DNA from: Chitinophaga sp.
Lineage (GTDB): Bacteria; Bacteroidota; Bacteroidia; Chitinophagales; Chitinophagaceae
Direction: 5' to 3'
DNA length: 64,000 nucleotides
NCBI RefSeq assembly: GCF_039596155.1
Contig: NZ_JBCNKF010000011.1
Coordinates: 29,642 to 93,641 of the forward strand
In this document: in pieces, positions 1 through 64,000 of the stretch
Layout: each line of letters opens with the position of its first letter
Position numbering within the stretch: the stretch's first letter is position 1
Made by a program: the position numbers and the translations under genes
Notes under the pieces: generated by a model
Database searches by the model: none
The model's input: the letters and a program-made list of their open reading frames with translations, nothing else
Told to the model about the DNA's origin: nothing

Positions 1-75
1 GGGTTGGAAAAGGAGGCCGATGTGATGGGCGCCCAGGCAGGCCGGTATGAAGACACCATTTCAAAACCGGTGTAA
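1..75 (+). CDS. 3' end of a probable DUF4157 (eCIS core domain-like) protein, truncated by the window start
   Basis: Frame 1 reads GLEKEADVMGAQAGRYEDTISKPV*. LExEADxMGxxA is the characteristic C-terminal motif of DUF4157 domains. Only 24 codons are visible. Confidence 0.5.
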   Translation, partial: GLEKEADVMGAQAGRYEDTISKPV

Positions 76-111
76 CTATTTGAAATAGTGTTCCCGTTGT
101 ACAACCCCTTT

Positions 112-1074
112 TTACCCTTTCAGCTTCTGTACAATTATCTGGTACTTTGCCACTTTCTTACCCGGCATGATATGCGCTTCACAACTCTTCATCGTAATCT
201 TCACCTGGAAAGTATCATCTCCAAACGTCAGCATGGGGGTACTGCTACCCGGTTTTAATTCCAGTGTCTGTGCATTGTGGTCGTTTCTGTTCACGGTTAC
301 TGAAATAGCGCCCGTCTGTTCATTGATATTATTCACCTTTACAGCAATCCCTTCAATGATCTCACTGGTATTGCCCAAAGCCGTATACCTGTCCAGGTCA
401 TATACAATCTCATAGTTCTTTTCAGCCGCAGGCAACGAAACGGGTGGATGGATCATGCGCTCGGCTGCATACTTTTCTGCGTTCAGTTTGATATTCGCAA
501 ACCTGTTCAACCGTAACTGGCTTGTTGAAATACTATCTCTCAACTGTTCCTGCTTCTCCTGAAGCTTTACTATTTTCTCCGCATTGCAGTCAAATGCTTT
601 TGCTTTCGCGAGGGTATTGATCTTTACTTCCAGGTCCTGCTGCGCCTGTTTGAAACTATCCACTTTTATAGATACGACCGAAACAGAGTCCTTGTACCGG
701 CCGATAGAGTCCGTGATCACCTGGATCTTTCCCTGAAAATAACGTCTCAGTGAATCCCATCTTTTTTGCATTTCTACATCGGTAGTCGCAATTGACAGGA
801 CTTCGAACATCTCGGCAATCTTATCATATTTACCGAGGGAGTCAGCGGTGTACAGGTTGTTGTATTGGGTAATGTAGGAGTTGAGATATTCATTCTCCGT
901 TTGCCGGGAAGATATTTTCAACTCATAACCTTTGTAAATACAGGTAGTGATAATGCCTGCTGCGCCGATGATGAAAGTACCCAGGAAAAACTTCCAGAAA
1001 TCGTAACGGTACTCTTTGATTTTAATAATAGCCTCCTCTGAGAGCGGTGTGGTGTTCTCTTTTGATGTAAGCAT
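112..1074 (-). CDS. Hypothetical membrane-anchored coiled-coil protein
   Basis: ORF 112..1116. Start moved to ATG 1074 because a TATTTTTG -7 element lies at 1106-1113, inside the longer ORF. One hydrophobic segment (FWKFFLGTFIIGAAGIITTCIY) is followed by K/Q/E-rich heptad-like stretches. Confidence 0.75.
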   Translation of the reverse strand: MLTSKENTTPLSEEAIIKIKEYRYDFWKFFLGTFIIGAAGIITTCIYKGYELKISSRQTENEYLNSYITQYNNLYTADSLGKYDKIAEMFEVLSIATTDVEMQKRWDSLRRYFQGKIQVITDSIGRYKDSVSVVSIKVDSFKQAQQDLEVKINTLAKAKAFDCNAEKIVKLQEKQEQLRDSISTSQLRLNRFANIKLNAEKYAAERMIHPPVSLPAAEKNYEIVYDLDRYTALGNTSEIIEGIAVKVNNINEQTGAISVTVNRNDHNAQTLELKPGSSTPMLTFGDDTFQVKITMKSCEAHIMPGKKVAKYQIIVQKLKG

Positions 1075-1105
1075 AGGAATATTCAATAGGATCTGAAAAC
1101 AAATG

Positions 1106-1113
1106 CAAAAATA
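1106..1113 (-). promoter_or_regulatory. Bacteroidota sigma-A -7 promoter element (TATTTTTG)
   Basis: Reverse complement of caaaaata matches TAnnTTTG; about 30 nt upstream of ATG 1074. Confidence 0.55.
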
Positions 1114-1125
1114 CATTAATATTTT

Positions 1126-1294
1126 TTATAGTCCGGTAATAAACCCTTGTTTCTTCATTTCATTGTACACTGCTTTTGAAGAAGACTTCATGAGTTTATC
1201 AACGCCGGTTGTCCCGCCAGCTCTGTTCGATATGAGTAGAACTGCAACTGCTTATGCCAATGGCCAGCACTAATGCACAAAGTATCTTTTTCAT
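1126..1294 (-). pseudogene. Internally deleted lipoprotein gene remnant
   Basis: ATG 1294 reads MKKILCALVLAIGISSCSSTHIEQSWRD (lipobox) and stops after 31 codons. A shifted frame continues TGVDKLMKSSSKAVYNEMKKQGFITGL* to TAA 1126-1128. These look like the N- and C-termini of one lipoprotein with the middle missing. Confidence 0.55.
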
Positions 1295-1298
1295 CAGC

Positions 1299-1676
1299 TT
1301 ATATTTCTGTGATCTGGTATTTGGGTGACAGGGAGTGTACTTTGGTGTACGATCCTGCACCAATTTCAAATAAACCCACTAGTACGTATGGAATCCAGGA
1401 TACTTCCCAGAAATCAAATACCCAGGGTGCTGTCATTAAAACCATTCCGCTTAATACATCTATTGTGAGATGGGCACTCATCTTTATCCTGCGGAAGACG
1501 CCAAGCTCATAATCGGTGAACAGGCTGTAAACAATAGTGGACACGCCCATTGCAACAGGTACCCATACTTCTCTTCCGCTGTCCGCTGTACCAAAGATGA
1601 CCAGTGGTGCAATGATTAAAAGGAAGCCGACCAGGTAGTCTATTATTCCATGTAACCGCGTATTGATAATTCCCAT
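1299..1676 (-). CDS. SPW repeat-type integral membrane protein
   Basis: MGIINTRLHGIIDY...APLVIFG...YSLFTDYELG...HLTIDVLSG...APWVFDF, with four hydrophobic segments. Start taken at Met72 of the ORF-track ORF. Confidence 0.8.
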   Translation of the reverse strand: MGIINTRLHGIIDYLVGFLLIIAPLVIFGTADSGREVWVPVAMGVSTIVYSLFTDYELGVFRRIKMSAHLTIDVLSGMVLMTAPWVFDFWEVSWIPYVLVGLFEIGAGSYTKVHSLSPKYQITEI

Positions 1677-2027
1677 TGTGATTGTTTTTCCTATAGAAAA
1701 ACATACGCCATGCCATCTGGCCGGGAGCGGATTTGCAAGGATGAGGCAAGCATAGAAGTGTTGACTGGTTTCCCTGTTAAGGGTAAATATAACCGGGTTG
1801 GATGTTAAGAAAGCACATGAAGGAGCTAATGGGGAAAAAAGGTCGTGCCTGCATAAAAATGTTTCTCTCTGTTCAGCATAGCACTGCATTTGTACGGGAA
1901 CGGGAAATTACATCATGAGCCTGTTGTGGCACAGGATATATCAATGAAATGATGTGCGATACATTTGAGATAATACGTTAGGTATTAATGCTAACAATTC
2001 TTTACATTTAGTGCCAAATTACAACCT

Positions 2028-2612
2028 GTGAACTATAAAATTGTACTGTTAGCTTGTACCCTTGCATTATCCGTAGCCTGCAATAAAGATAAAAATGAAG
2101 TTGCCCAGGTCTGGTTGTCTACGCCAGAACAGGTGTATTCTTTTGTTGGCAAAGACTGGAGTGTCGTGCAGCCTGCCATTAGCAACAAGAAAGACTACCT
2201 GTATGCCGAGTTGGATAACCAGCAGGTAAAATCTTATGTAGAAGTAAAAGGTATTGACACAGCAGCACCAGCACAGCATTATAAATTGTCATTCAATGTA
2301 GGAAAGGATAATAAAATTACTTCTCTGATTTATTCATGTACAGATCAACTGGACAAGTCCACCGGCAGTAAGAACTTTATTTATTTCTACGAGCATGCGG
2401 CACTCAAAATGACAGGTGTTACACAGCGGCACCAGTGGGTGCAGGAGACCTATAATCCTCAGCAAATGATCACCCCCGATTCCTTGTTGGTGGCATTGCA
2501 TGCAGGTAGTGCCACACAGCCTTTTCTTGACTGGTATACTGACAGCAGAAGGGTAGGCCTGGTGTATTTTAGTACAACCGGAGAGTTCAGAATGGAATTA
2601 AACGGTTATTAA
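2028..2612 (+). CDS. Hypothetical lipoprotein
   Basis: 194 aa, GTG start, lipoprotein signal MNYKIVLLACTLALSVAC-NKDK. Confidence 0.75.
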   Translation: MNYKIVLLACTLALSVACNKDKNEVAQVWLSTPEQVYSFVGKDWSVVQPAISNKKDYLYAELDNQQVKSYVEVKGIDTAAPAQHYKLSFNVGKDNKITSLIYSCTDQLDKSTGSKNFIYFYEHAALKMTGVTQRHQWVQETYNPQQMITPDSLLVALHAGSATQPFLDWYTDSRRVGLVYFSTTGEFRMELNGY

Positions 2613-2701
2613 AAGATATATAGCAATATCTTCCTGCATTGAATCCGTTCGGATGCGGACCGGAACAATATGCCTGGTGACAGTTGTGGTATCCACAGCA
2701 A

Positions 2702-4138
2702 CTACTTGATTTTTTTTGCTTCCTGTTGTTGTCCATTTTGATAAAGTATCAGGGCATTTATTTTCCCGGTGGTATCCGCTGTGAATTCAAGGTATGCTGC
2801 AAATTCTCTTGGAAAGAACCTGGTCTGTGTTTCCGCTACCAGTTCAAAACTTCCCTGCCGGGTAGCCTGTGCATATATTACTTTCCCTTCTTTGTAGATG
2901 GTGATAATAAAGTTAGGGGTGAGTTCATATTGTCCAACGTAGCTTTTCAGTATTGAATCCGGTACAGTTACTGATGTTTTGACGGTAGATTGGTACAGTC
3001 CTTTGAAACCATAGACCTTTGCCACACTGTTTGTCACTTCCTGCAGAATGCCACCGTTGTCGGAGTTCACCATCACGACGAGTCCATTCCCGTCTTTCAG
3101 GCTACCGTAGTACTGGGAGCGAAATCCATCATTGGCACCGCCATGTTCAAAATATCCTACACTATCCGTGTCAATAAATACGCCTAAAGCCGCGCTTTTA
3201 TCGAGGTAGGGGGTTAGTCTGAGCCGGGTCGTTGCCTGGTTCAGTACTTTGGCAGACCGACCTTCATAAGCCAGCTGTGTTTCGATGATGTATTTTGCGA
3301 GGTCGGTTGGATTTGTCCATAATCCTGCGGGCGCTTGTTCTGGATAGATATGGTAATTCCCCTTTACGGGTGTTCCATCTCCGCGATAACCGGTAGCAAG
3401 GAGTGTCGGCTTAGTATCTACAGGTGGTTGTGAGAATGTACTGGTGGTCATGCCGAGCGGTAGTAATACCTCTTTTTTCATGTAATCGGCATAGGGCATA
3501 TGTGTTACATCCATCACAATCAGCTGAGATATCACCGTACCTCCACCTGAATATTCGGATTTTATGCCAGGTGCATACATTGACCGTACGCGGGCTGAAT
3601 TAGCCGGTTGCTCACCATTCAGTATCTGTACGACTGTGGGGAGCGGAGCGCCCGGGGTGTATCCTTCGAAACCATGTACAGTCAATCCGGCTGTATGACT
3701 CAGCAGGTTTGCGATGGTGATCTTTTTCCCATTGGCTATGCTGTCATAAGGGAAGTGCCAGCTGGTAAGGTAAGTGTTGATATCAGTATATAAATCAAGT
3801 TTTTTATCCTGTACGAGTTTCAGTACACCCACGCCATTTAAAGATTTACTGATAGAGGCTGCCTGGAACAGCGTTTTTGTTGTTACCGGTATTTTTAAGC
3901 TGTCGTTTGCCCAACCATAACCTTTGGCCCAGACCAGCTTATAATTTTGTATGACGGCGATACTTAATCCCGGAATTTTGTAATGTACCATTCGTTCCGC
4001 TATTGTCCAGGGCTTTTCATCCGCCAGTTGTATCGTCCCGACGAGGTTTGTCTCTACTTGTGCTATTTTTTCTTTGTCGGTTTGCGCGTAAATGGTCAAA
4101 TGTATTAACAGCAGAAGTGGGAGAAGGAGTGGTTTCAT
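2702..4138 (-). CDS. Serine hydrolase, beta-lactamase/class C-like family, with DUF3471-like C-terminal domain
   Basis: Signal peptide; SxxK (ASISK), LLSHTAG, YSGGG, HGG; C-terminal YVGQYEL...LVAETQTRFF module. Confidence 0.88.
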   Translation of the reverse strand: MKPLLLPLLLLIHLTIYAQTDKEKIAQVETNLVGTIQLADEKPWTIAERMVHYKIPGLSIAVIQNYKLVWAKGYGWANDSLKIPVTTKTLFQAASISKSLNGVGVLKLVQDKKLDLYTDINTYLTSWHFPYDSIANGKKITIANLLSHTAGLTVHGFEGYTPGAPLPTVVQILNGEQPANSARVRSMYAPGIKSEYSGGGTVISQLIVMDVTHMPYADYMKKEVLLPLGMTTSTFSQPPVDTKPTLLATGYRGDGTPVKGNYHIYPEQAPAGLWTNPTDLAKYIIETQLAYEGRSAKVLNQATTRLRLTPYLDKSAALGVFIDTDSVGYFEHGGANDGFRSQYYGSLKDGNGLVVMVNSDNGGILQEVTNSVAKVYGFKGLYQSTVKTSVTVPDSILKSYVGQYELTPNFIITIYKEGKVIYAQATRQGSFELVAETQTRFFPREFAAYLEFTADTTGKINALILYQNGQQQEAKKIK

Positions 4139-4594
4139 TATTGGGAATTTGGGTGATTAAATGGGACATACTAATATACGGAATAGGTGGGAACCAGGGA
4201 GGCTACATGAGCAGTTGCCGCAGCATTCATTGACGGTAAACAAAACAGTGCATATCTGGAAATGGAAGAAGACGAAGTTTTTTGAACAAAATGGAGAATA
4301 TTTAGTTTATTATATACGAACATTGAAAGTGACAAGATGCTGCTAACGCTCGTATTGGAATGAATGCCTTCGCAATCGTTTATGAGAATAAAAGATTGGT
4401 CTGATTTATCTTTTTCGTTCTAACATTATAAACTACAACAATAGCGTATTCACGGATATAATCAATACAGTGCAAAATATGCTGAGTGCCTTATGGGCAA
4501 TTCCACGATATATTTAACCTGGTTATCCACCCCTAATTTAGCTTGATCCGATATAGCCACAACATGAAAATTATTCCAGTTTAGCTGGTATTAT

Positions 4595-6178
4595 ATGAAC
4601 TCCCAAATAAATACATTCACCATGGACATTAAAAAAAAGTTAGCACAACTTGGCAAGCAGCCAGACATTATCCTTATTATAACAGATGAACAGCGGGCTA
4701 CACAACATTTTCCTCCGGGATGGGAGGAGAAAAATCTTCAGACATTGACATTCCTGAAAAAGAATGGTTTCAGTTTCGACAGGGCATTCTGCAATACCTG
4801 TATGTGTTCTCCCAGCCGCGCTACATTATTTACAGGAATTTATCCGGCTAAACATAAGGTTTCCCAAACACTGACGATTGGTGGCCCGTTATCTCCTGCT
4901 GAACCAACGCTCAGTACTTCCCTGCCTACCATTATGAATGTGCTGTGGAATGACGGTTATGACGTACAGTACCGTGGTAAATGGCACATGAGTAAAGGTG
5001 TTGCCGGCAATGGGATGGTGACCAATTACGATAACCTGACACCGGCGGACATCTCTTTATTTGGCGCCATGGGCTGGATAGCTCCGGATGCAGGAGAAGA
5101 TGTAAATCCGTTAAACTTTGGCGGTGGATTTGCCAATCATGATGCCCGGTATGTGGCAGAAGCCATCAAATATCTGCAGGAGGTAAAAATAAAAAGGGCC
5201 GCAGGTCAATATCAGCCTTATTGCCTGATCGTATCGCTCGTAAACCCACATGATGTACTGGCTTATCCCAAGACTGCAGGTACTTCCGGATATCATCCTG
5301 AAGCCTGGTCACAAAGGGACATTGGATTGCCTGACACGGTGGACGAACATTTACTGGCTAATAAAAAACCTATGGCGCAGGAACAGATCTTATTAGCCAT
5401 GGATGCTTCATTAGGGGCATTACCTAACGTAGAACAGCAATTAGATTATATAAATTTTTACGGGTATCTATTAACGCTTGTCGACAAAGAGATCGGTAAA
5501 CTGATCACTGAGTTGTATGCCAAAGATGGAAATGGAAACAGCCTCGCTGATGCAGCGATAGTGACTTACACGTCTGACCACGGAGAAATGGGGCTTGCAC
5601 ATGGCGGACTACGCCAGAAAACCTTTGTGGCTTATGAAGAAGCATTACGGGTGCCCCTTGTTATATCCAACCCTGTTTTATTTTCAGATCATCCTATTCA
5701 ACAATCTATGGCGCTGGCTACGTTGGTGGACATTATGCCTACGTTTATGGAGATTGCCAATGTAACTAATCCTCCTGCGGGACTGGCAGGCGTAAGCCTG
5801 TTGCCGGTAATAGCGGATGGTACGGCTGTACAGCATAGTATATTGTTTACCTACGACGATACGAAGGCAGGATCAAATAGCAAATGGTCGGCGGTGAATG
5901 CTGCAAATCGTATTCGATGTATCCGCACAGAGAAGTGGAAGTATAGCTGCTATTTTGATGCTTCGGGTGCTTATTACAACCAATATGAACTCTATGACCT
6001 GGTAAACGATCCATCTGAATATACCAATCTTGCATATGATCCTGCTTACAACGAGATTCGGAGTGAGCTGGAAGCACAGTTGCATCAATTGGAAACAGAA
6101 AAACTAAGAGTGCAGACACCTCCCCAGGATGATAGCGTCCAGGAACCCCAACCGCATTATATGTTAGCCAGACCATAA
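4595..6178 (+). CDS. Formylglycine-dependent sulfatase family protein
   Basis: IITDEQR metal site, CSPSR (C-x-P-x-R), GKWH, NPHD, TSDHGEM, ELYDLVNDP. No signal peptide. Alternative start at 4622. Confidence 0.9.
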   Translation: MNSQINTFTMDIKKKLAQLGKQPDIILIITDEQRATQHFPPGWEEKNLQTLTFLKKNGFSFDRAFCNTCMCSPSRATLFTGIYPAKHKVSQTLTIGGPLSPAEPTLSTSLPTIMNVLWNDGYDVQYRGKWHMSKGVAGNGMVTNYDNLTPADISLFGAMGWIAPDAGEDVNPLNFGGGFANHDARYVAEAIKYLQEVKIKRAAGQYQPYCLIVSLVNPHDVLAYPKTAGTSGYHPEAWSQRDIGLPDTVDEHLLANKKPMAQEQILLAMDASLGALPNVEQQLDYINFYGYLLTLVDKEIGKLITELYAKDGNGNSLADAAIVTYTSDHGEMGLAHGGLRQKTFVAYEEALRVPLVISNPVLFSDHPIQQSMALATLVDIMPTFMEIANVTNPPAGLAGVSLLPVIADGTAVQHSILFTYDDTKAGSNSKWSAVNAANRIRCIRTEKWKYSCYFDASGAYYNQYELYDLVNDPSEYTNLAYDPAYNEIRSELEAQLHQLETEKLRVQTPPQDDSVQEPQPHYMLARP

Positions 6179-6335
6179 AAGCATTATCAACAATCATCCT
6201 GCATGGTTTAAAGCAGGTATCTGACGGCAGGGGGGCTATTGATAATTGCGGGGGAGAATATGTTCCACGGAACTTTTAAAACAGGATCGCTGCTGAATGA
6301 AGTTTGATGGGAGGAACATCATAACGTGCTAAAAG

Positions 6336-6375
6336 AAAGAGGGTACTCATAAATAAATGAGTACCCTCTTTTTCT
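6336..6375. terminator. Bidirectional intrinsic terminator between the sulfatase and tRNA-Gly
   Basis: aagagggtactcat-aaataa-atgagtaccctctt, a perfect 14-bp stem flanked by A- and T-rich runs. Confidence 0.85.
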
Positions 6376-6378
6376 ATG

Positions 6379-6451
<73 letters not shown>

Positions 6452-6506
6452 TTGCGTTTTTATTTGTTTCCCGTTGAAATAACTGGTGTTTGTTTCGTTG
6501 GGAGTG

Positions 6507-6539
6507 CAAAGATATGTATTTAATTTTATAAAAAGCAAA
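6507..6539 (-). promoter_or_regulatory. sigma-A promoter of tRNA-Gly copy 1 (-33 TTTG, -7 TATCTTTG)
   Basis: Reverse complement of caaa at 6536-6539 and caaagata at 6507-6514, 21-nt spacing. Confidence 0.75.
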
Positions 6540-6600
6540 TTTTGTATAAAAAATGTCAGTGATAATATTGACGAATTATTGTGGGCAATTCTATACGCTA

Positions 6601-6634
6601 AAAAAAAGCACCGGCAAATTGCCGATGCCTTTTA
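6601..6634 (-). terminator. Intrinsic terminator of the susC-susD-GH31 operon
   Basis: Minus strand reads GGCATCGGC-AATTT-GCCGGTGC followed by a T run, just downstream of the GH31 stop. Confidence 0.7.
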
Positions 6635-6656
6635 CGTGGACCTGATTCAACCATAA

Positions 6657-8816
6657 TTAATAATTTGACCTTATCTCTCCGCCTTTCAGCTGTATTGTAC
6701 CTTCGTATTTTTGTCCATTTTTTAATACGACTGCCTTTACAACTTTCACATCCATTGCTATATCATACTTCCCTGTCCGTGAAGACAGTTTAATTTTCGT
6801 CACTCCGTTTTCTTCTTTCGCCTGGTAATGCAGGTAGCTATATACTCCTTTCTTAAACTCCCATCCCTCACCAGCATCCCAATATAATTCTCCATTTGCT
6901 TTACCTGTACCATCCAGGCAAATAAACAATGTCAGTTCTGACAGTGAATGATCATTTGTATACTGGATCTTTGTTCCTACAGGCAGGATACTCCCGCCTT
7001 TCAACAGCAGTCTTGCCTGGTGCGCATCCTGGCTATCTCCATCCACCAGCTGCAATTGTTCCCATTTTCCTTTGGGTAACGCAGGGTTTTGTGCAAAGGA
7101 AGGAATTACAAGCAGGTCATCGCCCAGCAGGAAAGCCTGCTCTTCGGCTCTGAGCCTGCTATCTGCAGGATCATTAAAGAAGACGGGCTCCATGATCGGT
7201 AAACCTGTCTGATGGGCTTTATAAAACAAGGTATAGAGGTAAGGCAGTAAGCGGTACCTGCGTTCCAGTGCAATGCGGGATGTTTTTTCAATATCCGGTC
7301 CGAATGCCCAGGGCTCTTTGTTATTCGTACCTGCACAGGCATGACCTCTTGCAAATGGCAGCAATGCACCAAAGCCAATCCAGTCTGCCCAGAGTTCACT
7401 GGATGTATTTTCCAGGAAACCGCCAATATCTGGTCCGCTGAATGGTTGTCCTGATAACCCCAATGTAATTGACATGGGTACGGACACTTTCATAAATGGT
7501 GTAGCTGCCAGGTTATCGCCCGTCCATGTTGCGGCAAAGCGTTGTCCACCCAGCAGATTGGCACGGGTGAGGATGAAGGGGCGCTTATCCGGGTTCGCTG
7601 CCATTACACCTTCGCGGGTTGCCTGTACCATTAATCTGCCGTAAGCATTGTGGTATAATAAATGCGGACCTGCGGGTAATGTACCACCGCCGCGATGTGG
7701 CGTATGATATGGCATGGTACCCAGCCTTAATGCTGCCGGTAGTTCACCGTCCATTACTGCAGGTTCATTCATATCATTCCAGATCCCATCGATATCATTG
7801 GCCATGAAATTGCGATACAAGCCTGCCCACCACTGCCGTGTACGTGGCATGGTAAAATCAGGAAATGCACAATCACCCGGCCATACTTTACCATGATATT
7901 CTTTCCCGGTTGTATCCTTTACCCACACGTCCTGGGTAGTACCGGACCGATACACTTCGTAAGAAGGATCTGCTTTTACACCGGGATCAATCATGAACAC
8001 GGAATGAAAGTTTTTTGCATGCAGGTCTGCATTCAACTGTTTCGGATCAGGGAAGTTGTTTTTGTTAAATGTAAAGACCCTGAAGCCATCCATATAATCT
8101 ATATCCATCCAGATCGCATCGCAGGGGATTTGTTTGAGCCGGAAGGTATCGGCAATTTCCCTTACACGTTGAGCTGTGGCATAGGAGAATCTACATTGCT
8201 GATAGCCTAGTGCCCATCTGGGCGGCATCTCCATTGTACCGGTGAGTGCTGCGAGTCCTTTCACTACTTCCTGTGGAGAAGACCGATCGATCACAAATAC
8301 CCGGAAGCGGGGACCTCCCTCCGTATTAAATGATATCTTGTCGGAGTGGGTGGTCAGCGTCGCTTTCCACTGGCTGTCGAACAGGATACCGAAGGCTGTT
8401 CCGTTTTTCCTGACACCCATCACCCAGGGGTGTGTCTGGTATAATCTTCTACCACTATCGGCTCCATACGCGCCGTTGTCTGTATTCCAGAGGTGAATGG
8501 TCTGTCCGTTTCTCAGCAAGGGACCTGTTACTTCTCCACCCCCATACAAACTCACTTCACCATCCAGAGATACACTGGCGCCTGTTGCTGAAAAGGAAGG
8601 GACTATCTGCCAGTCTGCCGGCACCCTGCCTTTGATAACCGGCTCCTGCTGCAGCATTAACGACGGCGTTTTCGATAGATCAAAGCCTTCCGGGATAAAC
8701 ACTGCAATTGAATTGCCTACCAGGCCTGACTGCTTCACTGGAATTGTTTGCGCATTCATCGCGCCCCAGTACATGACAGTAAGGATAAACAGGAAACGTT
8801 TTGAAACTTGAATCAT
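6657..8816 (-). CDS. GH31 alpha-glucosidase family glycoside hydrolase (secreted/periplasmic)
   Basis: Signal peptide; WMDIDYM, WNDMNEP nucleophile motif, WTGDN acid/base motif, GPDIGGF; C-terminal ELYWDAGEG (DUF5110-like). Confidence 0.93.
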   Translation of the reverse strand: MIQVSKRFLFILTVMYWGAMNAQTIPVKQSGLVGNSIAVFIPEGFDLSKTPSLMLQQEPVIKGRVPADWQIVPSFSATGASVSLDGEVSLYGGGEVTGPLLRNGQTIHLWNTDNGAYGADSGRRLYQTHPWVMGVRKNGTAFGILFDSQWKATLTTHSDKISFNTEGGPRFRVFVIDRSSPQEVVKGLAALTGTMEMPPRWALGYQQCRFSYATAQRVREIADTFRLKQIPCDAIWMDIDYMDGFRVFTFNKNNFPDPKQLNADLHAKNFHSVFMIDPGVKADPSYEVYRSGTTQDVWVKDTTGKEYHGKVWPGDCAFPDFTMPRTRQWWAGLYRNFMANDIDGIWNDMNEPAVMDGELPAALRLGTMPYHTPHRGGGTLPAGPHLLYHNAYGRLMVQATREGVMAANPDKRPFILTRANLLGGQRFAATWTGDNLAATPFMKVSVPMSITLGLSGQPFSGPDIGGFLENTSSELWADWIGFGALLPFARGHACAGTNNKEPWAFGPDIEKTSRIALERRYRLLPYLYTLFYKAHQTGLPIMEPVFFNDPADSRLRAEEQAFLLGDDLLVIPSFAQNPALPKGKWEQLQLVDGDSQDAHQARLLLKGGSILPVGTKIQYTNDHSLSELTLFICLDGTGKANGELYWDAGEGWEFKKGVYSYLHYQAKEENGVTKIKLSSRTGKYDIAMDVKVVKAVVLKNGQKYEGTIQLKGGEIRSNY

Positions 8817-8838
8817 CTATTGTATTGTTAATTAAAAA

Positions 8839-10569
8839 TCATTCATAGCCGGGGTTTTGTACAAGCTGTGGATTCGCACCCATGATATCTTTACCGATGG
8901 GGAAGATGGCGGTATGATTGTCAGCATCAGGTTTTTTGTCCCACCAGGTGCCGGTGTTAAATACGCCCCAGCGAACCAGGTCTGTACGACGACGATTTTC
9001 ACCCAGGAATTCTCGGCCCCATTCATCCAGCATTTCCTGGTCGGTGAGCTGGCTGCCATCCGCCTTATACAGGCTTGGAGACCCTTCCGGATAGTTCCGC
9101 CTGCGTACTGCATTCAACAGTGTGGCGGCTGTTGCTTTATCGCCTGCCCTGTATTTGCATTCGGCCAGGGAGTAATAAATTTCTGACAAACGTACTTCAG
9201 CGTAAGCAGATGTAATACGATTTGGATCAGGCGTAGGGTAGAGTGGATATTTGAGCAGGAAGATGCCTGAGTTGTGGTCTGCATGATTCATGTCAGATTC
9301 TTTGTCTGAAATCTTTGTACCTGGTTTGGCATCGAGGAACCAACCCACCTGATCGCGGATAAATAAAGGATAGGGTCCTTTGTTGCCACGAACGGTATCG
9401 GTTACGGTGTTGCCATTCACGACGCGCTGGTAAGGCAGGTAGCCAAAGAGGAACATTCCTTCGCGGGTACTGTTGCCCAGGTTCTTGTATAGTTTAAGGC
9501 GATAATCGTCCGGATAACGCTGGAACTTTACAAAGGGTTTACCAAGTGCGAATGGGTATTCCACGCTGTCTACATCTCTGCCGGGTTGCAATGCAAAGCG
9601 GGGATTGGCCTGGCCAAAGTCAGTAAACTTACAGTACAGGGGGGCTGCATCGTAAGTCATACTCCAGAAGAACATGCCACCGTCGTACTGCCAGTGGGTA
9701 CGTGAAAGACTACTTGGGAATCCGTAGATGGTTTCTGAATTGACGGTACTGTTTGTATAATCAAATGGCGCATCCCAACGGGTATCCAGTACATAGGTGC
9801 CGTACTTGCCATTGATGATGTCCTGTGCTACGGTGGCACAGTCTGTGAACCTGTCCTGACCGATGTATGCCTGTGCATTCAGGTACAGGCGAACCAGCAA
9901 TGCGGCAGCGCCGGCCTGTGTCCATCGGCCAATGCCATTATTGCCCAGGTCAGCTCTTTTAGGCAGATCAGGTATGGCAGCTTTTAATTCTGACTCGATG
10001 TAAGCAAAAGTTTCTTCAGGTTTAGACTGTTTATTACCTGTGGTGGTATGTTTTACATCCGTGATGATTTCGATGTTGCGATAGAAATCAAATGCCCGTA
10101 GGTAGAACCATGCCCTGAGTGTTCTCAGTTCTGCTTTGAAATCGGCCAGTTCAGTAGGGGTGATGTTGAGCTTTGCGGGGTCGGTGATGCTTTCCATATC
10201 CTGCAGGGAATTGGTCGATAATACAATTCCCTGGTAGAATGCTGTCCAGGCGCCGCTTGTAAACCCATCCTGTGTGGTCCAGGTGTGGTAGTGCATGCGT
10301 TGGTAATAGTTACCATCCTGCCAGTCACCCTGCCTGTTGTAGGTCGCTATTTCGTCAGTAGCGTTTTCACTGGCAGCATAGATATCATTCCCCTGGATGC
10401 TCCAGTAGGCGTGTTCAAAAGGGCGGAGAAAGTCCCTGATCACATCATCTCTTCTCGTGAGGAACTGGCCAACGTCGACCTTGTCGTAAACGGTTTCATC
10501 CAGTTTTGTACAACTGCCCAGCAAAAGTAAAGTGGCCAATGCAGCTTTTACTATATAGTTATTTTTCAT
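8839..10569 (-). CDS. RagB/SusD family nutrient-uptake lipoprotein
   Basis: Lipobox LLGSC; AELRTLRAWFY; VRLSEIYYSLAE; EWGREFLGENRRRTDLVRWG; QNPGY. Confidence 0.95.
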   Translation of the reverse strand: MKNNYIVKAALATLLLLGSCTKLDETVYDKVDVGQFLTRRDDVIRDFLRPFEHAYWSIQGNDIYAASENATDEIATYNRQGDWQDGNYYQRMHYHTWTTQDGFTSGAWTAFYQGIVLSTNSLQDMESITDPAKLNITPTELADFKAELRTLRAWFYLRAFDFYRNIEIITDVKHTTTGNKQSKPEETFAYIESELKAAIPDLPKRADLGNNGIGRWTQAGAAALLVRLYLNAQAYIGQDRFTDCATVAQDIINGKYGTYVLDTRWDAPFDYTNSTVNSETIYGFPSSLSRTHWQYDGGMFFWSMTYDAAPLYCKFTDFGQANPRFALQPGRDVDSVEYPFALGKPFVKFQRYPDDYRLKLYKNLGNSTREGMFLFGYLPYQRVVNGNTVTDTVRGNKGPYPLFIRDQVGWFLDAKPGTKISDKESDMNHADHNSGIFLLKYPLYPTPDPNRITSAYAEVRLSEIYYSLAECKYRAGDKATAATLLNAVRRRNYPEGSPSLYKADGSQLTDQEMLDEWGREFLGENRRRTDLVRWGVFNTGTWWDKKPDADNHTAIFPIGKDIMGANPQLVQNPGYE

Positions 10570-10580
10570 GATTATCTTTT

Positions 10581-13568
10581 TTAGAAGGTTACCTGTACGC
10601 CGCCCAGGAACTGGATGGTAGCCGGATAGAAATTTAAATTGCCCTGAACGCCTGGTGCAATGCCGTTTACGGGATACAGGTCGGGATCACCGCCTTTGAA
10701 GCTGGTGAATGTATGCAGGTTGCTCGCGGCTGCATATAACCTGAATGCCTGCAGGTATTTTGAATTGACTTTGCGGCTATAGCCCAGTGTCACGTTGTCG
10801 AGTTTTACAAAGGAGCCTGATTCCAGGAAGTAATCAGAGGCCAGTGACAAAGTAGAAGAGCTGGTCAGCTTGTTGTATTTACTACCGGCATCGTAAGCAG
10901 ATCGCAACGTATTGGCATCCGTTTGTGTAGCAGGTGTACCTATATAGAAGGCCTGCATGTTAAATAGTTTGTAGCCGAAATTGCCACGGAAGAAAATGTT
11001 CAGGTCCCAGTTCCTGTAGGTGAACATGTTGCCCAGTGAACCGGTGAACTTAGGCAGGCCATTGCCTACAAACTGTTTGTCATCGGCATTGGCATTGTTG
11101 GCTGTTACGACAGTACCATCTTTCTTATATACCAGCAGTGCACCATTCTTATCTACTCCTGCGGATTTCAGCATATAGTAGTCTCCAATGCGGTGACCTT
11201 CCTGCACACGCTGAATCGTACCCGGACTACCCGGTGCAGGTAGTCCTGCTACATCGAGGTAAGGAGAGCCCTGATATATCTTGTTGGAGAAGGAAACGAA
11301 TTTGTTATTATTGAGCGCAGTGGTGAGAGAGACATTGTAATTAAAGTCACTTTGCCTGATGACCTGTGCGTTCAACTGTATCTCAAGTCCTGAGTTCTTC
11401 ATAGTACCCACATTGGTGAAGGTCTGTGACTGTGGGTTGGGAGGTAGTGGTACATTATAATAACCCAGCAGGTCTTTATTGGTCCGAACGTAATAGTTCA
11501 CGGAACCACTCAGCCTGTTGTTGAGGATATCGAAATCGATCCCTGCGTTGAAGTTGATGGCTTTTTCCCAGCTCAGGTCAGGGTTCACGTTTTGTGAAGG
11601 GCCATACACCTGGTAGGTGACACCATTGAAAGTAAAGTAACCATATCCACCGTAGAGTAGCAGGGAGAGATAGTTACCAAAATCCTGGTTACCGGTGATG
11701 CCATAGTCGGCTCTCAATTTCAGGTCGTTCAACCAGCTGATCTTATCTTTCAGGAAGCCCTCGTCAGAAATGCGCCATGCAACAGACACGGCGGGGAAAT
11801 TTCCCCATTTATTGTCCGTACCGAATTTGGAGGAGCCTTCATGCCGGAGGCTGGCGGTAATGATATATTTATTATCGAAGTCGTAATTGATCCTGCCAAA
11901 AAATGCCGCCAGTCGGGAATCATTTTGCGTAGAGGAAACGGCGCCCTGGCCATTGCCCTGTCCGCCACCATTCCAGGTACCGGAGCCGAGGTTATTCCAT
12001 TCGAAAGTATCGAAGGGAAAGTCGTAGTTGTTGGCACTGAATTGCTGATAATTGAAGTAGCTGTAAGAATAACCGCCCAGCAATTTGACATGATGCCGTT
12101 GCAGGTTGAGGGCATAGTTCACCGTCCATTCAATATTCTGCTGATTGTTGTCTACCTGCTCCTGGGAAGCGTAGTTGGTTTTGGTGGTCTGCCCGCTATG
12201 TACTATAGTCGTCATGGTAGACGGCTGGAAGTAAAGATTTTTGTAGGAAGACCTGATATTGGAGATGGTAGCGGTAGAATACAGGTTCTTCAGGATATTC
12301 ACTCTTACAGAACCACTCATATCCAGTTCCTTGATCTCGGCCTGGCTTTTAATCAGTTTGGCATTTTCCACCGGGTTGTTGGCAAAGAAGCCGGTATTGA
12401 GGTAATGAAAGCCTGAGCTGTCATATACAGGTTGTGTTGGATTGAGGGTGATTGCGTTATTGAAGTTGAATTGATCGGCATTGCTGGTTTTCATATACCG
12501 TGGTGCTACGTTCAGCGATACGGAATAGACGTCATTTTTTGAAATATGATTCAGGTTCAGGCGGGCGCCGTATTCCTTTTTCCAGGCACGCAGGTCAATA
12601 CCGTTGGCGTTGCGGTAGTCGGCAGAGGCAAAGTAATTGTCATTGGCAGTACCGCCGGAGAGCTGCAAGGTATGTTTCTGCCCGTAGGTGGGATTGCGGG
12701 TCACGGCTTTCATCCAGTCCGTATTGGCGCCATAGTCGATACCCTGGGTAGGGGTGGCATGAACGCGGTATTGCCTGAATTCGTCTGCCGTGAGTACGCG
12801 GGGAGCCATGGTGATCTTATCGATGCTGACGTAGCCATTGTAGACCATTTTTGAATCGCCTGTTCCTTTCTTCGTAGTGATGATGATCACACCATTGCTA
12901 CCACGGGTGCCATAGATGGCAGACGCAGCACCACCTTTGAGTACATCGATCGATTCGATATCGTTCTGGTTAATATTATCGATATTACCGCCGGGTACAC
13001 CGTTCACAACATACAATGGACCCAGGCCGGCACTGCGGGAGGATACCCCCCTGAGCTGGATGCTGGGAGAGGAGTTAGGGTCCGCAGTGGCAGTATTGGT
13101 AATGGTAAGCCCCGCTACTTTGCCCTGCAGGGACATAAGGGGGTTATTGCCCGCGACGGATTTCAGTTCATTCGCGCTGACATGCGTAATAGCACTGGAC
13201 ACCTCTCTCTTATTCAGGGTGCCATAGCCAACACTCACTACTTCCACCCCTTTTAGTTCCTGAACATTTTGGGCCAGTTTTACTAATAAGGTATTTTGAT
13301 TGGAGAGTTGAATGGTTTTCGTCAGGTAGTCAATAGATGAAAATGTGAGTGCCTGGTCGGTTGTAGTGACGGACAATACAAATGAGCCGTTGGCGTCAGT
13401 AGTGGTACCTGTTTTGGCACCTACTACCCTGATTGTCACCCCCGGCAAAGGATCATTGGTGGTAGAATCAATGACCTTGCCTGAAATTGCCCTGTTTTGG
13501 GCAAAGGTGGAATTCCCCAGTGTGATGAAAATGAGACAAGTAAAAAGTCGTAAAAAGTTTTTTAGCAT
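10581..13568 (-). CDS. SusC/RagA family TonB-dependent receptor
   Basis: Carboxypeptidase-like N-domain, plug DIESIDVLKGGAASAIYGTRGSNGVIIITTK, C-terminal GVQVTF. Start taken at Met33 (MLKNFLRLF signal peptide). Confidence 0.95.
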   Translation of the reverse strand: MLKNFLRLFTCLIFITLGNSTFAQNRAISGKVIDSTTNDPLPGVTIRVVGAKTGTTTDANGSFVLSVTTTDQALTFSSIDYLTKTIQLSNQNTLLVKLAQNVQELKGVEVVSVGYGTLNKREVSSAITHVSANELKSVAGNNPLMSLQGKVAGLTITNTATADPNSSPSIQLRGVSSRSAGLGPLYVVNGVPGGNIDNINQNDIESIDVLKGGAASAIYGTRGSNGVIIITTKKGTGDSKMVYNGYVSIDKITMAPRVLTADEFRQYRVHATPTQGIDYGANTDWMKAVTRNPTYGQKHTLQLSGGTANDNYFASADYRNANGIDLRAWKKEYGARLNLNHISKNDVYSVSLNVAPRYMKTSNADQFNFNNAITLNPTQPVYDSSGFHYLNTGFFANNPVENAKLIKSQAEIKELDMSGSVRVNILKNLYSTATISNIRSSYKNLYFQPSTMTTIVHSGQTTKTNYASQEQVDNNQQNIEWTVNYALNLQRHHVKLLGGYSYSYFNYQQFSANNYDFPFDTFEWNNLGSGTWNGGGQGNGQGAVSSTQNDSRLAAFFGRINYDFDNKYIITASLRHEGSSKFGTDNKWGNFPAVSVAWRISDEGFLKDKISWLNDLKLRADYGITGNQDFGNYLSLLLYGGYGYFTFNGVTYQVYGPSQNVNPDLSWEKAINFNAGIDFDILNNRLSGSVNYYVRTNKDLLGYYNVPLPPNPQSQTFTNVGTMKNSGLEIQLNAQVIRQSDFNYNVSLTTALNNNKFVSFSNKIYQGSPYLDVAGLPAPGSPGTIQRVQEGHRIGDYYMLKSAGVDKNGALLVYKKDGTVVTANNANADDKQFVGNGLPKFTGSLGNMFTYRNWDLNIFFRGNFGYKLFNMQAFYIGTPATQTDANTLRSAYDAGSKYNKLTSSSTLSLASDYFLESGSFVKLDNVTLGYSRKVNSKYLQAFRLYAAASNLHTFTSFKGGDPDLYPVNGIAPGVQGNLNFYPATIQFLGGVQVTF

Positions 13569-13790
13569 AACGGAGTGCTTAAATAGTTCACGTGGATTTT
13601 TTTTAATATCGCTGCAGCAGGTCAAAATAAATGAGTAATTAAGGGAGTTGTGTAAGGGTGTCATTTTACAAAGCGAAAATCTAACTGTTTATAAATGCAA
13701 ATTTTTGATTGTCAGTGTATTGCTGCGTCGGGTGGGGCGAAAAATCTAAGGGGCCTAAGAACAAAAAATGTACTTTTAAGGTACTTATAT

Positions 13791-15401
13791 ATGAATAGAA
13801 TATTATTTATCACTGTTTTTTTGCTGTCTTTTTTTCGGGGATATGCACAGCATATCGATGCCGATAGTTTGATCGATGTACTAAAAACAGAGCTGAAAAA
13901 AGAAGGTGTGTACGACCAGGGCCGGCAAAATCGGATTGCAGTATTGCGCGATTCATTGCTTCTGGCAGACAGCAATAACTTTGACTTACTATATAGGCTA
14001 TATTCCGGCATATATGATGAGTATTCGTCGTTTAAGTTTGATTCTGCCTATGTATATGTAAAGAAAAGGATTGCGCTGGCAGAGCAATTTCATAAGAAGG
14101 ATGAGTTGATAGCGAGTGAGATCCAGCTGGGATATACCTTATATTTTTCCGGGTTTTATAAAGAAGCGTTCGATGTGATTGGAAAAATGGATACCCTTCA
14201 TTTTTCAAAAACGCAGCGGAGCGATTACCTGACTATGCGGGCCAGGTTGAACCAGAGTATTGCAGATTATGACAACGATCCATTTTTCTCAAAGGGGTAT
14301 TATGAGCAATCAGATCTGGATTTCAGGAGTGCACAGGTGATCACTCCATTTAATGAATTTGAGAAGAAGATAGACATGGCATTTTTGCCGGATTCAATCA
14401 GGCCCCAAAATCTGACCCCTGATTACTTTTTCAATCTGATCATACAACAGGATTTGTCGCCCCATCGCGTAGCGATGGTAGCTACCCGTATCAGTGCTGC
14501 CTATAGGGGGAAGGACAGGGTGATGTTTTTAGCATTGGCCGCGATAGGGGATATCCGGTCTTCCACCAAGGAAACGCTGGCTATTTTTCTGCTGGCGCAG
14601 GAGTTGTACCATATGAACCAGACAAATGATGCATACATATTCATGCAGGCGGCAGCCCGCAATGCCAACTTTTATGGTACGCGCAACCGGGCGGTGCAGA
14701 TAGAATCGCTGCTGCCAATGGTGGCCGGGAAGGTGATAGCCGCAAAGCAGCACCAGCGGGATAAGTTATTGATAGGCTTCCTGACTTTCCTGATCGTGGC
14801 AGTCGTGTTGTTCTTTTTGTTGTTCATCTACCGAAAGCAGCTAATGCGGATAAAAGCAAGTGAGGCCCTGATAAAGGAGAAGAATACACAGCTGGAGAAT
14901 GTGAATGAACAGCTGTGGGAGTCATCGAAGATAAAAGAGGAATTGATCGGGTTATTTTTAAAGACCTGTTCTTCTTATATAGAGACGTTGGAAAGGATGA
15001 AACAATCAGCTTTGCATAGCATTAAACTGAAAAAGTATGGCGAGGTGAATGACCTGATGAAGGGGATGGACGTCAAAGAGGAGAAGGAGCGTTTGTATAC
15101 AATGCTGGATACCGTGTTCCTGACGATGTTCCCCAATTTCATTACTTCATTTAACGGTTTGCTGAAGCCGGAAGATCAGATCTGGCCCAGGTCGGGCGAG
15201 ACACTGAATGCCACGCTCCGGATATTTGCGCTGATGCGGCTGGGCATCCATGAGCATGAGGCCATTGCAAAGATCCTTGATTATAGTGTGAGTACAGTAT
15301 ATACATATAAAACGAGGATAAAATCGAGGGCATTGGTGCCGGCAAATGATTTTGAGCACAAGATTATGGAGATCAAGTTTATAAACGGGGAAAATGGTTA
15401 A
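13791..15401 (+). CDS. SusR-like (DUF6377) membrane-bound transcriptional regulator
   Basis: Signal peptide, TPR-like periplasmic region, TM helix, C-terminal LYTMLDTVFLTMFPNFITSFN...LRIFALMRLGI...IAKILDYSVSTVYTYK HTH. Divergent from susC. Start at Met33. Confidence 0.85.
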   Translation: MNRILFITVFLLSFFRGYAQHIDADSLIDVLKTELKKEGVYDQGRQNRIAVLRDSLLLADSNNFDLLYRLYSGIYDEYSSFKFDSAYVYVKKRIALAEQFHKKDELIASEIQLGYTLYFSGFYKEAFDVIGKMDTLHFSKTQRSDYLTMRARLNQSIADYDNDPFFSKGYYEQSDLDFRSAQVITPFNEFEKKIDMAFLPDSIRPQNLTPDYFFNLIIQQDLSPHRVAMVATRISAAYRGKDRVMFLALAAIGDIRSSTKETLAIFLLAQELYHMNQTNDAYIFMQAAARNANFYGTRNRAVQIESLLPMVAGKVIAAKQHQRDKLLIGFLTFLIVAVVLFFLLFIYRKQLMRIKASEALIKEKNTQLENVNEQLWESSKIKEELIGLFLKTCSSYIETLERMKQSALHSIKLKKYGEVNDLMKGMDVKEEKERLYTMLDTVFLTMFPNFITSFNGLLKPEDQIWPRSGETLNATLRIFALMRLGIHEHEAIAKILDYSVSTVYTYKTRIKSRALVPANDFEHKIMEIKFINGENG

Positions 15402-15452
15402 GTTTGGACGAATCGCTTTTTTATTTCGGGGTTTAGCCGGTAATTTGCAGTT

Positions 15453-17255
15453 ATGGAACAAGGGAATGGCTATTCTTCAGTAAAGTTAACAAAGGAGCAG
15501 GTTGCGATCATTCAATCGAAGGGCAGTGTCCGGATCAATGCCATTGCTGGCTCCGGTAAGACGACAACTATTATAGAATATGCTGCATCCAGGCCGGGCA
15601 ACCCTTCTATATTGTACCTGGCATTTAACAAATCGGTAAGGCTGGAGGCGACCCGTAAATTCGAAGCGAAAGGGCTTTCGAATGTAAGGGTGGAAACTGC
15701 GCACTCGCTGGCGTATAAGACGATTGTATTTCAGTATAATTACAAGGTGCGCGGACAAGGGTATAAGAATGGGGAGATCGTGGATATATTAAGATTGAAG
15801 GGAAATGGTGATAAGCATAGTGAGTATGTGATAGCCACGCACATTAATAAGTTCCTGTCTTACTACTGTAATAGCAGTACCGTTAAAATAGTAGAGCTCA
15901 ATTACCTGGAGACGCTGACAGATAAGGAGGCCATCGCGTTTGTTACAAAGTTCTATACAACGATAGAGAATGGCACCAGGGCCATGCTGAATAAAATGAA
16001 TACCGGTGAGATAGAGATTACCCATGATTTTTATCTGAAAAAATTCCAGCTGGTCAATCCTGTTTTATACTACGATTATATTCTTTTTGATGAGGCACAG
16101 GATGCTTCGGGGGTGATGCTGGATGTAATATTAAAACAGGAAGGTACGAAGGTGATAGTAGGGGATGTACACCAGCAGATCTATGGCTGGCGGCATGCAG
16201 TGAATTCACTGGAGAAAGCAAATTTTGACCTGCTCAGGTTATCCACGAGTTTCCGTTATGTACAGGACGTAGCCAACCTGGCAGCGGAAATCCTCTACTG
16301 GAAGAATCATTTGACAGCTACTCAAAAGGTCACCATCTTTGGTAGGCCTAAGCCGGTAAAACCGGGCAACCTGAAAGCGACGATAGCAAGAACGAACCTG
16401 GGCTTGCTGCTGAATGCAATAGATTTTATAACAGATCATCCAAAGGTAAAGCATATTTATTTTGAGGGGAATATCAATTCATATACCTATGCGGATGATG
16501 GTACGTCGTTGTATGATGTATTAAACCTGCAGAACGGAAATCTCGACAGGGTGAACGATAAGGTGGTGAAGTCTATGAGAAACCTGGAAGAGCTGGAGGA
16601 GTATATAGAAAAGACAGAAGATGTGCAGCTGGGTACAATGGTGGAGATTGTGAAAGAATACGGGAATGAGATCTTCGGAATCATGAAGAAACTGAAAGCA
16701 CTGCATGTGGGAGATGATCAGCGGCATAAGGCGGAGATGGTATTTTCTACAGTGCACCGGGCAAAGGGAATGGAGTATGATACTGTATACCTGGTGAATG
16801 ATTTTATTGCGGAAGAAAAGCTGAAGGAACTGAATAAAAAAGAAGATTCAGATGTAGACCGGTTGATGGAAGAAGTAAACTTATTGTACGTGGCTGTGAC
16901 CCGTACCAAGGGACAGTTGAATATCCCTGAAACATTAGTGCCTGCCGGTTTCCCCAGCTCTCCTTATATCAATGTACTGAAGGTGAAGGCAGAGGGAAAT
17001 CCTTATAATAATATCAAGTCATCATCACTACGACGGTTAAATAAGCATACACCGGAAGAAAATAAAGCAAAAACATTTATAAAGAAGAGAGAGTCAATTA
17101 AAGAGGCGGGTAAGCCGTGGACGGCGAGGCAGGACGAGGAGTTGAAGATCATGTTTGAAAAAGGAATGCCGGTGAGCCGGCTGACAGTTTACTTTGACAG
17201 GACGAAGGGTGCAATATTAGAGCGATTAAAGAAACTGGGATATTACCTGGATTAA
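15453..17255 (+). CDS. UvrD-like superfamily 1 helicase with C-terminal Myb/HTH-like tail
   Basis: Motifs AGSGKT, FDEAQD, VGDVHQQIYGWR, STSFRY, STVHRAKGMEY, NLLYVAVTR; tail KPWTARQDEELK...FDRTKGAILERLKKLG. Confidence 0.85.
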   Translation: MEQGNGYSSVKLTKEQVAIIQSKGSVRINAIAGSGKTTTIIEYAASRPGNPSILYLAFNKSVRLEATRKFEAKGLSNVRVETAHSLAYKTIVFQYNYKVRGQGYKNGEIVDILRLKGNGDKHSEYVIATHINKFLSYYCNSSTVKIVELNYLETLTDKEAIAFVTKFYTTIENGTRAMLNKMNTGEIEITHDFYLKKFQLVNPVLYYDYILFDEAQDASGVMLDVILKQEGTKVIVGDVHQQIYGWRHAVNSLEKANFDLLRLSTSFRYVQDVANLAAEILYWKNHLTATQKVTIFGRPKPVKPGNLKATIARTNLGLLLNAIDFITDHPKVKHIYFEGNINSYTYADDGTSLYDVLNLQNGNLDRVNDKVVKSMRNLEELEEYIEKTEDVQLGTMVEIVKEYGNEIFGIMKKLKALHVGDDQRHKAEMVFSTVHRAKGMEYDTVYLVNDFIAEEKLKELNKKEDSDVDRLMEEVNLLYVAVTRTKGQLNIPETLVPAGFPSSPYINVLKVKAEGNPYNNIKSSSLRRLNKHTPEENKAKTFIKKRESIKEAGKPWTARQDEELKIMFEKGMPVSRLTVYFDRTKGAILERLKKLGYYLD

Positions 17256-17415
17256 GATATATTCAATTAATGGGTCGGTTCCTGGTTTTACCCCGTGCAT
17301 CGGGGCAGCCGAAAAAAATATGTTCTCCTATGTTATCATGCCGATAAATTCATTAAATTGTCAGAAATACACTTTACCTGTCAATCTATAAGAGACCCAC
17401 TAATTCCATGTTTTT

Positions 17416-20400
17416 GTGAAATATATTTTTTATATATTATTCCTGTTGTTTGTCCCACAGGTAGTTATTTCGCAACAGAGTGATTTCAACTTTGTCAATT
17501 TTACTACCGGTAATGGTTTGTCTTCCAACACAGTAAATGCTATTCTGAAGGATAAGTATGGATTTATGTGGTTTGGAACTGATGACGGACTGAATCGGTT
17601 TGATGGGCTTACATTCACGGTTTACCGGCATAAAGAGGGAGATTCATCCAGTCTGGGCGGTAATTCGATATTCGCTTTGCACGAAGACCGTTCCGGTAAT
17701 TTATGGATAGGTACCAACAATACATTGTCATGTTACAACCGTAAGCAAGACGCCTTCATCAATTACAAATTTACCTTTAATAATACAGCGCGCACCCTTT
17801 TCTGTGATCATACCGGGCAGGTGTGGATCGGGAGCTATATCGGTCTGTTCAGGTTAAATCCCCGGACTGGGGGAGTAGTCCGTTATACGGCAAATCCCGG
17901 CAAGCCGGGCTCGCTGTCGTCTAACGTCATTACCTGTGTAATGGAAGACAGCCGCCACCGGCTATGGATAGGAAGCAATGCAGGCTTGTACCGGTACCAG
18001 GCGGAAGGGGACTACTTTAAGCATTTTAGCCATGAGCCGGCAGACTCACTTTCTTTGCCTGACAATTCCATCAAAGCCATCACCGAAGATCATAACGGGA
18101 ACTTGTGGATCGGTACAGAAGATGATGGGTTATCAATGTTACTACCCGATGGCGGGCATTTTCGTACTTATAGGCATAGCAACACCGATAAGAATTCCCT
18201 GAGCAGTAACCGTATCTGGTCTTTGGCAGCAGAAAATGCAAACCGTATCTGGGTAGGAACCGAAGAAGGGCTGAATATTTTCGACCTGCAAAAGAAGACC
18301 TCGCAGCGCATAGAGCACGATGCCAGGAATCGTTATAGTTTACAGGGCAAGTCAGTACGGAGCATATACATCGATAACAATGGTATTTACTGGGTGGGCA
18401 CCTACCAGGGAGGTATCAGTAAATACGACAGGAACCTGGCTTTTTTTAATCTCAGGGAGAGTAACCCGTTCGACCCGGAGGGATTGACGGCTCCGATAGT
18501 GACGTCTTTTTCTGAAGATGCCAATGGCGACATTTATGTGGGCACAGACGGCGGGGGGATCAATCTTTTTCACAGGAATACAGGCCTGTTCAGCCATCCC
18601 GTTTTCTATGAGGAGGGCAAGCCCCCGGCGGTACTTTCTCTTGAACATGCTGACGGGCTACTCTGGATAGGTACTTTTATGCATGGCATCTACACACTGC
18701 ATCTGCAAACGGGTAAGGTGCATCATTATTTAAAAGGCGATGATGATCATCAACCCTCCGGCAATGATATTTTTTGTCTGAAAAAAGACAGCCGGGGTAA
18801 TATCTGGATTGGCACTAACGGGAATGGTGTGAATGTGTATGACCCCGTATCCGGCGTGTTCAAACGTTTCGATCCGGTCATCCATTATAAAAATGACAGC
18901 ATTACGGTACTACACCAGGGTTTTATCAGAACGATAGAGGAAGATAAAGCAGGCAATATCTGGATAGGAACAATTGGGGCAGGCATATTTATGTTAGATC
19001 CATCAGGTAAGATCATCAGGACGTTTACCATGCAGAACAGTGACCTTCCTGCTAACAATGTACAAACAATATGCGCCGGGCAAAGCGGTAGAATCTGGGT
19101 AGGTATTCACAGTGCAGGACTATGCCTGTTAGATCCAAAAACCGGCAAATTTCAACGTTATGCCGAACAGGAGGGATTATCCAATGCCGTGATCTATAAG
19201 ATCCTTGAAGATGATGCAGGGAAGGTATGGGTCAGCAGCAATAAGGGAATCAGTAGTTTTGACCCGTCCACCAGCACCTTTAAGAACTATTACCAGTATA
19301 ATGGGTTGCAGCGCAGTACTTTCTGCCTGGGAGCAGGGATAAAGACAGAACGGGGAGAACTTTTTTTCGGCGGACTGGAAGGGTTTAATTATTTCAATCC
19401 CAGGTTCCTTAATTACAACAGGATTGTGCCCCGCATTGTATTGACTGATCTTAAAATTGGCAATACCTCCGTGATTCCGGGAGCACATGCGCCTATCCAG
19501 TCACATATATCGTTAGCGGATTGTATCCGGCTGGATTATAAGCAACACTTCACCATCAATTTTGCTACGCTGAACTATACGGCACCCCAGGAGAGCCGGT
19601 ATTCCTATATGTTGCAGGGGTTCGATAAAGGCTGGAATGATATAGGTTCATCCCGCATGGCCGTGTTTTCAAATCTGCGGCCGGGCAATTATGTATTCAG
19701 GGTCAGGGCCAGCTGTGATGATGGGGCATGGCATACCGAGGAAGCTGTTATCAAGGTATATGTCAGACCTCCTTTTTGGTTGACTATTTATGCATACCTG
19801 TTTTATCTCGTAGCAGCTATTGCAATTTTGTGGGGACTGCGGTACAGGGCTATCCGCAAACTGAAAGCCCGGTTTGCACTGGAGCAGGAAAGGATACAGG
19901 TGAGGCAGGCGATAGAAATGGACCGGAAAGAAGCAGAAAGACAACGAGAATTTGAACAGGCGAAGATCAAATACCTGGTGAACCTGAGCCACGAATTCCG
20001 CACACCGGTTTCGCTCATTGCCGGGCCGGTTGATAAACTCATCCATAACGAAATGGCGCCTGAAAAACTGAAGCAACTGAACCTGGTGAAGCGGAACGCG
20101 CGGCGCCTGTTGAACATGGTCAACCAGTTACTGGATTTTCGAAAACTGGAAGAACAGGAGACGAAACTGGACCTTACCCGCGATGACATTATCACATTTA
20201 TAACTGAGGTGATAGAACTGTTCAAGGACATCTCTGAGCACAGGCAGATCAGCTTTATGTTTACCAGCGCTATTCCTCATTATTGCACCGCTTTTGACAG
20301 GGATAAGCTGGAGCGGGTGTTGTTTAACCTGCTTTCCAACGCATTTAAATTTACCCCGAAAGGCGGTGCTATATCACTGAGTGTAGACCCAGACCCGGAA

Positions 20401-21498
20401 GCCGGCATTATCATTAAAGTGACGGATACTGGTATTGGTATGACGCCAGACGTGCAGGGCAAGATCTTTCATCGCTTTTACCAGGGAAATGAGAATCCCG
20501 CTATTGTGAACCAGGGTAGTGGCATAGGGCTTTCTATAACAGCTGAATTTGTGAAAATGCATGGCGGGTCTATCAACGTGGAGAGCATTCCCGGAAAGGG
20601 AAGCACATTTACCGTCTTACTGCCATTGGAAAGATTGGAGGAGATGGAAGTACCGGACGCAGAGACAACGGAAGAACCGGAGGTACTTCAACCTGTATCC
20701 TGCCAACATGCGGAAGTGGCTGCTGCAGATAAACTAACAGTGCTGCTGGTGGAGGACAACGAGGACTTTCGTTATTATCTGAAAGATAATTTACAGCCAT
20801 TTTATAAAGTTGTGGAGGCGGCAGATGGGAGAGAAGGATGGCAGAAAGCGCTGTCTGCACATCCGCTGGTCATAGTGAGTGATATCAATATGCCTTATAT
20901 GGATGGCATACAATTAAGCCGGAAGGTAAGGTATGATAAAAGGACCAGCCACATTCCGGTTATTCTCCTGACAGCCCTTACCGGAGATGCCTTTCACATT
21001 CAGGGACTGGAGACGGGTGCCAGTGACTACCTGACCAAGCCTTTTAATATTGATATATTAAATATCCGGATCAGGAACCTGCTCTTATTAAATAAACGTC
21101 TTAAAGACACCTATAGGCGGCAGTTGGATGTAATGGTCTCTGTGGAGGATGTGGAATCAGCAGATGAAAAGTTCCTGGTAAAAGTGACACAGTATATAGA
21201 AAGCAATATTAACAACGACAGTCTGAGCGTAGAGGAATTGAGCCGGCATCTTTTTATGAGCCGGGCTTCCCTGTATAATAAAGTTGTGCAGCTGACGGGA
21301 GAAACGCCGGTTGAATTTATCCGTTCTATCAAACTAAACAAGGCGGCTTGTTTGCTGGAGACGAGCGATATGAAAATTGCCCAGATTGGTTATGCCGTAG
21401 GATTTTCTACGCCCAACTATTTTGCGCGGGCGTTTAAAGCCAAGTTTAACCTGCTACCTTCTGAATACCAGGCCCGGAAGAAGAGATCCGCCGATTGA
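17416..21498 (+). CDS. Hybrid two-component system sensor kinase/response regulator (HTCS)
   Basis: Reg_prop repeats (LWIGT/IWIGT), Y_Y_Y domain, TM helix, H-box SHEFRTP, HATPase GSGIGL, receiver SDINMPYMDG, AraC HTH. Confidence 0.96.
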   Translation: MKYIFYILFLLFVPQVVISQQSDFNFVNFTTGNGLSSNTVNAILKDKYGFMWFGTDDGLNRFDGLTFTVYRHKEGDSSSLGGNSIFALHEDRSGNLWIGTNNTLSCYNRKQDAFINYKFTFNNTARTLFCDHTGQVWIGSYIGLFRLNPRTGGVVRYTANPGKPGSLSSNVITCVMEDSRHRLWIGSNAGLYRYQAEGDYFKHFSHEPADSLSLPDNSIKAITEDHNGNLWIGTEDDGLSMLLPDGGHFRTYRHSNTDKNSLSSNRIWSLAAENANRIWVGTEEGLNIFDLQKKTSQRIEHDARNRYSLQGKSVRSIYIDNNGIYWVGTYQGGISKYDRNLAFFNLRESNPFDPEGLTAPIVTSFSEDANGDIYVGTDGGGINLFHRNTGLFSHPVFYEEGKPPAVLSLEHADGLLWIGTFMHGIYTLHLQTGKVHHYLKGDDDHQPSGNDIFCLKKDSRGNIWIGTNGNGVNVYDPVSGVFKRFDPVIHYKNDSITVLHQGFIRTIEEDKAGNIWIGTIGAGIFMLDPSGKIIRTFTMQNSDLPANNVQTICAGQSGRIWVGIHSAGLCLLDPKTGKFQRYAEQEGLSNAVIYKILEDDAGKVWVSSNKGISSFDPSTSTFKNYYQYNGLQRSTFCLGAGIKTERGELFFGGLEGFNYFNPRFLNYNRIVPRIVLTDLKIGNTSVIPGAHAPIQSHISLADCIRLDYKQHFTINFATLNYTAPQESRYSYMLQGFDKGWNDIGSSRMAVFSNLRPGNYVFRVRASCDDGAWHTEEAVIKVYVRPPFWLTIYAYLFYLVAAIAILWGLRYRAIRKLKARFALEQERIQVRQAIEMDRKEAERQREFEQAKIKYLVNLSHEFRTPVSLIAGPVDKLIHNEMAPEKLKQLNLVKRNARRLLNMVNQLLDFRKLEEQETKLDLTRDDIITFITEVIELFKDISEHRQISFMFTSAIPHYCTAFDRDKLERVLFNLLSNAFKFTPKGGAISLSVDPDPEAGIIIKVTDTGIGMTPDVQGKIFHRFYQGNENPAIVNQGSGIGLSITAEFVKMHGGSINVESIPGKGSTFTVLLPLERLEEMEVPDAETTEEPEVLQPVSCQHAEVAAADKLTVLLVEDNEDFRYYLKDNLQPFYKVVEAADGREGWQKALSAHPLVIVSDINMPYMDGIQLSRKVRYDKRTSHIPVILLTALTGDAFHIQGLETGASDYLTKPFNIDILNIRIRNLLLLNKRLKDTYRRQLDVMVSVEDVESADEKFLVKVTQYIESNINNDSLSVEELSRHLFMSRASLYNKVVQLTGETPVEFIRSIKLNKAACLLETSDMKIAQIGYAVGFSTPNYFARAFKAKFNLLPSEYQARKKRSAD

Positions 21499-21756
21499 TA
21501 GTATGTGTAATTGTTTTTATGTATTAAGTGTTGTTTATTAGTTTTAATGTTAGCGATAGTGGCGACTTTAAACATTTGTGCTATTCATTTTTACAAATAA
21601 GCTACTAATAATGCAGCTGTCCACCTACATTCGTTCATGTAATTTCCACGACCAGTAAATCAACTAAATCTGATAGGATGCTGCGCTCTGATTGCAACTG
21701 CCCGCAGGAATGCAGATAGTTGCATAGCAGCGTCCATCCTTTAAAAGTCAGGCATT

Positions 21757-22884
21757 ATGGATAAAGTGATTTCTTTTGTCCTTGTAGTTTTTATCTGTTG
21801 TATCTGCACAGGTGGCAATGGCCAGTCTGCTGCCGGGGAGATCCCTTCCCTGAAAACCGTCTTTAAAGAAGATTTCCTGGTGGGTGCGGCGCTTAACAGG
21901 CACCAGGTGAATGAGACTGATCCTATGGCTACTGCATGTATAGCCAGGCAGTTTAATACCCTTACACCTGAAAATGATATGAAAGCTGCACTGATACATC
22001 CTGAATGGGGTCGTTATAATTTTACAGAGGCAGATAAGATCATTGCTTTTGGTGAGCGGCACCAGCTGCAGATCAATGCGCATACACTTATATGGCACAG
22101 CCAGTTACCCGCATTTGTGATGCATATGCATGACAAGGATTCGCTGCAACGTTTCTTTAAAGATCACATCAGTGTAATTGCTTCACGGTACGATGGGAAG
22201 GTATATTCCTGGGATGTGGTCAATGAAGCCCTGAATGAGGATGGTACTATGCGCAAATCGCTGTTCCAGCGAACTCTCGGGGATGATTATGTAGTGCAGG
22301 CATTCCAGCTGGCCGGGCAGGCAGCCCCGCATACAAAATTGTATTATAATGATTACAACATAGAGCGACCTGAAAAACGTGCCGGTGCGGTGGCACTGAT
22401 CCGGAAAATACAGGCAGCAGGTGTGCGTATAGATGGTGTCGGTATCCAGGGGCACTGGCACCTGGGAAGGGTGCCTTTGAAAGATATTGAAGAGAGCATA
22501 CTTGCATACGCTGCTTTGGGAATTGATGTCATGTTCACAGAACTGGATATCAGCGTGTTGCCAGATCCCAAAGGTGTGGAAGGTGCAGATGTAAACCAGC
22601 AGAAAGGGTATAACAATGCACTGAATCCTTACGCCGGTTCATTGCCTGACAGTGTGCAGCAACAGTTGGCCAGGGACTACGAGAACCTGTTCCGGCTCTT
22701 CCTGCGATATAAAGATAAGATAGGCCGGGTCACTTTCTGGGGGGTGAATGATGGCGATTCCTGGTTAAACAACTGGCCCGTACCTGGCAGAACAAATTAT
22801 CCATTGTTATTTGACCGGCAATTCAATCCTAAAATGGCTTTTAATAAAGTAATAGCACTTAAAACTGGTACTGTAACAAAATAA
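21757..22884 (+). CDS. GH10 endo-1,4-beta-xylanase
   Basis: TPENDMK, HTLIWHSQ, WDVVNEA (acid/base), YYNDYN, GIQGHW, FTELD (nucleophile); signal peptide. Confidence 0.95.
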   Translation: MDKVISFVLVVFICCICTGGNGQSAAGEIPSLKTVFKEDFLVGAALNRHQVNETDPMATACIARQFNTLTPENDMKAALIHPEWGRYNFTEADKIIAFGERHQLQINAHTLIWHSQLPAFVMHMHDKDSLQRFFKDHISVIASRYDGKVYSWDVVNEALNEDGTMRKSLFQRTLGDDYVVQAFQLAGQAAPHTKLYYNDYNIERPEKRAGAVALIRKIQAAGVRIDGVGIQGHWHLGRVPLKDIEESILAYAALGIDVMFTELDISVLPDPKGVEGADVNQQKGYNNALNPYAGSLPDSVQQQLARDYENLFRLFLRYKDKIGRVTFWGVNDGDSWLNNWPVPGRTNYPLLFDRQFNPKMAFNKVIALKTGTVTK

Positions 22885-23108
22885 CAACCACAGATACAAC
22901 TATAGCCCTAACAAATAAAGCAACGATGTTATGAAGTAACTGCTTTCCATCAGGAAAACGTCCTGGCGACTGATGGAAATATCAACCAATTCCCTGCTAC
23001 GATAGTAGAACAGATTTATGTACGCCTCATGGTGTCAATATTCCCTGCATTTTAAGCATGCAGGGCCGGGACTGCTTTTTTTAGAAAAACTGAATTAAAA
23101 CCACGATT

Positions 23109-26100
23109 ATGAATTTTTCTTTTACGCATCAATTACAGAAGGCGTCATCCTCTTTTAGTTTACTACTGAGGATAACGATGCTGTTATTTATTTTCCTTTG
23201 GGGCACGTCTTATGGGGTAGGACAACAAATTACTGTCAGCGGACGCATTACCGGCGAGGACGGTAACAGGATACCTGGTGCCAGCATCCAGGTAAAAGGC
23301 ACAAAGGTAGGGGTGCTCAGTAACGATGAAGGTTATTTTAAGATCAACGCGCCTGCCACCGGTACCCTCATTATCACATCTGTAGGGTTCGTGAACAGGG
23401 AGGTGAATGTAAACCGGCAGACGACTATCAACGTTTCGTTGAAACCCTCTGTCAGCGATCTCGAACAGGTGGTCGTAATTGGTTATGGTACCGCAAAAAA
23501 GAAAGATGTAACAGGCGCCACCGTATCTGTGAAAGGAGAAACACTGCGGGAACTGGGGGTGCCGAACGTATACAATCAGCTGCAGGGTAGGGCTGCAGGG
23601 ATTGATATCGTGAACAACAGCTCCAGTATAGGAGCCGGTGGAGAGATCAGGATCAGGGGAAACCGTTCCCTGGCATCAAGTTCATCGGCCAATAATTCGC
23701 AGAATGGTCCGCTGATTGTAATTGATGGGATACCACTTTCCGGCGGTAGTATAAATGATATCAATCCCAACGATATTGCTACTATCGACGTATTGAAAGA
23801 TGCTTCTGCTACTGCTATTTACGGTTCCCGCGGCTCAGGTGGGGTGATTATCATTACAACCAGGAGAGGCCGACCCGGCAAATCTGTTACCAGTTATGAC
23901 GGATATATCGGCATGTCCGAAGCGACCAATACTTATAAGCTTTTTAACGGCCAGGAATATGCAGCATTTAAAGACGCAGCAAAACAGGGACAGCCGAATC
24001 CGAACAATCCTAACCCTAATGCACTCACTCCTATTGAGCAGGAAAACCTGGCTAAAGGTGTCAATACAGACTGGCAAAAATTACTGCTTACCAATGCCCT
24101 CCGCACTGATCATAATGTGAGTGTGGCAGGTGGTAATGAAACGACACTATACAGCTTCGGGTTTGGTGTATTCCGCGAAACAGGTATCATACCGGATCAA
24201 CGATTCGACAGGGGATCATTTCATATCGCTATCGATCACAAGATGAGTGAACGGTTAAAAGTGGGACTTACTACTACAAATACAATGAGCTGGGCCAATC
24301 GTGTCAACACCAGTGCACTGGGTGCGGCAACGAGACTGAGCCCGCTGTACCTGCCATACAACGAGGATGGCAGTATTAATTTTCAGCCTGCCATACAGCA
24401 ATCCAATGATGCACAACAGATAAGTCCTCTTACATCGATCGGTAACAATGATAAGATAAAAGCCCGCACACGCAGGTTCAGAACATTGACCAATGTATAT
24501 GGAGAACTGGAGATTATAAAAGGACTGAAACTGAGATCCAGCCTGGCGCTTGACTGGATACAAACAATGAACAATAACTATAATGGTCCTGGTACTGTAT
24601 TTAACACCAATACCACTACAGCAGGCGCTACGCTGAGCCAGTCCAACGACGAAACATGGAGCTATACCGTCGATAACTCACTTACCTACGAAAAGACAAT
24701 TGCAGAAAAACATAAAATACAGGTGACGGCCTTGCATGAAGTGGTGAAGAACTTCAATCAAAGTCAGAATATAAACGGGCAAGGTGTACCGGCAGACTAT
24801 ATCCAGGATTATAATTTACAGTTAGCTAATTCACTGACTGCAGATCCTTCGGGCTACAGTAACAGGGGGCTGTTGTCTTATATGGGACGTGTTTTTTATA
24901 CCTATAATGACAGGTATATGTTAACGGCGACCGTGCGTACAGATGGTGCTTCTGTGCTTGCCCCGGGTAACCAGTGGTTTACCTATCCGGCTATATCAGC
25001 AGGCTGGAACATCGCGAATGAAGGATTTATGCACGATGTAAAATGGATCAATAACCTGAAACTTCGTGTAGGATGGGGTATCAGTTCAAACCAGACGATC
25101 GCACCTTACACAACGATCGGTAGTCTTTCCTCCAATTTTTACAACTATGGGTCAGGTACCTCAGCGAACATCAACTATGTATCAGGCTACCTGGTGAATA
25201 CGTTGCCTAATCCAAAGCTTACCTGGGAATCTACGCGGGGATATAACCTGGGGCTTGACTTTGGTTTGTTTGACAACCGTATAAACGGTGCTGTTGAATA
25301 TTATAATGTCAATACAAGAGACATACTTTTAAGCAAAGAATTACCCAGAAGCAGTGGTGCCAATTCTGTACTTGTGAACCAGGGAAAAACGGCCGGGCAT
25401 GGGCTTGAGATCACACTTAGCAGCCTGAATGTAAAAAGCCGTAACGGATTTACCTGGAGTACAGATCTTAACTTCTCCATGGCGAGAGAAAAGATTGTAG
25501 CGCTGCAACCCGGATTGAAGCAGGATGTGGGTAATGGCTGGTATGTAGGGCAACCACTGACTGTTATTTATGATGTAAAGAAAACAGGCATCTGGCAGAC
25601 CAACGAGAAGGACAAAGCGGCTACCTATGGCGCTGCACCGGGTGATATTAAAATCCAGGATGTAGATGGCAACGGTACGATTGGCGCTGAGGACAGGCAG
25701 GTGATTGGCAATTTTCAACCCAATTTTGTATTCGGTTTCAATAACAGGTTTACCTACAAGAATTTCGATCTGAACATTGTAACCTTTGGCCGTATAGGTC
25801 AGACTGTGGTCGTGACCTATCTGACTGCCGATGGGGGCGCAGCTGGCTATCCTTTCTTCATGAACGGAAGGGTGAACCAATACAAAGTGAATTACTGGAC
25901 ACCTGACAACCCTACGAATGATTTTCCGCAGCCTGATGCCAGCAGGGATGCATTGCAATACACCTCTACATTGTCTTACCGGGATGGGTCGTTTATAAAG
26001 GTCCGGACCATCAACCTGGGATATAGTCTTTCTTCAAAAATTACAGGAAAAATAGGGCTCAGTTCATTGCGTTTTTACCTGGCGGTGCAGAATCCATTTA

Positions 26101-26276
26101 TTCTCTGGGCACCATTGGTACGGGATGGCCTGGGGATAGATCCGGAAGGTAATGGCAACGGTAACGCTGTTGGTTCTACTGCCGGTGGAACCCCGGTGGT
26201 AGCGCGCGCCATCACCGTTGGTATGGGCACGCCTCCTACAAGGCAGTATATGTTTGGTGTTAACGTGAAATTTTAA
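23109..26276 (+). CDS. SusC/RagA family TonB-dependent receptor (xylan PUL)
   Basis: Plug DIATIDVLKDASATAIYGSRGSGGVIIITT; C-terminal GVNVKF. Confidence 0.96.
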   Translation: MNFSFTHQLQKASSSFSLLLRITMLLFIFLWGTSYGVGQQITVSGRITGEDGNRIPGASIQVKGTKVGVLSNDEGYFKINAPATGTLIITSVGFVNREVNVNRQTTINVSLKPSVSDLEQVVVIGYGTAKKKDVTGATVSVKGETLRELGVPNVYNQLQGRAAGIDIVNNSSSIGAGGEIRIRGNRSLASSSSANNSQNGPLIVIDGIPLSGGSINDINPNDIATIDVLKDASATAIYGSRGSGGVIIITTRRGRPGKSVTSYDGYIGMSEATNTYKLFNGQEYAAFKDAAKQGQPNPNNPNPNALTPIEQENLAKGVNTDWQKLLLTNALRTDHNVSVAGGNETTLYSFGFGVFRETGIIPDQRFDRGSFHIAIDHKMSERLKVGLTTTNTMSWANRVNTSALGAATRLSPLYLPYNEDGSINFQPAIQQSNDAQQISPLTSIGNNDKIKARTRRFRTLTNVYGELEIIKGLKLRSSLALDWIQTMNNNYNGPGTVFNTNTTTAGATLSQSNDETWSYTVDNSLTYEKTIAEKHKIQVTALHEVVKNFNQSQNINGQGVPADYIQDYNLQLANSLTADPSGYSNRGLLSYMGRVFYTYNDRYMLTATVRTDGASVLAPGNQWFTYPAISAGWNIANEGFMHDVKWINNLKLRVGWGISSNQTIAPYTTIGSLSSNFYNYGSGTSANINYVSGYLVNTLPNPKLTWESTRGYNLGLDFGLFDNRINGAVEYYNVNTRDILLSKELPRSSGANSVLVNQGKTAGHGLEITLSSLNVKSRNGFTWSTDLNFSMAREKIVALQPGLKQDVGNGWYVGQPLTVIYDVKKTGIWQTNEKDKAATYGAAPGDIKIQDVDGNGTIGAEDRQVIGNFQPNFVFGFNNRFTYKNFDLNIVTFGRIGQTVVVTYLTADGGAAGYPFFMNGRVNQYKVNYWTPDNPTNDFPQPDASRDALQYTSTLSYRDGSFIKVRTINLGYSLSSKITGKIGLSSLRFYLAVQNPFILWAPLVRDGLGIDPEGNGNGNAVGSTAGGTPVVARAITVGMGTPPTRQYMFGVNVKF

Positions 26277-26294
26277 TTCTGAAATTAAGTTATT

Positions 26295-28079
26295 ATGAAA
26301 TTCAATATAAAATTATACGGGCTGGTTTTATTGTCATTACTTACAATCAGCACGGGTTGTAAAAAGATCCTGGAAGAACAACCCCGTGCGACTATCGATC
26401 CTGCATACTTCAAAACGCCGGAGGGTTTAGCAGGCGGTGTGGCCGGTATTTATTCTTCTTTTCGCGGTCATTGGGGTACGCAGATCTTTACGCAGTTGTT
26501 CAATGGAGGTACTGACGAGATGATCAGGGGTGGCGCCGCAGATGTGCAGCATAACTTTACCTATTCGCTGCTGATGAAGAGTAATACGAATGATTACAGT
26601 GGTTTCTGGAACTCTCTTTACATAGATATCAATACGGCCAATGGCGTGTTGCAGTTCGGACCGGGAGCAAGCATGGATGAAACGAAGAAAGCGCAACTGC
26701 TGGCCCAGGCCAAATTTCTCCGGGCATTCTGTTATTTCCAGCTGGTAACAACTTTCGGGGATGTGCCTTTGCATCTTACATTTAATACAAACGTTTCAGC
26801 GGCTGATAGCAGAACGCCTGTTGCTGATGTATACGAGGCTATCATCAGTGATCTGAAAGATGCAGCAGCCAGTCTGCCAGATCAGCCGGCACCAGGATTG
26901 GGCAAACCGGCATTTAAAGCAACCGCTTTGTACCTGCTTGCAAAAACCTATTTATGGAGAGGGTGGTCTACTGCCGCAAAAGGAACTGATTTTACCGATG
27001 CATTTAATACGGCAAAGAGCATCATTGATAATAAAAGTGCTTATGGCCTTGACTTATGGCCTGTATTTGCACAGGGATTCCTGGAAGGGAATGAATATGG
27101 CAGGGAGACACTGATGGTCGTAGATCATACAAAGGATCTGAAGTTTGGAGAGAACTCCCAGACTGGTACCGGTGCTTCTAACCTGAAAGAAAATAAATCC
27201 AACTTTTTCTTCCGGCCAAACTATCCGACCGTGAATGCAAATTATCCTGCTACAGGTGGTGCTTATGTATGTGTAAGAGATATACAGAACGGTCGTCCAT
27301 GGCAAAGAATAAGACCTAATATGCGCTATGTACTGAGTGTTGCTTTTGCGAACCGGGCTACGGATTCAAGGTATAACGGCACGTTCCAGACCATCTGGTT
27401 GTCTAATAGTGTAGCGTCGTCTGTAAAAGGCACTACAGGTGCTGTTACGCCCAGGGGCACCCTGGTGAATGGCGTAGATACTGCGATATGGATGGCAGAC
27501 CGGGTGGTGACGCCTGCAGAAAGGGCGGCATTCAAGGGGATTATCTTTGAACCGGATTACCTGCCGGGGGCTACCGTACCCTATACCAGCCTGTTATATC
27601 CTTCTTTACGGAAATGGGATGATTCGACAAGAGCAGATATGAATGATTATTCTGACAGACCTTACATCCTGTTCCGTTTTTCAGAAGTATATCTCATCGC
27701 AGCAGAAGCCGCACTGAAGGGCGGTGGTACACTGCAGCAGGCTGCAGATATGTTAAATGTGCTCAGGATCAGGGCCGCCCGCATACCAGGCCAAACGGAT
27801 GATCAGTATGCGGCAGCTATCGCGGCACAGACAATCACAGCTGCAGACGTGACCCTTGATTTCATACTTGATGAGCGCACCCGTGAATTGTATGGCGAAT
27901 GTAACAGGTGGTATGATCTGTCAAGAACGAAGACACTGGTTGCAAGGGTACAAAAATACAATACAGAGGCAGCTGCCAATGTGGTAGCCGAACATATGCT
28001 GAGACCTATTCCGCAGCAGCAGATCGACCTGGTTACTGAAGGTCCTGCATTCCCTCAAAATCCATGGTATAGTAATTAA
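26295..28079 (+). CDS. RagB/SusD family lipoprotein (xylan PUL)
   Basis: Lipobox STGC; AKFLRAFCYF; FRFSEVYLIAAEA; ERTRELYGECNRWYDL; QNPWY. Confidence 0.95.
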   Translation: MKFNIKLYGLVLLSLLTISTGCKKILEEQPRATIDPAYFKTPEGLAGGVAGIYSSFRGHWGTQIFTQLFNGGTDEMIRGGAADVQHNFTYSLLMKSNTNDYSGFWNSLYIDINTANGVLQFGPGASMDETKKAQLLAQAKFLRAFCYFQLVTTFGDVPLHLTFNTNVSAADSRTPVADVYEAIISDLKDAAASLPDQPAPGLGKPAFKATALYLLAKTYLWRGWSTAAKGTDFTDAFNTAKSIIDNKSAYGLDLWPVFAQGFLEGNEYGRETLMVVDHTKDLKFGENSQTGTGASNLKENKSNFFFRPNYPTVNANYPATGGAYVCVRDIQNGRPWQRIRPNMRYVLSVAFANRATDSRYNGTFQTIWLSNSVASSVKGTTGAVTPRGTLVNGVDTAIWMADRVVTPAERAAFKGIIFEPDYLPGATVPYTSLLYPSLRKWDDSTRADMNDYSDRPYILFRFSEVYLIAAEAALKGGGTLQQAADMLNVLRIRAARIPGQTDDQYAAAIAAQTITAADVTLDFILDERTRELYGECNRWYDLSRTKTLVARVQKYNTEAAANVVAEHMLRPIPQQQIDLVTEGPAFPQNPWYSN

Positions 28080-28212
28080 CAAGTATAACCATCAAATTGA
28101 AAGACCATGAAAGAAAACCCACCTATCTAGCTGCCTATAAAAGGCTCACACAACTGGTGTGGGCCTGTTGACAGCCATTTAGAAAAACAGTTAAGTAACA
28201 AACAATGAAACT

Positions 28213-29460
28213 ATGAAAACAAACCCTTTTCTCAGTAACCTGGGAGTATCTTTTCTTTCCCTCATTTTAATGATTAGTTCCTGCACAAAGCCGGGTGCAG
28301 ATGTATCTGCTGTAGACAACAAGCAAAGCGGTGATGCAACAGCAGCAGCCGAAGTAGGTGTGATGGCAACAGCCATCGTCGATGCCAATACTTCGCAACA
28401 GACAGTCCAGGGATTTGGTGGTATGAGTGTGCCAATCTGGATAGGTGATTTAACAGCCGATCAGCGAACAAAAGCTTTTTCTACCAGCAGTGGTATCGGG
28501 TTGAGTATTTTGAGAGTAATGGTGCCTCCCAACAGTAGCCAGTTTGCCGCCGAAAAAGCAACGATTGATGCTGCCAAAGGTTTTGGTGCAAGGGTGATCG
28601 CCACTGTATGGAATGCTCCTGCAGGCATGATGGATGGTGCTTACCTGAAGGCCAGCTCGTGGGCTGACTTTGCCGCACATTTAAGGTCTTATACGCAGGC
28701 AGTGGGCGGTGTATATGCATTGTCGCCCTGGAATGAACCTAATTACCTGGCGTCAGAATGGATGCATGCTTCAGCTACAGAGGTCGCCAATTTCGTGGCG
28801 GCGTATGGTGATAACTGCGGTGCCCCGATCATGGCGCCGGAACCATTTAACATGGATCAGACATTTATCAATACATACCTGAGCAATGCAACTGCGAAAT
28901 CGAAAACACTTTTCGTCAGCGGTCACATTTATGGCAAAACCCCTTATAACCTGGGTAATATCGGTAAGTCGGTATGGATGACAGAGCATTATACAAATTC
29001 ATCTATCAGTGGTAATGACTGGGCCAATGCCATGAATGCAGCCAAGGAGATCCATGATTGCATGACAGCCGGTTGGTCAGCATATGTATGGTGGTATATC
29101 CGCCGGTTTTACGGGCCAATTGACGAGAACAGTGCTATCACCAAGGTAGGTTATGTAATGGCGCATTTTGCCAGGTATGTGCGTCCGGGCTACGTTAAAA
29201 TTGCCTGTGCAGCCAATCCCAGCACTGGTGTATATACAACAGCTTACCGGAACGGATCAAAGATTGTGATCGTAGCTATTAATACAAATGCAGCTGTGAC
29301 CTATCAACCATTTACAATCGCCGGGGTAACAGTTAATAGTTTCAGTCGTTATGTCACAACAAGTGCTTCTAACCTTGCATCAAGTTCGCTGAGCATTTCC
29401 AATAATGCATTTGGCATTAACCTGCCAGCGTCCAGCATCACAACGCTGGTTTCGAACTAA
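28213..29460 (+). CDS. GH30 (subfamily 8-like) glucuronoxylanase, lipoprotein
   Basis: Lipobox ISSC; QGFGG, WNEPNY (acid/base), WMTEH (nucleophile), WWYIRRFYGP, HFARYVRPGY. Confidence 0.88.
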   Translation: MKTNPFLSNLGVSFLSLILMISSCTKPGADVSAVDNKQSGDATAAAEVGVMATAIVDANTSQQTVQGFGGMSVPIWIGDLTADQRTKAFSTSSGIGLSILRVMVPPNSSQFAAEKATIDAAKGFGARVIATVWNAPAGMMDGAYLKASSWADFAAHLRSYTQAVGGVYALSPWNEPNYLASEWMHASATEVANFVAAYGDNCGAPIMAPEPFNMDQTFINTYLSNATAKSKTLFVSGHIYGKTPYNLGNIGKSVWMTEHYTNSSISGNDWANAMNAAKEIHDCMTAGWSAYVWWYIRRFYGPIDENSAITKVGYVMAHFARYVRPGYVKIACAANPSTGVYTTAYRNGSKIVIVAINTNAAVTYQPFTIAGVTVNSFSRYVTTSASNLASSSLSISNNAFGINLPASSITTLVSN

Positions 29461-29490
29461 TCCTGGTCTTTCACCATAATTGTTACCAAT

Positions 29491-30504
29491 ATGAAACAGC
29501 TAAGATACATAGGTGCGGGTATGCTATGTTTATTGATGTATAGTGCCTGTACAAAGAAACCGTTGGATGGGGCAGGAGTAAAAACAGAGAAAAACGGGGT
29601 AGCCGTAACAGCTGCTGCCATTGCTAATCCCACCTGGTATGCAGAGGCGAGATGTTTCCTGGATGGGCCTGCGGGCGCATTTGATGACCTGGCAGTAAAA
29701 GATCCGTCGATCGTTTACTCCGGCGGCAAATACCATCTCTTTTACACTGGCCGGGACAAGGGAACAGGAGGACTCTGGCGGATGGGGTATGCAGCTGCTA
29801 CATCTATAGCCGGGCTCAAAACTGCCAGCCGCACCTACATGAGTGCATTGAATGCAGGTTCCTATTTCTGTGCACCACAGGTATTCTGGTTTCCTGCCAA
29901 GGGAAAGTGGTTCCTGATCTACCAGAGTGGACAGGGTGCTTCTTTTTCGACATCGACAGATGTAGGTAATCCGGCATCATGGACACCTGTAAGAAGCATG
30001 GGATTTACGGATGGGATTGATTTCTGGTGCATTTCTGATGGTACCTACGTGTATTGTTTTTATTCAGCCCAGGATGGTTCGCGCACGATAAAAAGGCGGA
30101 GAACAACGGTGGCCAATTTCCCATATAACTGGGAGGCGCCTACTGTAGCTGCCACGAATACCTTTGAGGCGGTACATGTGTATAAAAGCAAGGCAGATGG
30201 AAAGTATTATATGATCGTAGAGGACATCAACCGTTACCAGGAACTCTGGACAGCCAGCTCCCTGGGAGGTACGTGGACACAGGTGGCCGAGAAGTGGGCC
30301 GCCCGGGATAACCTCCGGTTCCTGTCAGAAGTATGGACAGACCAGGTCTCTCATGTGGAAGCGATCCGCTCCGGTACTGACGACAAGCTGGAGATCGATA
30401 ATATTGACAGATGTCAGCTATTGATACAGGGTGTGCCGAACGGTAATTATGGCGACTATGGTAATATTCCGTACGATCTTGGTGTGATCAGGAATTATCA
30501 GTAA
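29491..30504 (+). CDS. GH62-like non-reducing-end alpha-L-arabinofuranosidase, lipoprotein
   Basis: Lipobox YSAC; KDPSIV, FCAPQVFWF, IDFW, FEAVHVYK, YYMIVE, VSHVE; these match the GH62 five-blade propeller catalytic motifs. Confidence 0.8.
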   Translation: MKQLRYIGAGMLCLLMYSACTKKPLDGAGVKTEKNGVAVTAAAIANPTWYAEARCFLDGPAGAFDDLAVKDPSIVYSGGKYHLFYTGRDKGTGGLWRMGYAAATSIAGLKTASRTYMSALNAGSYFCAPQVFWFPAKGKWFLIYQSGQGASFSTSTDVGNPASWTPVRSMGFTDGIDFWCISDGTYVYCFYSAQDGSRTIKRRRTTVANFPYNWEAPTVAATNTFEAVHVYKSKADGKYYMIVEDINRYQELWTASSLGGTWTQVAEKWAARDNLRFLSEVWTDQVSHVEAIRSGTDDKLEIDNIDRCQLLIQGVPNGNYGDYGNIPYDLGVIRNYQ

Positions 30505-30515
30505 AATACGATAAT

Positions 30516-32577
<2,062 letters not shown>

Positions 32578-32581
32578 AGTA

Positions 32582-32624
32582 GCAGGGAGTGATCACCGGT
32601 GTCCTGCATACCGGTGCTCCCTGC
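32582..32624 (+). terminator. Stem-loop at the end of the xylan PUL
   Basis: gcagggag/ctccctgc outer stem and caccggt/accggtg inner stem right after the esterase stop; no strong U tract. Confidence 0.45.
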
Positions 32625-32748
32625 ATCCTTGCAAATCCGGCCATAAATCCATAAGTTTGTATCCATACATCATGCATTCATGTGTTACCACCAAAACCAC
32701 CATCGATAAAATTAATAAACTCAACCAAAAACTAATTGTCAGTCAAGC

Positions 32749-33297
32749 TTGGACAGTACCAATCATAATAAAGCATCAAAAGCCGCTTTCAAAGCAGTGT
32801 ACGATAAATACTGGGAAGATCTGTTTCAGGCTGCCTACAAGCGTACCCGCCATGCAGCAGATGCCAGCGACCTCGTCCAGGATCTGTTTATCTCTCTCTG
32901 GGATCACCCGGAACGGCTGCAGCAGGAAGAGGATCTGGGAGCATATCTCTTTGTTGCACTCAGGAACAAAATTTTCAACTATTTCGAAAAAAAGACGGTG
33001 CGCCTGAATTATCTCCTGGCGCAGCCATTTAAACCTGTAGAATCAGAGGAAGCCATTTTCAGCAATATTCGCACCCGCGAAATAAAGAACTGTGTAGCGG
33101 CTGCCATCTCTGCCATGCCCCCCCGTATGAAAGAAATATATATCCTCAGCCGTGAACAGCACCTGTCTATTGCTGAAATAGCCGGACTACTGGGTATATC
33201 TCCCCAAACGGTTAAAAATCAATTGCATACGGCCCTTGGAAAAATCCGCACCCAGCTGAACGACAACGGTCTTTCGGCTTTTTCCATTTTTTTTTAG
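32749..33297 (+). CDS. ECF sigma-70 factor (FecI-like, Bacteroidota type)
   Basis: AFKAVYDKYW, DLVQDLFISLW, AYLFVALRNK, region 4 MPPRMKEIYILSREQHLSIAEIAGLLGISPQTVKNQL. TTG start is uncertain. Confidence 0.92.
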   Translation: MDSTNHNKASKAAFKAVYDKYWEDLFQAAYKRTRHAADASDLVQDLFISLWDHPERLQQEEDLGAYLFVALRNKIFNYFEKKTVRLNYLLAQPFKPVESEEAIFSNIRTREIKNCVAAAISAMPPRMKEIYILSREQHLSIAEIAGLLGISPQTVKNQLHTALGKIRTQLNDNGLSAFSIFF

Positions 33298-33357
33298 CTA
33301 CTTATAGTACTACCTGATTAGTTACCTGTTCTTGTATATAAACAGGCATACTACACC

Positions 33358-34476
33358 GTGAATGCAACACCAAAGAATATATCTGAGCTATTAAAAAAAT
33401 ACCGTACCGGCAAAGCTACTCCGGAGGAAAGCGCATTGCTGGAAGCATGGTACCATGCCCTGGAGTATGATACCACGATGTTTACAGATGAGGAGCTGGT
33501 GCGGCAAATGCAGGCAGAGGGTTGGGAGAAAATCAGGAAAAGAACGCCTGTTGTACGCCTGGTGGGGCGTTACTGGATGGGTATGACGGCAGCCGTATTG
33601 CTGTTGCTTGCCGGGGTTTTCTATTACAATATGCAAAGAAAACCTGTTGTTCCCGTTTATGCCGTCATTCAACCGGCCAGTGATAAGGCTACGCTGACAC
33701 TCTCCAATGGCCGGCAGATCATACTGGAAGATGCAGATAGCGGAATGATAGCAGAACAGAATGGCAGCCAGGTAGTGAAGCAGCCAAACGGGCAGTTGAC
33801 CTATCTTAAGCACAATGATGATCACTTACCAAACGTATATAATACATTGACTACGCCCCGCGGAGGTCAGTATAAAATAGTGCTGCCTGATGGTACAGTG
33901 GTGTGGATGAATTCAGCCTCTTCGTTAACTTATCCGACAGCTTTCAATGACCATGAGAGGATCGTGAAACTGAGTGGAGAAGCCTATTTTGAAGTGGCTC
34001 CCCGCGCTGCACAACCTTTTAAGGTGCAGGTAGATCAGACGATTGTGGATGTGTTAGGAACAGCCTTTAACATTCATGCATATGCAGATGAACCGGCTGT
34101 AACAACGACCCTTGTAACAGGCAGTGTACGGGTAACGCACACGATGGCTGCAGGTAATAAATCAGCGCAACTGGTGCCGGGACAGCAGGCCATTGGCGCG
34201 GCCACTTACCTGGTAACCAGGAAAGCTAATATGCGCCAGGTATTGTCATGGAAGAACGGACTTTTCATTTTTGAAGATCGTAAGCTCATCGATGTACTCC
34301 GTGAAATATCACGCTGGTACGATATAGATATTGATATGCAGGCAGGGGACAATGATACGCGTTATGGCGGTGTCATTAACAGGAACAGCCCGCTGCCAAA
34401 AGTCTTAGAACTGCTGGAAAGCAATGGAATCAGACATTTTAAAATAGAAGGAAGAAAAGTGATTGTTCTTCCATAA
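33358..34476 (+). CDS. FecR family anti-sigma factor
   Basis: TM helix; TLTTPRGGQYKIVLPDGTVVWMNSASSLTYP; LSGEAYFEV; VLGTAFNI; WKNGLFIF. Confidence 0.95.
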   Translation: MNATPKNISELLKKYRTGKATPEESALLEAWYHALEYDTTMFTDEELVRQMQAEGWEKIRKRTPVVRLVGRYWMGMTAAVLLLLAGVFYYNMQRKPVVPVYAVIQPASDKATLTLSNGRQIILEDADSGMIAEQNGSQVVKQPNGQLTYLKHNDDHLPNVYNTLTTPRGGQYKIVLPDGTVVWMNSASSLTYPTAFNDHERIVKLSGEAYFEVAPRAAQPFKVQVDQTIVDVLGTAFNIHAYADEPAVTTTLVTGSVRVTHTMAAGNKSAQLVPGQQAIGAATYLVTRKANMRQVLSWKNGLFIFEDRKLIDVLREISRWYDIDIDMQAGDNDTRYGGVINRNSPLPKVLELLESNGIRHFKIEGRKVIVLP

Positions 34477-34564
34477 ATCAACCAACCGCTTGTATTTGTA
34501 AACAATTGCCTATGATGTAAAGGGGACTTACAATGATGTAAAAAGAAATCAATCAAAATCAACA

Positions 34565-34639
34565 ATGAAACAGTATGCCATCCTTATAAAGGATAAGGAA
34601 TGCTATTGCTGTAGCCACCAGAAATTATTGCTTTTATGA
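34565..34639 (+). other. 24-codon upstream ORF overlapping the susC start (ATGA)
   Basis: Reads MKQYAILIKDKECYCCSHQKLLLL*; its TGA overlaps the susC ATG at 34636. Confidence 0.4.
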
Positions 34640-37600
34640 AACTTTCTACCTTACTTATCACCCTGGGGTGTATGCTGATTGCTGTAGCAGCATTATCACA
34701 GAAGGTGACGCTTTCTGTAAAAAAGCAACCTCTGCATGAGGTGATCAATGAAATTGCTGCCCAGACAGGGGTGAACATGATCTATAACATGGAGCAGCTG
34801 CGGAGTGCGGCACCTGTAACGGTCAATTTAAAACAGGCATCACTTGACGAAGCGCTGAAAGCCATCTTTAAAAACCAGCCTTTTAGTTATGAATTAAGAG
34901 ATGGAACGGTCGTCGTTATCCGGCCGAAGAATGGAATTGTTGTAGCCGTGCCGGTTCCTAATGGGAGTGAAACAGCCATGGACTTTCTCGATGTCAGCGT
35001 AAGAGCGGTTGATGAGCGAAACAGGCCTGTTCCTAATGTGACTGTAAGTATTAAATCAAGGCAGGAGATCCTGATCACCGATGCGAACGGCCTCGCATTG
35101 CTGAGGAAAGTCTTGCCGGGTACCTTAGTCACCTTTACCAGCATTGGCTATGAAGAACAGGTATTACCTGTGACACCTGGCATGCAGGAACTGGTCGTGC
35201 GCATGAAGCAGAAGATCAGCCAGCTAAGCACGCTGGAAATCAGTACAGGGATATCTTCGCGTAAGCAGGAAAGTTTTACCGGGTCTGCCACTGTGTTCAC
35301 TGGTCAGCAACTAAAGACAACCGGCAACAGGAATGTACTGGAAAGCCTGAAAAGCCTGGATCCTTCGTTTGTAAAAGTGACCAATAACCTGGCAGGCAGT
35401 AATCCGAATAAACTCCCCAACTTTGAAATAAGAGGCAGAACCAGTATCAGTACTATCAACCTGAACGACCAGTTTAATGCTGATCCTAACCAGCCTTTAT
35501 TTATCCTGGATGGTTTTGAAACCACCCTGCAGGCCATCTATGACCTGGATATGAACCGGGTGGCTACCATTACAATTTTAAAGGATGCGGCGTCGACAGC
35601 ATTGTATGGTTCCAAGGCAGCAAACGGTGTTGTCGTAGTGGAAACAAAGCGTCCTAAACCCGGTAAATTGCAGTTGAGCTATACAGGCGATTTTTCTGCA
35701 GATATACCGGACCTGAGCAGTTATAACCTGATGAATGCATCGGAGAAACTGCAGTTCGAAAAGTTGTCAGGCAGATACAGTAGTAAAGGTGAACAGGCGT
35801 GGCGGAATGAAGAAATTTATAATGCGCGGCTGGCTAATGTACAGCGGGGTATCAATACCTACTGGCTAAGTGAACCGGTAAGAACAGGCGTTTCGAACCG
35901 TCATTCTGTACAGATCACGGGCGGTAATACTGACCTGATGATGAATGCAGGTTTTGTGTACGGCATGCAGGAAGGTGCTATGAAAGGCTCTAATCGTGAA
36001 AACTGGAGTGCAAATCTCAACCTTACTTATCGCAGGGGTAATGTGAATATATCAAACCTGTTCACTGTAAATGGAAATGATGCACATGAATCACCGTATG
36101 GTTCTTTTGCTACATATGCAAAAGCAATTCCCTATTACAGCAAGAAAAATGCGGATGGTACGATCCCCAGGTACCTGGATCCTTTATACGATACTACATT
36201 GATCAACCCCTTGTACGATGCTTCACTTTACAGCAGGAATGAAACCTCGCAGTTCAGTTTTCAGAACAACCTGCAGGCAATTGTGACACTTTCGCCTGAC
36301 TTACGGTTACAGGGAGGATTGTTACTTGGAAAAGGCAATAGTAACGGCATTGTATTTATTCCACCCGATAACTCCGCATTTGTAACACTGCCGGCCAATC
36401 AAAAGGGAAATTATATCAATACCCGTCAGGAAAACAGCCGGTATAACGGTAACCTGATGCTGACCTACTCGAAGGTGACCAACCAACATTCATTCACTGT
36501 AATGGTAAGAGGGGAGGTACAGCAGGCGACAGCATCCAGTGTTGGATTTACGGCGGTGGGTTTTCCTTATGGAACAGATGGCAGTCCTGAATTTGCCTAT
36601 GGTTTCCTGCCTTACAGCACACCACAATCCAGTACTGTTACCAGCAGAAGTGTAGGTTTTCTTTCAAGCCTGAACTATGTATATGATCAGCGTTTCATGT
36701 TCGATGGTGTGTATAGATTGGATGGTAGCAGCGTCTTTGGCAGTGACCGTCAGTTCAAACCATTTTTGTCAGCGGGCATGGGCTGGAACCTTCATCACGA
36801 ATCCTTTATACGGGATATAGAATGGATCAGTCTTTTAAAGCTGAGAGGGAATATTGGCTATACCGGCAACCAGAACCTGGGCAGCTTTAGTTCCATATCC
36901 CTGTACAGTTATAATGCGGGGAATGTAAACAATTTTGGACAGGGGCTTAACCTGGCATCATTGGGCAACCCGGGACTGGATTGGCAAAAAACACTGCAGG
37001 CCAGTTATGGTGTTGACTTTGCCATGTGGAATAACCGGGTAAGTGGCTCGCTGGAATATTATAATAAAAGAACGGATCCACTGGCAGTAGGAGCTGTTGG
37101 TACATTGCCATCATCAGCAGGTGTAAATGAAAACTATGTGATCAACCTGGGACACCTTACTACCAAAGGTTATAGTGTGAATGTACGGGTTTCTCCGGTG
37201 TACAATATGAAGGACCGCATTATCTGGACTGTAGGGGTAATGGGTAACAGGAATGTAAGTACATATGGTGGTTTCAATAACAGGCTGGCAGAATTGAATA
37301 AAGCAGAACTGGCAGCGAAGGGATTGAGCAGGTACTACGACGGTTATAGTCCCGACGATATGTGGGCTGTAAAATCACGCGGAGTGGATCCGGCCACCGG
37401 TCAGGAAGTATATGAGAAGAAGAATGGTACGCTGACTTTTGATTATGATCCTGCTGATATCGTAAAAGTAGGTAATACCCGGCCTGTGGCGGAAGGTAAT
37501 ATCAATACCAGCTTTGCCTGGAAAGACTTCACCTTCAATGCGGTCATACGGTATGAAATAGGTGGCTATGTTTTCAATGGTGCGCTGTTTAATAAGGTCG

Positions 37601-37941
37601 AGAACTTTTCCGCATTGGGTACTAACCAGAACCTTGACAAACGTGCTTTGTATGACCGTTGGCAGCAACCCGGTGATATCATGCCATTCATTGGTATCAA
37701 TAGCTTCTCGAATGGTGTCATGTCCTCCCGCTTTATTCAGAAAGACACTCATTTCACCGGGGAATCTTTCAGCCTGGCCTATCGTATCACACAGGGCTGG
37801 ATTAAAAAGCTACGGATGCAATCGCTGAACCTGAGTCTTTACATGAACGATATTTTCCGTATTGAGAGTATCCTCAGCGAAAGGGGCATTGATTATCCCT
37901 ATGCCCGTACCGTATCATTTAGTGTGAATGCATCCTTCTGA
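34636..37941 (+). CDS. SusC/RagA TonB-dependent receptor/transducer with N-terminal STN signalling domain
   Basis: KVTLSVKKQPLHEVINEIAAQTG (STN), plug RVATITILKDAASTALYGSKAANGVVVVET, C-terminal SVNASF. Confidence 0.95.
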   Translation: MKLSTLLITLGCMLIAVAALSQKVTLSVKKQPLHEVINEIAAQTGVNMIYNMEQLRSAAPVTVNLKQASLDEALKAIFKNQPFSYELRDGTVVVIRPKNGIVVAVPVPNGSETAMDFLDVSVRAVDERNRPVPNVTVSIKSRQEILITDANGLALLRKVLPGTLVTFTSIGYEEQVLPVTPGMQELVVRMKQKISQLSTLEISTGISSRKQESFTGSATVFTGQQLKTTGNRNVLESLKSLDPSFVKVTNNLAGSNPNKLPNFEIRGRTSISTINLNDQFNADPNQPLFILDGFETTLQAIYDLDMNRVATITILKDAASTALYGSKAANGVVVVETKRPKPGKLQLSYTGDFSADIPDLSSYNLMNASEKLQFEKLSGRYSSKGEQAWRNEEIYNARLANVQRGINTYWLSEPVRTGVSNRHSVQITGGNTDLMMNAGFVYGMQEGAMKGSNRENWSANLNLTYRRGNVNISNLFTVNGNDAHESPYGSFATYAKAIPYYSKKNADGTIPRYLDPLYDTTLINPLYDASLYSRNETSQFSFQNNLQAIVTLSPDLRLQGGLLLGKGNSNGIVFIPPDNSAFVTLPANQKGNYINTRQENSRYNGNLMLTYSKVTNQHSFTVMVRGEVQQATASSVGFTAVGFPYGTDGSPEFAYGFLPYSTPQSSTVTSRSVGFLSSLNYVYDQRFMFDGVYRLDGSSVFGSDRQFKPFLSAGMGWNLHHESFIRDIEWISLLKLRGNIGYTGNQNLGSFSSISLYSYNAGNVNNFGQGLNLASLGNPGLDWQKTLQASYGVDFAMWNNRVSGSLEYYNKRTDPLAVGAVGTLPSSAGVNENYVINLGHLTTKGYSVNVRVSPVYNMKDRIIWTVGVMGNRNVSTYGGFNNRLAELNKAELAAKGLSRYYDGYSPDDMWAVKSRGVDPATGQEVYEKKNGTLTFDYDPADIVKVGNTRPVAEGNINTSFAWKDFTFNAVIRYEIGGYVFNGALFNKVENFSALGTNQNLDKRALYDRWQQPGDIMPFIGINSFSNGVMSSRFIQKDTHFTGESFSLAYRITQGWIKKLRMQSLNLSLYMNDIFRIESILSERGIDYPYARTVSFSVNASF

Positions 37942-37946
37942 TAAAA

Positions 37947-39383
37947 ATGAATAGTATGTTACAGAAATATAGACTCTTATTATGCTGTTTTTTATTTACA
38001 GCGATCAGCAGTTGTAAAAACTACCTGGATGTTCAACCTAAAGGTGCTTACACCGCCGACCAGGTATTCAGCAATTCTTCTGCCATGCAACAGGCGTTGA
38101 ATGGTCTTTATATCAGCCTGGCAGATAGTACGCTATACGGCCAGTTTATGACGACTACTATCATTGAGATGCTGGGGCAGCGTTACCAGCCGCCCACCGG
38201 TACGGAGTCAGATAGCTGGTTCGTGGGGCAATTTGAAAATTACCAGTATTCGGATCCCAATGTACAGGCAGCCTTTGATGCACTGTGGAAAAAAGCATAT
38301 GGCACCATACTGGCCGCCAATGTATTTATAAAGAATGCCGGTGATGCTGTGAACAGGCATGTAGTAAGTGATAAAGAAGGGCAACAGTTGATAGGAGAGG
38401 CCATTGCAATCAGGGCTATGCTCCACTTCGACCTGCTTCGGTTATTCGGACCGGTGTATGCATTGAACCCGGAGGCGCAGGCGATTCCTTATTATTCCGG
38501 TACGGATGGCAATGCTCAACCTTTACTGAGTGCCAGCAAAGTAATGGAAAGGGTATTGTCAGATCTGAATACAGCAGCAGCAATGCTGTCTGCAGATCCT
38601 GTGATCACAGGTGGTGTTGTCAGCGTGAATGATTTCTATTATGGTTACCGCAATCAGCGATTGAACTACTATGCAGTGAAGGGATTAATGGCGCGCGCCT
38701 ACCTGTGGGCGGGGCAAAAAGACCAGGCGCATAAACAGGCGCTGGAAGTACTCACGCAGGGAGAGAAGTGGTTTCCCTGGACAGATCCGCAGGCCATACA
38801 GCCGCTGCAGGATAATCCTGACCGTATCTTCTCAAATGAGATCCTCTTTAGTGTATATAATCCCAGGATGTATAATGCTTACTTCACGTTCTTTAGTCCG
38901 GACCTTGGAAATGATCATGTACTGACAGCTGACCCTGACAGATTGCAGGAAGTGTATGAAGGCATTGCCAACGATTACCGTTATAATGAGAATACATGGA
39001 GGGCTACTATTATCACCAAGAAGACCTTTTTCAAATTTGCTGATGTACCGGATATTTCCCGGCCATTCCGTTTCCTGCAGCCAGTGCTGCGCAAAACAGA
39101 GCTGTATTATATTCTGGCTGAAACAGAAACTTCTCCTGCACAGGCGTTGCAATACCTGAATACAGTGCGCTATAACCGGAATCTTGTTGACCTCACGGGC
39201 GATGCAGATATCACGGTGGAAACCGCGAAAGAGTATATGAAAGAATTCTGGGGAGAGGGTCAGCTGTTCTTCTATTACAAGCGAACAAACACCAGCTTCC
39301 TGCCTAGCGGAGAAAGCCCATATTATTCAGTAGTGCCTTCTTATGTAGTGCCATTACCGCTTTCAGAAACCACTCCCCGATAA
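37947..39383 (+). CDS. RagB/SusD family lipoprotein
   Basis: Lipobox ISSC; GEAIAIRAMLHFDLLRLFGP; RLNYYAVKGLMARAYL; KEFWGEGQLFFYYKR. Confidence 0.92.
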   Translation: MNSMLQKYRLLLCCFLFTAISSCKNYLDVQPKGAYTADQVFSNSSAMQQALNGLYISLADSTLYGQFMTTTIIEMLGQRYQPPTGTESDSWFVGQFENYQYSDPNVQAAFDALWKKAYGTILAANVFIKNAGDAVNRHVVSDKEGQQLIGEAIAIRAMLHFDLLRLFGPVYALNPEAQAIPYYSGTDGNAQPLLSASKVMERVLSDLNTAAAMLSADPVITGGVVSVNDFYYGYRNQRLNYYAVKGLMARAYLWAGQKDQAHKQALEVLTQGEKWFPWTDPQAIQPLQDNPDRIFSNEILFSVYNPRMYNAYFTFFSPDLGNDHVLTADPDRLQEVYEGIANDYRYNENTWRATIITKKTFFKFADVPDISRPFRFLQPVLRKTELYYILAETETSPAQALQYLNTVRYNRNLVDLTGDADITVETAKEYMKEFWGEGQLFFYYKRTNTSFLPSGESPYYSVVPSYVVPLPLSETTPR

Positions 39384-39401
39384 ACATCAAAATGAAGTAA
39401 C

Positions 39402-40190
39402 ATGCGAATAGCTTTTTATAAATTATTCATCGTATCGTTACCGGTATTACTGTTTGCCTGCAGGAAGGATAAACTGATGACTTATAATGCCGGTGACAAT
39501 ATTTATTTCCAGTATAAGGTGGGCGTGGATTCTGCCGCAAATCAGCAGGGGTTTATTGACGATACCCTGGATTACACCTTTGCTTACTCTCCGGACAATG
39601 TGAAGGATACACTATTCCCTATTCCTGTTGCAGTGACCGGCGAGCCTGTTAATTCCGACAGGGTGTATAAGGTGATTGTAGACCCTCATGCTTCAGCAGT
39701 AGAGGGAACGCATTATGAATGGCCTGCTTTAGTGATCCATGCGGGCCGTGTAAAAGACACGCTGTATATGCGTTTTAAGAGAACTGCTGATCTCCGTAAA
39801 GGAAAAGTGGAAATGACATTGCACCTGATGCCCAATGAAAATTTTGCGACGAACCTGCCATTTATACTGGCACATTCGATAGATACCATTGATGTGCTCC
39901 ATCTGCATATCTCATTGTCAGATGTACTTACTGCCGGTCCGGATTGGGATATATACTTTGCTTCTTACTTCGGCACTTTCAGCGAAAAGAAAATGCGACT
40001 GATGAATGAGGTCGTCGGATTGCCGCTTGACTTCTGGGCAACGTCCAGTATGAATAGCGCACAGGTAGCAGCGGCTACTTATTATGCAACAGCTATGGGG
40101 CGTTACCTGCGACAGCAGGCATTGAGCGGGAATGTCATCTACGAGGCAGACGGTATTACACCGATGAGAATGGGCGACGATTATCAATAA
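39402..40190 (+). CDS. DUF4843-like lipoprotein
   Basis: Lipobox LFAC; PVAVTG...DR.YKV...AVEGTHY; PDW...YFGTFSEKK; position directly after susD is typical of this family. Confidence 0.75.
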   Translation: MRIAFYKLFIVSLPVLLFACRKDKLMTYNAGDNIYFQYKVGVDSAANQQGFIDDTLDYTFAYSPDNVKDTLFPIPVAVTGEPVNSDRVYKVIVDPHASAVEGTHYEWPALVIHAGRVKDTLYMRFKRTADLRKGKVEMTLHLMPNENFATNLPFILAHSIDTIDVLHLHISLSDVLTAGPDWDIYFASYFGTFSEKKMRLMNEVVGLPLDFWATSSMNSAQVAAATYYATAMGRYLRQQALSGNVIYEADGITPMRMGDDYQ

Positions 40191-40204
40191 ATTAAAAGTA
40201 CTAC

Positions 40205-41695
40205 ATGCAAAAGAAACTGATATACCTGATAGCAATCATCGGCTGCTGCTTTGCTATGGGGTGTTATAAAGACAAAGGTAATTACGATCTGCATCCGATC
40301 AACGAAGTATCTGTCAGTGCATTTGATACTGTACAGGGATATGTGGCTTACTTTGGAGATACACTGCGTATCCAGCCGGTAATTACGGGATCGCTTGACA
40401 TGAGTGGCAGCGCTGTGTATGCTTACGAATGGTCAATACAGGATCCTACTTTGGTCACTACGGTGATTGGCACGGAAAAGAACCTGCAATATAAGATAGA
40501 CAAGCTGCCAGGGGACTATTCACTCCGTTTAAAAGTAACTGATAAGGCATCTGGAGTGCTGTATCATTTCAGGACGAATTTACAGGTAAGTACAGCAGTG
40601 TATGAGGGCTACCTGGTGCTGAATGACGTAAATGGTCAGTCGAGGCTGGATATGCTGAGCTATCAAAACAACACACAGCAGTTTACCCAGATTACAGATG
40701 TATTGGCAAAGATGGGTTCTTCGCTGCCGCCACAGGGAAAACCTGTCAACATCTTTTGTATGCAGACCAGTGTTAACGTAGCCGCAGATATCAACTCCTA
40801 CAAGATATACCTGTCTACCGCATCCGGGACGAATAATCTCAATTCTGAAACTTTTGATTATAAAGAAACCCAGAACATCAGTTATGAAATGATCGGAGAT
40901 GTGCCGGCAGGTTTTAAAGCGACAGGATTTTTTGGAACGTTACGTTTTGGCATCATTCCTACTATTTACATGGTGGCAGATAACAGTGTATTTATCCGTC
41001 AGAACGGATCCCCGGTATTTCCGTATGCACCTATAAATGCCTATGAAGGGGCCGCGACGACATTTAAAGCATCTCCCTACATCGCAGCAGATCCTAATTT
41101 TTGTATGATATTTAATATGGATAAGCGCACATTTACACGCACGGCATCATTCTCTGCTACCAGTGTGTACGACATGCCGGCGGCATTGAACTATCCAACC
41201 GGTAAGGACCTGGTGTATATGGAAATGTCGTATACCAGCGTGATCCATGCTATCCTGAAAGATCCTTCGTCCGGGCAGTATTCTATCATTCGTTTCTTCC
41301 TGGGGGCAACGCCCACCTATAACGAGGAGATCACCGCAACAGATTTCGACCAGGCCACTCATTTTGCCATGAGTCCTGATCGTGGATACCTTTTTTACAG
41401 TACCGGTGGAAAGGTCTACGAGTACGACCTTTCATTGAAGACCAGTAAGCTCATGCTGGACAAAGGAAATGAAGAAATAACCTACCTGGCTTTTCAGAAT
41501 TTCTTTTCCCGCACGTTCAACAATAACTATAGTAACTGGGCCAATCTGCTGACAGTAGGATCATACAATGCATCGTCCGCAAATGGTACACTGGAACAAT
41601 ATACAGTGCCGCCGGTAAACGGACAGCTTGTGAGAACCGCGCGATGGAGCGGATTCGGGAAGATCACGAGCATCGCCTACAGGGAAAGAAGATAA
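40205..41695 (+). CDS. PKD-like family lipoprotein with predicted beta-propeller C-terminal region
   Basis: Lipobox AMGC-YKDKGNYD; YAYEW...IGTEKNL...PGDYSLRLKVTD; C-terminal YLFYSTGGKVYEYD repeats. Confidence 0.8.
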   Translation: MQKKLIYLIAIIGCCFAMGCYKDKGNYDLHPINEVSVSAFDTVQGYVAYFGDTLRIQPVITGSLDMSGSAVYAYEWSIQDPTLVTTVIGTEKNLQYKIDKLPGDYSLRLKVTDKASGVLYHFRTNLQVSTAVYEGYLVLNDVNGQSRLDMLSYQNNTQQFTQITDVLAKMGSSLPPQGKPVNIFCMQTSVNVAADINSYKIYLSTASGTNNLNSETFDYKETQNISYEMIGDVPAGFKATGFFGTLRFGIIPTIYMVADNSVFIRQNGSPVFPYAPINAYEGAATTFKASPYIAADPNFCMIFNMDKRTFTRTASFSATSVYDMPAALNYPTGKDLVYMEMSYTSVIHAILKDPSSGQYSIIRFFLGATPTYNEEITATDFDQATHFAMSPDRGYLFYSTGGKVYEYDLSLKTSKLMLDKGNEEITYLAFQNFFSRTFNNNYSNWANLLTVGSYNASSANGTLEQYTVPPVNGQLVRTARWSGFGKITSIAYRERR

Positions 41696-41723
41696 TCATT
41701 TATAACAATCAATAAAACAGACA

Positions 41724-42656
41724 ATGCAACATACGATTGTCAGGATCGAACATTTGTCACACCGGTATACAACCGCCTGGGCTATCCGGGATATTAACAT
41801 GGAAATACCCAGCGTTGGTATCGTTGGCCTGCTTGGGTCTAATGGTGCGGGTAAAAGCACGACAATGAATATTCTTTGCGGAGCACTGAATCAAACGGAA
41901 GGCGAAGTCATTATTGACGGCATCAATATGCGGGAGCAGCCCCGGGAGGCTAAAAAAGCAATAGGGTTCCTGCCACAGCACCCCCCATTGTACATGGATC
42001 TTACCGTGGATGAATACCTGCATTATTGCGCAGGTCTCCGCCTGTTACCGAAAGAAAAAATGAAACAGGCGATAGACGAAGCGAAGGAACGCTGTGGCAT
42101 ATCACATTACAGTAAGCGGCTGATCGGTAATCTGTCTGGCGGGTACCGCCAGCGCGTAGGTATTGCCCAGGCAATTGTGCATAAACCCCGGCTCGTAGTA
42201 CTTGACGAACCCACCAACGGGCTTGATCCTAACCAGATCACAGAGGTAAGGGCCCTGATCAAAGATATTGCTGCAGAGAGGGCTGTGATCTTTTCTTCTC
42301 ACATATTATCGGAGGTCCAGGTATTGTGCAGGGATATTGTGATGATAGAAAGTGGAAGGATTGTATTTGCAGATACAATAGATGCATTTAACAATTATGT
42401 AGAGCCTCATAGTTTGCTGCTGCACCTGGAAAATCCACCTGCTGCTGCAGAACTGGAAAGGATCCCCGGCATCACGAAAGTTGACTTCCTGACGGAAAGA
42501 CAGGTACGCCTTTATTTCAGCGGTGACCAGGAGATTGCGGAACAGGTAGTAGCTACCAGTGTACAGCAAGGCTGGCGCCTGAGAGAGATCAGTCTGGACA
42601 AAACAGCACTGGACGAAATATTTAAACAGTTGTCTTCAAATAAAGCGAATAATTAA
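41724..42656 (+). CDS. ABC transporter ATP-binding protein (GldA-like, ABC-2 type)
   Basis: Walker A GSNGAGKST, signature LSGGYRQR, Walker B VVLDEPT, SSH switch. Confidence 0.95.
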   Translation: MQHTIVRIEHLSHRYTTAWAIRDINMEIPSVGIVGLLGSNGAGKSTTMNILCGALNQTEGEVIIDGINMREQPREAKKAIGFLPQHPPLYMDLTVDEYLHYCAGLRLLPKEKMKQAIDEAKERCGISHYSKRLIGNLSGGYRQRVGIAQAIVHKPRLVVLDEPTNGLDPNQITEVRALIKDIAAERAVIFSSHILSEVQVLCRDIVMIESGRIVFADTIDAFNNYVEPHSLLLHLENPPAAAELERIPGITKVDFLTERQVRLYFSGDQEIAEQVVATSVQQGWRLREISLDKTALDEIFKQLSSNKANN

Positions 42657-42661
42657 TCAGA

Positions 42662-45112
42662 ATGAAAACAATCATACGGGTAGCGAAAACAGAATTAAAG
42701 CTGTTATTTTTCTCACCTATCGCCTGGTTCCTTTTAATTGTATTTCTCATTCAATGTGGTGTCACGTATTTCAATGCCATGTCCGGTTTCGTCCGTTTGC
42801 AGGATATGGGCGATTTTGGAACGCGCTTCCTGGATACATTGACCTCCCGCGTGTTTTTAGGTAGAAGTGGATTGTTCGGCTCAGTTATGCAGAACCTGTT
42901 CCTGTACATTCCATTGCTGACAATGAGCCTGATCAGCAGGGAGGTCGGCAGCGGTACCATTAAATTATTGTATTCTTCACCTGTCAGCATTTACGAGATC
43001 GTATTAGGCAAGTACCTGGCGATGGTTGTATATAGTCTGCTGCTGGTGGCGGTGATAGGCATATTTGTAGTCTGTGGGGTATTCAATATTGTCCATGCAG
43101 AAACACCGATGTTGCTGTCTTCATTACTGGGCTTCTTCCTGCTGTTATGTGCATATGCAGCCATCGGTATTTTTATGAGCAGCCTTACCACTTACCAGGT
43201 AGTCGCTGCGATCTGTACCTTTGTAATGATTGGCATATTAAGTTATATTGGTTTACTGTGGCAACGTGTTGCTTTTGTGAGGGAACTGACCTACTTCCTC
43301 TCTATCAACGGACGTACTATGAAAATGCTGTCAGGGTTGATCACAACAAAAGACCTGGCGTATTTTCTGGTAATAGTGTATATATTTCTTGGTCTCACCA
43401 TTTACAAACTGAAAGCCGGTACAGAATCTAAAACCCCGATGGTGAAGACTATCAGGTATGCAGCCGTGATTGCTTCCGGATTGATGATCGGGTACATTGC
43501 TTCTATTCCTGCGCTGACTGGTTATTTTGATGTAACCTTCAATAAGAATCGTACCATTACTCCCCGTGTGCAAAAGATACTGGCGGACCTGGGAGATGCT
43601 CCGCTGGAAGTAACGGCCTATGCCAACCTGCTGGATCAAAACGGATTCATGGGCAACCCTGAGTATTATAATGATAATGAAGCGCACTGGGAGTTATATC
43701 GCCGTTTTAAGACGAACATCCATCTGAAGACTGTCGCTTATTACGACTCTGCCTATGGCAATTCAGTCATATTTAACGGTAGGGAAGGGCAGACGTTGAA
43801 GGAGCTGGCAGAACAATCGGCAAAGATGAATGATATGAAGCTCAGTTATTACATGACGCCGGAACAGATCCATAAAATCATTGATCTGCGGCCGGAAAGT
43901 AACCGGTATGTTATGCAGCTGCAGTGGAAAGGTAAAAAGACATTCCTGCGGGTTTTTAACGATCAGATGGTATGGCCGGGTGAAACGGAGGTAGCAGCTG
44001 CATTAAAAAGATTACAGGATGCAAAGGTGCCGGTGATTGGATTTCTGACAGGCGACCTGGAAAGGGACATAGATAAGATGGGAGATCGTGACTATAAGGG
44101 GCTGGCGAATCTCAATTCCTTCAGGAACTCATTGGTCAACCAGGGCTTTGATGTACAGACCATCTCACTTGAAAAAGACGAAATTCCTGCCAGTTTTGCT
44201 GCGCTGGTACTGGCAGATCCCAGGATTGAACTAACGCCTGCGGCTGTTTCAAAAATTCAGCAGTACATCAGCAATGGTGGGAATATGTTTATTGCCGGGG
44301 AGCCGGGCCGGCAACAGTTACTGAATCCGCTGCTGGCCCAGATAGGTATCCGGCTGGAAGGAACAGTATTGCAGGAGGATCCGGATGATTCACCGGAAAA
44401 GATACTATGTACAGCAACTCCGTTTTCCGTAGATCTGTACAAACCAATGGAAAAGATGATAGCAGACAGTATGTTGCTGCGTATGCAAGGTGCTACTGCT
44501 GTTAACTATGAGCAGGCCAGTGGTTTTACTGTCCATCCGTTGCAATTGTCCGATGCCAGGAAATCCTGGAAAAGGGTAAAGCCGGTAGATCCTGAGATGC
44601 TCATCAATGGAGCCGCAGGACCGGTATCAATGGGAGGTGATGTAGTAGCGGTGGTAGAGGAAGGAAACGGATCGTCCCATGCAAGATCATCTGCAGGAAA
44701 TAAGCCTGGAGAGCCCTCTTCGCGGCCTGGTGCTGACAGGGCGGCGGCAGGTACGGTGCATTTCTCACCTGAAGATGGCGATCAGAAAGGGCCGATAGTG
44801 ACGGTCGTGAGCATGGCCAGAAAAGTAAATGGAAAAGAACAGCGGATCGTCGTGGCAGGAGATGCAGATTTTCTTGATAACAAGGAACTGTTATCTCCGG
44901 GCAGGTCTAACTTCCTGTTTAGTACATCTATCTTCAGTTGGCTCAGTAATAATGAGTTCCCGATCGATACATCGAGACCGGATGCTAAAGACAAAAGGGT
45001 GACTATTAATTCCGACCAGCTCGAGATGTTACGTATCGTATTGATCTGGATATTACCTGCGCTGATATTTGCATTTGCGGCTATTCTACTGATCCGGCGT
45101 AAAAGAAAATAA
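42662..45112 (+). CDS. Fused ABC-2 permease / GldG-like auxiliary domain protein (GldF-GldG-like)
   Basis: N-terminal multi-TM ABC-2 region (PLLTMSLISRE..SGTIKLLYSSP), extracytoplasmic GldG-like region (IGFLTGDLER, RIVVAGDADF, FSWLS), C-terminal TM helix. Confidence 0.88.
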   Translation: MKTIIRVAKTELKLLFFSPIAWFLLIVFLIQCGVTYFNAMSGFVRLQDMGDFGTRFLDTLTSRVFLGRSGLFGSVMQNLFLYIPLLTMSLISREVGSGTIKLLYSSPVSIYEIVLGKYLAMVVYSLLLVAVIGIFVVCGVFNIVHAETPMLLSSLLGFFLLLCAYAAIGIFMSSLTTYQVVAAICTFVMIGILSYIGLLWQRVAFVRELTYFLSINGRTMKMLSGLITTKDLAYFLVIVYIFLGLTIYKLKAGTESKTPMVKTIRYAAVIASGLMIGYIASIPALTGYFDVTFNKNRTITPRVQKILADLGDAPLEVTAYANLLDQNGFMGNPEYYNDNEAHWELYRRFKTNIHLKTVAYYDSAYGNSVIFNGREGQTLKELAEQSAKMNDMKLSYYMTPEQIHKIIDLRPESNRYVMQLQWKGKKTFLRVFNDQMVWPGETEVAAALKRLQDAKVPVIGFLTGDLERDIDKMGDRDYKGLANLNSFRNSLVNQGFDVQTISLEKDEIPASFAALVLADPRIELTPAAVSKIQQYISNGGNMFIAGEPGRQQLLNPLLAQIGIRLEGTVLQEDPDDSPEKILCTATPFSVDLYKPMEKMIADSMLLRMQGATAVNYEQASGFTVHPLQLSDARKSWKRVKPVDPEMLINGAAGPVSMGGDVVAVVEEGNGSSHARSSAGNKPGEPSSRPGADRAAAGTVHFSPEDGDQKGPIVTVVSMARKVNGKEQRIVVAGDADFLDNKELLSPGRSNFLFSTSIFSWLSNNEFPIDTSRPDAKDKRVTINSDQLEMLRIVLIWILPALIFAFAAILLIRRKRK

Positions 45113-45113
45113 G

Positions 45114-46415
45114 ATGGTATTTAATACGGACAAACAAACCCGTGACGATCTGAAGATACTGGGAAGACAGGGGAGCGATGCCATATCGAATTTATTCCAG
45201 CGCTGTGTTACCCGTGGGGGAGCAGCTATGCTGGAAGAGATGTTCCTGTATCCACTGTCAGATGAAAGAGCTATTAACCGGCGAAGCTGTATGATCCGGT
45301 ATTTTTCATCGAAAGGCGAACGTTTTCCATTTAGTGTAGCGTTATTCGATCCGGTAGAAGCTTATCTGGCTAATACAGATAAACGCTCACTGTTAGCAGA
45401 CCGGACCAATTCAGTCAGCGACCGCATCGGAAGGCTGGTGGGCAATGACGTGGAAGCGCAACAACTTTACCAGGGACTGGAATCCCTGGTAAAGTTGCTG
45501 AAGGAAGTGAAAAGGTTTGTCGAACAACCGGGCGATACATACGGTGAAGAGGCGGCTATCCTGGCAATCCTGTCACATCCTGACCTTACTCCCGTTTTTG
45601 CAACGGGGCAGCCGGGTATATCAGCCTGTGATGAGTTGCTGCGTTTTCACCACCGGGAGGCCATGTTGCAGCTGTTACGACATCTTTACCTGCTGGATGT
45701 ATACATTGCTGTCGGGATAGTAGCGAGAGAAAGAAATCTTTGTTTTGCAACTGCTTTACCGGGTGAGGAGGCAACACTTTTACTAGAAGGCGTGTATCAT
45801 CCACAGTTGAAAAACGCGGTTCCCAACCAGCTGGATATGAAGGCAGACAGTAATCTTGTATTCCTGACGGGAGCGAATATGGCGGGTAAGTCTACATTCA
45901 TGAAGTCGGTTTGTATTGCGGTATACATGGCGCATATGGGATTTCCGGTGGCAGCAGCAGCCATGCAATTCAGCGTGCTGGACGGAATTTATACCACCAT
46001 TAACCTGCCGGATAACCTGGGTATGGGCGCCAGCCATTTTTATGCAGAGGTATTGCGGGTAAAAAAGATAGCACGGGCATTGCAACAGCAGCAACGGTTG
46101 CTGGTCGTTTTTGATGAACTGTTCAGGGGAACAAATGTAAAAGATGCCTGCGATGCGACAATAGCCATAGTAGGAGGATTTGCAGCGAAGCAGCGTAGCC
46201 TTTTCATCATCAGTACGCATATTATGGAGGCAGGAGAGGTGCTGCAGAAGAAGTGTCCTTCCATACAATTTTTGTTTATGCCGACGACAATGCGGGATAA
46301 TAAACCTGTATATAGTTATAAGGCATCGCCCGGTATCAGCGAAGATCGTCATGGAATGGTGATCATACGAAACGAGGGCATACTGGATTTACTGCGCAAC
46401 GGTAAAAAGAAATAG
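45114..46415 (+). CDS. Short MutS-like ATPase A (partial domain III plus domain V; no mismatch-binding or Smr domain)
   Basis: 433 aa; TRGGAAMLEEMFLYPLSD (domain III start), TGANMAGKSTFMKS, VVFDELFRGTN, IISTH. Confidence 0.88.
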   Translation: MVFNTDKQTRDDLKILGRQGSDAISNLFQRCVTRGGAAMLEEMFLYPLSDERAINRRSCMIRYFSSKGERFPFSVALFDPVEAYLANTDKRSLLADRTNSVSDRIGRLVGNDVEAQQLYQGLESLVKLLKEVKRFVEQPGDTYGEEAAILAILSHPDLTPVFATGQPGISACDELLRFHHREAMLQLLRHLYLLDVYIAVGIVARERNLCFATALPGEEATLLLEGVYHPQLKNAVPNQLDMKADSNLVFLTGANMAGKSTFMKSVCIAVYMAHMGFPVAAAAMQFSVLDGIYTTINLPDNLGMGASHFYAEVLRVKKIARALQQQQRLLVVFDELFRGTNVKDACDATIAIVGGFAAKQRSLFIISTHIMEAGEVLQKKCPSIQFLFMPTTMRDNKPVYSYKASPGISEDRHGMVIIRNEGILDLLRNGKKK

Positions 46416-46416
46416 G

Positions 46417-47712
46417 ATGAAATTCATAATAGACAATCACACGCTGGAAGACTTAAACCTGTTAGGGAAATTTAAACCTAATTCGATATTCAGCATTTTC
46501 AACAGGGTAAAGACAGCAGGAGGAGAGCGCCTGCTGGAAAAGTACTTTAAGGAGCCATTGACAGATCCGGCTGCCATAAACAGCCGAAGTGGTATGTTTC
46601 AATATTTCGCGGAGAAACAGTTGCGATTCAGTTTCGAAGGTATAGAAGAGATGCTGCAATATATGGCCCTTCCGGGAGCATCTTCGTTGCCACTTGCGAT
46701 AGCGGGAATGGTGAAAAATAAGCTGCTTAAGAGCCTGGTGCATGACGACAGGTATGATAAGGCAGACCAGGGGCTTCGTGCCACTATATCGTGTCTGAAT
46801 GCCGTTAAGTCTTTTTTGCCTTTGCTTTCAGGTTATCCGCAGCCTGAGCAGCTGCAGGAGGTGCAGCAATTATTGCAGCAGGATCGTTTAAAATGGCTGC
46901 AGGATGTGTTGCCATCAAAACTGCCTGCGCGCTGTCACTATCTGATGCACCATGTATTCAGGCATGAGATAGAAAATCTCATATCGTTATTGTACTACTG
47001 GGACGTGATGATGGCAGTAGCGGGCGTAGCACGTGACAGGGGATTCTTTTTTGCCCGGGCATTACCGGCGGAGGCACATGCATTTAAAAGTTCCGGTATC
47101 AGTCATCCGGCGCTGAGCAATGCGACGGCTAATCCTATTGCTGTTGATTCCCGGCAGCATTTGCTCTTCCTCACCGGAGCAAACATGGCAGGTAAATCTA
47201 CATTGATGAAGTCCTTTGGTATAGCGGTTTACCTGGCACACCTGGGTTTTCCTGTAGCGGCCAGGGAGCTGGAATTTTCGGTGATGGAGGGATTATATAC
47301 TTCCATCAATTTACCTGATAATCTGGCACAGGGATACAGTCATTTTTATGCGGAGGTACTCAGGGTGAAGAAGGTGGCAGAAGACGTGAGCAAAGGACAT
47401 CACCTGGTGGTGATCTTTGATGAGCTTTTTAAAGGAACAAATGTAAAGGATGCATATGATGCCACGCTGGAAGTAACAAAGGCATTTGGTGAATATGAGA
47501 ATAGTTTCTTTATGATCTCCACCCATATATTAGAAGTGGCAGATGCATTGGTGGAGAGTAATACGCCGGCAACCTTTTTGTACCTGCCTACCATCATGAA
47601 CGGTGCGGTGCCTGAATATACTTACAGGCTTACCCCGGGAGTGACGAATGATAGGCAGGGAATGGCAATAATAGAGAATGAAGGAATATTGGAAATGCTG
47701 GAGTTGAAGTGA
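46417..47712 (+). CDS. Short MutS-like ATPase B (paralogue of A)
   Basis: 431 aa; KTAGGERLLEKYFKEPLTD, TGANMAGKSTLMKS, VIFDELFKGTN, MISTH. Confidence 0.88.
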   Translation: MKFIIDNHTLEDLNLLGKFKPNSIFSIFNRVKTAGGERLLEKYFKEPLTDPAAINSRSGMFQYFAEKQLRFSFEGIEEMLQYMALPGASSLPLAIAGMVKNKLLKSLVHDDRYDKADQGLRATISCLNAVKSFLPLLSGYPQPEQLQEVQQLLQQDRLKWLQDVLPSKLPARCHYLMHHVFRHEIENLISLLYYWDVMMAVAGVARDRGFFFARALPAEAHAFKSSGISHPALSNATANPIAVDSRQHLLFLTGANMAGKSTLMKSFGIAVYLAHLGFPVAARELEFSVMEGLYTSINLPDNLAQGYSHFYAEVLRVKKVAEDVSKGHHLVVIFDELFKGTNVKDAYDATLEVTKAFGEYENSFFMISTHILEVADALVESNTPATFLYLPTIMNGAVPEYTYRLTPGVTNDRQGMAIIENEGILEMLELK

Positions 47713-47736
47713 AATCATTGACCAACCATTTTGTAA

Positions 47737-47770
47737 GCCCGGTAGTGTCTATTACCGGGTGTTTGTTTTG
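47737..47770 (+). terminator. Intrinsic terminator closing the susC-to-mutS-like operon
   Basis: cccggta-gtgtctat-taccggg followed by tgtttgtttt, 25 nt after the MutS-B stop. Confidence 0.6.
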
Positions 47771-47788
47771 TAGGTTTATGTAGGAGTG

Positions 47789-48409
47789 TTATCTCGGTAT
47801 CAATGAATACCGGGCTTCATTAAAATAAAGATTGCCGGTGAGGTAGGAGGGATCCGCTTTGATTGTTTTTCTTTTTAGTTTGACCTTTTCTTCAATACAG
47901 TTTACCGTGCAATTGAAGAAGGAGACCCATTTTTTGTTTTCATAGCCAACAACATCTACATTATAGACACCACGTTGTTTTGTTGAATTGAAGTGATAAA
48001 AGATGGAATCACCTTTGTCTTCCAATTCGAATCTTTTAGCGGCGACATGAGCATTGATAGCTATCAGTCTGATCGCGCTTTCCGGAGAGGCGGTTACTGT
48101 TCTCAGTTCACGGTTAAATTTCTCTTTCCAGTTTTTTCCGTATTTGGCGACCAGTGGCCTTTCAGCAATCTTATTACATGCCTGCAGGCTATCCATTTCC
48201 TGTTGTGTGACGACACAACCCATTTCTTCCCTGTAAAATCCCCATTTTGTGCACAGGTTTGATTCTTCCGGGTAAGTGGGAAAGTGGGGCATCCCAAAGG
48301 TATAGAGCCTGATCAGGGTATCGGGTTGTTGGTGTCGGGTGATGGCTGTATGGTAGGTGCGGCACTGGCAGAGGGTGAATAGAATGAAAACCGGGATGAT
48401 ATATTTCAT
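47789..48409 (-). CDS. Hypothetical lipoprotein with FEKKY-like domain
   Basis: Signal with Cys (FTLCQC); WGFYREEMGCVV...CN...LVAKYGKNWKEKF motif resembles the FEKKY domain. Confidence 0.6.
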   Translation of the reverse strand: MKYIIPVFILFTLCQCRTYHTAITRHQQPDTLIRLYTFGMPHFPTYPEESNLCTKWGFYREEMGCVVTQQEMDSLQACNKIAERPLVAKYGKNWKEKFNRELRTVTASPESAIRLIAINAHVAAKRFELEDKGDSIFYHFNSTKQRGVYNVDVVGYENKKWVSFFNCTVNCIEEKVKLKRKTIKADPSYLTGNLYFNEARYSLIPR

Positions 48410-48697
48410 GTTTTTTATAGTTTAGGATTGAGTCAGATGCTATGGTAATTATTTAAGGCCCTCGTCCTGCTCCAAAAGTAAATCCAAATAACAGTATTGC
48501 AAATTGTTGATTGTTTTGAGTGAAGATGAGGTTGTTTTGGGTAATGGCGGAATAGGCGGCAGTCTTGACGAGATCCTCATCCAGAATTGTTGAAAAAAGG
48601 AGAGAATGTGGTGGTTGTTCTATATTAATTTATTTTATTATTATAAATATTTAACAACCATAAGTCGCTTTGTTACGTATATAGCACAAAAATTACG

Positions 48698-49537
48698 ATG
48701 AAAGCGTACAAACTATTTCCACTGTTACTCTTATTGACAGTGGTATTCAGCTCATTTATGCCGCCTGGAGAGATTACCTGGACCGCTATTGGCGATTCAT
48801 TTACATATTTGAACGATCACCTTAATGAAAGCGAGTACCGGGTAAAAAAAGGCTGGATCACCAGAACAACTGAACTGGTACCGGGTCTGACTTATACGAA
48901 CCAGGGCCACAATTATTGGACAGCGAAAGAAATTGCTGAAAAGATAGAAAAATTCGACCTGGAGTCATCGGATATTTATACCATATTCCTGGGTGCCAAT
49001 GATTGGTGGGTAGGTGTGAAACTGGGAACGATGGACGATTATGTCAATAATACAGGTGCTGGTACAATGTATGGGGCTTACCGGGTGATTATTAATAAAT
49101 TAAAAAGCCTGAACCCTAAGGCGCATATCATATTGATCACACCTATGCAGCGGGGTGATTTCGTTTATCTGCTTAATACGAGGATCAATGGTTATGGGTC
49201 TTACAGGGATAAGAATGGTCAAAGCCTTGAATCTTTTGCAGATGCGGTGAAGGCGATAGCAAAAGCAGAGCAGTTTGAGGTAGTGGATCTGTATAAGGAG
49301 CGCAGGTTAGGTATCAGGCAGGCGGTAAAATTTAAATACCTGCGGGATCCCCAGACATACGAGTATAAAGAATATACTTATCCCGATTATGTAGATATTC
49401 CATATAATGAGGCAGACGAGTATCCTTATCCTACAAGGGCGATCGATATGACGTATGATGGTATTCATCCTTCAGATAAAGGTTGTGCGGTGATAGCGGA
49501 GATGTTGGCCAAAGTGATAAAGACGATTCAGTTTTAA
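48698..49537 (+). CDS. SGNH/GDSL hydrolase family protein, copy 1
   Basis: Signal peptide; IGDSFT, GANDW, DGIHP catalytic blocks. Confidence 0.92.
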   Translation: MKAYKLFPLLLLLTVVFSSFMPPGEITWTAIGDSFTYLNDHLNESEYRVKKGWITRTTELVPGLTYTNQGHNYWTAKEIAEKIEKFDLESSDIYTIFLGANDWWVGVKLGTMDDYVNNTGAGTMYGAYRVIINKLKSLNPKAHIILITPMQRGDFVYLLNTRINGYGSYRDKNGQSLESFADAVKAIAKAEQFEVVDLYKERRLGIRQAVKFKYLRDPQTYEYKEYTYPDYVDIPYNEADEYPYPTRAIDMTYDGIHPSDKGCAVIAEMLAKVIKTIQF

Positions 49538-49574
49538 CGGAGGTTTTGCTTATAAACGGTAATCATAAAGAAAG

Positions 49575-49602
49575 GGCATCGACAAACTGTCGATGCTTTT
49601 TT
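49575..49602 (+). terminator. Intrinsic terminator after SGNH copy 1
   Basis: gcatcgaca-aac-tgtcgatgc followed by a T run. Confidence 0.8.
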
Positions 49603-49889
49603 ATGTTTATGATAGTTGGTTTGAGAGGGTATTGCAGTTAATGAAGGCTTCCGGAGTAAGCGGCTTGCATATCGTCTTATAACATCCGGGAAATGGAAGA
49701 GTATAGATTTCAGGTGTTCGAGTTGTAGACCAGTTGTTGTGTGACTTCACCCGGTGGTGGTGGAGTGATTCCTGCATTTTGAGCGTGTTTATCTTTTGGG
49801 GCAATAAGTGATAAAAGAAATAGTATAATTTACATAAAACATACAACCAAAGTTTTATATAATACGTATATGCTATTTAAAACTATTTT

Positions 49890-50729
49890 ATGCAGGTTCG
49901 TATATTGTTACCACTGTTGTTACTTTTGACAGTGTCGATGAGCTCCTTTATACCACAGAAAACCATCACCTGGACCGCCATTGGCGATTCGTTTACGTAC
50001 TTAAATGACCACCTTGAAGAGAGTCAAAATCGTGTAGGAAAGGGGTGGATAACAAGAACTGCGGATCAGGTACCGGGTCTGACGTATATTAATAAGGGTC
50101 AGAATTACCTGACGAGTGTTGAGATTGCATATAAAATAGATGACCTGGGACTGACGTCTTCGGATATTTACACCATATTCCTGGGTACTAATGACTGGTG
50201 GCTTGGCGTAAAACCGGGTACATTGGATGACTATAAGAACAACACCGGGATTGCTACTTTAAATGGTGCATTCAGGGTGATCATCGATAAATTACGCAGT
50301 CTTAACCCGAAAGCACATATCATATTGCTGACGCCCATGCAGCGTGGCGATTTTGTTTACCTGCTCAATCATAATTTCAATAGCTGGGGATCCTATAAAG
50401 ACCAGGAGGGGCAGAGCCTGTTGTCTTTTGTGAATGCGGTAAAAGCGATCGGTAAGGCGGACAACCTGGAAGTGGTGGATCTTTATACTGAGCCCAGATT
50501 GAGTATAGAAAATGCGGTTAAATTTAAATTACTCAGGGATCCTCAGACGCGGGAGTATAAGGAATATACTTATCCTGAGTATACTAAGATACCTTTTTAT
50601 GTAGGGGATAAATATCCTTATCCTGAGAATGCGATAGATGTGACGTATGATGGGATACATCCTTCGGATAAAGGAGGGGCTATTATTGCGGAGATATTGG
50701 CCAAGGTGATAACGGGTATTCAGTTTTAG
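49890..50729 (+). CDS. SGNH/GDSL hydrolase family protein, copy 2
   Basis: Same length (279 aa) and collinear with copy 1; IGDSFT, GTNDW, DGIHP. Confidence 0.92.
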   Translation: MQVRILLPLLLLLTVSMSSFIPQKTITWTAIGDSFTYLNDHLEESQNRVGKGWITRTADQVPGLTYINKGQNYLTSVEIAYKIDDLGLTSSDIYTIFLGTNDWWLGVKPGTLDDYKNNTGIATLNGAFRVIIDKLRSLNPKAHIILLTPMQRGDFVYLLNHNFNSWGSYKDQEGQSLLSFVNAVKAIGKADNLEVVDLYTEPRLSIENAVKFKLLRDPQTREYKEYTYPEYTKIPFYVGDKYPYPENAIDVTYDGIHPSDKGGAIIAEILAKVITGIQF

Positions 50730-50761
50730 AAGACCGGCGATTTGCGAGGTAAAAATAATGG

Positions 50762-50793
50762 AGGGCATCGACGGGAGTCGATGCCCTTTTTTT
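50762..50793 (+). terminator. Intrinsic terminator after SGNH copy 2
   Basis: agggcatcgac-ggga-gtcgatgccct followed by a T run. Confidence 0.85.
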
Positions 50794-51099
50794 GTTAAGG
50801 GGGCTGCGACGAATTTCTCCTGTTTTTGCTGTTCTTCCTATAGCCATTTGAATAGGTTATTAAGATATCAACAAATTGAGAGTGATATCATTCTCCCCGA
50901 GCCTTGTGCCGGCAGATGCTCATACCGGTTTGAATATTCAAAGAATATGTGTAGCTATACCATGAATTTCAAATTTAACTAGAAGTACCATTTGTATAAG
51001 TGGGGATTTTTCCTGTATTTATGAAAGTTTCGCATAGATGCCTGCTAATATAGAATCGTTATTTTTGAGTGGTTATTATAAAAAAGACACCTTGCACAA

Positions 51100-51834
51100 A
51101 TGGAGTATAAAGAAATAAAACCTTGTAAAGGATTAGCCTCTTTTATTCATTCTTACTGGGAGTTAAAAGGTAACGAACCTGATAGACAATGGGAGCGAAT
51201 TTTTCCAGATGGCTGTGCCGGGCTGGTCATAAATGTAGGTAGTACCTGTTTAACAGACAATGGTGCTGTTAATATGGCGTTTGGGAAAACTTATGTTGTT
51301 GGTGCGATGACTACATTCAAAGATAGTTTTATTGACAATGGAACGCATCTATTAGGTGTGTGCTTCAAGCCCGCAACATTTGATAAATTTTATAATTACG
51401 CTTCGCAAAATGAGTTGATTAACGATACTGTTGAGTTTGAGAAAATCAATTCATTTAGCATTGATAAAATACTTGACAATCCATACAAATACCTGAATCA
51501 GTTTTTTTCTGATAGAATCCAAAACAAATCCAATCTGCTGGAATCCGTTATCAATGATATTCGTACAACAAACGGACAAATTAGTATTTATGAACTATCT
51601 AAGAGAAATTTCACAACGGTAAGACAATTAGAACGGTATTTTAAAAAGTACATTGGATTATCTCCGAAGGAATATGTTAATATCATTCGCTTTCAGCATG
51701 CTTTGACCATTATTAAAAATTCAGATAAAGACCGGAGTTTACTAGATATTGCTTTTGAATGCGGCTATTATGATCATGCGCATCTTACCAATGAAATCAA
51801 GCGACATACAGGACTTTCCCCATCATTGCTTTAA
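51100..51834 (+). CDS. AraC family transcriptional regulator (DUF6597-like N-terminus)
   Basis: IFPDGCAGL N-domain; VRQLERYFKKYIGLSPKEY...IRFQHA; GYYDHAHLTNEIKRHTGLSP. Confidence 0.92.
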   Translation: MEYKEIKPCKGLASFIHSYWELKGNEPDRQWERIFPDGCAGLVINVGSTCLTDNGAVNMAFGKTYVVGAMTTFKDSFIDNGTHLLGVCFKPATFDKFYNYASQNELINDTVEFEKINSFSIDKILDNPYKYLNQFFSDRIQNKSNLLESVINDIRTTNGQISIYELSKRNFTTVRQLERYFKKYIGLSPKEYVNIIRFQHALTIIKNSDKDRSLLDIAFECGYYDHAHLTNEIKRHTGLSPSLL

Positions 51835-51906
51835 TTTGTCGCATTTTTACAAAGTATGATTGGTTGGCAGGAAGTAATTTTGCAAAAACATTAAAATTCA
51901 AAACAG

Positions 51907-52440
51907 ATGCGAAAGATTTCACTTTTCATTGCGACAAGTTTAGACGGCTACATTGCAAAGCCTAATGACGACCTTAGCTTCTTAAAACTCGTTGAAAAGG
52001 AAGGTGAAGATTATGGTTATGCGAAATTTACAGATACGATTGATACGTTGATCATCGGCAGGAAAACTTATGATTATGTCGTTAAAGAGATTGGTCCCTC
52101 TCATTATGACAATGGACAAAGAGATGTGTATGTAATAACAAGAACTGAAAGGCCACAGGTGGGTAGAACGATTTTCTATAGCGGGAGTTTGGTTGAATTG
52201 GTTGACCGGTTAAGATCGGAGGGTGGTAGGAATATTTATTGTGACGGTGGGGCAGAGGTGATCAATGAGTTATTGAAGAGTGGGTTGGTAGACGAGTTTA
52301 TTATATCGGTTATCCCGGTTTTATTAGGTAATGGGACAAGGCTTTTTAAGGATGGAAGGCCTGAGCAGGTGCTTGAATTTGTGGATGCGAAGGTGTTTGA
52401 AACTGGGTTGGTGCAGTTGTGTTATAGGCGGAAGGGTTAA
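51907..52440 (+). CDS. Dihydrofolate reductase family protein (RibD C-terminal-like)
   Basis: IATSLDGYIA, IIGRKTY, CDGGAEV, VDEFIISVIPVLLGNG. Confidence 0.9.
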   Translation: MRKISLFIATSLDGYIAKPNDDLSFLKLVEKEGEDYGYAKFTDTIDTLIIGRKTYDYVVKEIGPSHYDNGQRDVYVITRTERPQVGRTIFYSGSLVELVDRLRSEGGRNIYCDGGAEVINELLKSGLVDEFIISVIPVLLGNGTRLFKDGRPEQVLEFVDAKVFETGLVQLCYRRKG

Positions 52441-52564
52441 TACCTGTAGAATTTGCAGGCTTACATTGAATGATCTGGCAAGTATTCCTTGGAAAAATAC
52501 AAACTAGTTGGTATAGGTAAATTAATGCATCTCTGTTAATTTCACGCTATAACAACTTACCCCC

Positions 52565-53953
52565 ATGAAGACTGACCCACAACTTTTAAAGCGATATGGT
52601 CTTATCGTATTGTTTTTTACCCTACAGGTCTCGCTTTATGGGCAGGGTTCCATAAATTTTGATGCTTTTAAGGTTGACAATGATGGCCATAAAAAGTTAA
52701 ATGACGAAAACTCATTCAAAAGACTCATTAATGAACAGTTTAGTGCACTAATTACGGGGAGTACGAAAAATAGCTTGGGTAATTTTGCGTCCGTAGATCT
52801 TGCGGATGCCTCTGTTTCACTCGCTGGCAATCTTATCGCAAAGAATGGTTCAATATTTACCGTCAAAGCTAATGGTGGTACAACGGACGGTTTCTTCGCC
52901 ATTTTTGATAACTCAAAACTAAACACCCAGGTCGCTATTGATCTTCAGTATAACTTTCTTTCTTTAGACCAGCAGCAGCTTCAATTTAATACAGATTCGG
53001 CTGATGCTTACAACGGCAGCATTAACAAAATAGCATATGACTATCATCTGAAAAAGATAGAGCTGGTTCCGAAAAGGAATGCTGATTTACTGAACTTACA
53101 GCACAAAAAAGATACATTAACCCAGAAAATTAGCCAGTTAAATGACCGGCTTAAAACTGAGACTGATCCTGATAAAGTATTATCGTTGCAGACAGATCTG
53201 GCTAAAACACAGCTATTAGCGGATTCCATAAATAGCGCAATTACAGATTACCCCTCACTTGGTCAGCAGACATTGAGCCTTGAAAATATTACACTGGCAA
53301 AATTGAACGGACTTTCATTTTCATCAAAAATAATAGGGTTCGCTTTTGGCTGGTTTTCTGTTGGCTATAAAGTGAACAACAATGCGTTTAAGTGTTTTAA
53401 TCCAACTGCGGCATATGATTTACAGGTAACAGATACTTCTTTTGTAAGCCATGAAGTAAGACTCCAATATTCCTATTATAAATGGGCAAACAACAGTCGT
53501 TCATATTTTTATGATGCAGGAATTGCATTTGATTATACGGATAATTTCGACCAGCTGAAGAAGAAAACCATTACAGAGAAAAGAGATTATGGCAGTACTG
53601 TTGATGAGAGAAGCACTACAAAACAATATAATGCTTATCAAGGTACGTATCAGCGGGACCTGAAACAGTTAAAGTTCTATGGTGATGTGTACTGGTTTTT
53701 CTTTAACAGAGGGGCATTTCACCTGGCACCGGAGTGGTTGGTTAAAAGTAATGAGAAGCCTATAGGTAATGCCTCTATAGGTTTTTTAATGGGCTTGAAA
53801 GATAGTAAAAAGAACGATGGCTCTATTGTTAATATTGAGTTGTACTATAAATTCCTGGACGTATTTAAAGCTACGGACACAGATTATAAATTGTTTGAAC
53901 GCAACAGTATCGGCCTCAGATTTACCTTTCCTTTACAATTTAAATATAAATAG
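52565..53953 (+). CDS. Hypothetical exported protein, possible outer-membrane barrel with coiled-coil insert
   Basis: 462 aa; signal-like N-terminus; central heptad-like segment (KKDTLTQKISQLNDRLKTE); amphipathic beta-like C-terminal half ending IGLRFTFPLQFKYK. Confidence 0.7.
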   Translation: MKTDPQLLKRYGLIVLFFTLQVSLYGQGSINFDAFKVDNDGHKKLNDENSFKRLINEQFSALITGSTKNSLGNFASVDLADASVSLAGNLIAKNGSIFTVKANGGTTDGFFAIFDNSKLNTQVAIDLQYNFLSLDQQQLQFNTDSADAYNGSINKIAYDYHLKKIELVPKRNADLLNLQHKKDTLTQKISQLNDRLKTETDPDKVLSLQTDLAKTQLLADSINSAITDYPSLGQQTLSLENITLAKLNGLSFSSKIIGFAFGWFSVGYKVNNNAFKCFNPTAAYDLQVTDTSFVSHEVRLQYSYYKWANNSRSYFYDAGIAFDYTDNFDQLKKKTITEKRDYGSTVDERSTTKQYNAYQGTYQRDLKQLKFYGDVYWFFFNRGAFHLAPEWLVKSNEKPIGNASIGFLMGLKDSKKNDGSIVNIELYYKFLDVFKATDTDYKLFERNSIGLRFTFPLQFKYK

Positions 53954-53955
53954 TT

Positions 53956-54153
53956 ATGGGTGACTCAATATATTATCAGGCCGTTTGCGATGATTGTGAT
54001 TTTAGTGGCGACAAGAGGAGCCTTAAATCAGACGCATATGATGATGCATTGGCGCATAAGGCTGAACTGGGCAAGCAAAATCATACGGTAAATGTTATTA
54101 CGACAACAACAAAAAAGCCGCGATTTTTAAGTTTTATACATAGGGGGAAATAG
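53956..54153 (+). CDS. Small hypothetical protein with CxxC...H...H putative zinc-binding motif
   Basis: 65 aa, starts 2 nt after the upstream stop; CDDC...ALAHKAELGKQNH. Confidence 0.6.
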   Translation: MGDSIYYQAVCDDCDFSGDKRSLKSDAYDDALAHKAELGKQNHTVNVITTTTKKPRFLSFIHRGK

Positions 54154-54363
54154 AAATCAAGTTTCTTTATTGGGTACAAAATTCTCTTTTTTAGAATAAG
54201 GTACAGACTGATAGGAATATAGTGTCGCACTCTTGGTTGCGGGGAAGTTTCCGTTCTCAAGACAATAGGTTAATTAGGTTTTATATGACAGTCTTGGTTG
54301 AGAAGTTATTTACTGGCATGTCCGCGATAATAGGAAAAATAGACAGGAGTATTATTTAGTAAT

Positions 54364-54396
54364 AAAAAAGGCATCGCTCATCGCGATGCCTTTTTT
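54364..54396. terminator. Bidirectional terminator downstream of tRNA-Leu
   Basis: aaaaaaggcatcgc-tcatc-gcgatgcctttttt perfect stem with A and T tails. Confidence 0.85.
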
Positions 54397-54427
54397 ATCA
54401 ACTATTTCGAAGCGCCAGCTTCATCTG

Positions 54428-54513
54428 TACCCGGGATGGGAGTTGAACCCACACTCCCATTGCTGGGAACGGGATTTTAAGTCCCGCGTGTCTACCAATT
54501 CCACCACCCGGGT
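54428..54513 (-). tRNA. tRNA-Leu (TAA)
   Basis: ACCCGGG acceptor stem, CTTAAAA anticodon loop, long variable arm, GGGTTCAAC T-loop; 86 nt. Confidence 0.95.
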
Positions 54514-54564
54514 ATCCTCAAAACAAAAAATCCAAACTGCAAGCAATTTGGAAGTCTGTTCGGG

Positions 54565-54637
<73 letters not shown>

Positions 54638-54695
54638 TTGTGTGTAAGAACTTTATTTCCCTCAGAAACAACCCGTTGTTTTTTCGTTGGGATTG

Positions 54696-54725
54696 CAAAG
54701 ATAGGATTTGTTTTATAAAAACAAA
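54696..54725 (-). promoter_or_regulatory. sigma-A promoter of the tRNA-Gly/tRNA-Leu operon
   Basis: -7 TATCTTTG (caaagata at 54696-54703) and -33 TTTG (caaa at 54722-54725). Confidence 0.7.
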
Positions 54726-54802
54726 AAAATCTTATCCTTATTTTTTGAAATTTGTCTCTCTACCCAGCAAACCCAAGCCCAGCAAAGTATTAAAGTAAAT
54801 AA

Positions 54803-54828
54803 AAAAGACTGCGATATCGCAGCCTTTT
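54803..54828 (-). terminator. Intrinsic terminator of the 54839..55690 gene
   Basis: Minus strand reads aaaaggctgcga-ta-tcgcagtc followed by a T run. Confidence 0.65.
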
Positions 54829-54838
54829 CTAAAAATCT

Positions 54839-55690
54839 TTAAAATTTATATTTATACCTGACCACACCCACCTGCACTTTCTGCCTTCCATACACATCCT
54901 GCCCCTCCAGCAAATTCATGTCATTATACGTATTTCTATAAATGATATAATCCCCCGTTTCCACATTGACCGTTGTCGTAGCGCCAATCCTGTTCTTTGC
55001 ATCATAATCAAATACATAATCAGGCAACATTTTCTGTTTGGATGGGTAGTAGCGGTAAATGTCCGTCAGTAACCCCTGATCATTGTACTTGTAATAGATC
55101 TTGCCCTTGCCCGTTTCCTGCTCTTCTACAATACGCCCTACACTGTCCTGTACAAACTTTACCGTTGTGGAGTCTTCCAGCTTTTCGCCCCGGAAATGGA
55201 TCATCCTCACTGGTTTATTGAGAGAGTCGTATACATACCTTCTCGTCTCTGATACCGAATACTTATTCTTAGGATCTTCAGTTTTTACGTAGATCTCTTT
55301 GATATTATGTGACGAATCGTATTTATCGTACGTGTAAATAGTAGTGGTAATAATGCTACGGGTACTATCTATAATCTTGGTCAGATGTCCTTTGGTATTG
55401 AAGTAAGTCCGCATAATCGAACGGCCCGTTGCTGCTGAAGCAGTCACTGTCACCAGTTGCCGGTAGTTGTCAGAGAAATCACGCTCACTTCTGAAATCAT
55501 AATCCGTTTTACGCCCCTCGGCATCCAGGCTGAATACGATCTGTGACACCACCTTGGCCTTTTTATAATTGGCCTGGTTTTCCTCCGTCTGCCTGGTATT
55601 GAGAATGTCCAGGTAGTAAAACTGTGCATGGGCCCCGGTGTAAAGTCCCAGAAATATGGCTATGGCAAATAAAGTTTTTCTCGTGTACAT
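54839..55690 (-). CDS. Hypothetical exported protein with YD-like beta-hairpin repeats
   Basis: Signal peptide ending AHAQ; repeated Y.YD/Y.YN motifs (YTYDKYD, YVYDSLN, YKYNDQG, FDYDAKN). Confidence 0.75.
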   Translation of the reverse strand: MYTRKTLFAIAIFLGLYTGAHAQFYYLDILNTRQTEENQANYKKAKVVSQIVFSLDAEGRKTDYDFRSERDFSDNYRQLVTVTASAATGRSIMRTYFNTKGHLTKIIDSTRSIITTTIYTYDKYDSSHNIKEIYVKTEDPKNKYSVSETRRYVYDSLNKPVRMIHFRGEKLEDSTTVKFVQDSVGRIVEEQETGKGKIYYKYNDQGLLTDIYRYYPSKQKMLPDYVFDYDAKNRIGATTTVNVETGDYIIYRNTYNDMNLLEGQDVYGRQKVQVGVVRYKYKF

Positions 55691-55698
55691 ATTAAATG

Positions 55699-55706
55699 CA
55701 AAAATA
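55699..55706 (-). promoter_or_regulatory. -7 element TATTTTTG just upstream of ATG 55690
   Basis: Reverse complement of caaaaata, 8 nt from the start codon. Confidence 0.55.
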
Positions 55707-55835
55707 ATGATTTAGGGAATGTTACGTATGAAGGATTTGTAAATTGTTGAGATCCAGTACAATCCCCTTTTTTATTCCCCTTAAACGTAAAACAGATTAA
55801 AAAAATTATATTTATAGGACTAACACTTTAACCAT

Positions 55836-56768
55836 TTGAAAACACAACCTATCCGGGCAGAAAAAAACTGCCTTAACTGCGGCACGGAAGTTCCGGAGCG
55901 TTACTGTACCCATTGCGGCCAGGAAAATACTGTTCCCCACGAATCTTTCGGCCACCTGTTCAACCACTTCTTTGCTGATGTAATTCATTATGATTCAAAG
56001 ACCCTGATCACCCTGAAATACCTCCTGTTCCGACCGGGATTCCTCACCCAGGAGTATATTGCCGGCAAAAGGGTACGGTATGTGAACCCGATCAAGTTCT
56101 ACATCTTTACCTCTTTCGTCTTTTTCTTTAGCTATTTCGCTTTTACACACGAAGAGGAGGGAAAAGATGTAAACTCCACAGTGATTGTGGCCGAAAGTTA
56201 CCATCCGGGCGATTACGACAAAACTGATAGTATTGCCAATACCTGGGCAAAGAAACTGGACAGGTACAAGAATGAAGAAGATTACTTAAATGCCCAAAAA
56301 GCGCTGCCGGCAAATAAGCGGGACGGTGCTTTTACCAGGCTGGCCGTGCGCCAGTACTTTAAACAAAAAGAGCGGAAGGAAAAAGGAGAAGCAGGAATGG
56401 ATGAGCGCTTTCAGCACAACTATCCCAAGATGATGTTCATCCTGCTACCGCTATTTGCCCTTTATCTTAAATGGTTTTATCGGCGCAGTAAAAAATGGTT
56501 TTATGCTGACCATGCTATTTTCTCGCTGCACTTCCACACATTTTTTTTCATTTTCTACCTGTTCACGACCATACTTGACTGGTTGTTCAATGTAGATTTC
56601 ATTTCCCTGGCCGGTCTTGTTGTCATCTTCATTTACCTCATACTTTCTCTCAAACGGATCTATGGAGGTAAACCTTTCTGGAAGGCTTTCTGGCTGGTAT
56701 TATTGTATAGCTTCACCCTGCTGGTGGTCTTTACCGGGTTTACAATAATCATCAGCTTTTTGATGTAA
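55836..56768 (+). CDS. DUF3667 domain-containing membrane protein
   Basis: CLNCG...YCTHCGQ zinc ribbon; TLKYLLFRPGFLTQEYIAGKRVRYVNPIKFYIF; several TM helices; TTG start. Confidence 0.88.
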   Translation: MKTQPIRAEKNCLNCGTEVPERYCTHCGQENTVPHESFGHLFNHFFADVIHYDSKTLITLKYLLFRPGFLTQEYIAGKRVRYVNPIKFYIFTSFVFFFSYFAFTHEEEGKDVNSTVIVAESYHPGDYDKTDSIANTWAKKLDRYKNEEDYLNAQKALPANKRDGAFTRLAVRQYFKQKERKEKGEAGMDERFQHNYPKMMFILLPLFALYLKWFYRRSKKWFYADHAIFSLHFHTFFFIFYLFTTILDWLFNVDFISLAGLVVIFIYLILSLKRIYGGKPFWKAFWLVLLYSFTLLVVFTGFTIIISFLM

Positions 56769-56776
56769 ATTAGGAG

Positions 56777-57556
56777 ATGCAACCTGAATTTATAATCATA
56801 CACCAGCAAGTGGCGCCCTATGTAGCCCACATCCAATTGAACCGCCCCAAAGAACTGAATGCCCTCAATCTGCAACTAATGACAGAGCTGAAAGAGGCTT
56901 TAAAAACACTGGATGCAGACGATAGTGTACGCGTAATCGTAATCAGTGGAAATGACAAGGCATTTGCGGCCGGTGCTGATATTAAACAGATGGCAGGGAA
57001 AACTGCCATGGATATGTATAATATCGATCAGTTCAGTACCTGGGATACAATAAAGAAAACAAAGAAACCGTTGATTGCAGCAGTAAGTGGTTTTGCTTTA
57101 GGCGGTGGTTGTGAGCTTGTTATGCTTTGCGACTTGATCGTTGCCAGTGAAACCGCCCGCTTCGGACAACCGGAGATCAAGATCGGCGTCATGCCCGGAG
57201 CAGGAGGGACCCAGCGCCTCACCAGGGCCGTAGGCAAAGCGCTCGCCATGGAAATGGTGCTGACAGGAAAATTTATTACCGCAACCGAAGCATTAAATGC
57301 AGGACTAATTAACCGTATCGTTCCGGTTGAACTATATTTGCAGGAAGCATTCCAGTTGGCAACAGAAATTGCATCACTGAGTCCACTCGCTGTTCGTATG
57401 GCGAAAGAGTCTGTATTGAAAGCCTTTGATAGCTCGCTGGAAGAAGGTTTGCATTTTGAAAGGAAGAACTTCTACCTGCTGTTTGCCTCCGAAGATCAGA
57501 AAGAAGGCATGCAGGCTTTTGTAGAAAAACGTACACCTGTATTTAAAGGAAAATGA
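56777..57556 (+). CDS. Enoyl-CoA hydratase (crotonase family, PaaF-like)
   Basis: LNRPKELNAL, AFAAGADIK, ALGGGCEL, QPEIKIGVMPGAGGTQRL, DQKEGMQAFVEKR. Confidence 0.95.
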   Translation: MQPEFIIIHQQVAPYVAHIQLNRPKELNALNLQLMTELKEALKTLDADDSVRVIVISGNDKAFAAGADIKQMAGKTAMDMYNIDQFSTWDTIKKTKKPLIAAVSGFALGGGCELVMLCDLIVASETARFGQPEIKIGVMPGAGGTQRLTRAVGKALAMEMVLTGKFITATEALNAGLINRIVPVELYLQEAFQLATEIASLSPLAVRMAKESVLKAFDSSLEEGLHFERKNFYLLFASEDQKEGMQAFVEKRTPVFKGK

Positions 57557-57589
57557 TAGCGGCTTTGGAAAGCCGTGAACAATGAAATC

Positions 57590-58108
57590 ATGACATTTAC
57601 CAAACATGTGACAGCCATGACTGTGTTGGCTGCATGCATCTTAGGATGTAAAGAACCCACTACGACTAATGCAAGGGAAAAAAAAGACAATATTGCAGCA
57701 CCGGAGACCGATACCATGATTACCACCAACGACGCAGTTGAACCGGTGAAAGTTACGTCGTGGAAGCATTTTGAACAGTACGACGGTAAGTATATTACAG
57801 AAACAGATATACTACAACATGAACCGCTCAAATCGCGGCTCAGAAGTTTACTCGGAAATGAAAATAATACCCTGCAGCAACGCTTTGATGTCGCTCCTCC
57901 TATCGAGGTTGAAAACGATATTCTGTATAACCAGGGATGTCGTAAACACTATTGTGGGGCCGACGAAGCTGCGATCGCAATCGATATGAAACATGATGTT
58001 GTGTATGCAGGTGTGGCGGTAAACGGGGTTGTAAAGCTGTATACCGAAGATGCGGCAACACGATATCCTGAGAAACTCCTGAAGTGGAAAGAAAAATTTG
58101 GTGAATAA
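57590..58108 (+). CDS. Hypothetical lipoprotein, Ivy (lysozyme inhibitor)-like
   Basis: Lipobox ILGC (ATG 57590; GTG 57575 is an alternative); GCRKHYCG loop resembles the Ivy CKPHDC motif. Confidence 0.55.
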   Translation: MTFTKHVTAMTVLAACILGCKEPTTTNAREKKDNIAAPETDTMITTNDAVEPVKVTSWKHFEQYDGKYITETDILQHEPLKSRLRSLLGNENNTLQQRFDVAPPIEVENDILYNQGCRKHYCGADEAAIAIDMKHDVVYAGVAVNGVVKLYTEDAATRYPEKLLKWKEKFGE

Positions 58109-58117
58109 GCACATAAA

Positions 58118-58150
58118 AAAGCGCCCATTCTTGTACAGAATGGGCGCTTT
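58118..58150. terminator. Bidirectional terminator between the lipoprotein gene and tex
   Basis: aaagcgcccattct-tgtac-agaatgggcgcttt perfect stem. Confidence 0.88.
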
Positions 58151-58163
58151 CCCTATAAAACTA

Positions 58164-60440
58164 TTAATTGAATTTCTTCTTCAATTCTGCCAGTTTAGCC
58201 TGAAAATCATTCAATGGTGCAGGTGCGCCGCTCTTTCTGTTCCCGTTGTTATCCGGTCTTCTGTCTCCCGTACCCCTGTTCTCCCTTCTCTGACCACCGC
58301 CTTGCTGTGCCGGCTCATTGGTCTTCATAGACAGTGATATACGCTTACGGCTCGGATCTACTTCCAATACGGTTACAGTTACCTTCTGGTTCAGCTTCAC
58401 TGCTTCATTTGGATTACTGATATACTTATTGCTCAGATGAGAAATATGCACGAGACCGTCCTGTTTCACCCCAACATCCACAAATGCGCCGAAGTTAGTA
58501 ATGTTAGTTACCACACCCGGCAATGTCATACCGACTCTCAGGTCTTCCATGCTCTTAATGCCTTCCGCATATTCAAAGATGGCAATTTCATCGCGAGGGT
58601 CACGACTTGGCTTATCCAGCTCCTTCAGGATGTCTTCCAATGTGAGCAGACCCACTTCTTCACTTACATACTCCTTAGGATTGATTTGCTTACGCAGCTC
58701 TTCCTTTGTCATCAGGTCCTGTACAGTACAATGCTGCTTGGTTGCCATGCTCTCAATCAGTTTGTAGCGCTCAGGGTGTACTGCTGAATTATCCAGTGGA
58801 TTATCGCCATTCTCAATACGCAGGAAGCCCGCACATTGTTCGAATGCCTTTTCACCCAGACGGGTTACCTTCTTCAGTTGTAAACGGTTGCTGAACGCAC
58901 CATTCTCCTTGCGGTACTTTACAATATTCTCTGCCAGTGAAGGTCCTAAACCAGACACATAGGCCAGCAGGTGCTTCGAAGCTGTATTCAGGTTCACACC
59001 TACATTGTTCACGCAGCTTACGACCACCCTGTCCAGGCTCTGTTTCAACTGTGACTGGTTCACGTCATGCTGGTACTGGCCTACACCAATTGCTTTCGGA
59101 TCAATCTTTACCAGCTCAGCCAGCGGATCTATCAGTCGGCGACCAATAGATACAGCACCACGTACCGTTACGTCAAATTCCGGGAACTCCTCACGCGCTA
59201 CTTCCGATGCAGAATACACAGAAGCACCACTTTCATTCACCATGAATACGTTGATCTTTTTACCAAAATCAATCTTCTTCACAAATTCTTCAGTCTCTCT
59301 GCCGGCAGTACCGTTACCAACCGCGATAGCAGAAGTATCATAGCGATCCGCCCATTTTTTCAGCAGGGCCTCCGCGTCATCACGTTTATAGTTCTTTTCC
59401 AGTGGATAGATCACATCATTATCCAGCATATTACCCTGGTTGTCCAGCGCTACTACCTTACAACCGGTTCTGTAACCCGGGTCTATGGCAATCACGGCTT
59501 TAGGCCCCAGTGGTGCAGCAAGTAACAGCTGACGCAGGTTCTCTGCAAATACTTCGATGGCTTCCTGATCTGCCCTTTCTTTTGCAAGTGCACGGAATTC
59601 ATTTTCCAGCGATGGACGCAGCAAACGCTTGTAAGAATCGGTGATGGCCTTTCCTACCTGCTCGCTGGCAGCATTTCTGGTGGTAATGAATTGTTTCTCC
59701 ATGATATCGATCGCTTCTTCTTCGTTAGGAGCGATCGTACCATACAGGAATCCTTCGGCTTCTCCACGCAGGATGGCCAGTACACGGTGAGAAGGAATCT
59801 TGCTGAAATCTTCATTAAAATCGAAGTAATCTTTGTATTTATTACCCTCTTCTTCTTTGCCTTCGATCACTTTGGAGGTTAAAACAGAAGTATGGGTGAA
59901 AAGCTTACGCATTTTGTCACGCAGCTCAGCATTTTCGTTGATCCACTCTGCCATGATATCACGGGCACCTTTCAGGGCTTCTTCCGTAGACGCTACCTGC
60001 TCATTAAGGAACTGTTCTGCAAGGGATTGTGGTACACCATCCTGTTGTTCGAACAGCATTTTAGCCAGTGGTTCCAGACCTTTTTCGATCGCCACAGTAG
60101 CCCGGGTCTTACGTTTGGGTTTGTATGGCAGATAAATATCTTCCAGTTCTGTCAGTACCCAGGTGTTTTCCAGTTTGTCCAGCAGTTCCGGAGTCATTTT
60201 CTCCTGATCTGTAATGGTTTTGATAATGAACGCACGACGTTCATCGATTTCCTTGTAACGTTTCTGCAGGTCTTCGATACGGCCTATCTGCACCTCATCA
60301 AGGCTGCCTGTCACTTCCTTACGGTAGCGACTGATAAAGGGTACAGTAGACCCCTCTGCCAGCAAATTCATGGTATTCTCAGCTGAACGGGCTGGAATGC
60401 CCAATTCAGACGAAATAAGTGCAATGTGTTTGGTATTCAT
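58164..60440 (-). CDS. tex: Tex family transcriptional accessory / RNA-binding protein
   Basis: GSTVPFISRYRKE N-terminus, YqgF-like IDPGYRTGCK, HhH repeats, S1 domain GVVTNITNFGAFVDVG. Confidence 0.96.
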   Translation of the reverse strand: MNTKHIALISSELGIPARSAENTMNLLAEGSTVPFISRYRKEVTGSLDEVQIGRIEDLQKRYKEIDERRAFIIKTITDQEKMTPELLDKLENTWVLTELEDIYLPYKPKRKTRATVAIEKGLEPLAKMLFEQQDGVPQSLAEQFLNEQVASTEEALKGARDIMAEWINENAELRDKMRKLFTHTSVLTSKVIEGKEEEGNKYKDYFDFNEDFSKIPSHRVLAILRGEAEGFLYGTIAPNEEEAIDIMEKQFITTRNAASEQVGKAITDSYKRLLRPSLENEFRALAKERADQEAIEVFAENLRQLLLAAPLGPKAVIAIDPGYRTGCKVVALDNQGNMLDNDVIYPLEKNYKRDDAEALLKKWADRYDTSAIAVGNGTAGRETEEFVKKIDFGKKINVFMVNESGASVYSASEVAREEFPEFDVTVRGAVSIGRRLIDPLAELVKIDPKAIGVGQYQHDVNQSQLKQSLDRVVVSCVNNVGVNLNTASKHLLAYVSGLGPSLAENIVKYRKENGAFSNRLQLKKVTRLGEKAFEQCAGFLRIENGDNPLDNSAVHPERYKLIESMATKQHCTVQDLMTKEELRKQINPKEYVSEEVGLLTLEDILKELDKPSRDPRDEIAIFEYAEGIKSMEDLRVGMTLPGVVTNITNFGAFVDVGVKQDGLVHISHLSNKYISNPNEAVKLNQKVTVTVLEVDPSRKRISLSMKTNEPAQQGGGQRRENRGTGDRRPDNNGNRKSGAPAPLNDFQAKLAELKKKFN

Positions 60441-60481
60441 GAAACGAAAATTAGTCTTTTTACGGTTATTAAACCGGCCGA

Positions 60482-60489
60482 CAAATGTA
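60482..60489 (-). promoter_or_regulatory. -7 element TACATTTG of tex
   Basis: Reverse complement of caaatgta, about 40 nt upstream of the tex ATG. Confidence 0.6.
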
Positions 60490-60589
60490 ACTAAAATGCC
60501 TTTGTCATCAACAAAAAGAAATTAACATATGATGGCCGCCCGGCTACCCTCAAATTTCGGCCCGAATTTAGCAGCGGAGACATATTCCT

Positions 60590-60597
60590 TATATTTG
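60590..60597 (+). promoter_or_regulatory. -7 element TATATTTG of mazG
   Basis: Matches TAnnTTTG; 4 nt before the mazG ATG. Confidence 0.55.
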
Positions 60598-60601
60598 ACA
60601 A

Positions 60602-61363
60602 ATGGAAAATAACGCAGCCTTCGAACGGCTACTCAGTATCATGGATGATCTCAGGGAAAAATGCCCCTGGGATAGAAAACAAACCATCCACACCCTGCGT
60701 CAGCAATCAATTGAAGAATTATATGAACTGGCAGATGCCATCACCACTTCTGACTGGACTTCTATTAAAGAGGAACTGGGTGACCTGCTGCTCCATATCG
60801 TGTTTTATGCCAAAATAGGCGCGGAACAAGGCCAGTTTACCATTACAGACGTGATCAATGGCATCTGTGAAAAGCTCATTTCCCGCCACCCGCACATCTA
60901 TGGAGATGTGAAAGCAGAGGACGAAGAAGCAGTAAAACAAAACTGGGAGAAACTGAAACTGAAGGAAGGCAAAACCTCCGTACTCAGTGGCGTACCTCAA
61001 TCCCTGCCTGCGCTGGTAAAGGCAATGCGCCTCCAGTCCAAGGCCAAAACAGTAGGTTTTGAGTGGGATACTACCGAACAGGTATGGGAGAAAGTAAAAG
61101 AAGAAGTACAGGAACTCGAAGAAGTAGTGGCAACTGGTAACCCTGAGGAGATAGAAGGGGAATTCGGCGACGTACTCTTTTCTCTGGTAAACTATTCACG
61201 GTTCCTGAAAATAGACGCTGAGAACGCACTGGAACGCACAAATAAAAAATTCATTCGCCGCTTCCAGTATATCGAAAAGAAAGCGGCCGAAAAAGGCAAA
61301 ACGTTGGATGAAATGACGCTGGGAGAAATGGATGAACTCTGGAACGAAGCTAAAAAATGTTAG
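60602..61363 (+). CDS. mazG: Nucleoside triphosphate pyrophosphohydrolase MazG
   Basis: LREKCPWDRKQT, EELYEL, EELGDLL, RHPHIYGD, second domain EEVQEL...EFGDVLFSLVN. Confidence 0.96.
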   Translation: MENNAAFERLLSIMDDLREKCPWDRKQTIHTLRQQSIEELYELADAITTSDWTSIKEELGDLLLHIVFYAKIGAEQGQFTITDVINGICEKLISRHPHIYGDVKAEDEEAVKQNWEKLKLKEGKTSVLSGVPQSLPALVKAMRLQSKAKTVGFEWDTTEQVWEKVKEEVQELEEVVATGNPEEIEGEFGDVLFSLVNYSRFLKIDAENALERTNKKFIRRFQYIEKKAAEKGKTLDEMTLGEMDELWNEAKKC

Positions 61364-64000
61364 ACATTAAAGAAATACGGCTCTTCTTCATCCGGCACGG
61401 ATACTTACTGATCGTAGCAGCGTGGCTGTTTACCTTTTCCTTTCTGTTTAGTAACTACTGGTCGTATTATTCCTCTCCGATGGGGGTAAAGCGCAGCCTG
61501 GAAAAGAGCATCTCCCAGCGCGAAGCGTCATTTGAGAAATTGATCAAAGACCAGTTCCTGCTCAACCATCTTTTTTCAAGAAATTATAATGAGAAGGAAA
61601 TAAAAAGTCTGGATACTAAGGACTTTTACGTGTTTGCCTACGATAGTAGCGAGGCCGGCCGATGGCTGGTATTCTGGAGCACCAACATGGTAATGCCGGA
61701 AGAATGGCAGGTGCCGCTGGTAGATGGGAACCACTTTGTGCAATTGAAGAACGGATACTACGAAGTGCTATGTCGCAAGGTGTTTAGTCCGGAGGCCGGG
61801 CATGAACGCTTTATGGTCGGTGTGATCCCGGTAATGATGGAATATAGTTTTTCAAACAATTACCTCGTTAATCATTTCTACGATAAGCCGGCACTGGGAA
61901 AAGAATACAGCATCAAACTCAAGGCGCCGGGTATACCTGTGCTCAATGGGAAAAATGTGATCCTTTTTTACCTGGACTATGACCGGGCCATGGATACGAA
62001 ACCGCCTAACCTGCTAAGTGTCATACTCAGGGTCATGGGCTGCATCTGTGTGCTGATCTTTATTAACCTGTTTGCCGCAACGCTGGCCAGACAAAAGAGT
62101 GCGTTGAACGGTTTCCTCTTTCTGGCGGCAGTGGTGGTCATTTTCAGGTTATTGAGCTACCTGTACCCGTTTCCATTCAACCTGCGCACGCTCAATATCT
62201 TCACACCTCTGATCTATGCAAAGGATGAGATCTTCCGTTCGCTGGGCGACCTGTTAATAAACGTATCGCTCACTTTCTGGCTATTGCTGTTTTTCAGACA
62301 ACATGTGAAGTCCATCAAGGCACCTCCCGTAAAGAATGCATGGCAACAAAGGCTGGTGATCATACTGAGCAGCTACGTCATGTTTGTGGTAGGCCAGTTC
62401 CTGTCTGAACTCATTCAGAGCCTGGTAATTGACTCCCGCATCTCTTTTGATGTGGCTAACCCGTTCAGTCTGAATGAATATAGTATCATCGGAGCCATTA
62501 TCTTAGGGTTCATTGCCTTCAGCTTTCTTTTCTTTTCTCAGATTGTCAATTCGCTGCTCAATGAGCTCACCAGTTTCAGGCATCGTACCAAGTATGTATT
62601 CCTGGCTATCGTCGGCGGACTATGGTTAGTGTTCAGGATACATAATCCTGAGCTCCATTATTCCATTGCACTGGTGATCTGGCTGGTGATCTATGTGATA
62701 TTGCTGGATGTACTGGCCGTAAAGTTTGAGAATAGCCTGGCAACGGTGCCATTTTTGTTCTGGTTGTTTTTGCTCACGATCACTACCTCTGCTGTGCTGG
62801 TATATTACAATGACCAGAAAGAACAAAGCCAGCGTGAACGCATGGCAAGGGAATTATCCAAGCAGAAAGATCCATATCTGGAGATGCTGCTCACAGATGT
62901 AACCAAGCAGATGGAGCAGGACGAATTGTTGCAATACTTCTTCCAGCAGAACAATGGAGGCAATATGCCAAGAAGTACACTGGAAAATGAGTTGAAGCAA
63001 AAGTATTTCAAAGGATACCTGGGACGATTCAAGGTCGATATTTACGCCTTTGATGAGAATGGGATGCCAATTTATGGAGGGGATACCAGTTCTTTCTATG
63101 GCTTAAGCAGGAAGATGCTGGTGGAGTCCGAATTGATCGGGAATGACCTCTATTATAACTCAAGAGGATTCAATGACTATAGTTATATCGGGCAAAAGGA
63201 TTTTTATCGCAACGGTGAAAAGGCCGGATACCTTGTATACGAACTAACGCCCGCGGTCGTTAATTCACAACGATTGTATCCTGAATTGCTCGTGTCAGGC
63301 GAAATTTATGACCCTGAAAAGGAATCGAACGCCGCATATTCTTATGCCATTTATGACAAGGGACAATTGGTAAGTAATAACAATGATTACGCTTTCCCTG
63401 TCAGGTTGTATGATTCGGATGTGCCTGCGGATGAAGTGACGGTAAAGAAAGTGAATGGATATTCGCTGATGTACTACAAAGCTTCCAAGGAAAAGGTGGT
63501 GATTGTGGCGAAAGAGATCAGGAGTTTTATAGAATTCATCACGCTCTTTGCCTACATGTTCTGTTTGTTCCTGCTTATTATCGCAATTTATCGGGTGCTG
63601 GATCTGATGGTCAAGGCGCGGATGCGGATCAGTAATATGAAATCACTGGTAAACGTAAATATCAGAAGAAAGGTAACAGGCACCATCATATTTATCGTCG
63701 TATTTGCATTTGTGATCCTGGGTTTGACGACGGTATTATTCTTTATTGATCGTTCAGAGAGAGAAAATAAGGAGCGGCTGAGTCATACAATCAATGAGGT
63801 AACGCATGATGTAGAGAAGGTGTTTGCCAACCAACGGATGTTTGACGACCTGGAGGACCTGTATGATCCGATTTTCCAATCCAGTTTGTCAGAATCGATC
63901 GGGGAGATTGCAGATGAGCGGGCATTGGATATCAATATTTATGACAGGGATGGCAACCTGCAGGTAACTACGCAGCCACTGATCACAGAGAAAGGGTTGT
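61357..64000 (+). CDS. Large multi-TM membrane protein, probably the N-terminal part of a sensor histidine kinase (truncated by the window end)
   Basis: ATG 61357 (MLDIKEIRLFFIRHGYLLIVAAWLFTFSF); the same frame was checked at several points up to 64000 and reads as protein. Many hydrophobic segments and periplasmic loops. The kinase domain is not in the window, so the product call is an inference. Absent from the ORF track because no stop is present. Confidence 0.65.
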   Translation, partial: MLDIKEIRLFFIRHGYLLIVAAWLFTFSFLFSNYWSYYSSPMGVKRSLEKSISQREASFEKLIKDQFLLNHLFSRNYNEKEIKSLDTKDFYVFAYDSSEAGRWLVFWSTNMVMPEEWQVPLVDGNHFVQLKNGYYEVLCRKVFSPEAGHERFMVGVIPVMMEYSFSNNYLVNHFYDKPALGKEYSIKLKAPGIPVLNGKNVILFYLDYDRAMDTKPPNLLSVILRVMGCICVLIFINLFAATLARQKSALNGFLFLAAVVVIFRLLSYLYPFPFNLRTLNIFTPLIYAKDEIFRSLGDLLINVSLTFWLLLFFRQHVKSIKAPPVKNAWQQRLVIILSSYVMFVVGQFLSELIQSLVIDSRISFDVANPFSLNEYSIIGAIILGFIAFSFLFFSQIVNSLLNELTSFRHRTKYVFLAIVGGLWLVFRIHNPELHYSIALVIWLVIYVILLDVLAVKFENSLATVPFLFWLFLLTITTSAVLVYYNDQKEQSQRERMARELSKQKDPYLEMLLTDVTKQMEQDELLQYFFQQNNGGNMPRSTLENELKQKYFKGYLGRFKVDIYAFDENGMPIYGGDTSSFYGLSRKMLVESELIGNDLYYNSRGFNDYSYIGQKDFYRNGEKAGYLVYELTPAVVNSQRLYPELLVSGEIYDPEKESNAAYSYAIYDKGQLVSNNNDYAFPVRLYDSDVPADEVTVKKVNGYSLMYYKASKEKVVIVAKEIRSFIEFITLFAYMFCLFLLIIAIYRVLDLMVKARMRISNMKSLVNVNIRRKVTGTIIFIVVFAFVILGLTTVLFFIDRSERENKERLSHTINEVTHDVEKVFANQRMFDDLEDLYDPIFQSSLSESIGEIADERALDINIYDRDGNLQVTTQPLITEKGL

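Follow-up and report, generated by a model that had tools for sequence, protein, structure and literature searches.

Structure of the operon

Ten open reading frames, all on the + strand, occupy positions 32749-47712 of the window (the whole 64,000-nt stretch of Chitinophaga sp. DNA that was analysed; the sequencing runs containing this DNA are DNA assemblies only). From susC to mutS-B the genes are separated by 5, 18, 14, 28, 5, 1 and 1 nt, exactly as given in the first-pass annotation, which also had the same ten same-strand genes; the spacing is 60 nt between the sigma factor gene and fecR and 159 nt between fecR and susC. The terminator reported after the last gene is strong. This intrinsic terminator (47737..47769, + strand) has a 10-bp stem with five G-C pairs, a 4-nt loop and a T-rich tail, and starts 25 nt past the mutS-B stop codon. 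Pfam and NCBIfam profiles, used for the domain calls, detected no glycoside hydrolase, peptidase or sulfatase domains in the ten genes, in agreement with the earlier reading. The ten genes are a genuine operon, one copy of a conserved Bacteroidota cassette, and their adjacency is not due to chance. Just upstream, positions 17416-32577 contain a separate xylan-type polysaccharide utilisation locus (PUL) with HTCS, GH10, SusC/D, GH62 and esterase genes, which closes at a hairpin ahead of the sigma factor gene. The window contains two true PULs near the cassette.

The first gene (32749..33297) encodes an ECF-type sigma-70 factor of 182 aa with a TTG start, the domains Sigma70_r2 and r4_2, and a score of 134.7 bits against TIGR02985 (cut-off 126.4). 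It is followed by the gene of a FecR-type anti-sigma factor (33358..34476; 372 aa; PF04773, 7.8e-18; PF16344, 4e-16). Sequence inspection places a single transmembrane segment in the hydrophobic region at about residues 72-90, and the predicted periplasmic region consists of FecR and FecR_C. The third gene (34636..37941) encodes a SusC/RagA-family TonB-dependent transducer with an N-terminal STN domain (residues 47-97), a Plug domain and a TIGR04056 score of 493.7 bits; among solved structures, SusC homologues and RagA are its best matches. The presence of STN and FecR_C and the adjacency of the genes suggest that the ECF sigma factor controls the operon. Thus the architectural part of the ECF/FecR control proposed earlier stands. 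However, the regions upstream of susC yielded no common ECF promoter motif.

Three lipoprotein genes follow. The SusD-family protein, the lid of the SusCD complex (37947..39383; SusD-like_3, 3.1e-14; lipobox ending in ISSC), matches SusD structures in PDB. A variable accessory surface protein of the DUF4843 family (39402..40190; PF16132, 3e-21; lipobox LLFAC) yielded no solved relative when one was looked for. The PKD_2-family lipoprotein (40205..41695; PF16407, 2.4e-29; lipobox AMGC) has an N-terminal PKD-like domain. Its C-terminal part has weak beta-propeller-like similarity, and the family profile gives weak WD40-type matches at residues 391-479.

The next two genes encode an ABC-2-type transporter. 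The ATPase (41724..42656; ABC_tran, 3.1e-33) has a GldA/DrrA/ABCA-like nucleotide-binding domain and a C-terminal DrrA-type domain. Its nearest solved nucleotide-binding domains are those of ABCA4, ABCA1 and ABCA7, and NosF is matched as well. The 816-aa GldF-GldG fusion (42662..45112; PF12679, PF12698 and PF09822, ABC_transp_aux) consists of a six-helix ABC-2 permease of the NosY/GldF type, about 500 aa of GldG-type periplasmic domain and, at the C terminus, a membrane anchor. In its AlphaFold2 model (pLDDT 81.6), the Foldseek matches of the membrane part are NosY, PmtD and ABCG2; those of the periplasmic part are OST48 and the N-terminal domain of IFT52. The families (ABC ATPase, NosY-like permease and GldG-type, IFT52 N-terminal-like domain) are shared with the gliding-motility proteins GldA, GldF and GldG of Flavobacterium. 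However, the labels "GldA-like" and "GldF-GldG" hold as family resemblance and not as equivalog identity: both proteins score far under the cut-offs (268.9 against 402.6 bits for GldA, 74.6 against 288.5 for GldF), GldF and GldG are fused, and the genes lie in a SusCD operon present in several copies per genome. The permease fold also resembles NosY and PmtD, and the ATPase resembles NosF and ABCA nucleotide-binding domains, but at 14-17% identity, with no NosD, NosL, NosZ or PSM genes and with a GldG-type periplasmic domain; the similarity to NosDFY and PmtCD indicates fold class only.

The last two genes encode truncated MutS paralogues, MutS-A (45114..46415; 433 aa) and MutS-B (46417..47712; 431 aa), which are 42% identical to each other (BLASTP). 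Both retain only domains MutS_III and MutS_V, and lack domains I (mismatch), II (connector) and IV (clamp). The absence of these domains argues against a mismatch-repair enzyme, and the pair scores below every MutS1 and MutS2 equivalog cut-off of NCBIfam. The Walker A, Walker B, SHFYAE and STH motifs of MutS-A are intact, as are both ATP sites of the pair. Natural A-to-B fusions are common, occurring in at least 120 protein clusters, and in an AlphaFold2 model of such a fusion (pLDDT 88.3, pTM 0.78) each half has the helical domain III, a short helical tip replacing the beta clamp, and the ATPase. The top Foldseek matches of this model are MutS, MSH2 and MSH3. The lever tips, which are short and helical, are not basic. 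MutS-B is a candidate heterodimer partner of MutS-A.

Conservation in Bacteroidota

Two sets of related loci were considered, 80 genome loci seeded with MutS-A and 80 metagenome loci seeded with GldFG, and the locus counts are approximate, since ORFs were called by a simple longest-ORF method. The MutS-A-seeded set covers Chitinophaga, Puia, Pedobacter, Butyricimonas, Odoribacter, Flavivirga, Marinifilum, Muribaculaceae and Rikenellaceae. The abcA-gldFG genes lie immediately upstream of the MutS-A gene in 56 of 64 of these loci, with 7 more having them close by in a different order; susC and susD are upstream on the same strand in 53 of 58. Among the GldFG-seeded loci, the MutS pair is downstream in 45/53, susCD upstream in 40/42 and fecR upstream in 36/42. 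Since eight of the 53 cassettes have no MutS pair, the latter is not essential to the core machine.

Thus the postulated linkage of the ABC and mutS-like genes to an ECF/FecR-controlled SusCD locus holds across Bacteroidota, whether MutS or the ABC transporter serves as the seed, and the conservation of gene order over about 160 related loci is far beyond chance. The closest orthologue (74% identity in MutS-A) has the same order of the eight genes from susC to mutS-B as the window, and its downstream genes are unlike those of the window. The sigma factor and fecR are not visible there because the locus begins inside susC. Two to six paralogous copies of the cassette occur per genome. The paralogous cassettes may bind ligands other than that of the window copy.

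The constant part of the cassette comprises the ECF sigma factor, FecR, STN-bearing SusC (STN was found in at least 65 of 78 cassette SusC proteins), SusD, the ABC-2 ATPase and the GldF-GldG fusion, usually with MutS-A and MutS-B. The variable part is the surface lipoproteins. DUF4843 and PKD are merely one option, present in just 12/58 MutS-seeded and 2/42 GldFG-seeded loci; elsewhere their slot is taken by other lipoproteins or is empty. Hence the linkage is not specific to the particular SusCD type for which it had been suggested. Within pairs, the A-type protein comes first in all 109 cases and the B-type second in 101 of 109, and the ATPase motifs are intact in at least 108 of 109 proteins of either type. 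MutS-A and MutS-B are an ancient paralogue pair whose order is fixed.

Substrate and candidate mechanism

Peptidase and reductase genes recur in related cassettes. M16 peptidase genes occur 42 times; in 27 of 73 MutS-seeded loci one lies immediately after the MutS pair, and in 17 of 53 GldFG-seeded loci one of the next genes downstream is of this type. TlpA-like disulfide reductases (DUF4369 and AhpC/TSA) are recurrent, and other accessory peptidases are of the S9, S41, S8, Met-zincin and trypsin-like types. On the other hand, there are no glycoside hydrolase families among the 25 most frequent Pfam families of these cassettes, and no CAZyme recurs over the approximately 160 loci. Given these accessory genes, the substrate is likely a peptide or protein and not a glycan, which supports the non-glycan substrate suggested in the first pass. 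It probably contains disulfides in many relatives. As the window copy has neither a peptidase nor a reductase, this prediction is borrowed from paralogous cassettes. A SusCD-type complex importing oligopeptides is RagAB of Porphyromonas gingivalis. It too is a SusC/SusD-family pair serving peptides rather than glycans, and a search of solved structures with the window SusC finds RagA, though as a distant relative by sequence (E about 1e-33). The window SusC bears STN, and its operon includes the sigma/anti-sigma pair as well as ABC and MutS genes.

With moderate confidence we interpret the cassette as a ligand-induced envelope system whose substrate is proteinaceous, either a peptide or a small protein. 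Judging by families and lipoboxes, the ligand would be captured by SusD and, in this copy, by the DUF4843 and PKD_2 lipoproteins. By analogy with FecA/FecR/FecI and the ECF-linked PULs of Bacteroides, whose gene architecture is present here, its binding to the STN-bearing SusC would signal via FecR to the ECF sigma factor and turn the operon on. SusCD with TonB, as in other members of the family, would bring the ligand into the periplasm. In many relatives the encoded TlpA-like reductases and M16, S9, S41, S8 and zincin peptidases would process it there, whereas the window copy would depend on enzymes encoded elsewhere. The protease-associated import systems Fus and YddB-PqqL (PMC6793856) are a functional precedent for combining a TonB-dependent importer with a periplasmic M16 protease and an ABC transporter.

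The inner-membrane step would be performed by the ABC-2 transporter, whose fold class is type V (NosY/PmtD/ABCA-like) and whose permease is joined to a large non-catalytic GldG/IFT52-like periplasmic scaffold. Transporters of the ABC-2/type V class are typically exporters or extractors, and thus a simple import-and-eat pathway fits poorly. One possibility is that ligand-derived material is expelled or handed over; another is that the energy of ATP is passed to the periplasm. MutS-A and MutS-B, whose genes are translationally coupled to those of the transporter, would form a heterodimeric ATPase that may be a cytoplasmic ATP-driven switch or handler; its structure and gene linkage are clear, and its partner and role are putative. 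Of the MutS-transporter coupling suggested in the first pass, the tight gene linkage is confirmed, and it is this linkage that suggests a physical or functional coupling.

Alternative explanations and known systems

It is possible, if rather unlikely, that the cassette senses and neutralises antimicrobial or toxic peptides, such as cysteine-rich defensin-like peptides or bacteriocins. The receptor would sense the peptide and induce the operon, the peptide would be imported, reduced and cleaved, the ABC-2 pump would remove it from the inner membrane as LanFEG or PmtCD do, and the MutS pair would protect or reset a cytoplasmic target. This would account for an exporter-type pump in an import-type locus. 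Indeed, the ATPase is nearest to DrrA, lantibiotic-protection and ABCA-type nucleotide-binding domains, the permease fold matches that of the peptide-toxin exporter PmtD besides NosY, the accessory enzymes are oligopeptidase types (M16, S9) and disulfide reductases, and ECF sigma factors classically control envelope-stress and detoxification regulons. However, import of a toxin via a TonB-dependent gate is an unusual design for resistance, nutrient capture is what a SusD lid and several surface lipoproteins typically serve, a search against known defence and immunity models gave no matches, and the role of MutS stays ad hoc.

Piracy of a cofactor or metal is improbable. Here a small Cys-rich metalloprotein would be imported and dismantled in the periplasm, the NosDFY-like ABC-2 machine would handle the freed cofactor, and the MutS pair would be a chaperone-like ATPase. 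The sigma factor, anti-sigma factor and TonB-dependent transducer form the classic circuit of iron and haem uptake, TlpA-type reductases are recurrent, the permease is similar to NosY, a component of the NosDFY complex that delivers copper, and MutS_V proteins match the NCBIfam model KamC (lysine 5,6-aminomutase reactivase ATPase) at 1e-28 to 1e-30, under the cut-off. The combination of a TonB-dependent outer-membrane importer, an ABC transporter and an M16 protease (periplasmic, about 930 aa) also parallels the protease-associated import systems Fus (FusABCD) of Pectobacterium and YddB-PqqL-YddA of E. coli (PMC6793856, whose text does not mention Bacteroidetes). However, the window copy has neither the M16 peptidase nor a TlpA-like reductase, a FusB-like TonB gene is lacking, and the ABC transporter, an ABC-2/type V one bearing a GldG domain, is of another type than FusD and YddA. 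The window barrel is also of SusC type and has a SusD lid, and Fus possesses neither a MutS pair nor sigma/anti-sigma control. Moreover, no metal-binding, Fur-box or cofactor-related gene was seen in the cassettes, and many paralogues per genome would be unusual for metal uptake.

An ordinary PUL whose CAZymes are encoded elsewhere, and to which the ABC and MutS genes are unrelated, is very improbable. SusC/SusD with an ECF sigma/anti-sigma pair is the architecture of many Bacteroides host-glycan PULs, and true PULs are close by. The cassette shares with such loci and with FecA/FecR/FecI the STN domain on the barrel, FecR with FecR_C and the adjacent ECF sigma factor, and with the former also the SusD lid and extra surface lipoproteins. 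However, it contains no CAZymes, the enzymes recurring in relatives are peptidases and disulfide reductases, and SusD is followed, here at spacings of 1-28 nt, by the constant ABC-2 transporter and MutS-derived ATPase pair, which are conserved whether the search starts from MutS or from GldFG.

Still less probable is a nucleic-acid uptake or handling system with the MutS-like pair as a DNA-repair or processing factor, for instance for imported DNA. Apart from the homology to the MutS core and ATPase domains, it agrees with earlier phylogenetic work on the orphan MutS3/MutS4 subfamilies, short paralogues of unknown function keeping the ATPase and sometimes the core domain, for which a role in DNA metabolism was assumed and no linkage to transporters or SusCD was noted (Lin, Nei and Ma 2007, PMC2190696). 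The genes of MutS4A and MutS4B adjoin each other, the stop codon of one overlapping the start codon of the next (PMC2190696), and the MutS-A/B pair is arranged in a similar way. However, the missing domains, the shape and charge of the lever tips and the sub-threshold MutS1 and MutS2 scores argue against this reading, there is no nuclease, Smr or MutL partner, and the accessory enzymes are peptidases.

Least probable of all is Oar/PopC-like secretion via the TonB-dependent barrel with the ABC exporter as a feeder, raised in the first-pass annotation from the Myxococcus precedent: the ABC fold is of exporter type, but nothing was found in favour of export through the barrel, import is suggested by the SusC plug and SusD lid (the "pedal-bin" design of importers) and by the periplasmic peptidases, the ligand sensed by STN/FecR signalling is an external one, and the cassettes have no conserved candidate cargo gene.

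Full-text literature searches found no functional description of the cassette, as had been claimed. It is a widespread, multi-copy and previously undescribed cassette of Bacteroidota.

The operon and its surroundings

The cassette is formed by ten plus-strand genes (32749-47712), all of which are present where the first-pass annotation had placed them. The first gene encodes an ECF sigma factor (TIGR02985, above cut-off) and is adjacent to a gene for a FecR-type anti-sigma factor with the domains FecR (PF04773) and FecR_C (PF16344). The third product is a barrel of the SusC/RagA subfamily (TIGR04056, 493.7 bits vs cut-off 368; TIGR04057 signature) with a plug and an STN domain (PF07660, residues 47-97, E 4.1e-13). 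An STN domain on a TonB-dependent barrel, encoded next to a FecR/FecR_C anti-sigma factor and an ECF sigma factor, is the arrangement of trans-envelope signalling systems. The susD gene (SusD-like_3) follows susC after 5 nt, and together they encode a SusC/SusD (RagA/RagB) pair of a barrel and an immediately adjacent lipoprotein. Then come a DUF4843 lipoprotein and a PKD_2 lipoprotein (Pfam/NCBIfam), the ABC ATPase AbcA (PF00005, DrrA-type C-terminal domain), the 816-aa protein GldFG, a fusion of an ABC-2 permease and a GldG-type (ABC_transp_aux) part (PF12679, PF12698), and the proteins MutS-A and MutS-B (433 and 431 aa), which contain MutS domains III and V only.

The gaps from susC onward are 5, 18, 14, 28, 5, 1 and 1 nt, and a terminator with a 10-bp stem and a T-tail is located 25 nt past the last stop codon, both as initially annotated. 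The closest orthologous locus (74% identity in MutS-A) has the same order from the STN-SusC gene through the second MutS gene. Beyond this gene the two loci differ in content, and thus the end of the operon is placed at the window terminator. No CAZyme, peptidase or sulfatase domains were found in the ten genes with Pfam and NCBIfam, in agreement with the initial reading. The cassette thus differs from a PUL, in which SusCD is accompanied by CAZymes. No convincing pair of -35 and -10 boxes shared by the candidate ECF promoters was observed in 87 fecR-susC spacers analysed for gapped 4-mer pairs and hexamers; the only words to emerge were A-rich ones and AACCGG, which was moderately frequent (32/87). 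A scan with the sigma-70 consensus produced background-level matches only.

Directly upstream, a complete and separate xylan-type PUL occupies 17416-32577 on the plus strand and encodes a hybrid two-component sensor (1360 aa), GH10, SusC, SusD, an unknown 415-aa protein, GH62 and a tandem esterase (669 aa). A long imperfect hairpin without a T-run (GCAGGGAG..CACCGGT / ACCGGTG CTCCCTGC, 32583-32624) starts directly after the esterase stop codon, and probably serves as a terminator or boundary that separates this PUL from the sigma factor gene. Further upstream, a second PUL-like group (4595-13664) contains genes for SusC (1027 aa), SusD and GH31 on the minus strand. It is accompanied by a plus-strand sulfatase gene (4595-6178), followed by genes for a DUF6377 protein and a UvrD-like helicase on the same strand. 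On the other side of the cassette, the G+C content drops to 0.38-0.41 at 48000-54000, compared to about 0.46. This block, which may be acquired DNA, contains two tandem paralogous genes of GDSL lipases/acylhydrolases (48698-49537 and 49890-50729), a gene for an AraC-type regulator, and an unannotated 462-aa ORF.

DNA assemblies of four public runs, including one 51-kb contig, contain an approximately 99% identical strain, with GGC inserted in frame in mutS-A (window position 45550) and 2 nt deleted downstream of the operon (48416). These runs are labelled as another organism, and thus the bacterium appears to be a passenger there. It is present in plant and soil metagenomes as well.

Conservation and variable parts of the cassette

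Related loci were collected in two pattern-seeded scans, which do not constitute a census. The MutS-A-seeded scan of one genome per species yielded 80 loci (best identity 57%) from Chitinophaga, Puia, Pedobacter, Pseudoflavitalea, Solitalea, Butyricimonas, Odoribacter, Muribaculaceae, Rikenellaceae, Marinifilum, Flavivirga and others. As seeding with MutS is a bias to be removed, a second set of 80 loci was seeded from the transporter side, by comparing a GldFG alignment with metagenome contigs. The loci were annotated by tblastn of the ten window proteins followed by clustering of ORFs. The ORFs were defined by a simple longest-ORF rule and labelled using BLAST clusters and home-made HMMs, and all counts are approximate.

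The neighbourhood search proposed by the first-pass annotation supports the linkage. Directly upstream of the MutS genes, abcA and gldFG are found in 56 of the 64 MutS-seeded loci with sufficient room, and 7 more loci of this set have them nearby in a different order. The susC and susD genes are situated upstream on the same strand in 53/58 MutS-seeded loci. Three of four apparent exceptions retain the sigma-fecR-susC-susD set on the other side or in divergent orientation, and the remaining one, L059, retains the sigma factor gene only. Among the GldFG-seeded loci, the MutS pair is downstream in 45/53 and susC with susD upstream in 40/42. The fecR gene precedes susC in 36/58 MutS-seeded and 36/42 GldFG-seeded loci, and the STN domain was detected in at least 65 of the 78 SusC proteins from the cassettes. 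Eight GldFG-seeded cassettes of the sigma-FecR-SusCD-ABC-2 type (L084, L086, L105, L122, L125, L141, L144, L146) end after gldFG and have no MutS pair; these natural variants could be useful for comparative or experimental tests of the contribution of the pair.

The interval between susD and abcA is variable. Counted per cassette over both sets, it is empty in 59, contains DUF4843 and/or PKD_2 genes, as in the window, in about 16, a gene for a DUF4397-like lipoprotein in 17, and one for a lipoprotein of another family in 9. Thus the supposed specificity to one SusCD type is not borne out, and the ABC/MutS module is tied to sigma/anti-sigma-controlled SusCD pairs generally. No solved relatives of DUF4843 were found by sequence or profile searches, and the search of solved structures with PKD_2 yielded only weak WD40-like matches. 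These two proteins might correspond to the two extra lipoproteins of the peptide-bound BT2261-2264 complex of B. thetaiotaomicron, but the searches yielded no match in favour of this. The MAFF/BT2264 locus (PMC6080902) is a different locus that contains no ECF, ABC or MutS genes.

The genes that follow the MutS pair vary too, though around a recurrent theme, and the accessory genes as a whole are the main evidence for the nature of the substrate. A gene for an M16 peptidase (about 930 aa, with a signal peptide and the HxxEH motif) occurs 42 times in total in the cassettes. It stands immediately after the MutS pair in 27/73 loci of the MutS-seeded set, and in 17/53 of the GldFG-seeded set it is one of the genes that come next downstream. 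A TlpA-like periplasmic thiol-disulfide oxidoreductase (about 377 aa, DUF4369 and AhpC/TSA) forms one cluster of 12 and accounts for 8-9 of the 57 non-redundant unlabelled accessory genes. Other accessory products include met-zincins in Puia and proteins with trypsin-like domains. In a Muribaculaceae locus, genes for two S9 peptidases are located directly upstream of abcA; in other loci the interval between the lipoprotein gene and abcA contains genes for S41 and S8 peptidases and a 654-aa ORF with an HExxH-type motif, noted by eye. Glycoside hydrolase families are absent from the 25 commonest Pfam families of accessory genes of the related cassettes. Together with the peptidases and reductases, this backs the original suggestion that the substrate is probably not a glycan. 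The family as a whole seems to target peptides or small proteins, which in many copies are probably disulfide-containing. As the window operon itself has no M16, TlpA-like or other such enzymes, its substrate is assigned by family analogy. In Butyricimonas loci L057, L060, L063 and L064 the cassette is adjoined by a gene for an approximately 126-aa four-helix membrane protein with weak similarity to cytochrome b561, and genes for thioredoxin-fold proteins (about 400 aa) occur there too.

The cassette is often multicopy. Six loci were found in one Chitinophagaceae MAG, four in one Butyricimonas MAG, and three in each of two Butyricimonas isolates and one Flavivirga. One Pedobacter contig carries three fused MutS paralogues and one Pseudobacter chromosome four GldFG paralogues, and tandem cassettes exist (e.g. 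L030). The carriers include the gut genera Butyricimonas and Odoribacter as well as soil- and plant-associated Chitinophagaceae and Pedobacter. Protein searches produced more than 5,900 MutS-type and more than 2,700 GldFG-type matches, which have generic names in public databases: 'MutS-related protein', 'DNA mismatch repair protein', 'Gldg family protein', 'ABC-2 type transport system permease'. A search of full-text literature found neither a description of the cassette nor a link between MutS-like genes and SusCD or ABC-2 genes. The building blocks are of known kinds; for their conserved combination and the non-repair MutS pair, no published description was found.

The MutS-type pair and the ABC-2 transporter

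MutS-A and MutS-B are 42% identical. Of 109 pairs, all begin with an A-type gene and 101 continue with a B-type gene, hence the duplication is old and the order is fixed. Both proteins have the Walker A motif GANMAGKST, the Walker B motif FDELF[RK]GTN, the signature-like motif SHFYAE and the STH histidine, characteristic of an ABC-type domain V, and these ATPase motifs are retained in at least 108/109 sequences of each paralogue. The mismatch-binding domain I and the connector domain II of MutS1 are absent, as both proteins open at DxxTxxDL, the start of domain III. In the AlphaFold2 model a helical tip (about 50 residues, no beta strands) between long helices stands in place of the DNA clamp domain IV; the charge of the tips is about neutral rather than basic. 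The proteins score far below the equivalog cut-off for canonical MutS1 (131 and 111 bits vs 480) and below that for MutS2 (TIGR01069, 80.9 and 65.3 bits vs 400), and have no Smr domain.

At least 120 protein clusters, from Pedobacter, Sphingobacterium, Puia, Odoribacteraceae and Dinghuibacter, show natural fusions of A to B through a linker of some 10 residues, which provides a Rosetta-stone argument for a heterodimer. In the AlphaFold2 model of one such fusion (pLDDT 88.3, pTM 0.78) each half folds into an approximately 200-residue domain made up entirely of helices, two of them long and joined by the tip, and then the ATPase; Foldseek groups the model with MutS, MSH2 and MSH3. No solved structure of the MutS-A/B type was found. 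The family defined by the N-terminal domain is small and uniform (376 clusters at 50% identity, lengths about 440 or 880 aa), and no informative fusions were observed in it beyond the A-B fusions and fragments. Four members of 400-600 aa (P0412, P0425, P0430, P0437) have an extra 115-158 residues ahead of this domain, which may reflect an additional domain or an error of gene calling. As domains I and II and the clamp are missing and the family cut-offs are missed, the pair is, judging by sequence and models, a MutS-derived ABC-type ATPase dimer predicted to be unable to recognise mismatches or to encircle DNA in the canonical way. Orphan subfamilies MutS3 and MutS4 of unknown function, including adjacent MutS4A/B genes, were described by Lin, Nei and Ma (PMC2190696). 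The likeness to MutS-A/B lies in the adjacency of paralogous genes, the sole trait compared.

The labels 'GldA-like' and 'GldF-GldG' of the first-pass annotation hold as family resemblance, whereas equivalence to GldAFG is rejected, the cut-offs being widely missed (GldA, TIGR03522, 268.9 vs 402.6; GldF, TIGR03518, 74.6 vs 288.5). An ABC ATPase is combined with an ABC-2 six-helix permease fold (Pfam, Foldseek). The nearest solved structures of AbcA are nucleotide-binding domains of the ABCA family, with NosF and LptB also matched. GldFG has no sequence relatives in PDB. Its AlphaFold2 model (pLDDT 81.6) consists of six N-terminal helices, a seventh helix, an approximately 500-residue periplasmic alpha/beta domain and a C-terminal anchor. 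Foldseek relates the membrane part to NosY of NosDFY, PmtD from the exporter of PSM peptides, and ABCG2, and the periplasmic part to OST48 and the N-terminal domain of IFT52, neither of which is an enzyme to our knowledge. The predicted fold class is thereby fixed as ABC-2/type V. Members of this class are typically exporters, extractors or mechanotransducers.

Pedobacter-type cassettes (L008, L009, L012, L014, L015, L017, L020-L023, L028, L031, L073, L140, L152) contain a second GldF-GldG fusion gene after that of the M16 peptidase. No second ATPase gene is present, which suggests a heterodimeric permease. In Butyricimonas loci, two tandem abcA-gldFG pairs precede one MutS pair.

Possible function and its implications

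The best-supported explanation is a ligand-induced system for a proteinaceous substrate. Its anatomy, conservation and fold assignments come from the analysis itself; its induction, ligand and direction of transport and the partner of the MutS pair we infer as follows. The surface lipoproteins would bind the ligand, and the signal would be transmitted from STN via FecR to the ECF sigma factor. TonB-dependent import would proceed through SusCD. In the copies encoding the enzymes, reduction and proteolysis would take place in the periplasm. The ABC-2/GldG machine would perform a step at the inner membrane, with MutS-A/B as a cytoplasmic ATP switch. The closest functional precedent is the Fus/YddB-PqqL protease-associated import systems, in which a TBDT is accompanied by an ABC transporter and an M16 protease of the periplasm (PMC6793856). 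However, the M16 protease is present in part of the relatives and absent from the window cassette, a FusB-type TonB gene is absent, and the barrel is of the SusC/RagA rather than the FusA/YddB type. With these differences, the cassette may work like a Fus system but is not one.

The main competing explanation is a module that senses and neutralises antimicrobial peptides. It better explains the exporter-type pump, but accounts less well for the importer. Piracy of metals or cofactors is possible but thin. The readings as a glycan PUL, a DNA-handling system, TBDT-dependent secretion or a defence system are each contradicted by the tested features; with PADLOC, the ABC ATPase had only generic P-loop matches, and no meaningful ones were obtained with GldFG, MutS-A/B and the lipoproteins.

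Within the import of a proteinaceous substrate, a more specific proposal, possible but rather unlikely in our estimate, is that a MutS-family pair was exapted from DNA repair as the dedicated cytoplasmic partner of the ABC-2 transporter (a regulator, gate or substrate handler) in a sigma-controlled, SusCD-fed machine importing and dismantling peptides or small proteins. If so, the MutS fold would have its first role in the transport across an envelope, and the cassettes, in their thousands across Bacteroidota, would constitute a novel class of loci for the utilisation or detoxification of peptides or proteins.

Bacteroidota of the gut, soil and sea acquire nutrients mainly through SusCD loci, and nearly all functional work on these loci that we are aware of has dealt with glycans. 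If the cassettes handle peptides or small proteins, sigma-controlled SusCD systems would have a second large class of substrates, and GldG-type ABC transporters would acquire a testable function. The database names of thousands of proteins would be corrected too, because mismatch repair is unlikely for proteins that lack both the mismatch domain and the clamp domain. The cassette is also a tractable example of how an ABC-type ATPase of DNA repair is re-used in another job.
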